Below, one piece after another: positions 1 to 24,000 of a DNA stretch of 24,000 bases. Below the pieces are notes generated by a model. It did not search any database and had not been told where the DNA came from. It saw nothing but the letters and a program-made list of their open reading frames with translations. Origin of the DNA: Hyellaceae cyanobacterium CSU_1_1 (GTDB taxonomy: Bacteria; Cyanobacteriota; Cyanobacteriia; Cyanobacteriales; Xenococcaceae); assembly GCA_012034765.1 (NCBI GenBank), contig JAAUOU010000049.1, positions 2,274 through 26,273 of the forward strand, read 5' to 3'. The number at the start of each line of letters is the position of its first letter. Positions within the stretch are counted from its first letter, which is position 1. A program made the translations under genes and the position numbers.

Positions 1-1330
1 ATAAAGCAAGGGTATGGAAACCGAGAAACAAAGACACCCAACTGAGGTGAGAAATAATTGCCTCTTTGTGGTCTAAAACTCTCGCTAAGACATTATCTCG
101 ATTCAATTCTGGGTCATAGTCTCGGACTAGGAAAATCGCCCCATGAGCAAATGCACCAACCATTAAAAAGCCAGCAATATATTGATGATGGGTATACAAG
201 GCAGCAGTGGTAGTAAAATCCTTGGCAATAAAAGCATAGGGAGGCATGGAATACATATGCTGTGCCACCAAAGAAGTAATTACCCCCAAACAAGCCAGAT
301 GCCATCCCAACTGGAAATGCAGCGAATCATTGTAAGTATCGTAAATTCCTTTGTGTCCCCGACCAGTATTAGGAGCGATAAAGAAACCATCCCAACCAGG
401 GCCAGATAAAGCCTCAGTCATCTCTTTAATATTGTGGCCGATACCGAAATTGGTACGGTACATATGTCCTGCAATAATAAAGATAACGGCGATCGCTAGA
501 TGGTGATGAGCCATATCTGTCAGCCACAAAGACTCGGTTTGGGGATGGAAGCCACCTAAAAAGGTTAAAATTGCCGTTCCAGCCCCTTCTGATGTACCAA
601 AGATGTGTCCTGCGGTATCGGGATTCTGAGCATAAACACCCCAATTACCACTAAAGAATGCTCCTAAACCAGCAGGATGAGGTGGAGTACTTAAAAAGTT
701 ATCCCAGCCTACGTGTTGTCCACGAGATTCGGGAATTGCCACATGAATTAAGTGACCAGCCCAAGCTAAGGAACTAACGCCGAATAGACCGGCTAAATGG
801 TGATTGAGTCGCGATTCGGCATTTTTAAACCAAGCCAAACTGGGGCGGAATTTAGGCTGTAAATGTAACCAGCCAGCAAATAACATTACTGATGCTAGCA
901 GCATCAAAAATATCGACCCCATATATAGCTCATTGTTAGAGCGCATCCCAATGGTATACCACCAATGATAAACACCTGAATAGCAAATGTTAACGGGATT
1001 AGAAGCGCCTGCTTGGGTAAAGGCTTCAATCGCCCCTGGCCCAAATTGTGGATCCCAGATAGCGTGAGCAATGGGCGGAATACTGATTGGATCTTTAATC
1101 CACAGTTCAAAGTTGCCTTGCCATGCGACGTGAAATAATAGTCCCGATGTCCACAGGAAGATAATGGCAAGATGACCAAAATGAGAAGCAAAAATCTTTT
1201 GATAGAGATTCTCTTCCGTCATACCGTCATGCAGTTCAAAATCATGCGCTGTGGCAATTCCGTACCAAATACGTCGGGTAGTTGGATCTTGAGCAAGGTC
1301 TTGGCTAAATTTAGGAAATTTAGTAGCCAT
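1..1330 (-). CDS. psaB2: Photosystem I P700 apoprotein A2 (PsaB), far-red-type paralog. 5' portion only, continuing past the left window edge.
   Basis: Missing from the ORF track because the frame has no stop inside the window. Manual minus-strand translation from ATG 1330..1328 gives [63 protein letters not shown]...[100 protein letters not shown]..., open through position 1. The listed ORFs at 114-1366 are all in other frames. Confidence 0.92.
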
Positions 1331-1362
1331 AATAGTTGCTTAATTTTTGAAGATTATTGTTG

Positions 1363-1386
1363 GTAGGGGCGAACGATTGTTCGCCC
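1363..1386. repeat. GTAGGGGCGAAC-gatt-GTTCGCCC hairpin element in the psaA2-psaB2 spacer
   Basis: Perfect 8-bp stem GGGCGAAC / GTTCGCCC with a 4-nt loop. It belongs to a family also seen at 12500, 17418, 18300, 18856 and 19424. Confidence 0.8.
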
Positions 1387-1410
1387 TCACAAGTTTGTGA
1401 TTTGGTTTAT

Positions 1411-3741
1411 CTAACCAATTGCTGACATCCTCGCCAGGAAGAATGCCCAAGTGGTGACAATTCCCCCTAGTAGGTAATGAGCTACTCCTACAGCGCGACC
1501 TTGAGTAATACTGAGGGCGCGGGGTTGAATGGCAGGGGTAATCTTGAGCTTGTTGTGGGCCCAAACAATTGATTCGATCAGTTCTTGCCAATAGCCACGA
1601 CCACTAAACAAGAACATGAGACTAAAGGCAAAGACAAAGTGTCCTGCTAAAAACATCAAACCGTAGCCAGAAAGCGCACTATTGTAAGAAGTAATTACTT
1701 GGGAAGCTTGCGCCCAGAGAAAGTCCCGCAGCCAACCGTTATTGGTAATCGAGCTAGTAGCAAAATTACCCGCCGTAATGTGACTGATAGTTCCGTCTGC
1801 GCCTACAGTTCCCCAAACATCGGACTGCATCTTCCAAAAGAAGTGAAAAATTACAATCGATAGAGAGTTATACATCCAAAACAGACCGAGAAAAATATGA
1901 TCCCAGGCTGATACCTGACAAGTACCCCCTCTTCCTGGCCCATCACAGGGGAAGCGGAAACCTAAATCGCCTTTATCGGGAATTAAACGAGAACTACGAG
2001 CATATAAAACGCCTTTGAGTAGTACCAACACCGTGACGTGAATGGTAAAAGCATGAATATGGTGAATCAAAAAGTCTGCCGTCCCCAAGGTAATCGGCAT
2101 CATTGCCACTTTACCCCCAACAGCCAACACTCCCCCACCAAAAGCATAACTTACAGGTTCACTTAACCCAGGTGCAGTAGTTCCCAATCCTCCCAGTGCA
2201 ATATTATTTAAACCACCAAAGACATTCCCTAACGGTTGGGCTGCTTCTAGTGCTGAATTACCAACCGCCATTGTATGGATGTGCTGAATCCACTGAGCAA
2301 AGACGGGCTGTAACTGAATTCCCGTATCCGAAAACATATCTTGGGGACGACCAAAGGCTCGCATTGTATCGTTATGACAATAAATAGCAAAGCTATGGAA
2401 GCCTAAAAATTGACATACCCAGACCAAATGAGAAGTAATAGCATCGCGGTGACGCAGCACTCGGTCTAATAAGTTGTTGACGTTTTCCGCTGGGTTATAA
2501 TCTCGCACCATAAAAATAGCAGCATGAGCAGCAGCACCGACTATCAAAAATCCGCCAATCCAAACATGATGGGTAAACAAAGATAGGGTAGTAGCATAGT
2601 CAGTCGCCAAATAGGGATAGGGTGGCATTGCATACATATGATGTGCCACGATAATGCTAAGAGAACCTAACATTGCTAGATTGATGGCAAGTTGCGCGTG
2701 CCAGGAAGTAGTTAAAATTTCATATAGACCTTTATGTCCTTGACCTGTAAATGGCCCTTTATGAGCTTCTAGTATTTCCTTCATGCTGTGACCAATACCC
2801 CAATTGGTACGGTACATATGTCCCGCAATAATTAAGACCACTGCTAGTGCCAAGTGGTGATGGGCAGTATCCGATAGCCACAAGCCACCTGTAACAGGAT
2901 TCAAACCACCTTTAAAGGTCAGAAAGTCAGAATAGACTCCCCAATTTAGAGTAAAAAATGGTCTTAATCCTTCGGCAAAACTAGGATAAAGTTCAGCCAT
3001 CTTACTAGCATCAATAAATTCATGAGGAAGAGGAATATCCGCAGGAGCAACTCCTGCGTCTAAAAGTTTATTAATGGGTAGTGCCACATGAATTTGATGT
3101 CCTGCCCAGCCTAGTGAACCTAAGCCTAGCAATCCAGCTAAATGATGATTCATCATCGACTCAGCATTTTGAAACCATTCTAATTTGGGGGCGCGGACGT
3201 GATAGTGAAACCAGCCAGCAAAGATCATTAGAGCAGCCATTACTAAACCGCCGATCGCAGTACAATAAAGCTGAAACTCATTAGTAAAACCAGCAGCACG
3301 CCAGAGTTGAAATAAACCAGAAGTGATCTGGATGCCATGAAAACCACCACCCATGTCGCCATTGAGAATGTCTTGACCAAAGATCGGCCAAACTACCTGC
3401 GCGCTGGGTTTAATATTAGTCGGACTGGCTAACCAAGCAGTATAGTTAGAAAACTTGGCACCGTGAAAGTACATTCCACTCAGCCAGACAAAAACTATCG
3501 CTAAATGTCCGAAGTGGGCGGAAAATATTTTGCGGGAAATATCTTCTAAGTCTCCAGTGTGAGTATCAAAATCGTGAGCGTCAGCGTGTAGATTCCAAAT
3601 CCAAGTGGTAGTTTTTGGGCCGCGCGCCAAAGTGCGGTCAAAATGTCCTGGTTTTGCCCACTTTTCAAAAGAAGTAGGTACAGGATTAGTATCTACGACA
3701 ACTTTCGCCTTTTGCTCCGATTCGGAAGGGCTAATTGTCAT
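1411..3741 (-). CDS. psaA2: Photosystem I P700 apoprotein A1 (PsaA), far-red-type paralog
   Basis: 776-aa ORF with a typical PsaA N-terminus ([35 protein letters not shown]) and the FX cluster loop [15 protein letters not shown]. An AAGGAG Shine-Dalgarno sits about 9 nt upstream of the ATG on the minus strand. Confidence 0.97.
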
Positions 3742-3966
3742 TTATATTCTCCTTCACTAGTTAATGGTTATTGGTTATGTACTGTCAATTGCCAACAACT
3801 AATGATAATTAAATGTATTTTGGGTGTAGATTTGCCTATTGTTTTAAACCTGCGCTCTGTAGTGGCGCAGAGGTATAATCGCACTCTTCATTTAGCTTAT
3901 TTCTAGCTAAAACTGAATTGATTTTCTTGGAACGTACTAAATCTGCGTTGTGCAATTTCATCACCA

Positions 3967-4018
3967 TAATTCCTTGCTAAAGGGTAAACATCGACTATTA
4001 CTGCGGTTTCCGAGGCCA
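3967..4018 (-). promoter_or_regulatory. Conserved upstream element, copy 1, oriented toward psaA2
   Basis: The reverse complement reads TGGCCTCGGAAACCGC-AGTAATAGTCGATGTTT-ACCCTTTAGCAAGGAATTA. The same two boxes recur at 10010..10068 and 11299..11352. Confidence 0.6.
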
Positions 4019-4599
4019 AAGGTAATAGAACGACTTTAATAAATTCAACTACTAATCAAACGGGTTTTGTTCGATTGCTTAATTTGTATGATGTTGGAAA
4101 AAAACTAAGTTTTGTGATGCAATATCATAGATTGCTCTATTTAAACTTATATCAAAAGACAATGATTAATTACAAAATGATGCTTTTGTTTTTACAAAAC
4201 TTTAACACTTGAGTATAAAAGTTACTAGGGTTAGTTGTTCTGAGCTTTAAAACCATTTATATATGTATATGGCTTTGATAGAAAAAACAAAATAGATAAT
4301 TATTAAAAATAATCAGTAAAAAACAGCTAACAGGAGCTAAAAGTCAACAATTGTTAAATATCTGAATATTTTTTCAAGTTTTTATGTAGAAGTAGAAATA
4401 AGCTGTTATTCATTTATTTTGATCGCTCACAAGCCTTGCTGCAAAGATTCTAGACTTTGAAAATCCTAATTTAAATGCATGTCAGCTTAATATCAATTTA
4501 TTTGAATCAGACAATAATTAGATAACATTATTTATTCTTTGAGGCATAAAGTCACTTATCTTTGAATTTAAAACTAACATATATTTTGGTTTGCATTTT

Positions 4600-6461
4600 A
4601 TGAAAATCTTATTAGTTGAAGATGATGAACTTATTGCTCAAACCCTAGAAAATGTTTTGCGCGATCGCACTATATAGTCGATCGTGCTGATGAAGGTGAT
4701 TTAGGTTGGGAGTTTGTCGAGGCTTATGATTATGATTTAATTTTGCTCGATATTATTTTACCTAAACTAAACGGAATAGAGTTTTGTAAAAGATTGCGTT
4801 CGGCGGGAAATCAAACTCCAGTATTATTATTGACTGCCCAAAATTCTAGTGATAAAAAAGTAATTGGGTTAGATGCAGGAGCAGATGATTATGTCGTCAA
4901 ACCTTTTGAAATTACCGAATTATTAGCTCGTATTCGTGTTTTATTACGTCGCACAAATTCTTTGTTGTTACCAGTTTTACAATGGAGAGAACTGAGCCTT
5001 AATTCTAGTATTCACGAAGTAGTTTATCAAGAAAAAATACTAAATTTAACTCCCAAAGAATATCGTTTATTAGAGCTTTTCTTACGCAGTAGCGATCTTG
5101 TTTTGACAAAAGAAATGATCTTAGATCGTTTGTGGGACATAGAAGAAGCCCCTAGTGAAAATGCGATAGCGGTTCATATTAAAGATTTACGGCGCAAACT
5201 AAAACAAGCAGGTGCTAGTACTGATTTTATTGAAACTGTTTATGGTATTGGTTATCGTCTTAAGGCATTCAATACCGATACTGCTGCTGAAAAAAGAGAA
5301 AAAAAAGAACCGCAAACAGAACAATTATTGCGCCAACAAATCAAGCAAAAATTAAACACAGTTTGGGAAAAGTTTGAGGACGTAAATAGTGATCGCTTGA
5401 CAATTCTGGAACAAGCAAATCATGCTTGGCTAGCGGATAGTTTAGAAAGTCAGCTTTTAGAACAGGCACAATGGGCTGCTCATAAGCTAGCGGGAGGATT
5501 AGGGGTGTTTGGCTTTGCCCAAGGCTCTCGTTACGCCCTAGAGATGGAAGAATTATTAAAAATCGAATCCAAAACGGATCGAGGGAGAGAATTTTCGGAA
5601 CTATTAGCAGCTTTAAAAAATTCCTTAAAATCTGATCTTGAGCCACAATTAAACCCAGTAAATCAAAATCGACCAGTAATCTTGGCGGTAGATAATCATC
5701 CCCAACTAGTAAAGCAATTAGTCGCTGAGATGAGCGCGCTCGACATGAGCTTTCAACTGGTAAAAAAGCCCATATCTCTGAAAAAGGCTTTAGCCAGGAC
5801 TAGTCTTAATGCTATTATCTGGGATTTTTCCCTGGCTAACTTTACTGCCAAAACCATCGATGAATTTGCTCAAATCCTGGCAGAGAGCTTGCCCCTACCA
5901 ACAATCTTATTTACCGACTCTGAAGAAGAAGCAGCAAAGCTCAAGAACATAACTTCTTTACGGTTAAAAATCGCCCGTCTCAATCATCACATCTTGCTAC
6001 AGCGGGCTAGTTTGGATATGCAGGCTACCAAATCAATCGTCAAAGCTTTACAACAATTTCAGCAGAAAGTTGCCAAAATTCTGGTGGTAGATGATGATCC
6101 ACAGATCCTGGCGACGATCAAAAATTTACTAAACCCCCTCAACATCGACTTGACTGTTTTAGATAAATCCCTAGATTTGTGGCAGATAATCCCTGAATTA
6201 AAGCCAGATCTACTAATCTTGGATGTGGCGATGCCTGACCTAAATGGGATTGAGCTATGTCAACTACTGCGAAATGATTGCCGTTGGCAAGAGTTACCAA
6301 TTTTGTTTTTGACAATTCACAATGACCTTACTACTGTTCAGGAAATTTTAAGAGCAGGTGGTAATGATTGTATTAGTAAAACCCAAACTTCCTCACAATT
6401 AGTTCCTAAAATATTTAATCACCTTAATCGGGGTCAATTACTTACCAGCTTAGTTTCATGA
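4600..6461 (+). pseudogene. rfpB: RfpB-type response regulator (REC, OmpR-type winged helix, HPt-like segment, degenerate REC, REC). The reading frame is broken near 4668 as sequenced, possibly by a sequencing artefact.
   Basis: ATG 4600 opens MKILLVEDDELIAQTLENVLRDRTI* with the stop at 4675. The receiver continues in another frame (HYIVDRADEGDLGWEFVEAYDYDLILLDIILPKLNG...), which is the listed 4743..6461 ORF. Winged-helix segment: LTPKEYRLLELFLRSSDLVLTKEMILDRLW...VYGIGYRL. C-terminal REC: KILVVDDDPQ...DLLILDVAMPDLNG. Confidence 0.85.
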
Positions 6462-8980
6462 ATAATGAACAATTAAATTTTAAGCAACCACAGCATCCTC
6501 AAAGGATTGCTAACGACAAAGCTGATTCTCTAGAGATGTTGCTGCATCGGATGATTAATCGCATTCGACAATCTTTGGAATTGTCGGTCATTCTCTCTGG
6601 CACTACTGCAGAGGTGCGATCTTTTTTAAGAACAGATCGAGTTAAAATTTATCAATTTAAACCAGATGGTAGTGGAGAAGTTGTAGCTGAATCAAGGTGC
6701 GATGACCAAATAAATCATCATTTGCCATCTTTATTGGGTCAACATTTTCCAGAGGAAGATATTCCTCCACAAATCCGCGAACTTTATCTTAAAGATCGCC
6801 ATCGAACTATTGTGAATGTTGCTGCCAACCAAATCGGTATCAGCACCTTAACTGATGAGCATGAGGGTGAATATATTCAATTTCGCACTGTCGATCCTTG
6901 TCATGCTGAATATTTAACGGCAATGGGAGTTCAGTCTTCTTTAGTAGTGCCGATTATTGATGAAGACAACCTTTGGGGATTGTTGGTTTCTCATCATCAT
7001 TGTCCTCGTATAGTGACCGCGAGAGAATTAGAAGTAGTTCAGTTAGTTGCGGATCAAACCTCAATTGCGATCGCTCAATCCAATTTATTAGAATCTGCCC
7101 GCGTCCAAGCCAAGCAAGAAGCCTCAATAAATCTGGTTGGTCAGTCTTTACATTCGATGACTCCCATGCAGCTACAACAGGCTTTGCAGCAAACTGTGGT
7201 GGCTTTACAAGGATCGGGAGGTAGAGTTTATATTGCCCCGCCCAATTCTGATTCAGAAGCACAATTATATGTTTCTGGAGAACAACCTATATTGTTACCC
7301 AGAAAAAAGAAAGCATCAATTCCTTTGGAAGAACATCCAAACTGGCAAACCTGGCTCAAACAAGCGATCGAGAGTGACAGTGTAATTCAACCCTGGGCGA
7401 TTGGTTATGCCAGCTCAAAAAGCATCGTTGAATTAGCTTTAAATCTGTTACCGTCGCAGCTAGAAAGAGCCTTTAAACCGACTAATATCAAAAGTATCTT
7501 AACGATTAGGTTAGAACATCGGCAAAAAATCTTAGGTTATCTCAGTATTTTTCGCCAGGGTGTAGATATTGAGACTATTTGGGCAAAACGTCCCGATCGC
7601 GATGATCCTCGTAATCAATTTCCCCGTCAATCTTTTGAGACTTGGCGCGAACTCCAGCAAAATAAAGCCCGTCAATGGGAGAAGAGAGAAATTGAACTAG
7701 CACAAATTCTAGGTAGTCACTTTGCGATCGCTATTTTTCAATATCAACTATACCAGCAGATTCGCACTCTTAACGCTTCCTTAGAACAGCGAGTGGAAGA
7801 ACGAACAACGGAGTTACAACAAACCAATCAGCAATTAGTCCAGGAAATAAGCGATCGCTTAAAAACCAGAGACTCCCTGGAAAGACTAAGTCATCAAAAT
7901 GAATTGATTTTAAATTCAGCAGGAGAAGGCATTTATGGACTCAACCTAGAAGGGATCACTACCTTTGTTAACCCCGCTGCTGCGGAAATGCTGGGATATC
8001 AGATAAATGAATTAGAAAACCAGCCGATGCACGAGATGGTCAATCACTCGACAGCAGAGGGAGTTGTCTATGCTTGGCAGGATAATCCCATTTATCAAAC
8101 CATCCAAACTGGCGAGATACACCACGTAACTAATGAGGTATTTTGGCACCAAGATAAATCTAATTTTCCCGTAGAATATGTTAGTACTCCCATTAAAGAA
8201 AAAGAGCAGATCGTAGGGGCAGTAGTAATTTTCAAAGATATTACCGAACGACAAATTATGGATCGGATGAAGGACGAATTTATTTCGGTAGTTAGTCATG
8301 AACTGAGAACCCCCCTAACTTCTATTCGTAGTGCGATCGGCGTGTTGTCTAGTAGTGGTTTAGATCCAACATCGAGCAAAAGTCAACGCTTATTAGAAAT
8401 TGCCCTCGATAATTCCAATCGTCTGGTGCGTTTAATTAATGACATTTTAGACTTAGAGCGCATTAAATCTGGCAGAGTAACTATGGTTAAAGGAAGTTAT
8501 GGTGCTACAGAAGTAATGATTGATGCCGTAGAGATCATGCAAGGGATAGCGGATAAAGCTCAGATCCAACTAGCCATACAACCATTATCAGTTCAAGTGC
8601 GAATCGATCGCGATCGCATTATTCAAACCCTCACCAATATAATTAACAATGCTATCAAATTTTCTTCCCCTCATACTTCCGTTGAGATAGCTGCCCAGCT
8701 AATCAGTAATGATATAGTCAGATTTCAGGTGAGAGATCGGGGTAGAGGCATTCCCCAAAAAAACTTAGAAACAATCTTTGATCGTTTTCAACAAGTTGAT
8801 GCTTCCGATTCGCGAGATCAAGGGGGAACGGGTTTAGGGCTGGCAATTTGTCGCAGTATCGTCCAGCAACATGGTGGTCAAATTTGGGTGGAAAGCACGT
8901 TAGATCAAGGTAGTACATTTTATTTCACTTTGCCAATTGGTTATCAAGTCGATACTAGGAAAGAACAATCTCATGACTAG
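6458..8980 (+). CDS. rfpA: RfpA-type knotless phytochrome histidine kinase (GAF with Cys-His bilin motif, GAF/PHY, PAS, HisKA, HATPase)
   Basis: 840 aa. GAF motif FRTVDPCHAEYLTAMGVQSSLVVPI with Cys codon at 6899..6901. PAS segment NSAGEGIYGLNLEGITTFVNPAAAEMLGY. H-box FISVVSHELRTPL with His codon at 8297..8299. G-box GGTGLGLAICRSIVQQHGGQIWVES. The start overlaps the rfpB stop as ATGA (6458..6461). Confidence 0.9.
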   Translation: MNNEQLNFKQPQHPQRIANDKADSLEMLLHRMINRIRQSLELSVILSGTTAEVRSFLRTDRVKIYQFKPDGSGEVVAESRCDDQINHHLPSLLGQHFPEEDIPPQIRELYLKDRHRTIVNVAANQIGISTLTDEHEGEYIQFRTVDPCHAEYLTAMGVQSSLVVPIIDEDNLWGLLVSHHHCPRIVTARELEVVQLVADQTSIAIAQSNLLESARVQAKQEASINLVGQSLHSMTPMQLQQALQQTVVALQGSGGRVYIAPPNSDSEAQLYVSGEQPILLPRKKKASIPLEEHPNWQTWLKQAIESDSVIQPWAIGYASSKSIVELALNLLPSQLERAFKPTNIKSILTIRLEHRQKILGYLSIFRQGVDIETIWAKRPDRDDPRNQFPRQSFETWRELQQNKARQWEKREIELAQILGSHFAIAIFQYQLYQQIRTLNASLEQRVEERTTELQQTNQQLVQEISDRLKTRDSLERLSHQNELILNSAGEGIYGLNLEGITTFVNPAAAEMLGYQINELENQPMHEMVNHSTAEGVVYAWQDNPIYQTIQTGEIHHVTNEVFWHQDKSNFPVEYVSTPIKEKEQIVGAVVIFKDITERQIMDRMKDEFISVVSHELRTPLTSIRSAIGVLSSSGLDPTSSKSQRLLEIALDNSNRLVRLINDILDLERIKSGRVTMVKGSYGATEVMIDAVEIMQGIADKAQIQLAIQPLSVQVRIDRDRIIQTLTNIINNAIKFSSPHTSVEIAAQLISNDIVRFQVRDRGRGIPQKNLETIFDRFQQVDASDSRDQGGTGLGLAICRSIVQQHGGQIWVESTLDQGSTFYFTLPIGYQVDTRKEQSHD

Positions 8981-9341
8981 AAAAATTTTAATTATCGATG
9001 ATGATGACGATATTAGAGAGGCTACCCAACTTTGCTTAGAAATCGTTGGTAATTGGGAAATTGTGACCGCAAATTCGGGAAAAACAGGTTTGGTTGTGGC
9101 GATCTCCCAGCAACCAGCTCTAATTTTGCTCGATGTAATGATGCCAGATATGGATGGTTTAGAAACTCTCAAACAATTACAAGTTAACGCTGTAACTAAA
9201 GACATTCCAGTTATGTTCCTCACGGCAAAAGCCCATCCAGCCGAACAGCGTCAATTTACCCAATTAAAAGTATCAGGGGTGATTACTAAACCCTACGATC
9301 CTTTTGAGCTATCAAATCGCATCGCTAAGGTTTTAGCTTAA
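8973..9341 (+). CDS. rfpC: RfpC-type single-domain CheY-like receiver
   Basis: MTRKILIIDDDDDIREA...LILLDVMMPDMDG...VMFLTAK...VITKPYDP has the full set of receiver signature residues. The preferred start ATG 8973 overlaps the rfpA stop (8978..8980) by 8 nt. The ORF-track start at 8937 only adds non-receiver residues inside rfpA. Confidence 0.85.
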   Translation: MTRKILIIDDDDDIREATQLCLEIVGNWEIVTANSGKTGLVVAISQQPALILLDVMMPDMDGLETLKQLQVNAVTKDIPVMFLTAKAHPAEQRQFTQLKVSGVITKPYDPFELSNRIAKVLA

Positions 9342-9463
9342 CTCAACACAGATGATCTTATCGAAGATAGAAGCGTAAGATCGCGATCTGGTGCTTCATT
9401 GGTTATTCAGATTTGTTGTTTAGTATTCAATTAAGAAAATGTCACACTGTTGACAACTTAGAG

Positions 9464-9874
9464 ATGCTAACACCAACAGATGTCCCGTCAATGCCAATTG
9501 AAACTCGACGTATTTTACTAATTCATACTGATGATGCAATCGCCGAAATGATGCTGCTTTGTCTTGAGACTATTCCCGACTCGGAAGTAATAACGGTAGA
9601 TTCTGGTCTGGAAGGAATTGAGAATGCTTCAGCAGCAGATGTTATTCTCCTCGATATTGATGAAACAATGCCCGATTTATGTTGGAGAGAAATAGTCCAA
9701 AATTTAAAACAAAATTCCTCAACTAATTCCATTCCTCTTATTCTTTTGACAGCTACACCTCAATCTCAAGAGCTACTTGAGTTTCAGCAAAATGAAGAAC
9801 TAAAAGCGATCGCCAAATCCTTCGATCTTCTAAATCTAGTCAATCAGATTTCTCTCCTACTCAACTGGAATTAA
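9464..9874 (+). CDS. Divergent single-domain receiver (CheY-like) directly downstream of rfpC. The start is uncertain: ATG 9464, ATG 9491 or the listed TTG 9413.
   Basis: RRILLIHTDDAIAEMML...ADVILLDIDETMPDL...IPLILLTATPQ...KAIAKSFDLL keeps the acidic pair, the phospho-Asp, the Thr and the Lys positions of a receiver, but with low overall similarity to RfpC. Confidence 0.6.
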   Translation: MLTPTDVPSMPIETRRILLIHTDDAIAEMMLLCLETIPDSEVITVDSGLEGIENASAADVILLDIDETMPDLCWREIVQNLKQNSSTNSIPLILLTATPQSQELLEFQQNEELKAIAKSFDLLNLVNQISLLLNWN

Positions 9875-10009
9875 TTAATACGAACTATTAATTTACCGAT
9901 TATTTACCTTCTTCATAAGTTTTTCAGATTGGTTAGGTAATATTTTTGCAATGGATGTAAATTAGTTGCCATCCAGTTAGAATTCTTTCAGTGATAACCC
10001 CATCGTTTC

Positions 10010-10068
10010 TGGCCTCGGAAACCGCTAACGACGGGGTGTTTTGTCCCTACCCTTTTAGCAAGGAATTA
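10010..10068 (+). promoter_or_regulatory. Conserved upstream element, copy 2, 122 nt upstream of the psbA3 ATG
   Basis: TGGCCTCGGAAACCGC-TAACGACGGGGTGTTTTGTCCCT-ACCCTTTTAGCAAGGAATTA. Confidence 0.6.
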
Positions 10069-10190
10069 CTAATTATGCTATCGCATTTATCCCTTTTTAG
10101 ACAAAATATTCTATTTCCAACATTTTCTCTGTTCGCCGACTCCGAACAAATTTGACTTATCCAACTTTTCTTAAGAGACAGCAAAAAACT

Positions 10191-11273
10191 ATGACTACGA
10201 CTATTGAGCGATCACAACCATCCGACTTATGGGAGCGTTTTTGTCGGTGGGTAACAAGTACGGAGAATCGACTATATATAGGTTGGTTTGGGATTTTGAT
10301 GCTCCCGTTACTAGGCGTTTCTATCTGCGTTTTTACGATCGCCTTTATTGCTGCGCCTCCCGTAGATATTGATGGTATTCGCGAACCTGTATCTGGTTCA
10401 TTGCTCTATGGCAATAATATTATTACCGCAGCCGTAGTACCTACATCCAACGCTGTCGGTTTGCACTTTTATCCCATTTGGGAAGCTGCCTCGGTAGATG
10501 AATGGCTATACAATGGTGGCCCCTATCAAATGATTGCTTTTCACTATATTCCTGCCCTTTGTTGCTATTTGGGTCGAGAATGGGAATTAAGCTATCGCTT
10601 GGGGATGCGTCCTTGGATTTGCGTGGCTTTTAGTGCGCCTTTGGCAGCGACTGTCTCTGTCTTTTTAATCTATCCCATCGGACAGGGAAGTTTTTCAGAC
10701 GGTTTACCTATGGGTATTAGCGGTACATTTAACTTTATGTTTGTCTTTCAAGCCGAGCATAATATTTTGATGCACCCATTCCATATGCTGGGGGTAGCTG
10801 GGGTGTTTGGAGGTTCATTCTTTGCAGCCATGCACGGTTCGTTGGTCACATCCTCTTTGATTAAAGAAACCAGTGATAGCGAGTCTCAAAACAATGGTTA
10901 CAAGTTCGGTCAAGAAGAAGAAACCTACAACATAGTTGCTGCCCACGGCTATTTCGGTCGCTTGATCTTTCAATACGCTAGCTTCCAAAACAGTCGCAAC
11001 TTACATTTTTTCTTAGCAGCATGGCCAGTGGTTTGTATCTGGTTTACCGCTTTGGGTATCTGCATTATGGCATTTAATCTCAACGGCTTTAACTTTAACC
11101 AGTCAATTTTAGACTCTCAGGGACGAGTACTACCTAGTTGGGCAGATGTGATCAACCGTGCCAGTTTGGGATTTGAAGTTATGCACGAGCGAAATGCTCA
11201 TAACTTTCCCTTGGATTTAGCCTGTGGGGAAGCTACGCCCATAGCACTAATAACACCAGTAATTCATAGTTAA
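10191..11273 (+). CDS. psbA3: Photosystem II D1 protein, far-red-type paralog with all Mn-cluster ligands retained
   Basis: From ATG 10191 the product reads [34 protein letters not shown], a canonical D1 N-terminus. It has FSDGLP (D170), FQAEHN (E189), VMHERNAH (H332/E333/H337) and PLDLA (D342/A344) plus a C-terminal extension. The ORF-track TTG at 10152 is an upstream over-extension. Confidence 0.9.
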
Positions 11274-11298
11274 TTACAATCTACTATCTTTTTGTTTT

Positions 11299-11352
11299 TG
11301 GCCTCGGAAACCGCAGCGATAGATAGTTTACAACCCTTTTAGTCAGGAGCTA
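11299..11352 (+). promoter_or_regulatory. Conserved upstream element, copy 3, ending 7 nt before the chlF ATG
   Basis: TGGCCTCGGAAACCGC-AGCGATAGATAGTTTACA-ACCCTTTTAGTCAGGAGCTA. Confidence 0.6.
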
Positions 11353-11359
11353 CAGGTAC

Positions 11360-12502
11360 ATGATACAGCGTGATTACGACGTTAGCCACAAGCATTCCAT
11401 ACCTAAATTTTCGACAGAATTAGATGCTAATCTCAATCTAGAAAAATCAGAAAATATTAGCTTGTGGGAAAAGTTTTGTCGGTGGGTAACAAGTACTAAC
11501 AACCGCATCTATATTGGCTGGTTTGGAGTGTTAATGATTCCGACAATGTTAACTGCCAGTATTGTTTTTATCATTGCGATCGTGGCTGCACCTCCTGTAG
11601 ATATGCAGGGATTAGGAGCGCCTATTTCTGGCTCTTTATTAAATGGTAATAATCTTATTTCCGCAGCAGTTATTCCTACCTCGGCAGCGATTGGATTGCA
11701 CTTTTACCCGATTTGGTCGGCTGGTTCAATTGATGAGTGGCTGTACAACGGAGGTCCTTATCAGCTAATAGTTCTACACTTTTTAATTGGTATTATCGCC
11801 TATCAAGATCGAGAGTGGGAATTAAGCTACCGTTTGGGAATGCGTCCTTGGATTTCTCTGGCTTTTACTGCACCTGTGGCTGCTGCTGTCTCGGTATTTA
11901 TTATTTATCCCCTCGGACAAGGCGGTTTTTCCGAAGGAATGCCTCTGGGAATTTCTGGGACATTTTACTTTATGTTCCGCTTTCAGGCAGATCACAATAT
12001 TTTGATGAGTCCGTTCCATCAGTTAGGGGTAATTGGAGTTTTAGGTGGTGCATTACTTTGTGCAATGCATGGCTCAATTGTTACTTCTTCTGTGATTAAT
12101 AAGACAAATAAATATGAATCAATTAATCTGGACTACAAACTGGGTCAAAAAAAGCCAACCTATAGCTTTTCTAAGTCGCAAAACTATCAAAGAAGTCTGT
12201 GGGGATTCAGTTTTCCCAGTTCGCGATCGCTCCACTTTTTCTTAGCTGCTTTTCCCGTAGCGGGGATTTGGTCGGCAGCGATCGGCATTGACATTGCGGC
12301 TTTCGACTTTGAAGGATTTAATTTTCAACAGCCTACTATTGTCAATCAAGGAAAAATCATTCCTACCTGGATGGACGCTATTTTAGATGCCAATTTGGGT
12401 TTGTCGGAGACTACCAGGCAACCTAATACATTATCTGTTTTTCCTGACTGGCAAATTGATTCAGAACAAGAAATCGACAATTTTCCTGGTTATCTAGACT
12501 AG
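11360..12502 (+). CDS. chlF: Super-rogue D1 paralog / chlorophyll f synthase (ChlF, PsbA4)
   Basis: 380-aa D1-family protein with an N-terminal extension. The Mn ligands are lost: FSEGMP, FQADHN, and the C-terminal ligand block replaced by [20 protein letters not shown]. It has [14 protein letters not shown] where D1 has Y-M/L-G. The YZ, H198, H215 and H272 contexts are kept. Confidence 0.9.
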
Positions 12503-12527
12503 GGGCAAATGGCTGTTTGTCTCTACA
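12500..12527. repeat. Degenerate member of the GTAGGGGC...CTAC hairpin family; it contains the chlF stop codon
   Basis: cTAGGGGCAAATGGCTGTTTGTCTCTAC. The TAG at 12500..12502 is the chlF stop. The stem is imperfect. Confidence 0.45.
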
Positions 12528-12590
12528 AATAAACAATATGCGAAGCGGTATACCACAAGGGTACAACGTCCTTTAGGATCAACAAAAAAT

Positions 12591-14006
12591 ATGGAAACAC
12601 CTTTTACCGATTTAACTATAAATATCACCGCTACGGCGGGGGATGATATTAATCCAGGACGAGAAGGCAGAGATCAAGCTTCGACTGGATACGCTTGGTG
12701 GGCAGGAAATGCTCGTTTTATCAACCTTTCTGGCAGATTTCTCGGGGCGCACGTTGCCCATGCTGGATTGATTGCCTTTTGGGCAGGAGCAATGCTGCTT
12801 TATGAAGTAGCGCACTATGATCCAGATCTGCCGATGTTTAGACAGGGATGCCTGTTGATGCCTCACATTGCTACATTGGGTTTTGGAGTTGGTCATGGTG
12901 GAGAGGTCATCAGTCTATTTCCCTTTATGGCGATCGCTGTTTTGCATCTGATTGGTTCGGCTGTTTTAGGCATGGGAGGACTTTATCATTCTCTCCGTGG
13001 GCCCAGCAAACTAGCTGGCTTTTATGATTTTGACTGGTCTGATAAGGACAAGATTACTGACATCTTAGGATATAACCTCATTGCTTTAGGCATCGGTGCA
13101 TTACTCTTGGTCTGTAAAGCCATGTTTTGGGGTGGTATTTACGACACCTGGCTACCTGGAGGCGGAGATGTACGTCTGGTAACAAATCCGACTCTCGATC
13201 CTAGAGTTATTTTTGGTTACTTTTTCAGTAGCCCTCTTGGGGGTAGTGGTTGGCTTGTAGGGGTTAATAACCTTGAAGATATTATTGGCGGTCATATCTG
13301 GATGGGGGGAATCTTAATTGCTGGTGGTATCTGGCATATTTTGACCGTTCCCTTTAAATGGACTGATAAAGTTTTTATTTGGTCGGGAGAAGCCTATCTG
13401 GCTCAAAGCTTGGGCAATATAGCAGGACAGGGATTTATTGCTGCTATGTTTATCTGGTTTAACAATACTGCTTATCCCAGTGAATTTTATGGCCCTACTG
13501 TTGCCGAATCTTCCCAAGCGCAATCATTAGTATTTCTGATTAGAGACCAAGATTTAGGCGCAAATATTGGTTCGACACAAGGGCCTGTGGGTTTGGGTAA
13601 ATACTTAATGCGATCGCCTACAGGAGAGATTATCTTTGGTGGAGAAACCATGCGCTTCTGGGATTTTCGCGGTCCTTGGCTAGAGCCTTTACGGGGAGAT
13701 CACGGTTTAGACCTGGATAAGCTGCGTAACGATGTTCAACCCTGGCAAGTACGACGGGCAGCGGACTATATGGTGCAAGCACCGATGGGGTCAATTAACT
13801 CTGTAGCAGGTTTAGCCACTGAAATAAACGGCTTTAACTTTTTATCCATACGTACCTGGATGACTGGTTCGCATATTATTCTCGCTTTCTTTTTCTTAGT
13901 CGGTCATTGGTGGCACGCAGGGAGAGCAAGAGCGCAAGCTGCTGGCTTTGAGAGAGGACTCGATCGGGATGATGAACCCGTTTTATCGATGGGAGATATT
14001 GATTGA
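12591..14006 (+). CDS. psbC2: Photosystem II CP43 (PsbC), far-red-type paralog
   Basis: 471 aa with [71 protein letters not shown]... and C-terminal [19 protein letters not shown]. Confidence 0.95.
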
Positions 14007-14008
14007 AA

Positions 14009-14036
14009 AGCTTTTAGCTCTTAGCTTTTAGCTCAT
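14009..14036. repeat. STRR-like heptamer tandem array (AGCTTTT AGCTCTT AGCTTTT AGCTCAT) immediately after the psbC2 stop
   Basis: AGCT recurs at 14009, 14016, 14023 and 14030, an exact 7-nt period. Related arrays occur at 17741..17761 and, in the opposite orientation, at 21753..21787. Confidence 0.7.
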
Positions 14037-14160
14037 TGTGTAGGTTGGGTTAGCGATACAACCACTAAAACACCTAAAAATGTCTAGATAGAGAGCGTAA
14101 CCCAACGCAATTAACAATTGAACTCAATTAAATAAATAACAAGAATTTAGGAGCAAGAAA

Positions 14161-14283
14161 ATGCAGAATTTTCAGAGAGTTTTTAATAGCGTACAAATTA
14201 TGTCCATCGTAACTTTGACTATGGCGATGGCAACCTTAATGTTTATCAGCTTTTTCTTCACAATTATCCCTAGTGGAATCTAG
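14161..14283 (+). CDS. Candidate 40-aa single-helix micro-protein between psbC2 and psbD3
   Basis: Below the ORF-track size cut-off. GGAG lies 8 nt upstream of the ATG. The product is MQNFQRVFNSVQIMSIVTLTMAMATLMFISFFFTIIPSGI, with one hydrophobic span. It is on the same strand as the flanking PSII genes. Confidence 0.35.
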   Translation: MQNFQRVFNSVQIMSIVTLTMAMATLMFISFFFTIIPSGI

Positions 14284-14361
14284 CCATTAGATTAGGACAT
14301 TTTCTTTCCCCTTTTCCCTAAACTCAATTTTTGAATATCGTATTTCAACAGGATATTTAGT

Positions 14362-15420
14362 ATGACTATTGCAATCGATTTTCCACAATCAAATATCGGC
14401 TGGTTCAAACAAATTGATGACTGGTTAAAACGCGATCGCTTTGTGTTTATTGGCTGGTCGGGACTGCTACTCTTTCCCTGTGCTTATTTATCAATTGGCG
14501 CATGGTTTACGGGAACTACTTTTGTTAGTGCTTGGTACACTCATGGATTAGTTAGTTCTTATATCGAAGGCTGCAATGTTTTAACGACTGCGGTGTCTAC
14601 TCCTGCCGATAGTATGGGTCATTCTCTCTTATTTCTCTGGGGGCCCGAAGCCAACTGGAATTTTACGCGCTGGTGTCAAATTGGCGGTTTATGGAATTTT
14701 ACGGCTTTTCATGGAGTAATTGGGCTAATTGGCTTTATGCTGAGGCAGATTGAGATTGCCAGACTTATAGGGATACGCCCTTATAATGCGATCGCTTTTT
14801 CTGCACCCATCGCTGTATTTGTCTCCGTCTTTTTGGTCTATCCTTTGGGACAATCAAGCTGGTTCTTTGCTCCCAGTCTGGGAATAGGCGGAATATTTCG
14901 TTTTGTTTTGTTCTTTCAAGGTTTTCACAACTATACTCTCAATCCCTTTCATATGATGGGAGTAGCAGGAGTTCTAGGTGGGGCTTTGCTCTGTGCCATT
15001 CACGGGGCAACGGTACAGAATACCTTGTTTAAAGATGCCCAGGCTTTTAATACCTTTGGTGCATTTAGTCCCACCCAAGCCGAAGAAACCTACTCGATGG
15101 TGACTGCTAATCGCTTTTGGTCACAGATTTTTGGGGTTGCTTTCTCTAACAAACGCTGGCTACATTTCTTTATGCTGTTTGTGCCTGTCACAGGCTTATG
15201 GATGAGTGCGATCGGTATGGTGAGCTTGGCTTTCAACCTGCGAGCCTATGACTTTATTTCTCAAGAATTACGGGCAGCAGAAGACCCTAGTTTTGAGACT
15301 TTTTACACCAAGAATATTCTGCTTAACGAAGGTTTACGGGCTTGGATGGCACCCCAAGATCAAATCCACGAAGGTTTCCAGTTTCCTGATGAGGTATTGC
15401 CACGGGGTAATGCACAGTAA
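14362..15420 (+). CDS. psbD3: Photosystem II D2 (PsbD), far-red-type paralog
   Basis: 352 aa with [42 protein letters not shown]...[23 protein letters not shown]...[31 protein letters not shown]. Confidence 0.95.
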
Positions 15421-15545
15421 TGGAGAACGTTTTTGAAGGTGCGATCATTGTGCTGATCGGACTAGGGATATCTTTTCTAGCTTTCGTCGTAATTTTTTCA
15501 GCAGTATTAGTTCTTGCCACTATTCCCAAACGCGATCGCGATTAG
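15420..15545 (+). CDS. Candidate 41-aa single-helix micro-protein whose ATG overlaps the psbD3 stop (TAATG)
   Basis: [41 protein letters not shown] has an acidic N-terminus, a hydrophobic span of about 28 residues, and a basic/acidic tail. The start shares one base with the psbD3 TAA (15418..15420). Confidence 0.4.
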   Translation: MENVFEGAIIVLIGLGISFLAFVVIFSAVLVLATIPKRDRD

Positions 15546-15606
15546 CCGAAGGCTACACTACGCAATATTCAATAATTCACTCTTGTAATTAATTGGAGCA
15601 TGGAAA

Positions 15607-15822
15607 ATGTCTAATTTATTCAAATATAAAATTCCTCTTGATGCAGACTCTACCAGACAAGAGCAGAACAAGAATGAGGCAACTTACCCTTACGCAATAC
15701 CCTATCTTGCTTTTCTCCTAGTTTGCACCATTACCACAACCATCTTTTCAGCCATAGTAATTGTTTTAGATTACTGCTTTCCTGGTTCTCTAGATGGTAC
15801 CTATCTCAAGCTTTTTTTCTAA
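15607..15822 (+). CDS. Hypothetical 71-aa single-helix protein between psbD3 and psbB2
   Basis: Listed ORF. GGAG lies about 9 nt upstream. The polar N-terminus is followed by YPYAIPYLAFLLVCTITTTIFSAIVIVLDYCF. It is on the same strand as the PSII genes and ends 37 nt before psbB2. Confidence 0.4.
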   Translation: MSNLFKYKIPLDADSTRQEQNKNEATYPYAIPYLAFLLVCTITTTIFSAIVIVLDYCFPGSLDGTYLKLFF

Positions 15823-15859
15823 TGCTCGCTTTTTGACAACTAACTATAGGAGATAACCA

Positions 15860-17409
15860 ATGGGTTTACCTTGGTATCGCGTCCATACAGTAGTGTTAAA
15901 CGACCCAGGACGATTGATAGCCGTTCATTTAATGCACAATGCACTGTGTGCGGGCTTTGCTGGTTCGATGCTGTTGTTTGAACTAGCTTTATACGACCCT
16001 AGTGATGCTGTTCTTAATCCGATGTGGCGACAGGGCTGTTTCTTAATGCCGTTTGTAGCTCGTTTGGGAGTAACCAATTCCTGGCAGGGTTGGAGTATCA
16101 CGGGTGAAACCCTTAGCGATCCTGGTTTTTGGACTTTTGAAACTGTGGCGATCGCTCACATTATTTTATCAGGGCTATCGTTTTTAGCCGCCTGTTGGCA
16201 TTGGGTTAACTGGGATTTGGTGACTTTCTTTGACGAAGAAGGTCAACCTACCTTAGATTTACCCAAAATATTTGGCATACATCTTTTACTCGCTGGTTTA
16301 CTCTGCTTTGGTTTTGGTGCTTTTCATCTCACGGGCATTTTTGGGCCAGGGATGTGGGTGTCAGACCCATATGGATTAACAGGACATATGCAAAATGTTG
16401 CTCCCGTCTGGGATGCAGCGGGTTTCGATCCTGATAATCCTGGGGGAGTAGTGGCACACCATATTGCCGCTGGCATTGTCGGTATTATCGGCGGACTATT
16501 TCATATCGTGGTGCGTCCTTCAGAGGAACTATATAAACTACTGAGGATGGGTAACATCGAGGGGGCATTAGCTAGTGGTTTGGCAGTCTTCTTTTTTGCA
16601 GGTGCGATCGCTAGTGGTTCAATGTGGTACGGAACGGCAACAACTCCTGTAGAACTATGGGGGCCAACTCGTTTTCAATGGGATAAGGGCTACTATCAAC
16701 AGGAAATCTCCCGCAGAGTAGAAAATAACTTGGTAGCAGGGGATAGTTTATCTCAGGCTTGGTCAAGTATCCCAGAAAAATTACTGTTCTATGACTACAT
16801 CGGTAACAATCCCTCTAAGGGTGGTTTATTCCGCTATGGTCGCATGGTTGATGGCGATGGTTTACCTCTGGCTTGGCTTGGTCATCCGATTTTCCAAGAC
16901 GATGCAGGAAGAGAGTTAACAGTTAGGCGCATGACTAGCTTTTTTGAAACTTTTCCCACTGTCTTAACTGACGAAAATAACATCGTTCGTGCTGATATTC
17001 CCTTCCGTAGAGTCGAAGCAAAAAATAGCTTTGAGCAAACAGGAGTTACTGTTAGTTTCTACGGCGGACTGTTAGACGGTCAAACTTTTACTGACCCTGT
17101 AAAAGTCAAAAATATGCTCGTCAAGCAGTATTAGGAGAAGCCTTTGAATTTGATACGCAAACCTATAATTCCGATGGCGTATTCCGCACTAGTAATCGAG
17201 GTTTCTTTGCCTATTTCCACGCCTGCTTTGCTTTACTCTGGTTTTTCGGTCATATCTGGCATGGCACGCGAGCCTTATTCAGCGATGTCTTTGCTGGTAT
17301 CAATATCGAACTAGAAGAACAAGTCGAGTTTGGCGTTTGGGCAAAAGTTGGCGATGTTACCAGTCGTAAAAAGCCAGAAGCTTTAGCAATTGAAAGTCAA
17401 TCCAAGTAA
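15860..17409 (+). pseudogene. psbB2: Photosystem II CP47 (PsbB), far-red-type paralog. The frame is broken in an A5 run at 17108..17112 as sequenced, possibly by a sequencing artefact.
   Basis: The listed ORF 15860..17134 ends ...[15 protein letters not shown]. The missing CP47 C-terminus ([63 protein letters not shown]...[20 protein letters not shown]...) is open in the neighbouring frame as far as TAA 17407..17409. Confidence 0.9.
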
Positions 17410-17417
17410 TCAGATAG

Positions 17418-17437
17418 GGGCGAACGGCCGTTCGCCC
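17418..17437. repeat. Perfect 20-nt palindrome GGGCGAACGGCCGTTCGCCC between psbB2 and psbH2
   Basis: Self-complementary 10+10 nt, flanked by taG...gtac. Same family as the element at 1363 and others. Confidence 0.85.
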
Positions 17438-17452
17438 GTACAGTAATCAATA

Positions 17453-17641
17453 ATGACACCATCAAAATATGCCTCGAAAAAAACTGCCCCTCTCCAGTAT
17501 TTCTTTAAATCGATTAACTCCGAAGCAGGAAAAGTTACTCGCGGTTGGGGAACTACGCCACTAATGTTAGGAATCATACTTTTATTTGGTTTATTCCTGC
17601 TCATTATTGCTCAGATTGTTAATTCCTCAATTCTGCTTTAG
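17453..17641 (+). CDS. psbH2: Photosystem II PsbH, far-red-type paralog
   Basis: 62 aa. [42 protein letters not shown] matches the PsbH core (LNSEYGKV.PGWGTTP...L.I.QIYNSS). Confidence 0.85.
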
Positions 17642-17813
17642 CAATCCTAAATGAAATGAGAAATTTCTACTACCTACTACTTAAAACCAATCAATGTAGT
17701 TTCATGAATCAAATAGGACTGCTATTCAGAGGATGGACATAGCTAATAGCTATTAGTCTTTTTACAGCGAATTTCAAACACAAAACAAATTAATACTAAT
17801 TAGGAGAAAACTC

Positions 17814-18290
17814 ATGAGTATGGTTGCTGAATTAATTCTCAATGCCGATAGTGAAGCTCGTTATCTTGGCCCGAAAGAGATACATATCTTTCAGGATTTT
17901 CTTAGCAGTGGAGAACAAAGAATGAGAATCGCCAGATTCTTAGCGGAAAACGAATCAAGAATTGTGCAAAATGGTACGAACAAATTTTGGGAACGTTGTC
18001 CTGTTACTCCCAGCAATAGTGGTGTTGAGCGCAAGACTAATTCCTGCATGCGAGATCAGGGTTGGTATGTTCGCCTAATTGCCTATTCAGTTATGGCAGG
18101 CAGCGAAAAACCCCTAGAAGAAATTGGCACTATTGGTATCAAGGAAATGTATAACTCTTTGGAAATACCAATCCGCAACATCGCTGAATGTATGCAGTGC
18201 CTCAAGGAAGAAGCTGTCTCGATGATGAATGAAGAAGATGCTGGGGAGGTTGCACCCTATTTTGATTTCATTATTCAATCCCTTTCTTGA
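17814..18290 (+). CDS. Far-red allophycocyanin alpha-type subunit, ApcD-like paralog. The position suggests apcA2/apcD5-class, but the exact name is not resolved.
   Basis: 158-aa phycobiliprotein alpha fold with LNADSEARYLGPKE...TPSNSGVERKTNSCMRDQGWYVRLIAY...PYFDFIIQSLS. The bilin Cys is present. Confidence 0.85.
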   Translation: MSMVAELILNADSEARYLGPKEIHIFQDFLSSGEQRMRIARFLAENESRIVQNGTNKFWERCPVTPSNSGVERKTNSCMRDQGWYVRLIAYSVMAGSEKPLEEIGTIGIKEMYNSLEIPIRNIAECMQCLKEEAVSMMNEEDAGEVAPYFDFIIQSLS

Positions 18291-18299
18291 TCGTTGTAT

Positions 18300-18328
18300 G
18301 TAGGGACTTATCGCACCGCAGCCCCTAC
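18300..18328. repeat. GTAGGG...CCCTAC hairpin-family element after the first apc alpha gene
   Basis: GTAGGGacttatcgcaccgcagcCCCTAC. It has the family termini with a divergent interior. Confidence 0.5.
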
Positions 18329-18363
18329 CAGAAACAAATAACAAATAACCAGGAAATAAAATC

Positions 18364-18849
18364 ATGCAAGACCTTATTACTTCTACCATCAATACTTTCG
18401 ATGTTCGCGCTCAATATCCCGATAGTGATGCGATGAATAGGTTAGAAAACTATTTCAAAAGTGGGGATTTACGAGCTAAAGCTTCTCTGGCTATAAGTGC
18501 TAATGCCAAATCTATTATTACTAAAGCAGTAGCTAAATCTTTGATGTATACCGACATCACTGCACCTGGAGGCAATATGTATACTTGCCGTCGTTATGCA
18601 GCCTGTATTCGTGATCTGGAATACTTTCTACGCTATGCCACCTATGCAATGTTGGCTGGCGATCCTTCGATTCTTGAAGAACGTGTTCTTAACGGTTTAC
18701 GAGAAACCTATAACTCTTTAGGAGTTCCCATCGGCGGTACAGTCAGAGCCGTTCAAGCCATGAAAGAAGTTACTGCTGACCTAGTAGGAACTGAGGCTGG
18801 GAAGGAAATGGGTGTGTATTTTGACTACATCTGTTCGGGATTGAGTTAG
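18364..18849 (+). CDS. apcB2: Allophycocyanin beta subunit, far-red-type paralog
   Basis: 161 aa with [31 protein letters not shown]...[55 protein letters not shown]...[10 protein letters not shown]. Confidence 0.9.
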
Positions 18850-18855
18850 CAGCTT

Positions 18856-18922
18856 GTAGGGGTAAACAGCGAACAGGACGAACAGCGACGCGAAGCTAAT
18901 CCTTTAGGGCGTTCGCCCCTAC
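18856..18922. repeat. Longer member of the hairpin family after apcB2 (GTAGGGG ... GGGCGTTCGCCCCTAC)
   Basis: Termini are GTAGGGG (18856..18862) and CCCCTAC (18916..18922). It contains an internal GGGCG-tt-CGCCC hairpin (18907..18918) and a tandem CGAACAG x2. Confidence 0.65.
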
Positions 18923-18950
18923 TTCACTATCAGTTGAGAAAAATTTAATC

Positions 18951-19427
18951 ATGAGTATTATTACTAGTTCTATTAAGAGTGCAGATCGTGAAGCACGCTA
19001 TCTAAGTCTAGGAGAGTTAAAAGCGATCGCCAATTTCTATCAAGGTGGACAAGATCGACTACGCTTGGCGCAAATTTTAGTTGCAAATGAAACTGAGATC
19101 GTCAATAAAGGCAGTCAGAGATTTTGGCAGCGATATCCTAATACTCCTAGCAATACTGGCAATCCTACCTTTAGGGCTTCTTGTATGCGAGATCAAGGTT
19201 GGTATTTGCGATTAATTACCTATGCGATCGTGTTAGGTGATACAGAACCAATTGAACAAACTGGCATTAAAGGAACAAAAGAAATGTATGAGTCTCTAGA
19301 AATTCCTCTTAAGAACCTGGCTGAATGTATGCGTTGTCTGAAAGAAGTAACCACAGAAATGTTCAGCCTCAAGGATGCTGCTGCGATCGCACCTTATTTT
19401 GACTATATCATTCAAGGATTTCTGTAG
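18951..19427 (+). CDS. Far-red allophycocyanin alpha-type subunit, ApcD-like paralog (position suggests apcD2-class)
   Basis: 158 aa with IKSADREARYLSLGE...TPSNTGNPTFRASCMRDQGWYLRLITY...PYFDYIIQGFL. Confidence 0.85.
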   Translation: MSIITSSIKSADREARYLSLGELKAIANFYQGGQDRLRLAQILVANETEIVNKGSQRFWQRYPNTPSNTGNPTFRASCMRDQGWYLRLITYAIVLGDTEPIEQTGIKGTKEMYESLEIPLKNLAECMRCLKEVTTEMFSLKDAAAIAPYFDYIIQGFL

Positions 19428-19447
19428 GGGCGAACAACAGTTCGCCC
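19424..19447. repeat. GTAGGGGCGAAC-aaca-GTTCGCCC hairpin element containing the stop codon of the preceding apc gene
   Basis: The TAG at 19425..19427 lies inside GTAGGGG. The stem is a perfect 8 bp. Confidence 0.8.
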
Positions 19448-19485
19448 TCAAAGACATAAAAAATTAACAATAAAAAGTTAAACAT

Positions 19486-21772
19486 ATGAACGTTAATACA
19501 GGTGGCGGTAGTCCCATTGTTAACCCGCAACTATATCAAACAACACCTCTTGCCGTAATTTCTCAAGCCGAACAGCAGGATCGTTTGCCAAAACAAAGTG
19601 AACTCAATCGACTTGCCAGTTATTTTAGCTCTGGTACAAAGTTATTAGAAATTGTCGATACCCTGAATCAGAATGCCGATGCAATCGTGGCTGCTGGGGG
19701 CGATCGCATTTTCTCTGGCGGTAATTCGATGGACTATCTAGAAAAGCCTAAAGAATTAGTCGATTTGCCTGGTTATGTAAAACCTATCACTGTTGCTAGT
19801 GCTGCGGTTGCCAAAGCAAATGCTACTCAGAATCAGAATAAATTTAAGACTTTTCCCGAGTCTCGATCTTTAATTAAAGGTCGTACCTTCAACTTTGTCG
19901 AATTGTTAATGGAAATAGTTTATCGACTCCAAGCAACAGGCAAAGAACCACTGCCAGGAGGATTCAGACCGATCAATATCTCTCGTTATGGCGAAAGAAG
20001 AATGAAGCGGTCAATGCGAGACTTAGGTTGGTTTCTACGCTATATTACCTATGCGATCGTGGCTGATGATCCGAGTATTTTGGTAGTAAATGCCAGAGGA
20101 CTACGGGGTGTCATTCCTGAAGATGTCACCGTAGCTACTATAGTCGCTCTCAAAGAAATGTGCTGGAAGTCTTTGAGCTATTTTCCCGATCATGAAGAGG
20201 CAAAAGATACTATCAAATATTACTTTTATGTCTTAATTAAAGAATACGAAGTTGAAAAGCCTGCTGCCAAATTGCGAGTAGGTGTATCCAATGACCAACA
20301 GGGACTAGAGTTACCCCAAAGTTATTCCTTAGCAGCAGAATCACGACCAAAGTTTGTGATGAAACACAACGCCTCGGCGATAGAAAAGCAAGCAGTAGTT
20401 AAAGCAGCTTATCGACAAGTATTTAAATGCGACATCGATCGCACCTACGGCATTACTTTTAAACAATTGGAGTCTCAGGTTACGGGTAGCAATACCTCGG
20501 TGAAAGAGTTTATTCGCAGCTTGGGTAAAACTCGTCTCTATCGTCGCTTGTTTTACGAACCATACACCATTTCTAGAGTGATCGAACTGGCATTTCGGCA
20601 CTTTTTTGGGACGGGGTTTGAGTTCGATAGAAGAGTTTCAAGATTACTTTGAAATCATGGCTCGTGGTGGTTTACCAGCTTTGATTGACGCTTTAGTGGA
20701 CTCTGCCGAATACGCTGATTATTTTGGTGAAGAAACTGTTCCCTATCTGCGAGGTTTGGGTCAAGAAGCTCAAGAATGCCGTAATTGGGGAGCGCAGCTA
20801 AATCTATTCAAATATAGTGCTGCGGTGCGAAAAGTACCTCAATTTGTCACGATGTTTGGCAACTATCAACAACCTCTATCCAACCAGCATCCCTACGGTG
20901 TGGGCAATGATCCTTTAGAAACTCAATTTGGTGCAGTTTTCCCAAGTGAAACCAACAATCCTTATGCTCAACCAGCATCCTTTAATAAAGATCATCACCG
21001 TCTGCTGCTACATTCTAGTTCAAGAATTCAAAATGTAACTAATAATTACTCTTCAAAAGAGATTTTAAAACAAAGCCAAAATGATAACAAACATCGGCAG
21101 CGAAATATTAATCTCTCAAATCATTCTGTTGAAGCCATCATTACAGGAGTATATCGGCAGGTTTTGGGACGTGAGCCTTTTTCTGGTCAACATTTAACCG
21201 TAGCTGAAACCAAACTAAGAAATAGTGAAATTAGCGTCCGTGAGTTTGTCCGACAGTTAGCTAAATCCTCCTGGTTTCGTAATTTGTATTGGGATAATCT
21301 TTATATTACTAAAGCGATCGAGTGTATTCATCGGCGTTTATTAGGTCGTCCTACCTACGGACGTGGGGAAATGAATCGATATTACGATCTTTGCTCCAAA
21401 AAAGGCTTTTATGCTCTAGTTGATGAAATCTTAGACAGTGATGAATACTTAGAAGTGTTTGGCGAAGATATAGTCCCCTACGAACGTTATCTAACCCCCA
21501 GAGGTTGGGCAAGGCGATCGCTCTCTCAACCGATTAACTGGTCACAGGCTCAACTAGATCGTCAGCATACTGCGGGAGAAGTTATAGCCGAAAAAATTAG
21601 GGAAGATCGCGATCGTCTGACCAGATTAGCATCCCAAAGCAACGGTCATGTTCGCGATCGAGTAGCAGAACAAACATCCTTAAAAACAATTGAGGACAGT
21701 AAGGAGCCAGTTACTAACTCCAATTCAATTCCAGTTGAACTCGAACCAGAAAAGCTAAAAGCTGATAGCTAA
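19486..21772 (+). pseudogene. apcE2: Phycobilisome core-membrane linker ApcE, short far-red-type paralog with two REP (linker) domains. The frame is broken in a T6 run at 20602..20607 as sequenced, possibly by a sequencing artefact.
   Basis: The listed ORFs 19486..20652 and 20606..21772 overlap in different frames. The first ends ...[24 protein letters not shown]. The second begins (L)[49 protein letters not shown], the continuation of the same Pfam00427-type linker domain. The N-terminal phycobiliprotein-like domain contains MKRSMRDLGWFLRYITYAIVADDPS. Confidence 0.9.
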
Positions 21773-21787
21773 GAGCTGATAGCTTAA
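21753..21787. repeat. STRR-like heptamer tandem array (AGCTAAA AGCTGAT AGCTAAG AGCTGAT AGCTTAA) spanning the apcE2 stop
   Basis: Five exact 7-nt-phased AGCT units. The apcE2 TAA at 21770..21772 lies inside unit 3. The array is the reverse-complement family of the one at 14009. Confidence 0.7.
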
Positions 21788-21829
21788 AACTAATCAACAA
21801 ACAACATAGTATTTTAACTTTTCACCAAT

Positions 21830-22390
21830 ATGAGTATAGTCAAACAAATGATTATTAACGCCGATGAAGAACTCCGCTATCCAAGTCTTAGCGAAATTAA
21901 TCAGCTACAAAATTTCTGCCAAACAGGAACAAACAGAATTAGGATTGCGAGAATTTTAGCTGACAATGAAACCAGGCTCGTACAAAGAGGCTCTCGTAAA
22001 TTCTGGAAACGCCGACCTATAACTCCTAGTAATAGTGGGAATCTGAGAAAGACTAATTCCTGTCAGCGCGATCAGGGTTGGTATATTCGTTTAATTGCTT
22101 ACTGTGTGTTGGCTGGAAACAATCAGCCACTTGATGAAATAGGAATAGTTGGCATGAGAGAAATGTATCAATCTTTAGGAATCCCTCTAGGAAACTGGGT
22201 AGAAGCATTAATCTGCCTGAAGGAAGAGGCGATCGCTCTATTAAATAATGAAGATGCAGATGAGGTTATTCCCTATTTTGATCGTATTATTCAAGCTTTG
22301 ATTAATCCTGGTCCTCCTTATCGCATTATCGAGCTAGAAAGATCTGGAGGCAGTATGAGTTCACAAACAGCTTTTTCAAACAGCCTCTGA
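21830..22390 (+). CDS. Far-red allophycocyanin alpha-type subunit, ApcD-like paralog (position suggests apcD3-class), with a 28-aa C-terminal tail absent from its two paralogs
   Basis: 186 aa with INADEELRYPSLSE...TPSNSGNLRKTNSCQRDQGWYIRLIAY...PYFDRIIQAL followed by INPGPPYRIIELERSGGSMSSQTAFSNSL. Confidence 0.8.
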   Translation: MSIVKQMIINADEELRYPSLSEINQLQNFCQTGTNRIRIARILADNETRLVQRGSRKFWKRRPITPSNSGNLRKTNSCQRDQGWYIRLIAYCVLAGNNQPLDEIGIVGMREMYQSLGIPLGNWVEALICLKEEAIALLNNEDADEVIPYFDRIIQALINPGPPYRIIELERSGGSMSSQTAFSNSL

Positions 22391-22460
22391 GATTTCTTTA
22401 AGGAGAGAAGTAACACTTTGTAATTATTGTGAACATTCCTTAACGGGACTTAAACAAAAA

Positions 22461-22748
22461 TCAAGCCCAAACAAAGCCCAAGCTGGCTTTATAAGCTATG
22501 AATACATCACGATTTTGGTTGAGCCATTGGACAAAACGGTAAGATATAGCTGTACGAAATGCCTCTAATGCTTCAGGAAATGTATCTAAACGGTCAGCTT
22601 TTGTGTGTGAATACTCATACACAAAACGTGACCTAGGTTTGTTCGCCCAACGCCTTCTTAATCCCCCAGTAAGCTTATGCCATAGAATAAAAGTATACGC
22701 ACAAAAAACGAGAATAAAGGCGTTGAGCCGAGATACGTGTAAAATCAT
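22461..22748 (-). CDS. Hypothetical 95-aa ORF downstream of the recombinase. No recognisable family; it could be a gene remnant or cargo of the mobile element.
   Basis: Listed ORF only, with no motif I can assign. Same strand as the recombinase, 43 nt downstream of it. Confidence 0.2.
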   Translation of the reverse strand: MILHVSRLNAFILVFCAYTFILWHKLTGGLRRRWANKPRSRFVYEYSHTKADRLDTFPEALEAFRTAISYRFVQWLNQNRDVFIAYKASLGFVWA

Positions 22749-22791
22749 GCCACATCTGCCTGTAATCTATGCCTGACATACCTTTCAGCTT

Positions 22792-23715
22792 TTACTGCCA
22801 AGCAATCTGCTCCACATCTCTCTGAAGGTCTTCACTCGTTCCACGAACATAAACCATTGTCGTATCTAGAGAATCATGTCCCATAATTTGAGCCAAACGA
22901 TGCAAAGGAACAGTTTCCGCCATGCGATAACCGAAACGATGACGTAAATCGTGAGGACTAACATCTTCAACCCCAGCAATTCGGGCATATTTATCAACTA
23001 AATATCCCAAGGCACGAGTAGTTATCGTAGTTTTTGTTTTCCGAGAAACAAATAGCCAACTACCTGTTACCGTAGGGAGATATTCTGACAACACCTTTCT
23101 AGCTGTCGCATTGAGAGGAACTTCTCGATACTTGTTTCGTTTGCCATAAACCTGTAGATAGCCACCGCGTTTTCTTAAATGAATATGCTCGCTCTTTAGC
23201 TGACAAACCTCTGCTGCTCTCAAACCCGTATGAAGCATTAAGATTATAATTGCCCTATCTCTGAATAAACCATGACTTGTGACTGCTGAGACAAGTGCCG
23301 ATTCTTCCGCATCGTTGATTTGACGGGGTGAAGATTTCATCAAAGGAATTAATTTAACTACTGTCGCAGGATTGTTAGTAATCTTTTTCAAGTCAACAGC
23401 CCAAGAAAAATAAGATTTGAGAGTTACCAAATAACGATTGATAGAAGCAGGAGCTAATTTTAGTTGAGATTGAAGATAACTGCGATAACGAATTAAAGTA
23501 GGGGTAGTAATTTGCTCTAGTTGAAAACCAACCCTTATTGCTTCAGAAGATTTGATACTTTTGGTTTCATACCAAACTATAAAGGAGTGTAGATCGGATA
23601 AATAATTACGAATCGTTACAGGACTAATATCTCTTTGCCCACATAGATATGATTTGTAGTCGGCTAATTCCTGACGACTTGATAGCGATAAAGATGAGAT
23701 AGCACCAGGTTTCAT
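22792..23715 (-). CDS. Tyrosine site-specific recombinase (XerC/XerD / phage-integrase family, TnpI-like role suspected)
   Basis: 307 aa with an N-terminal SAM-like core-binding segment (ISPVTIRNYLSDLHSFIVWY) and the catalytic signature TGLRAAEV ... HDLRHRFG ... GHDSLDTTMVYVR (Arg, His-x-x-Arg, His, Tyr). Confidence 0.85.
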   Translation of the reverse strand: MKPGAISSLSLSSRQELADYKSYLCGQRDISPVTIRNYLSDLHSFIVWYETKSIKSSEAIRVGFQLEQITTPTLIRYRSYLQSQLKLAPASINRYLVTLKSYFSWAVDLKKITNNPATVVKLIPLMKSSPRQINDAEESALVSAVTSHGLFRDRAIIILMLHTGLRAAEVCQLKSEHIHLRKRGGYLQVYGKRNKYREVPLNATARKVLSEYLPTVTGSWLFVSRKTKTTITTRALGYLVDKYARIAGVEDVSPHDLRHRFGYRMAETVPLHRLAQIMGHDSLDTTMVYVRGTSEDLQRDVEQIAWQ

Positions 23716-23762
23716 AGCTATAAAATTGCCAATTAATTCATTAATGCTACTCAGAAATAACC

Positions 23763-23844
23763 TTAGCAGACATTAAAAATTGAGGTTAACGGTAGCATTA
23801 GCAGACATAAACGGTAAGATTATGGCAGTTTTATGTCTGCTAAT
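23763..23844. promoter_or_regulatory. Candidate recombination (res/IRS-like) site between the divergent recombinase and transposase genes
   Basis: A perfect 15-bp inverted repeat, ATTAGCAGACATAAA (23797..23811) and TTTATGTCTGCTAAT (23830..23844), with an 18-nt spacer. A third, direct copy of the 11-nt core TTAGCAGACAT lies at 23763..23773. Confidence 0.5.
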
Positions 23845-23891
23845 ATCAGTTATCAGACAAGACGAAAACCTAATAATAATGGAGGTGATGA

Positions 23892-24000
23892 GAAATCACA
23901 TCAATCGAGCGTACTGCTTACCCTCGCTTTAAGCCCAATCCCAGTAATAAAGAATTAATCGAACTTTACACTCCAACCGAAGCAGAAATTAAATTAGCTA
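23892..24000 (+). mobile_element. tnpA: N-terminal fragment of a Tn3-family transposase (DUF4158-type), continuing past the right window edge. The start codon is unresolved.
   Basis: The open frame reads EITSIERTAYPRFKPNPSNKELIELYTPTEAEIKLA, which resembles the ERxxYxRF...L...FT(L/P)T..E N-terminal motif of Tn3-family TnpA. The only nearby ATG (23888) is one base out of frame. Confidence 0.5.

Follow-up and report, generated by a model that had tools for sequence, protein, structure and literature searches.

The window analyzed here is a 24,000-nucleotide stretch of DNA from Hyellaceae cyanobacterium CSU_1_1, an uncultured organism represented by a metagenome-assembled genome (MAG) alone. Positions 1–22390 carry photosystem, phycobilisome-core and regulatory genes in two divergent blocks, which are separated by an 858-bp spacer (3742–4599) with a G+C content of 30%. 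The minus strand carries psaB2 and psaA2, and all other genes of the cluster lie on the plus strand. A preliminary description of this DNA had placed the two blocks around a trio of regulators; the divergence is as described, but the regulatory cassette heads the plus-strand block instead of lying at the center, and it comprises four genes, rfpB-rfpA-rfpC-rfpD. All the photosystem and phycobilisome-core genes that it named were found where it had put them, as judged from family scores and translations. The same genes in the same order occur in two sibling assemblies, Pleurocapsa sp. CRU_1_2 (GCA_012033675.1) and SU_5_0 (GCA_012030825.1), which share 99.96% nucleotide identity with the window over 21–24 kb. 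An RfpA exactly like that of the window was found in one entry only, NJR46398.1 of CSU_1_1. [quoted passage not shown] Fifteen of them lie inside the window, and the other four, psaL2, psaI2, psaF2 and psaJ2, which had been predicted past the left edge, are indeed found directly beyond it in the 99.96% identical SU_5_0 contig (L086).

The photosystem I genes comprise psaB2 (1–1330, minus), which runs off the left edge so that the window holds its first 443 codons, including a far-red-type loop (743 residues in full in the sibling contig), and psaA2 (1411–3741, minus; 776 residues; TIGR01335, 1503 bits). The photosystem II genes on the plus strand begin with psbA3 (10191–11273; 360 residues; TIGR01151, 720 bits), encoding a far-red D1 that retains every ligand of the Mn cluster. 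It is followed by chlF (psbA4; 11360–12502; 380 residues), the predicted chlorophyll f synthase gene. Alignment of ChlF against the window's own PsbA3 revealed the substitutions L127Q, G128D, D170E, E189D, H332R, E333Q, H337L and A344Q, whereas Y161, H190, H198, H215 and H272 are retained. ChlF thus has both hallmarks of a chlorophyll f synthase, the QD pair at D1 positions 127–128 and the loss of the Mn4CaO5 ligands, and its score falls below the PsbA equivalog cut-off (509 versus 596 bits). Downstream lie psbC2 (12591–14006; 471 residues; TIGR01153, 745 bits), psbD3 (14362–15420; 352 residues; TIGR01152, 706 bits), a small open reading frame termed orf71 (15607–15822; 71 codons), psbB2 (15860–17409) and psbH2 (17453–17641; 62 residues; Pfam PsbH, 68 bits). 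In the window, the loss of one base at 17107 (A5 for A6) splits psbB2, which encodes an intact protein of 516 residues in both CRU_1_2 and SU_5_0. Because the scores for PsaA, PsbA, PsbC, PsbD and also CP47 (744 bits) are far above the NCBIfam equivalog cut-offs, chance is not an issue.

The regulatory cassette starts with rfpB (4600–6461, plus), whose domains, arranged as receiver, winged helix, Hpt-like and receiver, are all recognizable. A single missing base at 4668/4669 breaks its reading frame and leads to a TAG stop at 4675–4677, and the longest open reading frame restarts at a TTG at 4743 and encodes 572 residues. The next gene, rfpA (6458–8980, plus; 840 residues), encodes a putative knotless phytochrome histidine kinase, in which the Pfam domains GAF (42–205), PHY (348–424), PAS (482–597), HisKA (604–672) and HATPase_c (717–827) follow one another with no N-terminal PAS before GAF-PHY; the Cys-His of the bilin pocket sits in the motif DPCHAEYL. 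Two single-domain response regulators complete the cassette: rfpC (8973–9341, plus; 122 residues; Pfam Response_reg, 84.7 bits), also called as a gene in the sibling contig, and rfpD (9491–9874, plus; 127 residues; Response_reg, 31.7 bits). The latter is syntenic in five related clusters (L003, L004, L009, L008 and L010), and its position agrees with the "rfpD" of Table S8 in bioRxiv 10.1101/2024.05.15.594131.

The right-hand part of the plus-strand block encodes the allophycocyanin core. Three ApcD paralogues were assigned by their top PDB matches: ApcD5 (17814–18290; 158 residues) to chain 8uhe_A, named ApcD5 (273 bits); ApcD2 (18951–19427; 158 residues) to 9i1r_I (224 bits), with 8uhe_I, named ApcD2, at 201 bits; and ApcD3 (21830–22390; 186 residues), which has the C-terminal extension typical of ApcD3, to 9i1r_C (222 bits), with 8uhe_C, named ApcD3 (181 residues), at 218 bits over aligned residues 1–174. 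The apcB2 gene (18364–18849; 161 residues, from translation) is syntenic and 81–94% identical in L003, L004 and L009. Between apcD2 and apcD3, apcE2 (19486–21772) is split in the window by one extra base at 20602 (T6 for T5), and encodes an intact protein of 761 residues in the siblings. This intact form has just two REP linker domains (PBS_linker_poly, PF00427); the VIPEDV motif starts at window position 20050, and the bilin site lacks its cysteine (SMRDLGWF versus SCMRDQGWY in the ApcD paralogues). ApcE2 matches chain 8uhe_K, named ApcE2, and indeed both of the two-REP ApcE2-type chains (780–783 residues), with the longer white-light ApcE chains scoring higher in bits.

Further comparisons place these proteins with far-red paralogues. 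For PsaA2, for PsbA3 and for each of the three ApcD paralogues, the top PDB matches are far-red complexes. PsaA2 matched 6pnj/7lx0 and 7s3d, each in one unbroken alignment, and PsbA3 matched 8eqm, 9t5t, 7sa3 and 9t5u, entries that we take to be far-red photosystem I and far-red photosystem II, respectively. The far-red allophycocyanin core 8uhe contains chains named ApcD5, ApcD2, ApcD3 and ApcE2. Moreover, all nine FaRLiP-specific signature motifs of Table S5 in bioRxiv 10.1101/2024.05.15.594131, by which paralogue type was assigned, were found, those of PsaB2 and PsaI2 being read in the sibling contig. The matches are exact for ChlF (23/23), PsbA3 (16/16) and PsbB2 (14/14), and partial for PsbC2 (24/29, with the far-red deletion present), PsaA2 (16/18), PsaB2 (motif TPLSFGYPKDKPVALSIV, 17/18) and PsaI2 (10/17 only, with the key Tyr retained), while the VIPEDV core of ApcE2 is intact and the AP..QY signature of PsbH2 is present. 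That the photosystem genes form a second set is thus suggested by paralogue signatures rather than by having both sets in view.

A conserved intergenic element precedes three genes of the cluster, psaA2 (3971–4038, minus), psbA3 (9990–10064, plus) and chlF (11279–11348, plus). Each copy consists of a hairpin with the loop core GGCCTCGGAAACCGC followed by a Shine-Dalgarno (SD)-like box, which upstream of chlF is the chlF ribosome-binding site. The sequence GGCCTCGGAAACCGC has exactly three exact copies, each in the right orientation for its gene, and the element agrees with the conserved FaRLiP intergenic motif described in bioRxiv 10.1101/2024.05.15.594131. Across 1.33 Mb of cyanobacterial DNA, a model built from the motif matched no loci other than FaRLiP ones. 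The hairpin makes up the 5' half of the FaRLiP element and lies within 15–25 nt of the SD-like box; its stem covaries freely, whereas the loop UGGCCUCGGAAACCGCA is fixed. The covarying stem, the fixed loop and the nearby SD-like box suggest a transcribed element that would act at the RNA level, or a structured nucleic acid that would be recognized by its loop.

The small gene orf71, between psbD3 and psbB2, was absent from the preliminary gene list and is conserved at the same position in Pleurocapsales clusters. It encodes a putative small membrane protein resembling PsaJ2. Proteins of the PsaJ/PsaJ2 type are single-helix proteins of ~40 residues that match PF01701, with a far-red GTY insertion. 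The window's orf71 is a long form with an insert of ~25 residues and reaches 17.9 bits against PF01701, under the cut-off of 22.4, and 6 of the 13 members of its family match PF01701 at E ≤ 0.01. A short form shares 31% identity over 39 residues (E = 6e-7) with the organism's own PsaJ2; LNYFFPG..GTY is common to orf71 and PsaJ2, and the C-terminus of the orf71 family is invariant (FPGSLDGTYLKLFF). As a separate psaJ2 is present in L086, we rejected orf71 as the canonical psaJ2 and regard it as a paralogue. Pleurocapsales clusters may therefore carry a second small subunit derived from PsaJ2 inside the far-red photosystem II operon.

The gene order of the window is that of group IV (Chroococcales/Pleurocapsales), e.g., Hydrococcus rivularis NIES-593, Pleurocapsa minor HA4230-MV1 and Pleurocapsa sp. 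PCC 7327: divergent psa genes, then rfpB-A-C-D, psbA3, chlF, psbC2, psbD3, the small open reading frame, psbB2, psbH2 and apcD5-B2-D2-E2-D3. An identical order is seen in the Pleurocapsa MAGs L003 and L004, in H. rivularis NIES-593 (L009), in P. minor HA4230-MV1 (L089) and in L212. The window also shares with group IV the intergenic motif before psbA3, chlF and psa, and psbC2 ahead of psbD3, which is a group-specific translocation (bioRxiv 10.1101/2024.05.15.594131). Protein identities to group IV range from about 50% (RfpD, Hydrococcus) to 99% (PsbC2, L003), and a psbH2' gene downstream of psbH2 in L089 and L212 is absent from the window. Leptolyngbya sp. JSC-1, Chlorogloeopsis fritschii PCC 9212 and Synechococcus sp. 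PCC 7335 have the same paralogue set and RfpABC, as well as the ChlF QD pair and an ApcE2 with two REP domains and VIPEDV, but differ in gene order, the apc genes standing ahead of psb in most other groups. The original description of FaRLiP, by Gan et al. in 2014 from Leptolyngbya sp. JSC-1, reportedly covered 20–21 genes, without rfpD and the PsaJ2-like open reading frame. Gene content, order and paralogue identity are all those of a FaRLiP cluster, as the preliminary description had proposed, and we conclude with high confidence that positions 1–22390 represent a genuine FaRLiP cluster, whose host is a Pleurocapsa/Hyellaceae cyanobacterium of peritidal stromatolites in South Africa. The system itself is already catalogued, so the cluster offers little novelty: the supplement to bioRxiv 10.1101/2024.05.15.594131 records the clusters of both CRU_1_2 and SU_5_0 as "Complete". 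CSU_1_1 is missing from that list of complete clusters, and one possible reason, at a guess, is its split apcE2 marker gene.

The preliminary description had left it at an organism that "has, or had" this capacity, a question that comparison of the three assemblies mostly resolved. The window differs from CRU_1_2 and SU_5_0 by one SNP, one complex indel/substitution site in a T-rich intergenic stretch (17756–17758) and private 1-bp homopolymer indels, and by nothing else. Altogether, the three-way alignment shows single-base indels at 11 sites, always within A/T runs of 3–7, and none of them occurs in more than one assembly. The genes disrupted differ accordingly: psbB2 and apcE2 are broken in the window; in CRU_1_2 it is psaB2, rfpA and psbD3, and in SU_5_0 psaA2, rfpA, chlF and apcD5, so that the window is the only one of the three in which rfpA, psaA2, psaB2 (within the window), chlF, psbD3 and apcD5 are all intact. 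A majority consensus of the three restores every gene except rfpB, the only one with a frameshift common to all copies. Ion Torrent sequencing was used in the stromatolite study whose sample codes (CRU, SU, CSU) appear in the MAG names, and we infer that the psbB2 and apcE2 frameshifts are homopolymer errors of that platform; the organism's own psbB2 and apcE2 would therefore be intact.

The rfpB lesion is of another kind. It is identical in CRU_1_2 and in the Logan re-assembly of SRR14117740, as shown by direct DNA comparison, and SU_5_0 carries it too, with no difference in the three-way alignment and the same 572-residue product. It sits at a C/G dinucleotide step, outside any A/T homopolymer, whereas the other single-base indels lie in A/T runs. 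Among 5.8 billion proteins, no intact RfpB allele was found at ≥90% identity; the sole protein in that range is the 572-residue truncated form, whereas relatives are full length (603–650 residues), those at 84–85% identity having 617–620. Site-specific indel errors can occur in Ion Torrent data, and all the assemblies appear, from their sample codes, to share one study and one platform; however, a systematic error of this type has little support, since each of the other 11 single-base indels is a singleton and none is common to two assemblies. The frameshift in the DNA is thus probably real. With a lesion common to all assemblies, a non-A/T context and no intact allele, the master regulator may really be damaged. 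It is quite conceivable, if short of probable, that the cluster is structurally intact and its regulation crippled, in which case FaRLiP in this population would be either uninducible or, via an N-terminally truncated RfpB, expressed in an altered and possibly constitutive manner. Against such a loss, all other genes are intact once the private errors are removed, and rfpB bears no further damage 3' of the lesion; any inactivation must therefore be very recent.

By contrast, it is highly improbable that the cluster is a decaying relic in which the psbB2, apcE2 and rfpB frameshifts are all real pseudogenizing mutations. Three genes are out of frame in the window, and true decay is known in the lineage, where L211 lacks apc genes and has fragmented psbA3, chlF and psbD3 and, beside a DUF4096 element, a truncated psbB2. 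However, both siblings have intact psbB2 and apcE2 with private breaks in other genes instead, the consensus repairs all genes but rfpB, and the indels follow the A/T-run pattern expected of Ion Torrent error. Also very unlikely is a horizontally acquired mobile island brought by the adjoining XerC/D-type tyrosine recombinase (22792–23715, minus; 400 bp from apcD3, and also in SU_5_0), as the right-hand neighbors vary among all related clusters (PGK in L212, PqqA/GSDH in L089 and, in L214, RelE together with a type I restriction-modification gene), the G+C content does not change abruptly at the boundary, gene order tracks host lineage, and vertical descent has been argued in the literature.

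A genuine FaRLiP cluster would work here according to the established model of the response. Light beyond 700 nm would be sensed by the knotless phytochrome kinase RfpA, and the signal would reach the DNA-binding regulator RfpB by way of RfpC and perhaps also RfpD. This regulator would then turn on three units with the same conserved element at the head of each: psaA2-B2-L2-I2-F2-J2 on the minus strand and, on the plus strand, psbA3 as one unit and chlF plus the genes downstream of it as another. ChlF would make chlorophyll f, and the paralogous photosystem I, photosystem II and a two-cylinder allophycocyanin core (ApcD5/B2/D2/E2/D3) would replace the white-light versions. The window itself displays the identity, paralogue type and order of these genes and the three copies of the motif. 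Two features are perhaps undescribed, and we advance them only tentatively, as rather unlikely to hold in full: the FaRLiP motif would be not a simple DNA operator but a structure acting at the RNA level or recognized by its loop, and the second PsaJ2-derived subunit would be a component of the far-red apparatus. For the population as a whole, the capacity to induce FaRLiP is uncertain, because the rfpB frameshift, if real, would deprive the N-terminal receiver domain of its first ~47 residues.

ORF listing and translation of the window resolved the cluster into two blocks, one on each strand, separated by a spacer of 858 bp with 30% G+C. The minus strand carries psaA2 (1411-3741) and psaB2 (1-1330), the latter continuing past the left edge. 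The plus strand carries rfpB (4600-6461), rfpA (6458-8980), rfpC (8973-9341) and a second CheY-like regulator (9491-9874), followed by psbA3 (10191-11273), chlF (11360-12502), psbC2 (12591-14006), psbD3 (14362-15420), the 71-codon orf71 (15607-15822), psbB2 (15860-17409), psbH2 (17453-17641), apcD5 (17814-18290), apcB2 (18364-18849), apcD2 (18951-19427), apcE2 (19486-21772) and apcD3 (21830-22390). Apart from ChlF against the PsbA equivalog and orf71 against PF01701, these genes score far above the NCBIfam and Pfam cut-offs. The gene set that the preliminary description had placed at 1-22390 is therefore present, with the correction that its trio of regulators is a cassette of four genes. The second CheY-like gene agrees in position and domain with the 'rfpD' of a preprint survey (bioRxiv 10.1101/2024.05.15.594131). 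By Pfam, RfpA has the GAF-PHY-PAS-HisKA-HATPase layout of a knotless phytochrome, and in RfpB a winged helix and then an Hpt-like region lie between two REC domains. The psaL2, psaI2, psaF2 and psaJ2 genes, predicted to lie just past the left edge, are all found after psaB2 (743 aa) in L086, a contig of the sibling assembly SU_5_0, in the order psaL2 (189 aa), a PsaI2-like gene (56 aa), psaF2 (159 aa) and psaJ2 (46 aa; PF01701).

Several further features were observed in and beside these genes. Rfam reported a full-length IsrR match (RF01419; 140 bits, E = 6.5e-29) at 13035-13221 (minus strand), antisense to psbC2. IsrR is the antisense RNA of isiA, and the match is most likely due to coding-sequence homology of isiA with psbC2, not to a genuine antisense RNA. 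Short GC-rich hairpins, GGGCGAAC(N4)GTTCGCCC, were seen by eye to recur in the psaB2-psaA2 (1368-1390), psbB2-psbH2 (17418-17437), apcB2-apcD2 (18920-18938) and apcD2-apcE2 (19428-19447) spacers, and may form a small family of stem-loop repeats or serve as intercistronic stabilisers. To the right of the cluster, the minus strand of 22461-23715 holds an unassigned 95-codon ORF beside apcD3 and a 307-residue XerC/D-type tyrosine recombinase (22792-23715); SU_5_0 has the recombinase too, and other clusters of the group IV (Chroococcales/Pleurocapsales) layout have different genes at that position.

The photosynthetic genes proved to be far-red paralogues. The preprint supplement (bioRxiv 10.1101/2024.05.15.594131) lists signature motifs that tell FaRLiP paralogues from their white-light counterparts, and every one was found, either in the window or, for PsaB2 and PsaI2, in the sibling contig. 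The matches are complete for ChlF (23/23), PsbA3 (16/16) and PsbB2 (14/14), and cover 16 of 18 positions in PsaA2, 17 of 18 in PsaB2 and 24 of 29 in PsbC2, including its deletion; ApcE2 has the VIPEDV core and PsbH2 the AP..QY motif. PsaI2 gave the weakest match of the set (10/17), with its key Tyr retained. Alignment of ChlF with the PsbA3 of the window showed that ChlF possesses Q127-D128 and has lost D170, E189, H332, E333, H337 and A344, whereas PsbA3 retains all ligands of the Mn cluster. Among solved structures, PsaA2 best matches 6pnj/7lx0 and 7s3d, and PsbA3 best matches 8eqm, 9t5t, 7sa3 and 9t5u; we take 6pnj, 7lx0, 7s3d, 8eqm and 7sa3 to be far-red PSI and PSII entries. The three alpha subunits match the 8uhe chains named ApcD5, ApcD2 and ApcD3 by the depositors, which rank first or second only to an unnamed chain of 9i1r, and the 186-aa length of ApcD3 represents a C-terminal extension normal for this paralogue. 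ApcE2 matches a chain named ApcE2, with higher bit scores for the longer white-light ApcE chains. The signature motifs, the residues of ChlF and PsbA3 and the structural matches all agree, and both the observation and the interpretation of a FaRLiP island in the preliminary description are right.

FaRLiP has been known since 2014, and the present cluster belongs to this known system. An exact look-up of the ChlF protein led to contig JAAUOH010000068.1 of Pleurocapsa sp. CRU_1_2 (GCA_012033675.1), which shares 99.96% identity with the window across 21 kb. Cluster look-ups tied the window proteins to three MAGs, CRU_1_2, Pleurocapsa sp. SU_5_0 (GCA_012030825.1) and Hyellaceae cyanobacterium CSU_1_1, with the intact 840-aa RfpA of the window found only in the last (NJR46398.1). 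The prefixes CRU, SU and CSU denote sampling sites in the stromatolite study at Cape Recife/Schoenmakerskop, a study done with Ion Torrent sequencing. The preprint (bioRxiv 10.1101/2024.05.15.594131) lists 'complete' FaRLiP clusters from the same microbialites through the apcE2 genes of CRU_1_2 (NJO96835.1) and SU_5_0 (NJK57233.1); CSU_1_1 is absent from its cluster list. It gives no reason for this, and our guess is that the third MAG may have escaped the survey through its split apcE2, the marker gene used. The nearest other clusters are those of Pleurocapsa MAGs (ChlF 82-86% identical) and Hydrococcus rivularis NIES-593, which share the gene order of the window; the same order, with its psbC/psbD translocation, is the group IV layout of the preprint. 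With near-identical copies from the same site already catalogued in two sibling MAGs, the novelty of the window as a FaRLiP cluster is low, and it adds little to what is known. A related group IV cluster, L211 (1-11200 of ERZ25070591 ctg148552, a contig of 5.98 Mb), is apparently truly degraded, with psbA3, chlF, psbC2 and psbD3 in fragments, psbB2 truncated beside a DUF4096 element, and the apc genes absent from this stretch. It retains rfpA, rfpC, rfpD, the intergenic motif and orf71, and may reflect either a real loss of FaRLiP or a noisy long-read assembly.

The established model of FaRLiP is reportedly due to Gan and colleagues in 2014, Zhao and colleagues in 2015 and Ho and colleagues in 2016. 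By this model, far-red light would be sensed by RfpA and signalled via RfpC to RfpB, which would activate the cluster; ChlF would then make chlorophyll f, and paralogous PSI, PSII and a two-cylinder allophycocyanin core would replace the white-light complexes. The 15-mer GGCCTCGGAAACCGC occurs in three exact copies in the window, where 0.21 would be expected even with three mismatches allowed: 5' of psaA2 (4003-4017, minus strand), psbA3 (10011-10025, plus strand) and chlF (11300-11314, plus strand). Because these are the only copies, with none 5' of rfpB, rfpD or the apc genes in the window, their placement suggests three controlled units, namely the psa operon, the psbA3 unit and a long unit from chlF to apcD3. 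The motif agrees with a class, 'chlF/long motif', reported in the preprint (bioRxiv 10.1101/2024.05.15.594131) and attributed there to RfpB binding; in a 2023 paper, the target of RfpB was still being sought. An SD-like box, ACCCTTTTAG(C/T)AAGGA, lies ~20-25 nt 3' of each 15-mer and, at chlF, is the ribosome-binding site of the gene. Scans of the window with promoter and terminator consensus sequences showed no enrichment over shuffles, and a metagenome scan with the 14-mer GGCCTCGGAAACCG returned 120 stretches, all of which were chance matches by model search.

The 15-mer is part of a longer element that extends over 3982-4038 (minus strand), 9990-10047 (plus strand) and 11279-11335 (plus strand), with an invariant loop, TGGCCTCGGAAACCGCA. 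An inverted repeat flanks the invariant core, and its arms vary by site and species yet remain complementary: CCCCATCG and CGATGGGG at psbA3, CTATTAC and GTAATAG at psaA2 and CTATCT and AGATAG at chlF in the window, CTATCAATCGC and GCGATTGATAG at chlF in L212, a further related cluster, and CCCGTCGCA and TGCGACGGG at chlF in Leptothermofonsia, where the inner pairing is AGG/CCT instead of CGG/CCG. The SD-like box follows the 3' arm by 15-25 nt. When 13 sites were aligned with MAFFT, pairing held in 88% of cells, compared to 24-60% with the partner slid, and both sides have changed in 9 of the 13 pairs. Aligned to the model, 19 sites gave 91% pairing cells and compensatory change in 11 of 13 pairs, values reached by none of 500 shuffles, although fitting the alignment to the structure and the relatedness of the sites tilt these figures toward a hairpin. 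A covariance model built on the 13 sites and searched against 1.33 Mb of cyanobacterial DNA matched only FaRLiP sites, including three Nostoc chlF leaders outside the training set. These pair counts support a hairpin in the aligned sequences. Single-sequence folding of the window copies gave weak z-scores of -0.7 to -1.3, and the counts of G·U versus A·C in the stem (18 versus 12) do not decide between action as RNA and as DNA. No Rfam family matches the element, and the preprint text (bioRxiv 10.1101/2024.05.15.594131) nowhere refers to an inverted repeat, a stem or a hairpin; the reading of the motif as a hairpin appears to be new.

Two short reading frames accompany the element. A small ORF (MKLHNADLVRSKKINSVLARNKL...) at 3836-3967 (minus strand) begins just past the SD-like box 5' of psaA2, and its first ~27 codons are kept in the Pleurocapsa MAGs L003 and L004, along with the nucleotide blocks GATTTAGT and AATTCAGTTTTAGC. 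It is not regarded as a gene, having no significant similarity to the ChlF N-terminus and substitutions without synonymous-site bias; the region may instead be a nucleotide-level element. A uORF 3' of the psbA3 motif is not conserved.

Between psbD3 and psbB2, orf71 is kept in every group IV cluster examined, including those of L003 (14062-14265), L004 (14098-14241), H. rivularis (13976-14077), P. minor HA4230-MV1 (10001-10141) and L212 (10001-10216). A database search yielded 43 cluster representatives; those with a source name are all labelled hypothetical or uncharacterised membrane protein, and the named organisms are all Pleurocapsales or unclassified cyanobacterial MAGs. Short forms of 46-49 residues can be aligned end to end with the PsaJ2 of the same organism (31% identity over 39 residues, E = 6e-7), both having LNYFFPG..GTY, and 6 of 13 family members match PF01701 at E <= 0.01. 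The window encodes a long form, with an insert of ~25 residues after MSNLFKY, and the C-terminus, FPGSLDGTYLKLFF, is near-invariant. The gene is not psbH2', a separate 46-aa gene 3' of psbH2 in P. minor (12275-12415) and L212 (12198-12338); no comparable ORF occurs at 17642-17813 in the window. Nor is it the sole psaJ2 of the cluster, as L086 also has the canonical psaJ2 after psaF2. In all, orf71 appears to be a paralogue derived from PsaJ2 and expressed together with the PSII genes of the far-red set.

Three genes of the window, rfpB, psbB2 and apcE2, are out of frame. In psbB2 a run at 17107 is A5 rather than A6, and in apcE2 a run at 20602 is T6 rather than T5. Alignment of the window with CRU_1_2 and SU_5_0 revealed a single SNP and, in a T-rich stretch of the psbH2-apcD5 spacer, a complex combination of indel and substitution (17756-17758). 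The remaining differences are 11 single-base indels, all of which lie in A or T runs of 3 to 7 bases and are confined to one assembly each. Those private to the window break psbB2 and apcE2, with two more in intergenic positions; CRU_1_2 has broken psaB2, rfpA and psbD3, and SU_5_0 has broken psaA2, chlF, apcD5 and, at another site than in CRU_1_2, rfpA. The majority consensus of the three assemblies repairs all of these genes and leaves rfpB out of frame. Real pseudogenes at psbB2 and apcE2 were rejected, each such indel being private to one of the three assemblies. The reciprocal pattern, together with the Ion Torrent platform, marks the private indels as errors of homopolymer sequencing and not as biology, a cautionary case in which "pseudogenes" of a photosynthesis island in Ion Torrent-based MAGs can be homopolymer artefacts only.

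The lesion in rfpB is of a different kind, a 1-bp deletion at 4668/4669 common to all three MAGs and to the Logan re-assembly of SRR14117740. A programmed frameshift is rejected, as GAU CGC ACU AUA UAG contains no slippery heptamer. A systematic sequencing error would produce the same sharing; if such site-specific errors were common, some indels should be shared by exactly two assemblies, and there are none among the window, CRU_1_2 and SU_5_0. Moreover, the lesion (4660-4677) sits outside any A/T run, borders a GCGATCGC (HIP1) palindrome on its 3' side and reads CGC|AC where relatives have CAC-CAT or TGC-CAT. Used as a query, the repaired 620-aa RfpB matches at >=90% identity only a 572-aa truncated form, and relatives at 84-85% identity have 617-620 residues and cover the whole query. 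Judging from these sequences, we consider the lesion probably real. In that case, RfpB would be translated without the first ~47 residues of its N-terminal receiver domain, and the event would be recent, since rfpB is undamaged downstream.

Taken as leads, the hairpin and the PsaJ2-like gene are cheap to follow and testable, the former for FaRLiP regulation and the latter for the composition of far-red photosystems. If the rfpB frameshift is real, these microbialites would harbor a natural population with a complete far-red apparatus and a damaged master switch, which would be informative on the loss of FaRLiP in nature.

Follow-up and report, generated by a model that had tools for sequence, protein, structure and literature searches.

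A candidate cis-acting RNA module at three FaRLiP units of Pleurocapsales cyanobacteria

Introduction

The window analysed here, a stretch of 24,000 nucleotides from Hyellaceae cyanobacterium CSU_1_1, carries three copies of a bipartite element on the psaA2, psbA3 and chlF sides of FaRLiP genes. To our knowledge FaRLiP regulation has been described solely as a transcriptional cascade (RfpA/B/C). An earlier note on this DNA had offered two readings of the element, an RfpB operator/promoter module or a shared 5'-UTR RNA element, and the question is which of them the locus favours. Here we present the features and distribution of the element, together with its predicted structure, its upstream motifs, its probable origin and the readings that these allow.

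Features of the element

Box 1 (TGGCCTCGGAAACCGC) occurs with 0 mismatches at exactly three sites in the window, and box 2 follows each of them. The 16/16 identity of box 1 in the three copies was found again as exact matches, and the box sequences, coordinates, spacers and start-codon distances given earlier were all reproduced. The copies are named P-type (psaA2 side), A3-type (psbA3 side) and F-type (chlF side).

4018..4003, minus strand: box 1, P-type copy, exact match
3985..3967, minus strand: box 2, P-type copy, ACCCTTTAGCAAGGAATTA
3991..4033, minus strand: predicted hairpin P1, P-type copy, TCG..CTATTA / TAATAG.CGA, enclosing box 1
10010..10025, plus strand: box 1, A3-type copy, exact 16-mer, predicted apical loop
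10049..10068, plus strand: box 2, A3-type copy, pyrimidine tract CCCTTTT and SD-like AAGGA
9998..10036, plus strand: predicted hairpin P1, A3-type copy, CCCCATCGTT / AACGACGGGG, enclosing box 1, covariance model (CM) match of 85.5 bits
11299..11314, plus strand: box 1, F-type copy, exact match
11333..11352, plus strand: box 2, F-type copy, with CAGGAG as the Shine-Dalgarno sequence (SD) of chlF (ATG at 11360)
11283..11327, plus strand: predicted hairpin P1, F-type copy, ACTATCT..TTGT / GCGA.AGATAGT, enclosing box 1, CM match of 81.2 bits

In the window the spacers between the boxes measure 17 (psaA2), 23 (psbA3) and 18 nt (chlF); across copies, boxes 1 and 2 are unrelated sequences separated by 17-25 nt. 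From box 2 to the gene start there are 225 nt at psaA2 (3741), 122 nt at psbA3 (10191) and 7 nt at chlF (11360). The gene identities (PsaA, PsbA-family, RfpB-like, RfpA-like and CheY-like proteins) were confirmed with NCBIfam. The core of box 1 is CUCGGAAACCG, and 11 of its 16 bases are G or C. A start codon lies at a fixed distance of 57-60 nt, counted from the first base of box 1; in P-type copies it opens an ORF at +57 to +60, and in those F-type copies that retain box 2 an ATG follows 7-11 nt downstream of it.

Distribution

No further match to box 1 with up to 3 mismatches was found anywhere in the window, and none of 100 dinucleotide shuffles of the window reached three matches (mean 0.19). 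A scan of 185,579 species genomes for the two-box pattern delivered 23 matches on 21 stretches from 13 genomes, all of Pleurocapsales type wherever the record names a taxon. In the window, locus L001 and the fetched loci together, 31 of 31 copies lie 5' of psbA3, chlF or psaA2 orthologues. The neighbouring PsbA3 orthologues show 85-96% identity in 12 of 13 cases, the other (L092) being a 31-residue stub only; ChlF orthologues are 67-86% and PsaA2 orthologues 90-98% identical.

The covariance model gave 0 matches in 558 kb made up of 79 ordinary psbA loci and 4 other FaRLiP loci. The 79 belong to 80 metagenome loci found with ChlF and were used as negative controls, L001 being the only FaRLiP cluster among the 80. 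Nothing significant was detected with the model in FaRLiP loci of Nostocales, Chroococcidiopsis, Phormidesmis or Leptolyngbyaceae; the Fischerella locus holds a weak match (E 0.07). The FaRLiP orders other than Pleurocapsales are without box 1, and in the window box 1 and box 2 are absent before the receiver gene at 9464-9874. Some genomes have a degenerate chlF-side copy: L085 is without box 1, L089 without box 2, and in L087 and L101 the edges of box 1 are altered. That copy, at least, is therefore dispensable. In the search through genomes and FaRLiP clusters for which the earlier note had called, the two-box pattern was confined to these 13 genomes, and its copies in the fetched loci and the window all lie at far-red genes. 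The element is a FaRLiP-cluster-specific cis-element, as was proposed, and no generic repeat.

Predicted RNA structure and covariation

By sequence comparison, box 1 is the apical loop of a predicted hairpin whose stem covaries. The spacer motif AG.(G/A)ATAG noticed earlier is present, and is better read as the 3' arm of this stem, pairing with sequence 5' of box 1. The stem is 8-12 bp long with a loop of about 22 nt, and the gap from the hairpin to box 2 is 5-14 nt. Stem sequences differ among copies, with complementarity retained. Across 13 orthologous copies the A3-type stem is kept, with compensatory variants such as CCCCTCG/CGAGGGG in Hydrococcus, and in 12 orthologous P-type copies the upper stems covary (ATCGC/GCGAT, CTTAC/GTAAG, ATTGC/GCAAT and ATTA/TAAT). 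The F-type P1 duplex is predicted at -9.5 kcal/mol.

Among P-type copies, cognate arms pair with a mean of -12.95 kcal/mol versus -9.50 kcal/mol for non-cognate arms; pairs of arms from different classes reach means of -4.6 to -7.0 kcal/mol. A partner-permutation test, which is independent of any alignment, did not match the observed pairing total in 20,000 permutations, either within the P-type or across all 30 copies. In the CM alignment, which is fitted to the model structure and has its A3-type lower stem out of register (the MAFFT and CM alignments shift that stem by one column, so that 'unpaired' cells are inflated in the CM count), 82.6% of the cells are paired, versus 69.1% in shuffles and 26-60% in slid controls, the covariation score is 0.385 versus 0.193 (0 of 500 shuffles as high), and 10 of 11 P1 pairs are changed on both sides. 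Run on a plain MAFFT alignment of the 12 P-type sequences, RNAalifold finds P1 independently, together with UGG/CCG and CCU/AGG. The suggested check for covariation of an RNA fold thus comes out positive by permutation, CM alignment and RNAalifold alike. As to the strand, P1 cells hold 17 G.U versus 16 A.C, stem energies are better for the sense strand in 14 copies and for the antisense strand in 16, and for 24 of 30 copies the antisense strand gives the more stable whole hairpin, by about 3 kcal/mol.

Box 1 is predicted to be mostly unpaired (mean 0.74 over all copies), and candidate pairings inside the invariant loop are UGG/CCG, CGG/CCG or linker-UG/CGGA. All 31 strong copies keep CTCGGAAA and CG unchanged, and their flanks are about 66% identical.

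This conservation bears on the best surviving alternative, a purely structural hairpin with no sequence-specific partner that would serve protection or processing and so stabilise the mRNA downstream of it, for example once an RNase has cut in the psbA3-chlF spacer, or act as a leader attenuator or pause. The chlF leaders of Chroococcidiopsis, Fischerella and L108 carry homologous hairpins (CCCATCGC/GCGGTGGG, CCATCGC/GCGATGG and CCCCATTG/CAATGGGG) at the same place with unrelated, non-conserved loops of about 20 nt, A3-type copies have a G+C-rich stem followed by the U-rich run CUUUUGU, and the F-type copy begins 10 nt past the psbA3 stop codon inside the 87-nt psbA3-chlF spacer, all of which would suit such a role. 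However, neither a stabiliser nor a terminator needs 11-16 invariant loop bases over 31 copies. A terminator scan found no terminator-like site at any of the three copies, the loop is far from small at about 22 nt, and P- and F-type stems have no U-run immediately on their 3' side, the A3-type being the only one with such a run. We consider this alternative unlikely.

Promoter-like motifs and a candidate RfpB box

Two promoter-like features lie outside the hairpins and upstream of them:

9912..9943, plus strand: T-rich promoter-like motif, TTCATAAGTTTTTCA-N11-TAATAT, with its start 98 nt 5' of box 1 in the A3-type copy
4146..4203, minus strand: conserved promoter-like block before the P-type copy, made up of AAAGTTTTGTAAAAA (4203..4189), a gap of about 37 nt and TATAAG (4151..4146)

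The T-rich motif holds TTCA direct repeats at a spacing of 11 nt and, 3' of these, a -10-like hexamer. As a 33-mer, CTTCATnrGTTyTTCA..TAnnnT, it occupies 9911-9943 of the window, separate from box 1 and box 2; in the form TTCATnnGTTnTTCA...TAnnAT it is found at 9912 and at 9395, the latter preceding the receiver gene at 9464-9874. The 12-base T-rich pattern has 21 exact matches in 231 kb versus about 0.03 expected. It stands upstream of chlF in 8 of 8 other, non-Pleurocapsales FaRLiP loci, seven times exactly and once (L109) with 2 mismatches. Its distance to the box 1 core is 99-104 nt in 10 A3-type copies and 196 nt in Hydrococcus. Upstream of the P-type copies a TTTTGTAAAAA...TATAAG block is conserved; in a 12-species alignment GTTTTGTAAAA is invariant and TATAAG conserved, and in Fischerella, Chroococcidiopsis and Calothrix the T-rich motif is likewise preceded by TTTTGTAAA of this block. 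A generic sigma-70 scan is uninformative for activator-dependent promoters.

The T-rich motif at 9912 is likely, from its sequence and layout, to be an RfpB-dependent promoter. The element lies about 55-115 nt downstream of -10-like hexamers, with putative start sites deduced from these, and at psbA3 and psaA2 it would lie within the 5'-UTR, as judged from the upstream promoter-like motifs only. The chlF copy is certainly transcribed on the gene strand, its SD lying within box 2 and the copy itself in an 87-nt spacer between co-oriented genes.

These positions weigh on a DNA operator, in which box 1 with or without box 2 would be a double-stranded site for RfpB or another factor and act as a far-red switch. 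Its 16 bp are invariant through 13 genomes and three paralogous sites, the element is FaRLiP-specific, CGGAAACCG is partly palindromic, and the strand comparison (G.U/A.C counts and energies) gives the sense RNA no advantage. Nevertheless, the flanking inverted repeats vary with compensation, which is not predicted for a protein-DNA site. OmpR/PhoB-type regulators bind direct repeats, and RfpB scores best against this family (RppA, PhoB); boxes 1 and 2 hold no tandem direct repeats about 10-11 bp apart and their spacing varies. Nor does the element lie upstream of or overlap a -35 region; it is downstream of the -10-like hexamers, and at chlF it ends 7 nt before the ATG. The T-rich TTCA-repeat motif, exact in 7 of 8 other FaRLiP loci, is, as far as sequence can tell, a better RfpB-box candidate than box 1/box 2. 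An operator is therefore rated as quite improbable. Of the two readings offered earlier, the 5'-UTR RNA is favoured by the covarying stem, by the position downstream of promoter-like motifs and by box 2 as the chlF ribosome-binding site, whereas the RfpB operator/promoter is not supported.

Ribosome-binding site and possible ligand sensing

A CCUU/AAGG hairpin sequestering the SD is predicted, with bases identical in every copy. The SD has a mean unpaired probability of 0.34, and its best partner is the CC of box 2 in about 18 of 29 copies. On a riboswitch-like reading the loop and the ACCCUUUUAG tail would form a ligand pocket, perhaps for a pigment or precursor, that gates the SD. The covarying stem, the conserved loop and a conserved 3' tail that runs into the SD recall small pseudoknot riboswitches, by likeness only, and the CCU of box 2 is predicted to sequester part of the SD. 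Against this, by inspection the loop and tail share no complementarity above 3 bp, and a loop-tail pseudoknot, box 1-SD pairing and 16S rRNA complementarity reach at most 3-4 bp. In the window and 20 related loci no Rfam family was matched at gathering score, and around the three copies E values up to 10 gave noise and no relevant match. The distance from hairpin to box 2 is variable, and the element belongs to a single order, yet the chemistry is common to all FaRLiP lineages. Such a sensor is very improbable.

Two observations concern the Rfam family PsrR1. Its consensus contains CGGUUUC, the complement of GAAACCG in box 1, which is estimated to happen by accident at about 5% and may be a lead to a small RNA that reads the loop. 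Separately, a weak PsrR1 match at 3705-3772 on the plus strand was rejected, as it is the complement of the psaA2 ribosome-binding site.

Origin of the three copies

The earlier note held that shared ancestry of the 5' regions does not explain the element. This view is not supported: the psbA3-side copy retains a chlF start remnant, ATGTTACAGC, and on sequence the three copies look like duplicates of an ancestral chlF leader, with start codons left over from chlF on the 3' side of box 2. The ORFs of 43 and 26 codons reported there do exist; on the psaA2 side, however, the conserved start is the second ATG, at 3961, and the A3-type ATG at 10075 is a chlF start remnant whose 26-codon ORF is not conserved. 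Although 5 of 13 orthologues have lost this ATG, conservation at the nucleotide level persists. The ORF on the psaA2 side is the following:

3836..3961, minus strand: 41-codon ORF, with its start at +57 counted from the first base of box 1

Five related genomes carry an intact gene here, encoding a receiver-domain protein of 193-239 aa, and the ORF of the window is the decayed remnant of such a gene (44% in tblastn over its first 32 codons); the intact L088 protein carries Pfam Response_reg.

The element would thus have arisen from an ancestral chlF leader, whose hairpin and ribosome-binding site are present in other orders. This leader may have been duplicated before psbA3, or kept there, and before the receiver-protein gene upstream of psaA2. 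The locus would then record a duplication of the chlF leader as psbA3 came to precede chlF.

That the copies have no function, being three recent duplicates or gene-conversion tracts that have not yet diverged, is scarcely credible: their paralogy and the chlF start remnants past box 2 would suit this, but each class is orthologously conserved in up to 13 genomes with ChlF only 67-86% identical, neighbouring non-coding DNA has diverged too far to be aligned, and the stem sequences have been replaced with compensating changes.

Proposed role

The reading that we prefer, at about even chances, takes the element for a cis-acting RNA module of the leaders and the intercistronic spacer of three Pleurocapsales FaRLiP units, with its loop read by a trans-factor. 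RfpB-dependent transcription would begin at the upstream T-rich promoter. The exposed loop would then be bound by a trans-acting factor, a lineage-specific protein or a small RNA, which would act at the neighbouring ribosome-binding site and there set how translation starts and/or how stable the mRNA is. In this way expression of the PSII, chlorophyll f synthase and PSI units would be coupled after transcription. We infer that the sense strand folds in vivo, that the trans-factor exists and in which direction it acts. Within the clusters no trans-factor or complementary RNA was found, and conserved complements to box 1 were limited to chance-level 8-mers.

A more far-reaching version, in which Pleurocapsales possess a second, post-transcriptional far-red tier, with a dedicated protein or small RNA reading box 1 and a three-unit RNA regulon atop RfpABC, is put forward tentatively and is rather less probable than the module as such.

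The analysis separates two layers in the same leaders, a T-rich pan-FaRLiP promoter motif and an order-specific structured RNA. No RNA element in FaRLiP was found reported in the literature, and the putative structured RNA linking PSII, ChlF and PSI leaders is previously undescribed. If functional, it would offer a handle on how chlorophyll f synthase is balanced against two remodelled photosystems, and, for expression systems inducible by far-red light, a compact RNA part of about 60 nt.

Comparison with known systems

A T-rich, bipartite FaRLiP motif of about 59-61 bp in all known FaRLiP lineages, in 'chlF', 'long' and 'short' types with a 33-bp conserved 3' region, preceding rfpD too and absent before rfpA/B/C, is described in a preprint (Antonaru et al., bioRxiv 10.1101/2024.05.15.594131). 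As far as that description goes, it best fits TTCATnnGTTnTTCA...TAnnAT, so that the T-rich direct-repeat motif has already been reported; it is a natural candidate for the RfpB box. Both the preprint motif and our element are conserved non-coding, bipartite repeats of about 59-61 bp in FaRLiP clusters before chlF, psbA3 and psa genes, and both are thought to be duplicates of chlF-upstream sequence. The published motif is, by its description, T-rich and pan-FaRLiP, whereas box 1 is G+C-rich, confined to Pleurocapsales and about 100 nt further downstream. The identity of the two was rejected: compared with what the preprint describes, box 1/box 2 has no T-rich 33-bp region, does not occur in all lineages and is absent before the receiver gene at 9464-9874, and the separate T-rich motif before chlF in 8 of 8 loci fits the description.

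The element resembles other structured RNAs 5' of psaA or psbA. Rfam 15 holds cyanobacterial photosystem leader motifs of this kind, the psaA RNA motif and PhotoRC-I/II, from which the element differs in having no Rfam match. Stabiliser hairpins are known from the E. coli ompA leader and the Rhodobacter puf operon. Like these, the element stands where a cistron begins, its F-type copy right after the upstream stop; unlike it, they require no invariant loop sequence.

Dual GGA sites are typical of CsrA/RsmA targets, and a CsrA dimer bridges two of them. Here a GGA in the loop (box 1, CUCGGAAAC) and one in the SD (box 2, AAGGA) are 39-45 nt apart, within the span bridged by a CsrA dimer, a likeness seen from the sites alone; the conservation of box 1, in contrast, reaches well past the GGA core. 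In the chloroplast of Chlamydomonas the psbA 5' UTR carries a stem-loop and a ribosome-binding site and is bound by a light-regulated protein complex. There as here a hairpin lies just 5' of an SD-like site of a D1-family gene and is proposed as a protein-recognition site for translation control. The two share no sequence similarity, and the module of the Pleurocapsales stands also at the PSI operon and at chlF.

Copies of the element in the window

The element described in the earlier note combines box 1, the 16-nt apical loop of a hairpin, with box 2, a pyrimidine tract followed by a Shine-Dalgarno (SD) sequence. The box 1 sequence TGGCCTCGGAAACCGC is found without mismatch at each of the three reported places, and box 2, the spacers, the distances to the downstream genes and the short ORFs that follow the copies are also as described there:

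4018..4003 (-), box 1 of the psaA2-type copy; spacer 17 nt, 225 nt from box 2 to psaA2
10010..10025 (+), box 1 of the psbA3-type copy; spacer 23 nt, 122 nt from box 2 to psbA3
11299..11314 (+), box 1 of the chlF-type copy; spacer 18 nt, 7 nt from box 2 to chlF; the copy as a whole begins 10 nt past the psbA3 stop codon, inside an 87-nt spacer between the genes

No fourth box 1 site occurs in the window with up to three mismatches allowed, and three matches were reached in none of 100 dinucleotide-preserving shuffles.

NCBIfam models identify a psaA paralogue, an RfpB-like regulator whose output domain is of the OmpR/PhoB type, a phytochrome-type kinase, CheY-like proteins, psbA3, chlF, psbC2, psbD3 and psbB2, and Pfam shows the apc genes. 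The psbB2 gene (15860-17134 (+)) stops after 424 codons as compared to 504 in the CP47 profile, and apcE2 (19486-21772 (+)) is broken into two overlapping ORFs of 388 codons; both are frameshifts, caused by assembly error or gene decay. A tyrosine recombinase gene of the phage-integrase family lies at the cluster edge (22792-23715 (-)). Rfam matches to IsrR (134-149 bits) run antisense within the far-red CP43 paralogue psbC2 (13035-13221 (-)) and recur in the related loci L089, L095, L101, L102 and L103; the probable reason is that the coding sequence is homologous to isiA, and a possible alternative is an antisense RNA of the IsrR kind directed at psbC2.

Distribution

One genome for each of 185,579 species was scanned with the pattern CTCGGAAACCG-N12-42-CCCTTT-N0-1-AGNNAGGA, both boxes being required. 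The scan delivered 23 matches on 21 stretches, from 13 assemblies among the matches listed, where about one match was expected by chance; the assemblies include Pleurocapsa, Pleurocapsales LEGE 10410, Hydrococcus, Hyella, Waterburya, Xenococcaceae and four marine MAGs. The two boxes together are therefore not a generic repeat, as had been considered. Relaxed searches and a covariance model applied to the window, the metagenome FaRLiP locus L001 and the scan loci gave 31 strong copies, of which 13 lie 5' of PsbA3 orthologues (85-96% identity in 12), six 5' of ChlF orthologues (67-86%) and 12 5' of PsaA2 orthologues (90-98%). The model found no match in 79 ordinary psbA loci plus four FaRLiP loci from outside the Pleurocapsales, 558 kb in all, and no Rfam family matches the element.

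Two psbA3-type copies are irregular: in L092 (Waterburya) the PsbA3 match downstream of the leader is a stub of 31 residues only, and in L105 (J06648_1) the psbA3 start follows 1053 nt downstream instead of the usual ~200. The likely cause is insertion or rearrangement in the DNA that separates leader and gene.

Hairpin structure and covariation

The inverted repeats on either side of box 1 vary in sequence from copy to copy:

psbA3-type stem: CCCCATCG/CGATGGGG, in Hydrococcus CCCCTCG/CGAGGGG
psaA2-type stem: base TCGATT/AATCGA, upper part ATCGC/GCGAT, CTTAC/GTAAG, ATTGC/GCAAT or ATTA/TAAT
chlF-copy stem, window: ACTATCT/AGATAGT and TTGT/GCGA
hairpin loop: CUCGGAAACCG

Covariation, proposed earlier as a check for an RNA fold, was found by three approaches. 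Arms of one and the same copy form much more stable duplexes than arms taken from different copies, the observed total being reached in none of 20,000 partner permutations, both for the psaA2 class and for all 30 copies; when the arms come from different classes, the means are only -4.6 to -7.0 kcal/mol. In a model-based alignment, which is biased toward the model and has the psbA3-type lower stem out of register, 82.6% of cells are paired versus 69.1% after shuffling and 26-60% in slid controls, the covariation score is 0.385 versus 0.193 (reached in 0 of 500 shuffles), and in 10 of the 11 stem pairs both partners have changed. The 12 psaA2-type copies, aligned with plain MAFFT and folded with RNAalifold, independently gave the same stem, together with an inner helix (UGG/CCG) and, within box 2, a CCU/AGG hairpin.

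The loop core CTCGGAAA..CG is invariant, and edge changes (TGAC, TGTT, TAAA) occur in chlF-side copies only. Folding predictions leave the loop exposed (mean unpaired 0.74) and the SD partly sequestered (0.34). Spacing to the start codon varies little: psaA2-type copies have an ORF start 57-60 nt from the first nucleotide of box 1, and chlF-type copies retaining box 2 have an ATG 7-11 nt past it. A second small hairpin, TGTTCG..CGAACA, follows the element and precedes the psbA3 start (10130-10148 (+)); its GTTCG..CGAAC core is common to several orthologous psbA3 leaders (L001, L092, L098, L103).

T-rich motif and position of the element

A separate T-rich sequence, CTTCATyrGTTyTTCA-N11-TAnnnT, stands before chlF in Fischerella, Chroococcidiopsis, Phormidesmis, a Leptolyngbyaceae MAG, Nostoc, Calothrix and two other clusters, often preceded by TTTTGTAAA. 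Its 12-base pattern TTCATNNGTTNTTCA is exact in seven of these eight loci and occurs exactly 21 times in 231 kb of FaRLiP DNA versus ~0.03 expected. The window holds the following copies:

9395-9426 (+), TTCATTGGTTATTCA-N11-TAGTAT, with TAGTAT at 9421, before a receiver gene (9464-9874)
9912 (+), psbA3 side, followed by TAATAT at 9938

The 26-nt offset from motif to -10-like hexamer is identical in both, and the copy at 9395 is kept in eight related loci (six exact, two with one mismatch). For the receiver gene, probably rfpD, a start at ATG 9464 is more likely than the listed TTG 9413, since the latter would fall upstream of the inferred transcription start. The layout, two TTCA repeats 11 nt apart and then the hexamer, is that expected of an OmpR/PhoB-type activator; the best-scoring NCBIfam models for RfpB are RppA and PhoB. 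RfpB is accordingly predicted to bind the T-rich motif and not double-stranded box 1.

Ten psbA3-type copies have the T-rich motif 99-104 nt ahead of their box 1 core (196 nt in Hydrococcus), so that the hairpin would begin about 45-50 nt past the inferred start site. An invariant AAGTTTTGTAAAA...TATAAG block (window 4203..4146) stands upstream of psaA2-type copies, and the psbA3-chlF spacer has no room for a promoter motif. On the RNA reading, transcription would start ~7 nt past TAATAT (near 9950) and past TATAAG (near 4139), and both hairpins would be part of the transcripts. Lying downstream of promoter-like motifs or within that spacer, the element is placed in transcribed leaders, a location that we infer for two of the three copies.

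The psaA2-side copy and a receiver-domain protein

That the psaA2-side copy belongs to psaA2 holds in so far as such copies lie 5' of PsaA2 orthologues; it does not point at psaA2 directly, as in five genomes (L086, L088, L090, L094, L097) its SD serves a protein of 193-239 aa encoded between hairpin and psaA2, whose ORF begins 59-60 nt past box 1. The protein has a C-terminal receiver domain, ~30% identical to the RfpC receiver, and an N-terminal half without recognised identity; possibly it is a response regulator associated with FaRLiP that has so far escaped recognition. Its gene is cut down to 29-56 codons in the window (3961..3836 (-)) and five other genomes, where hairpin and box 2 are intact.

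Origin of the copies

It had been argued that shared ancestry could not explain the element, a view contradicted by remnants of a chlF start in psbA3-type copies and by chlF-leader hairpins elsewhere. After box 2, psbA3-type copies carry ATGTTACMGCATTTAT, matching the chlF start (ATGTTACAGCGC in L105, ATGATACAGC in the window); the remnant ATG is now ATC, ATA or ATT in 5 of 13, with the adjoining bases kept. In other orders the T-rich promoter serves chlF directly, and the chlF leaders contain a hairpin whose stem is similar (CCCATCGC/GCGGTGGG; CCATCGC/GCGATGG; CCCCATTG/CAATGGGG) and whose loop of ~20 nt is unrelated, followed by the SD region; in Fischerella the covariance model gives a weak match. 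On these sequence grounds, remnants and hairpins indicate that psbA3 in Pleurocapsales has taken over the former chlF leader, with a second copy at chlF itself, now behind psbA3, and a third before psaA2. What remains to be explained is a loop that stayed invariant while its stems turned over.

Possible mechanism

Some kind of RNA-level element appears likely. Of the two readings in the earlier note, the shared 5'-UTR RNA element gains from the covarying stems and the position, and the RfpB operator or promoter loses by them. More specifically, and with middling confidence, the covarying stem, the invariant exposed loop, the fixed ribosome-binding geometry and the leader location argue for a cis-acting RNA: a putative trans-acting partner would recognise the box 1 loop, and its binding would set translation or mRNA stability. 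If a small RNA, the partner would carry a GCGGUUUCCGAGGCCA-like seed. Counted against this reading are a strand test that is neutral or leans slightly to the antisense fold, the failure to find a partner in a search within the clusters, and the erosion of chlF-side copies in some genomes.

A stabiliser or attenuator hairpin acting without partner would account for the ancestral hairpin but leaves the loop invariance unaccounted for, and we regard it as unlikely. Still more doubtful is box 1 as a DNA operator, which explains neither the compensatory stems nor the position of the element. A riboswitch, for which no pseudoknot is visible, is very improbable, and a functionless remnant, contradicted by cross-species conservation, is hardly credible.

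Rfam also reports a weak PsrR1 match (3705-3772 (+), 16.4 bits, E 0.7-2.2) on the strand opposite the ribosome-binding site and start of psaA2; the match arises because this initiation region is complementary to a conserved anti-SD/anti-AUG stretch in PsrR1. Within the consensus of PsrR1 there is also a CGGUUUC, complementary to GAAACCG of box 1; both likenesses are near chance level.

Comparison with known systems

The cis-acting RNA reading, if true, would give FaRLiP a further, post-transcriptional layer. It is directly testable, as the element occurs in the culturable strains Pleurocapsa sp. CCALA 161, Hydrococcus rivularis NIES-593 and Hyella patelloides LEGE 07179. A T-rich intergenic motif conserved in all FaRLiP lineages was reported in 2024; its 3' part is conserved over 33 bp, its 5' part lies ~12 bp away, and it precedes chlF, psbA3, psa, apc and rfpD but is missing before rfpABC. 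RfpB binding to it is the authors' hypothesis (bioRxiv 10.1101/2024.05.15.594131), and the RfpB-binding motif was still being sought according to Liu et al. 2023 (PMC10127269). Boxes 1 and 2 were rejected as this motif. The T-rich sequence instead fits every descriptor, including 'short psbA3 motifs in group IV' (Pleurocapsales), and is thus most likely the motif already described, identified by description since the published sequences are in figures. For the box 1 hairpin no description was found in searchable literature texts and none in Rfam; judged from the sequences compared here, it is a new, order-restricted structured leader RNA, which belongs to a familiar class and is not a new kind of system.

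Follow-up and report, generated by a model that had tools for sequence, protein, structure and literature searches.

The locus at 4600..9874 of the window (the whole 24,000-nucleotide stretch analysed, from Hyellaceae cyanobacterium CSU_1_1) raises the question of which regulatory system it encodes and whether that system is intact. The region is very probably the rfpB-rfpA-rfpC-rfpD regulatory operon of a FaRLiP (far-red light photoacclimation) gene cluster from a Pleurocapsa-like cyanobacterium, as indicated by the Pfam architectures of all four proteins, a knotless-phytochrome alignment, the flanking FaRLiP paralogues and a recurring gene order. The original prediction of an rfpB-rfpA-rfpC cassette built around a knotless phytochrome agrees with these FaRLiP neighbours and with the RfpA architecture reported by Zhao et al. 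(2015).

The photoreceptor gene, rfpA, lies between rfpB and rfpC and has the following features.

6458..8980, forward strand: rfpA, knotless phytochrome histidine kinase, 840 aa (ORF, Pfam, PDB alignment)
6581..7072, forward strand: RfpA GAF (Pfam, residues 42-205)
6899..6901, forward strand: RfpA Cys148 codon TGT (DPCH motif, residues 146-149)
7499..7729, forward strand: RfpA PHY (Pfam, residues 348-424, 30.8 bits against a cutoff of 27)
7622..7636, forward strand: RfpA PRQSF tongue motif, inside PHY
7901..8248, forward strand: RfpA PAS (Pfam, residues 482-597)
8267..8473, forward strand: RfpA HisKA (Pfam, residues 604-672)
8294..8314, forward strand: RfpA H-box SHELRTP, within HisKA
8606..8938, forward strand: RfpA HATPase_c (Pfam, residues 717-827)

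The Pfam domain calls confirmed the predicted order GAF-PHY-PAS-HisKA-HATPase, with no PAS domain called ahead of the GAF, which is preceded by 41 residues; the PDB alignment begins at residue 24. The cysteine that had been placed at codon 6899..6901 is residue 148, and it lies in a VDPCH motif that aligns with the bilin-binding VDPCH of the knotless phytochrome SyB-Cph1 (PDB 8w26, E 2.8e-72), making it by alignment the canonical bilin-binding cysteine of the GAF domain. The photosensory module matches SyB-Cph1 (PDB 8w26, 2lb5 and 2k2n), the All2699-type GAF (6oza) and Cph2 (4bwi) end to end, with E values from 2.8e-72 to 6e-51, a shared GAF-PHY arrangement without PAS or knot, and the cysteine aligned. 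RfpA differs from these knotless phytochromes in its extra PAS domain, its complete HisKA/HATPase output and its link to a FaRLiP cluster.

Two stand-alone receiver genes follow rfpA in the same orientation.

8973..9341, forward strand: rfpC, single receiver, 122 aa (Pfam REC, 85 bits)
9464..9874, forward strand: rfpD-like second stand-alone receiver, 136 aa from ATG 9464, or 127 aa from an alternative ATG at 9491 (Pfam REC, 32.2 bits)

RfpC is, as anticipated, a bare receiver by Pfam; directly 3' of rfpA, it carries an acidic pocket DDDDD (residues 9-13), the acceptor Asp54 (LLDVMMPD), Thr84 (LTAK) and Lys106 (TKPY). The rfpD-like protein is 36% identical to RfpC and its gene is kept downstream of rfpC in 11 related loci. 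This fourth member of the cassette had been missed in the original prediction. An optional downstream receiver, oriented as rfpC, is also described in the portions covered of the Antonaru et al. preprint (bioRxiv 10.1101/2024.05.15.594131), although Table S8 there gives rfpD as about 80 aa and the ORF here is 127-136 aa. The sizes of RfpA, RfpB and RfpC fall within the ranges of the same source (684-977, 361-694 and 122-172 aa).

The first gene, rfpB, is where the locus departs from expectation.

4600..4677, forward strand: rfpB 5' segment, opening with the orthologous ATG start and codons 1-23 (MKILLVEDDELIAQTLENVLRDR) and continuing out of frame to TAG 4675..4677 (translation, alignment of orthologue N-termini)
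4661..4669, forward strand: frameshift site, HIP1 palindrome GCGATCGC (4661..4668) followed by a single C where L004 and L007 have CC (nucleotide alignment)
4668..6461, forward strand: bulk of rfpB, read in the -1 frame and encoding residues 24-620 of the repaired protein, with the TGA (Pfam on the repaired protein, 15 orthologues)
4743..6461, forward strand: longest intact rfpB ORF as written, TTG start, 572 aa (the product recorded by gene callers)
To 4937, forward strand: remainder of RfpB REC1, Asp51 codon 4749..4751 (Pfam REC, residues 3-113 of the repaired 620-aa protein)
5040..5261, forward strand: RfpB wHTH, Trans_reg_C (Pfam, residues 148-221)
5364..5618, forward strand: RfpB HPt, Hpt, His295 codon 5481..5483 (Pfam, residues 256-340)
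6081..6428, forward strand: RfpB REC2, Asp542 codon 6222..6224 (Pfam, C-terminal)

An intact rfpB reading frame from 4600 had been assumed, but the frame opened by that ATG closes at TAG 4675..4677 after 25 codons, and residues 24-620 are read in the -1 frame from 4668, with the shift 69 nt from the start of the gene. When ten orthologues are aligned with it at the nucleotide level, a 1-nt deletion falls at 4668/4669, where the window reads cgcgatcg-cactat and L004 and L007 read cgcgatcgccattat; the missing base is one C adjoining the HIP1 site. The gene is in one frame in all 19 orthologues checked. As it stands, the sequence offers no uninterrupted frame for the N-terminal receiver and its acidic pocket, and the TTG start at 4743 lies two codons before the phospho-acceptor Asp of this receiver. 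The repaired protein is REC-wHTH-HPt-REC by Pfam, with two CheY-type receivers flanking an OmpR-type winged helix plus an HPt domain, in line with the description of RfpB as a multi-domain DNA-binding regulator. Residues E7/D8/D9, D51, T79 and K101 of REC1, H295 of the HPt and D498-500, D542 and K594 of REC2 are invariant in 15 RfpB orthologues, and PF01627 (Hpt) is precomputed for all 120 homologues among the matches listed. The HPt domain, which gives RfpB an RcaC-like layout, had also gone unnoticed.

We consider the rfpB deletion slightly likelier to be a consensus error of homopolymer-prone sequencing than a real mutation, because psbB2 and apcE2 in the window each carry a further single-base homopolymer frameshift that has no counterpart in sibling assemblies, where both genes are intact. 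Against the window, the sibling contigs compared (GCA_012030825.1, GCA_012033675.1 and Logan SRR14117740/41) show 0-1 true substitutions, yet roughly 7 single-base indels for every 19 kb. These indels are all in A/T runs, most are private to one assembly, and they disrupt psaA2, rfpA, chlF and psbD3 in the sibling assemblies as psbB2 and apcE2 are disrupted in the window. MAGs named in this way and numbered in this accession block derive from an IonTorrent study that used SPAdes with --iontorrent --only-assembler for assembly, and the accession block and bin naming suggest that JAAUVB and JAAUOH belong to it. Protein sequence is also fully conserved on both sides of the rfpB shift.

A real one-base deletion, fixed in the natural population, is a serious rival and falls only somewhat short of an even chance. 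It is given this weight because the deletion occurs in every available assembly covering the site: it is common to all four such contigs, which represent two or more MAGs plus an independent Logan re-assembly, whereas private errors are mostly confined to a single assembly, which makes coincidence in all of them unlikely; none of the 14 other indel sites was shown to be wrong in every assembly. The 14 variable indels lie in A/T runs of 3 or more, but the base lost here comes from a C2 run within a GC-rich palindrome. No general undercall at HIP1 was seen in the window, as three other GCGATCGCC and six GGCGATCGC sites lie in intact ORFs and the other HIP1 sites followed by CC are correctly read. 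In addition, no intact 620-aa version of this RfpB was found in a collection of 5.8 billion proteins. If the deletion were real, translation from ATG 4600 would stop after 25 codons, and at best a 572-aa RfpB would be made from TTG 4743, without the first 48 residues of the N-terminal receiver. FaRLiP would be either lost, with rfpB a very recent pseudogene, or without normal receiver control, and rfpA translation would be less coupled to rfpB. Against this, a single sequencing project and chemistry probably produced all of the contigs, and indel errors can be demonstrated in them roughly once per 5 kb. In the results covered from Zhao et al. (2015; PMC4658448), ΔrfpB abolishes FaRLiP induction in Chlorogloeopsis, yet here each of the remaining FaRLiP genes is unbroken in one or more assemblies and the first 48 rfpB codons have no extra decay. 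The invariant E7, D8 and D9 would also be lost. Within this rival, it is improbable that the cluster is still used, either with a receiver-less RfpB from TTG 4743 acting via the HPt and C-terminal receiver or constitutively. If true, this would represent a natural receiver-less master regulator in a permanently far-red-enriched stromatolite niche.

We also regard as very unlikely a generic knotless-phytochrome two-component system that merely adjoins photosystem genes and has no control over FaRLiP. RcaC-like REC-wHTH-HPt-REC regulators are indeed widespread (5434 matches at E<=1e-30), and FaRLiP control by rfpB-rfpA-rfpC is assigned here from sequence, not function. The operon, however, sits inside a complete FaRLiP cluster, with psaA2/psaB2 on one side and psbA3, the chlF-like psbA, psbC2, psbD3, psbB2, apc genes and apcE2 on the other. 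The rfpB-rfpA-rfpC order was found in approximately 25 related loci, including the listed FaRLiP carriers Hydrococcus rivularis NIES-593, Pleurocapsa CCALA 161 and Chroococcidiopsis FACHB-1243, and the same synteny is kept across orders. The literature covered likewise describes rfpA/B/C as always syntenically linked in FaRLiP clusters and RfpA orthologues as confined to FaRLiP genomes. Least credible is a recoded rfpB, in which programmed -1 ribosomal frameshifting or slippage during transcription would yield a regulated, low amount of full-length RfpB: both flanking frames encode conserved protein and all assemblies have the deletion, but direct reading of 4655..4675 reveals neither a slippery X XXY YYZ heptamer nor a long A/T run, and with a frameshift at this site in none of the 19 orthologous loci checked, a recoding signal is not conserved.

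The genes of the operon are joined by two overlaps.

6458..6461, forward strand: ATGA overlap, shared by the rfpB stop TGA (6459..6461) and the rfpA ATG (6458..6460) (direct reading)
8973..8980, forward strand: 8-nt overlap ATGACTAG, with the rfpC ATG at 8973 inside rfpA and the rfpA TAG at 8978..8980 (direct reading)

Both overlaps had been predicted and are present in the sequence. Beyond the window, the ATGA overlap is shared by L004 and L007 alone, and the rfpA/rfpC overlap by five of approximately 24 loci (L001, L004, L015, L018 and L025). Stop/start overlaps are not conserved across the orthologous operons, most of which have spacers of 10 to about 770 nt instead (orthologue start codons were set by alignment and are approximate). 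The proposal that the overlaps impose fixed stoichiometric co-expression is therefore not supported. A stop/start overlap is at most a sign of translational coupling, not of a fixed ratio; judged from these comparisons, the overlaps are lineage-specific rather than a conserved property of the system, and would permit translational coupling in this lineage.

RcaC of type III chromatic acclimation has the layout REC-DBD-HPt-REC, which matches the RfpB layout found here and bears out the suggested parallel with RcaE/RcaF/RcaC. In both systems, a photoreceptor kinase is followed by a lone receiver and a large OmpR-class regulator. RcaE is a PAS-GAF-PAS-HK cyanobacteriochrome-type sensor, unlike RfpA; the resemblance is one of working, not of a shared sensor family. 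RcaE phosphorylates RcaC via RcaF in a four-step phosphorelay (Kehoe & Grossman 1997, as cited in the part of PMC8256508 covered), while the account in Zhao et al. (PMC4658448) has RcaE as not closely related to RfpA and the regulons as without overlap.

The rfpA/B/C system itself, a switch for far-red photosynthesis in some cyanobacteria, is already known. Genetic work has established RfpA/B/C as the master controllers of far-red photoacclimation (Zhao et al. 2015; PMC4658448), and the systems of Chlorogloeopsis fritschii PCC 9212 and Leptolyngbya sp. JSC-1 (Gan et al. 2014; Zhao et al. 2015), as far as these sources were covered, have the same rfpB-rfpA-rfpC order in a FaRLiP cluster. In the same account, RfpA is likewise GAF-PHY-PAS-HK, lacks an N-terminal PAS and has the canonical Cys, and the likeness extends by domain architecture to two receivers and a winged helix in RfpB and a lone receiver in RfpC. 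The window differs in its 1-nt rfpB deletion, in its stop/start overlaps, which most orthologues do not have, and in the explicit HPt of RfpB, which is absent from the RfpB description in the sections of Zhao et al. covered. Antonaru et al. catalogued FaRLiP clusters from this MAG series earlier, and their Pleurocapsa sp. CRU_1_2 and SU_5_0 clusters are of the same type and come from the same habitat-derived series; the sibling contigs probably correspond to these two MAGs. The word "frameshift" does not occur in the parts of their text and supplementary material covered.

From domain content and the published genetics of orthologues, RfpA would bind bilin at Cys148 of its N-terminal GAF, sense the red/far-red ratio and autophosphorylate at the H-box His (SHELRTP). 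The phosphate would pass to Asp54 of the stand-alone receiver RfpC, and perhaps to RfpD as well, then to the RfpB HPt at His295 and on to receiver Asp51 and/or Asp542, and the OmpR-type winged helix of RfpB would activate the flanking FaRLiP photosystem and phycobilisome paralogues. The HPt in RfpB and the fourth member rfpD make RfpA to RfpC to HPt to receiver the likely phosphate path, not RfpA to RfpB directly. The predicted components of this His-Asp-His-Asp series (RfpA H-box, RfpC Asp54, RfpB H295, D51 and D542) are all conserved, the three RfpB residues being invariant in 15 RfpB orthologues.

The single-base indels in the window call for caution: rfpB, psbB2 and apcE2 in their present form would give faulty annotations or expression constructs. 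The overlaps between the genes are not part of a conserved design. For the family, the invariant HPt His in RfpB orthologues puts forward a four-step relay as the hypothesis to favour over direct RfpA to RfpB transfer. If the rfpB deletion is real, it would offer a natural experiment on what the N-terminal receiver does.

[quoted passage not shown] Zhao et al. (2015, PMC4658448) described exactly this operon, with a GAF-PHY-PAS-HK architecture for RfpA and a role as a CheY-like shuttle for RfpC. The nearest relatives of RfpA come from Pleurocapsa, Hyella and Hydrococcus genomes and MAGs (60-84% identity), followed by Chroococcidiopsis and Nostoc (53-57% identity), and in all of them rfpA is preceded by rfpB and followed by rfpC. 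At three orthologous loci (L017, 8292..8473; L019, 8277..8445; L023, 6762..7003) the RfpA alignment falls into separate pieces, which suggests that 60-80 residues are inserted within the kinase or behind the GAF domain (or, in L019, a frame change).

Genes of the cassette and its surroundings.
2..1339 and 1411..3741, minus strand: psaB2/psaA2, upstream of the operon
from 4600, plus strand: rfpB
6458..8980, plus strand: rfpA
8973..9341, plus strand: rfpC
9464..9874, plus strand: rfpD-like receiver gene
10152..11273, plus strand: psbA3 (720 bits, above the psbA cutoff)
11360..12502, plus strand: chlF-like psbA paralogue (509 bits against a psbA equivalog cutoff of 596)
downstream run, plus strand: psbC2, psbD3, psbB2, three allophycocyanin genes and apcE2

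The psbA3 product keeps the D170/E189/H332/E333/D342/A344-type residues, which, together with the score of the paralogue at 11360..12502, is consistent with chlF standing beside psbA3. A tyrosine recombinase/phage-integrase gene (22792..23715, minus strand) comes directly after the final phycobiliprotein gene in this cluster.

The rfpA gene is an unbroken ORF of 840 codons by both ORF listing and direct reading. Pfam searches recovered five domains in RfpA and four in RfpB, the latter in a 620-aa protein read across a 1-nt deletion (hereafter repaired RfpB), and the domain calls are unambiguous.

Pfam domains of RfpA and repaired RfpB.
RfpA residues 42-205: GAF
RfpA residues 348-424: PHY (30.8 bits, cutoff 27)
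RfpA residues 482-597: PAS
RfpA residues 604-672: HisKA
RfpA residues 717-827: HATPase_c
RfpB residues 3-113: first receiver (REC1)
RfpB residues 148-221: Trans_reg_C
RfpB residues 256-340 (window 5364..5618): Hpt (31.3 bits, cutoff 24.6)
RfpB C-terminal: second receiver (REC2)

The original prediction had RfpA beginning with a bilin-type GAF domain and no N-terminal PAS, with a DPCH cysteine codon at 6899..6901, and both points hold: Pfam places nothing but 41 residues ahead of the GAF domain, and the DPCH motif occupies residues 146-149, with Cys148 encoded by TGT at 6899..6901. The best solved-structure match to RfpA residues 1-441 is the GAF-PHY fragment of the knotless phytochrome SyB-Cph1 (8w26, E 2.8e-72, spanning 24-440), whose VDPCH lines up with the VDPCH of RfpA; other top matches are the single-GAF knotless phytochrome 6oza and Cph2 (4bwi). 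The tongue motif PRxSF of the PHY region reads PRQSF (residues 389-393). An exact protein look-up returned no match on record for the RfpA of the window, and in sibling assemblies (other assemblies carrying the same locus) rfpA itself is disrupted by private indels.

RfpC is, as predicted, a bare receiver (122 aa, Pfam), with the acidic pocket, Asp54, Thr84 and Lys106 present. Behind it lies a second stand-alone receiver ORF (Pfam REC, 32.2 bits; 36% identical to RfpC), which keeps the DD, Asp, Thr and Lys residues, has an ambiguous start (TTG 9413, ATG 9464 or ATG 9491) and is kept in 11 related loci. It matches the optional rfpD of Antonaru et al. (2024 preprint, bioRxiv 10.1101/2024.05.15.594131), a REC-superfamily gene that follows rfpC on the same strand and is present in 35% of clusters.

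Residue conservation in RfpB was assessed across 15 orthologues (44-84% identity). E7, D8, D9, D51, T79 and K101 of REC1, H295 of the HPt domain (motif AAHKLAG), and D498-500, D542 and K594 of REC2 are invariant in all 15. The RfpB description consulted in Zhao et al. (2015, PMC4658448) names only a winged helix flanked by two CheY domains. A search of the open literature on RfpB and HPt found no discussion of this domain; automated annotations already name it in RfpB homologues. At seven Nostoc/Aulosira loci (L009, L010, L011, L013, L020, L023 and L024) RfpB aligns to residues 1-320/338 only and ends soon after, making it a REC-wHTH-HPt protein that lacks the C-terminal receiver. This fits the reported minimum size of 361 aa for rfpB.

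Domain content, conserved catalytic residues and synteny form the basis for a signalling model whose steps are drawn from the orthologues and the Rca system. Far-red light would set the kinase state of RfpA, RfpA would hand phosphate to RfpC, from which it would reach His295 of RfpB and finally a receiver Asp of RfpB, and the winged helix of RfpB would activate the flanking FaRLiP operons. The model for RfpA to RfpC to RfpB is the order RcaE to RcaF to RcaC, and the domain layout of RcaC serves as the analogy for RfpB. Because the HPt histidine is invariant, this four-step relay appears more likely than direct transfer from RfpA to RfpB.

The original prediction also placed an rfpB gene from 4600. 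The orthologous ATG is there, but the gene is not intact: its frame closes at TAG 4675..4677, encoding MKILLVEDDELIAQTLENVLRDRTI, and the rest lies in the -1 frame from 4668, opening HYIVDRADEGDLGWEF. The longest unbroken ORF (TTG 4743..6461, 572 aa) opens two codons ahead of D51, so strands one to three of REC1, and its acidic pocket, would be missing from the product. When repaired RfpB was compared with 25 related loci by tblastn, it aligned in a single frame from residue 1 in 19 of the 19 with an upstream rfpB ortholog, and the window alone started at residue 24. Nucleotide alignment locates a 1-nt deletion at 4668/4669 (window cgcgatcg-cactat; cgcgatcgccattat in L004, from Pleurocapsa CCALA 161, and L007), bordering a HIP1 palindrome on its 3' side. 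The window holds 20 such palindromes (GCGATCGC; e.g., at 489, 4661, 7067, 9806, 13610 and 19023).

This deletion may be either technical or biological. Over 5-19 kb, sibling contigs differ from the window by 0-1 true substitutions and by up to ~7 single-base indels per 19 kb. The indels (window positions 795, 1356, 3140, 3978, 4098, 6644, 6721, 11641, 14844, 17107, 17756, 17968 and 20602) all fall within A/T runs of 2-7 bases and nearly all are private to one assembly, the pattern that marks homopolymer-length sequencing error. Different assemblies have different genes broken by them (one has psaA2, rfpA and chlF broken, another rfpA and psbD3). The window's psbB2 is split by a single-base deletion (ORF 15860..17134, continuing in another frame at 17095..17406), with A5 at 17107-17112 against A6 in siblings L085 and L086, whose gene encodes an intact 516-aa CP47 paralogue. 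Similarly, apcE2 is split by a single-base insertion (ORFs 19486..20652 and 20606..21772), with T6 at 20602-20607 against T5 in siblings L089 and L090, which have an intact 761-aa ApcE2.

Cape Recife/Schoenmakerskop microbialites are given as the source of MAGs that share this accession block and bin-name format (SL_7_1, RM2_1_2, RU_2_2), and the study behind those MAGs used IonTorrent P1 chips and SPAdes (--iontorrent --only-assembler). The sibling contigs probably belong to this project. A literature search that included the Antonaru et al. supplements found no paper citing JAAUVB, JAAUOH, SRR14117740 or the GCA numbers, so the IonTorrent link comes from bin-name format and accession block. 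We lean slightly towards sequencing error as the source of the rfpB deletion, because a single chemistry probably underlies all the data, each of the other FaRLiP genes is unbroken in one or more assemblies, and the first 48 rfpB codons have no extra decay. Loss of rfpB would also be costly in a far-red-enriched habitat; in a model strain it abolishes FaRLiP induction (Zhao et al. 2015, PMC4658448).

A real mutation is only somewhat less likely. The base is lost from a C2 run, not from an A/T run, and the loss is common to all contigs covering the site. The 572-aa product (P0001), a singleton cluster in the protein search, is found exactly on four contigs, including JAAUVB010000062.1 (GCA_012030825.1), JAAUOH010000068.1 (GCA_012033675.1) and one from Logan SRR14117740; the next-best matches are intact proteins of 617-620 aa, 84-85% identical. 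A further nine HIP1 sites with CC or GG alongside sit in intact ORFs, and since these comparable sites are read correctly, a systematic miscall of HIP1 plus CC was rejected. Programmed frameshifting across the rfpB shift is very improbable and was rejected, as the site has no slippery heptamer or long run and the shift occurs in none of the orthologues.

ORF listing and direct reading bear out both predicted overlaps: ATGA at 6458..6461 is common to the rfpB stop (TGA 6459..6461) and the rfpA ATG (6458), and the rfpC ATG (8973) lies 8 nt inside rfpA, which ends at TAG 8978..8980. Among overlaps in bacterial operons, the four-base ATGA type is the most frequent. Across ~21 loci with both genes, the rfpB/rfpA ATGA overlap recurs in L004 and L007 only; two further loci may overlap depending on the start chosen, and the remaining gaps span ~12 to >400 nt, often filled by heptamer repeats. 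The rfpA/rfpC genes overlap in L001 (1 nt), L004, L015, L018 and L025, with spacers of 10 to ~770 nt elsewhere. Tandem heptamer repeats (cattggt, cattagt and cagaatt types) fill the rfpB-rfpA and rfpA-rfpC spacers of Nostoc and Chroococcidiopsis loci (L009-L013, L017, L020, L024).

The overlaps would permit coupling in this lineage but are not a conserved design, and overlaps alone do not fix stoichiometry. The observation behind the original prediction is therefore confirmed in part, rfpB not being intact as written, and its interpretation is supported in part: fixed stoichiometric co-expression fails the comparative test, most orthologous loci having spacers. A consensus scan of 3700..10200 found no operon-internal promoter or terminator signal above shuffled background (26 promoter-like sites against 19.5 +/- 4; 3 terminator-like sites, none intergenic, against 5 +/- 2.4), and speaks neither for nor against a single transcript. 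With a real deletion, ribosomes that initiate at 4600 would stop 1.8 kb ahead of the rfpA start, and rfpB-rfpA coupling would hinge on a restart at 4743.

Follow-up and report, generated by a model that had tools for sequence, protein, structure and literature searches.

Two genes of the D1 family stand side by side in a 24,000-nucleotide stretch of DNA from Hyellaceae cyanobacterium CSU_1_1 (the window, by which we mean the whole stretch analysed). The locus raises the question which of the two, if either, encodes chlorophyll f synthase (ChlF). An initial annotation had described the first ORF (10191..11273) as a ligand-complete D1 paralog and had named the second (11360..12502), not the first, as chlF. 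Both ORFs were found at these coordinates and every string quoted from them is present in the translations. In the analysis described below, ORF 11360..12502 emerges as very probably the chlF gene (psbA4) of a Pleurocapsa/Hyellaceae-type cyanobacterium, judged from its sequence. GenBank holds proteins identical to its product (NJO96827.1/NJR46402.1), under no more specific a name than "photosystem II q(b) protein".

Gene content of the window

The window carries a complete-looking FaRLiP cluster with psaB2/A2, rfpB/A/C/D, psbA3, chlF, psbC2/D3/B2/H2 and apc genes. The FaRLiP core was defined as 19 genes: apcE2/D2/D3/D5/B2, psaA2/B2/I2/L2/F2/J2, psbA3/B2/C2/D3, chlF and rfpA/B/C. Core genes present within the window are psaB2 (partial), psaA2, rfpB/A/C, psbA3, chlF, psbC2/D3/B2, four apc genes and apcE2, accompanied by psbH2, and psaI2, L2, F2 and J2 would fall beyond the window start. 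The supplement of a preprint (10.1101/2024.05.15.594131) enters the FaRLiP cluster of the same MAG, whose source is a metagenome of South African microbialite, as 'Complete'. The gene order here is psbA3-chlF-psbC2-psbD3-psbB2, whereas in Nostoc and Coleofasciculaceae loci chlF adjoins apc genes. Synteny identical to that of the window is found at the orthologous loci of Pleurocapsa MAGs and Hydrococcus rivularis NIES-593 (L001, L002 and L007), whose ChlF proteins show 82-86% identity (L001/L002) and 67% identity (L007) to the candidate. The genes are arranged as follows.

1..3741, minus strand: psaA2 (1411..3741) and, from 1330, psaB2, of which only the 5' part lies inside the window
4600..6461, plus strand: rfpB, with REC, winged-helix, Hpt and REC domains; compared with L001 and L002 its frame is shifted by 1 nt near 4670
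6458..8980, plus strand: rfpA, knotless phytochrome histidine kinase with GAF, PHY, PAS, HisKA and HATPase domains
8973..9341, plus strand: rfpC, CheY-like receiver
9491..9874, plus strand: second receiver protein, fitting the optional rfpD by its domains and the description in the preprint supplement
10191..11273, plus strand: psbA3, far-red D1 (FRL-D1), with the full Mn-ligand set; TIGR01151 720 bits, over the cut-off
11360..12502, plus strand: probable chlF (psbA4, super-rogue D1) coding sequence, an ORF of 380 aa plus stop, assigned from Photo_RC, TIGR01151, profiles and dN/dS
12591..14006, plus strand: psbC2 (far-red CP43), 99% identical to the L001 ortholog
14362..15420, plus strand: psbD3 (far-red D2), with which ChlF probably pairs
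15860..17408, plus strand: psbB2 (far-red CP47), broken at 17107 by one A missing from an A-run
17453..17641, plus strand: psbH2
17814..22390, plus strand: far-red allophycocyanin block with three alpha-type genes, one beta-type gene and apcE2, the latter interrupted by an additional T at 20602

We considered whether the psbB2 and apcE2 frameshifts are a sign of cluster decay and rejected this, since a public contig, 99.96% identical, is intact in psbB2 (516 aa) and apcE2 and has other homopolymer frameshifts instead, located in rfpA and psbD3. Because the differences concern single bases in homopolymers and are not common to both contig versions, they indicate that the psbB2 and apcE2 frameshifts are probably sequencing errors. 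The rfpB frameshift is present in both versions of the locus; should it be genuine, induction by far-red light might suffer.

Profile scores separate the two D1-family genes

Pfam Photo_RC (PF00124) matched residues 50-338 of the ORF 11360..12502 product with E=1e-87, and solved D1 chains aligned to residues 27-349 with about 62-65% identity. Against the NCBIfam psbA equivalog TIGR01151 the candidate reached 509.3 bits, which lies below the cut-off of 596, whereas the product of 10191..11273 reached 719.9 bits. Because its score falls under this cut-off, ORF 11360..12502 does not encode a canonical D1. We then compared two profiles: a ChlF HMM, built after leaving out the close relatives of the candidate, scored 651 bits and a D1 HMM 522.5 bits, a gap of 128 bits. 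When QD was changed to MG in silico, the gap in favor of ChlF was still +114 bits. The ChlF state was found at all 13 of 13 independently derived columns that are diagnostic for ChlF versus D1, and nowhere does the candidate depart from the ChlF-clade consensus at a level of at least 93%. PMC10535343 names eight residues conserved in ChlF (Q127, D128, L117, S144, L145, F147, Q252 and S285), and the candidate has every one of them.

dN/dS of chlF in comparison to its orthologs was 0.11-0.12 and the gene is therefore under purifying selection; its rate of evolution is about four times that of psbA3.

The product of 10191..11273 carries 17/17 FRL-D1 signature residues and groups in the tree with cluster-linked D1s. 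It has the ligand strings quoted for it, including PLDLA, so that its description as a ligand-complete D1 paralog holds, as does the assignment of chlF to the second gene: the first is FRL-D1/PsbA3. Both proteins belong to the D1 family and to one far-red regulon and both have F147. They share only 59% identity; PsbA3, unlike the candidate, has the full Mn-ligand set, carries LG at 127-128 and passes the psbA cut-off.

Residues retained and lost in the candidate

Residues are given in D1 numbering, from which the residue numbers of the candidate are offset by +22 (Q127/D128, for example, are Q149/D150 in the ORF). The features within and directly ahead of the ORF are listed below.

11345..11349, plus strand: Shine-Dalgarno-like AGGAG, 10 nt ahead of the ATG at 11360
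11804..11809, plus strand: QD motif, codons CAA GAT (Gln-Asp, D1 127-128), placed by residue mapping and the clade alignment
12395..12499, plus strand: divergent lumenal C-terminal tail lacking H332, H337, D342 and A344, with no D1-type processed extension

The Gln-Asp signature maps to D1 positions 127-128, as had been proposed. Q127/D128 occur in 114/114 sequences of the QD clade and in none of 72 D1 sequences, which carry M/L-G at this place. Residues for charge separation and for the acceptor side are all retained (H118, Y126, E130, Y161, H190, H198, H215 and H272) and these are invariant across the 114 QD-clade sequences. This agrees with the YZ context and the histidines 198, 215 and 272 noted before, whose strings are present and whose residues could be mapped.

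For the Mn ligands the picture is less uniform. The D1 set compared comprises D170, E189, H332, E333, D342 and A344, with H337 counted as a second-sphere residue. At positions 170 and 189 the candidate shows D170E and E189D, conservative carboxylate swaps that keep the charge; among the 114 QD-clade sequences residue 170 is never D. D61, E65, N87, N181 and N298 are likewise altered. The alignment of the C-terminus is ambiguous: MAFFT with 187 sequences yields T332/R333/N337/Y342/D344, while anchoring on the second 'NFP' yields S332/E333/D337/Y342 with D344 as the final residue. H332, H337, D342 and A344 are gone under both alignments and E333 is kept only with second-'NFP' anchoring. The claim that every Mn-cluster ligand is lacking consequently has to be narrowed: D170, E189, H332, H337, D342 and A344 are indeed absent, but carboxylates persist at 170 and 189 and E333 is kept under one of the alignments. 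Similarly, the C-terminal ligand block was said to be replaced. Its ligands are lost, but because an 'NFPGYLD' remnant of 'NFPLDLA' persists the block is better described as degenerated than as cleanly replaced. In D1 terms the last residue of the protein falls at position 344 or close to it, and both a complete Mn4CaO5 ligand set and a CtpA-processed extension following A344 are absent.

Two further features concern the remainder of the protein. The loop at the QB pocket lacks two residues relative to D1, and F255 cannot be matched clearly to any residue, both of which hold for the whole ChlF family. L001, L002, L003 and L007 share the N-terminal extension of 22 aa, with conservation beginning at residue 1. 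An AlphaFold2 monomer model calculated from a 63-sequence ChlF alignment was of low confidence (mean pLDDT 56.5, pTM 0.42), and Foldseek with this model recovered D1 chains only via sequence-level signal (TM 0.32, rmsd 25 Å). A ChlF structure was not found in the PDB copy searched.

Relationship to known ChlF and D1 proteins

A neighbor-joining tree of 187 sequences was rooted on D2, with D1 groups G0, G2 and G3 being without reference sequences. The QD clade (114 sequences) was monophyletic with a bootstrap of only 61%, and within it the candidate fell into a Pleurocapsales subclade with 99% bootstrap. The clade includes a Fischerella thermalis protein annotated as 'Light-dependent chlorophyll f synthase' (P0087), 70% identical to the candidate. 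In a 50%-identity representative library, in which the divergent D1 groups G0 and G2 were sought, D1-like proteins made up few clusters and the rest were fragments or frameshifted.

The candidate belongs to the same family as the ChlF proteins (G1) of Fischerella thermalis PCC 7521, Chroococcidiopsis thermalis PCC 7203 and Chlorogloeopsis fritschii PCC 9212. With these it shares QD, L117/S144/L145/F147/Q252/S285, the loss of Mn ligands, the charge-separation residues, an N-terminal extension of about 22 aa and membership in FaRLiP, although identity is only about 70-73%. The extension of the C. thermalis 7203 protein has been reported at 22 aa, the length seen in the candidate. ChlF of Pleurocapsa sp. 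CCALA 161 falls into the same protein cluster as the candidate. Members of the Pleurocapsales subclade have E170 where other ChlFs have A or S, and also Y181. Their C-terminal tail is distinctive and ends near D1 344, whereas other ChlFs have a longer extension; some Pleurocapsa-type proteins, for example L002, end in a shorter tail (...FPELINGY) without the second NFP block. Canonical D1 (PsbA, G4; 3WU2_A, 7N8O_A) is of the same fold family, shares the cofactor histidines and YZ/H190 and is about 60-65% identical to the candidate, but differs by MG/LG at 127-128, D170, E189, H332, E333, H337, D342, A344, H252 and N298.

In summary, the reading of 11360..12502 as ChlF is borne out by the QD motif, the eight hallmark residues, the 13/13 diagnostic columns, the HMMs, placement in the QD clade and the FaRLiP synteny.

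An intergenic motif precedes chlF, psbA3 and psaA2

The region ahead of chlF contains an intergenic motif that agrees with a description in the preprint 10.1101/2024.05.15.594131. Three copies were located in the window.

11272..11359, plus strand: FaRLiP intergenic motif ('chlF motif') upstream of chlF; core CTCGGAAACCG at 11303-11313, covarying inverted-repeat arms, then ACCCTTTTAGTCAGGAG
9983..10075, plus strand: motif copy 2, upstream of psbA3; core 10014-10024, 86.5 bits
3960..4045, minus strand: motif copy 3, upstream of psaA2; core 4004-4014, 76.5 bits

The motif is listed as common to the orthologous loci L001, L002 and L007, but the intergenic region before chlF of L002 is expanded, bears repeats and is without the core motif. 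Compensatory changes were observed in 7/8 pairs of the stem, and the observed covariation score was reached by 0/500 shuffles. The thermodynamic stability of the hairpin was not exceptional (Z-scores of +0.46, -0.70 and +0.77), so that it is covariation that points to a hairpin. G-U counts exceeded A-C counts in the stem by 13 to 7, a strand test that does not separate RNA from DNA. It appears rather improbable that this element of about 60-90 nt is more than an RfpB site, namely a structured RNA hairpin (5' leader) or a DNA cruciform with the near-invariant loop TCTGGCCTCGGAAACCG between its arms. If true, a structured element would constitute a post-transcriptional or structure-dependent layer in the far-red control of chlF. 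A consensus scan for promoters and terminators around chlF gave nothing above shuffled expectation.

Alternative explanations for the second D1-family gene

A protein without Mn ligands that scores under the psbA equivalog cut-off might also be a 'rogue' or 'sentinel' D1 (G2-like), in which both traits are found as well and which would act as an inactive PSII placeholder making no pigment. We consider this highly unlikely, as the candidate combines QD with all ChlF hallmarks, nests with the annotated Fischerella ChlF and is favored by the ChlF profile by 128 bits, and its context is a FaRLiP cluster, neither a nitrogen-fixation nor a diel one. Frameshifts in psbB2, apcE2 and rfpB and the roughly fourfold faster evolution of chlF relative to psbA3 could be taken to mean that the gene is a decaying D1 duplicate, a pseudogene in progress within a FaRLiP cluster under loss. 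This is very improbable in view of the intact ORF, the low dN/dS and the full agreement with the clade consensus; moreover, the public contig lacks the psbB2 and apcE2 frameshifts and has others.

Somewhat different is the proposal that the protein is a D1 variant which still oxidises water, using an unconventional metal site made up of E170, D189, perhaps a counterpart of E333 and the free C-terminus close to 344. Carboxylates do stand at 170 and 189, one alignment keeps E333 and a C-terminus at 344, and unconventional cluster assembly in ChlF-PSII has been speculated upon (PMC10535343). H332, H337, D342 and A344 are nevertheless lost under any alignment, and D61, E65, N87, N181 and N298 are changed. 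In D1, E189D and most substitutions of H332 abolish O2 evolution (PMC10535343), purified srPSII was without PsbO, PsbU and PsbV (PMC11946780), and a ligand-complete FRL-D1 is encoded next door. Water oxidation by such a site is thus extremely unlikely. A last alternative leaves the gene assignment to ChlF untouched and concerns the active enzyme, which would be a homodimeric reaction center without D2, CP43 and CP47. The quaternary state of ChlF is disputed between a ChlF/D2 super-rogue PSII and a ChlF homodimer (PMC7242693, PMC11946780). A homodimer was purified by Shen et al. 2019, who also observed that psbD-null Synechococcus 7002 made Chl f (per PMC7242693 and PMC11946780). However, when two independent ChlF orthologs were produced in Synechocystis, both formed complexes with D2, CP43 and CP47, and a homodimer could not be detected (PMC11946780). 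At this locus chlF lies directly ahead of psbC2-psbD3-psbB2 with no terminator-like site from psbA3 to psbC2, which fits co-production. The sequence decides nothing between the two states; taking the published evidence into account we regard the homodimer as unlikely.

A possible route to chlorophyll f

For the reading as ChlF, the sequence shows that the protein keeps the D1 scaffold together with all residues required for light-driven charge separation and quinone reduction. Predicted roles are PD1 for H198, ChlZ for H118, pheophytin for Y126/E130, YZ for Y161/H190 and the non-haem iron/QB for H215/H272. ChlF would be unable to oxidise water because the D1-type Mn4CaO5 ligands are lost. By analogy to the Chroococcidiopsis 7203 and Fischerella 7521 orthologs (PMC11946780) it may take the place of D1 beside D2, CP47 and CP43 in a monomeric 'super-rogue PSII'; the genes directly downstream encode the far-red paralogs of these three proteins. 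In the light the P680+/YZ radical would drive conversion of the C2 methyl group of Chl a or Chlide a to formyl (PMC7242693), with the formyl oxygen coming from O2 and electrons leaving via a DCMU-sensitive quinone site (PMC7242693). Gln127-Asp128 has been hypothesized to lie at the ChlF/CP43 interface and to form or position the substrate site (PMC10535343 citing Trinugroho et al. 2020). According to Trinugroho et al. 2020, activity depends on this pair. Two literature statements in the initial annotation are in line with these sources: ChlF as a light-dependent synthase, attributed to Ho et al. 2016, agrees with PMC7242693, and QD at D1 127/128, attributed to Trinugroho et al. 2020, with PMC10535343. 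Far-red light would be expected to switch the gene on via RfpA/B/C, encoded upstream, and the intergenic motif just before the start codon is a likely cis element.

Implications for the ChlF family

The identification as ChlF is well supported, yet the enzyme family is well known and the locus has already been catalogued. It adds little new biology: characterization of ChlF goes back to 2016 and that of the QD motif to 2020, and the cluster was counted in a 2024 preprint survey. Its value lies in annotation, 'photosystem II q(b) protein' being the GenBank name for the candidate and for nearly all of the more than 100 relatives collected here. Three simple criteria separate ChlF cleanly from D1 and are usable for re-annotation: the QD pair at 127-128, failure to reach the TIGR01151 cut-off and the ChlF-versus-D1 profile score. 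The Pleurocapsales ChlF variants with their E170 and variable C-terminal tails represent natural diversity for the engineering of Chl f synthesis.

Identification of the chlorophyll f synthase gene

Two adjoining ORFs of the D1 family lie on the forward strand:

10191..11273, +, psbA3 (far-red D1), 360 aa
11360..12502, +, chlF candidate, 380 aa, adjoining psbA3

Both match Pfam Photo_RC (E ~1e-88 each) and share 59% identity in a global alignment, and all peptide strings quoted in the initial annotation were found in their translations. The mechanical psbA3 ORF begins at TTG 10152 (373 aa); the start at ATG 10191, which was used earlier, is backed by homology, the 360-aa length of D1 and the public gene call. 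The ATG of chlF is preceded by AGGAG 10 nt upstream. The ORF carries an N-terminal extension of 22 residues and is offset by +22 from D1 numbering; this extension is shared by the orthologs from residue 1 onward, and one of equal length has been described in ChlF of C. thermalis 7203.

The second of the two genes had been proposed to be chlF, and several independent tests agree on ORF 11360..12502. Against the NCBI psbA equivalog model the candidate scores 509 bits, below the cut-off of 596, whereas the psbA3 neighbor reaches 720 bits. All eight residues described as conserved in ChlF (L117, Q127, D128, S144, L145, F147, Q252 and S285; PMC10535343) are present. These include the Gln-Asp (QD) pair at D1 positions 127-128, whose importance had been attributed to Trinugroho et al. 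2020 and is indeed credited to that study in PMC10535343. At 13 diagnostic columns, defined as at least 90% conserved within the QD clade and within D1 but differing between them, the candidate shows the ChlF state 13 times, with 0 departures from the QD-clade consensus of at least 93%. An HMM trained on 70 members of the QD clade, each sharing less than 75% identity with the candidate, gave 651 bits, versus 522.5 on the D1 HMM; for psbA3 the ranking is reversed (575 versus 755 bits). Changing QD to MG in silico left the ChlF HMM ahead by 114 bits.

In a neighbor-joining tree built from 187 sequences, with the D2 of the window as root, the first split separates all 114 QD proteins from all 72 D1 proteins with 61% bootstrap, and the candidate falls inside a 44-member Pleurocapsales-type subclade (99% bootstrap). 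The QD clade also contains a Fischerella thermalis protein (P0087, 70% identity) named ‘Light-dependent chlorophyll f synthase’ in UniRef; Chl f production by ChlF of Fischerella 7521 was demonstrated by experiment (PMC11946780). Among the best 120 database matches and 95 D1-like ORFs of the fetched genomes, QD and loss of a 14-letter peptide block coincide perfectly. The PDB copy used holds no solved structure named ChlF. Overall, the tests support the candidate gene as an ordinary member of the well-characterised ChlF family.

We compared rates of change between the window and three relative loci, two from Pleurocapsa MAGs (L001, L002) and one from Hydrococcus rivularis NIES-593 (L007). The dN/dS of chlF against the three orthologs is 0.11-0.12 and that of psbA3 0.03; purifying selection thus acts on chlF, though about fourfold more loosely than on psbA3. 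Table S7 of a 2024 preprint on FaRLiP evolution (10.1101/2024.05.15.594131), ranks the two genes the opposite way over >80 clusters (chlF 0.024, psbA3 0.095). Protein identity to L001 is 86% for chlF versus 96-99% for psbA3, psbC2 and psbD3, making chlF the faster-evolving gene in this lineage.

The candidate protein has two identical GenBank entries, NJO96827.1 and NJR46402.1, which carry the name ‘photosystem II q(b) protein’ and come from the genomes of Hyellaceae cyanobacterium CSU_1_1 and Pleurocapsa sp. CRU_1_2. The preprint supplement lists Pleurocapsa sp. CRU_1_2 (Microbialite, Cape Recife, South Africa) with apcE2 NJO96835.1 as Complete, Metagenome. As this accession belongs to the same run as that of the candidate, the cluster, and with it the candidate gene, is already catalogued there.

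Manganese ligands and C-terminal tail

In D1 numbering the candidate retains H118, Y126, E130, Y161, Q165, H190, H198, H215, Y246, S264 and H272, which bears out the earlier statement that the YZ context, H198, H215 and H272 are kept. Altered are the eight ChlF-conserved residues together with E170, Y181, D189, P244 and E298; D61Q, E65A and N87A are further changes from D1. The claim that every Mn-cluster ligand is lacking is essentially right, if slightly overstated. H332, H337, D342 and A344 are gone in both alignments used, but D170E and E189D preserve a carboxylate, and E333 depends on the ambiguous C-terminal alignment: MAFFT with 187 sequences gives T332/R333/N337/Y342/D344, with the terminal ‘NFP’ as anchor the residues become S332/E333/D337/Y342 and the protein ends in D344.

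The tail ‘IDNFPGYLD’ is a degenerate remnant of ‘AHNFPLDLA’ in D1, and ‘FPxxL’ is preserved in >80% of the 114 relatives. At position 170, E occurs in 58 of these, A in 33, S in 19 and Asp in none, in agreement with the lack of consensus at cluster-ligand sites described for ChlF proteins (PMC10535343). Within the Pleurocapsales subclade (P0038, P0040, P0042, P0044 and L002 compared) we noticed two C-terminal forms: a long one, that of the candidate (12395..12499), with a second NFP block, and a short one stopping at ...FPE(L/S)I(N/T)GY. The two forms suggest that the lumenal tail is little constrained.

The far-red gene cluster

The window is a far-red-light photosynthesis (FaRLiP) cluster, in the following order:

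psaB2 (partial) and psaA2, -
rfpB, rfpA and rfpC
9491..9874, +, second stand-alone receiver gene, downstream of rfpC and oriented like it
psbA3, chlF, psbC2, psbD3, psbB2 and psbH2
17814..19427 and 21830..22390, far-red allophycocyanin genes (three alpha-type, one beta-type), with apcE2
22792..23715, -, tyrosine recombinase (XerC/XerD-like phage-integrase family, 307 aa), directly past the last apc gene at the cluster edge

Hydrococcus rivularis NIES-593 and both Pleurocapsa MAGs share this gene order exactly. The recombinase may be relevant to cluster mobility. The upstream neighbor of chlF, earlier called a ligand-complete D1 paralog, is a D1 paralog, but that label is too weak: it has 17/17 FRL-D1 signature residues and is therefore PsbA3. 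The receiver gene is also conserved in L001, L002, L007 and a Nostoc cluster (L008), and fits the optional rfpD found in ~35% of FaRLiP clusters according to the preprint supplement.

The four small phycobiliprotein genes score 152-211 bits, all far short of the 228-270 bits set by NCBIfam as cut-offs for ApcA/ApcB equivalogs, a gap to be expected of divergent far-red allophycocyanin paralogs. The product of the last gene is extended by ~28 aa at its C-terminus. On the antisense strand of psbC2 (13035..13221, -) Rfam IsrR matches at full length with 140 bits (gathering score 52). IsrR is the antisense RNA of isiA, a CP43 homolog, and the match is therefore probably CP43/IsiA coding homology and not a real antisense RNA.

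Between 1360 and 22502 the window is 99.96% identical to the public contig JAAUOH010000068.1, with six one-base indels, most of which fall in homopolymers (17107, 20602, 6721, 14844, 3978, 17756). Those at 17107 and 20602 break psbB2 (424 aa vs 516) and leave apcE2 as two separate ORFs, whereas it is rfpA and psbD3 that are disrupted in the public contig. A pseudogene reading was rejected, as the two sequences are broken in different genes; the six indels indicate sequencing or assembly error. At the 5' end of rfpB (4600..4745) both sequences lack 1 nt near 4670 that L001 and L002 have, with the first 27 codons (MKILLVEDDELIAQ...) out of frame with the remainder. The longest rfpB ORF begins at TTG 4743, past the phospho-acceptor Asp of the first receiver. 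This frameshift could be real, impairing the far-red regulator, or an uncorrected error.

A conserved element upstream of chlF

Three genes are directly preceded by an intergenic element, in each case on the strand of the gene:

11272..11359, +, upstream of chlF
9983..10075, +, upstream of psbA3, directly following the receiver gene
3960..4045, -, upstream of psaA2

It also occurs in the relative loci L001, L002, L003, L004, L005, L006, L007, L008 and L010. The core CTCGGAAACCG, taken as an 18-mer, has 2 matches versus 0.12 expected by chance. Near-invariant TCTGGCCTCGGAAACCG is set between 8-bp inverted-repeat arms, which vary in sequence among copies while complementarity stays, and a conserved block TACCCTTTTAGnAAGGA lies downstream. 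A covariance model built on 11 Pleurocapsales copies also matches immediately 5' of chlF in loci of Coleofasciculaceae, Leptothermofonsia and Nostoc, which belong to three other cyanobacterial orders. The stem is 88% paired with compensatory changes in 7/8 pairs, and its covariation score was reached by 0/500 shuffles. RNA folding energies of the element were unremarkable, and G-U versus A-C counts of 13 and 7 are compatible with a folded RNA as well as with a DNA palindrome. The element corresponds to the ‘chlF motif’ proposed in the preprint as RfpB/RfpD site; the available part of that source makes no mention of stem covariation.

Likely mechanism

Binding Chl a and pheophytin a, ChlF acts as a photo-oxidoreductase that depends on light and is sensitive to DCMU, and the formyl oxygen of Chl f derives from O2 (PMC7242693). 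In Synechocystis two ChlF orthologs take the place of D1 in a monomeric ‘super-rogue PSII’, which contains D2, CP43, CP47, PsbE/F and PsbH, is devoid of PsbO, PsbU and PsbV, and shows Chl f fluorescence pointing to the ChlF/CP43 interface; a ChlF homodimer was not detected there, whereas an earlier report had found one in Synechococcus 7002 (PMC11946780). The residues and gene context of the candidate are direct observations on this DNA. Its assembly, its substrate and the role of its QD pair we infer from the orthologs. With all residues required for ChlF photochemistry retained alongside QD, and with the putative far-red partner genes encoded directly downstream, the candidate would most likely work by the super-rogue PSII mechanism.
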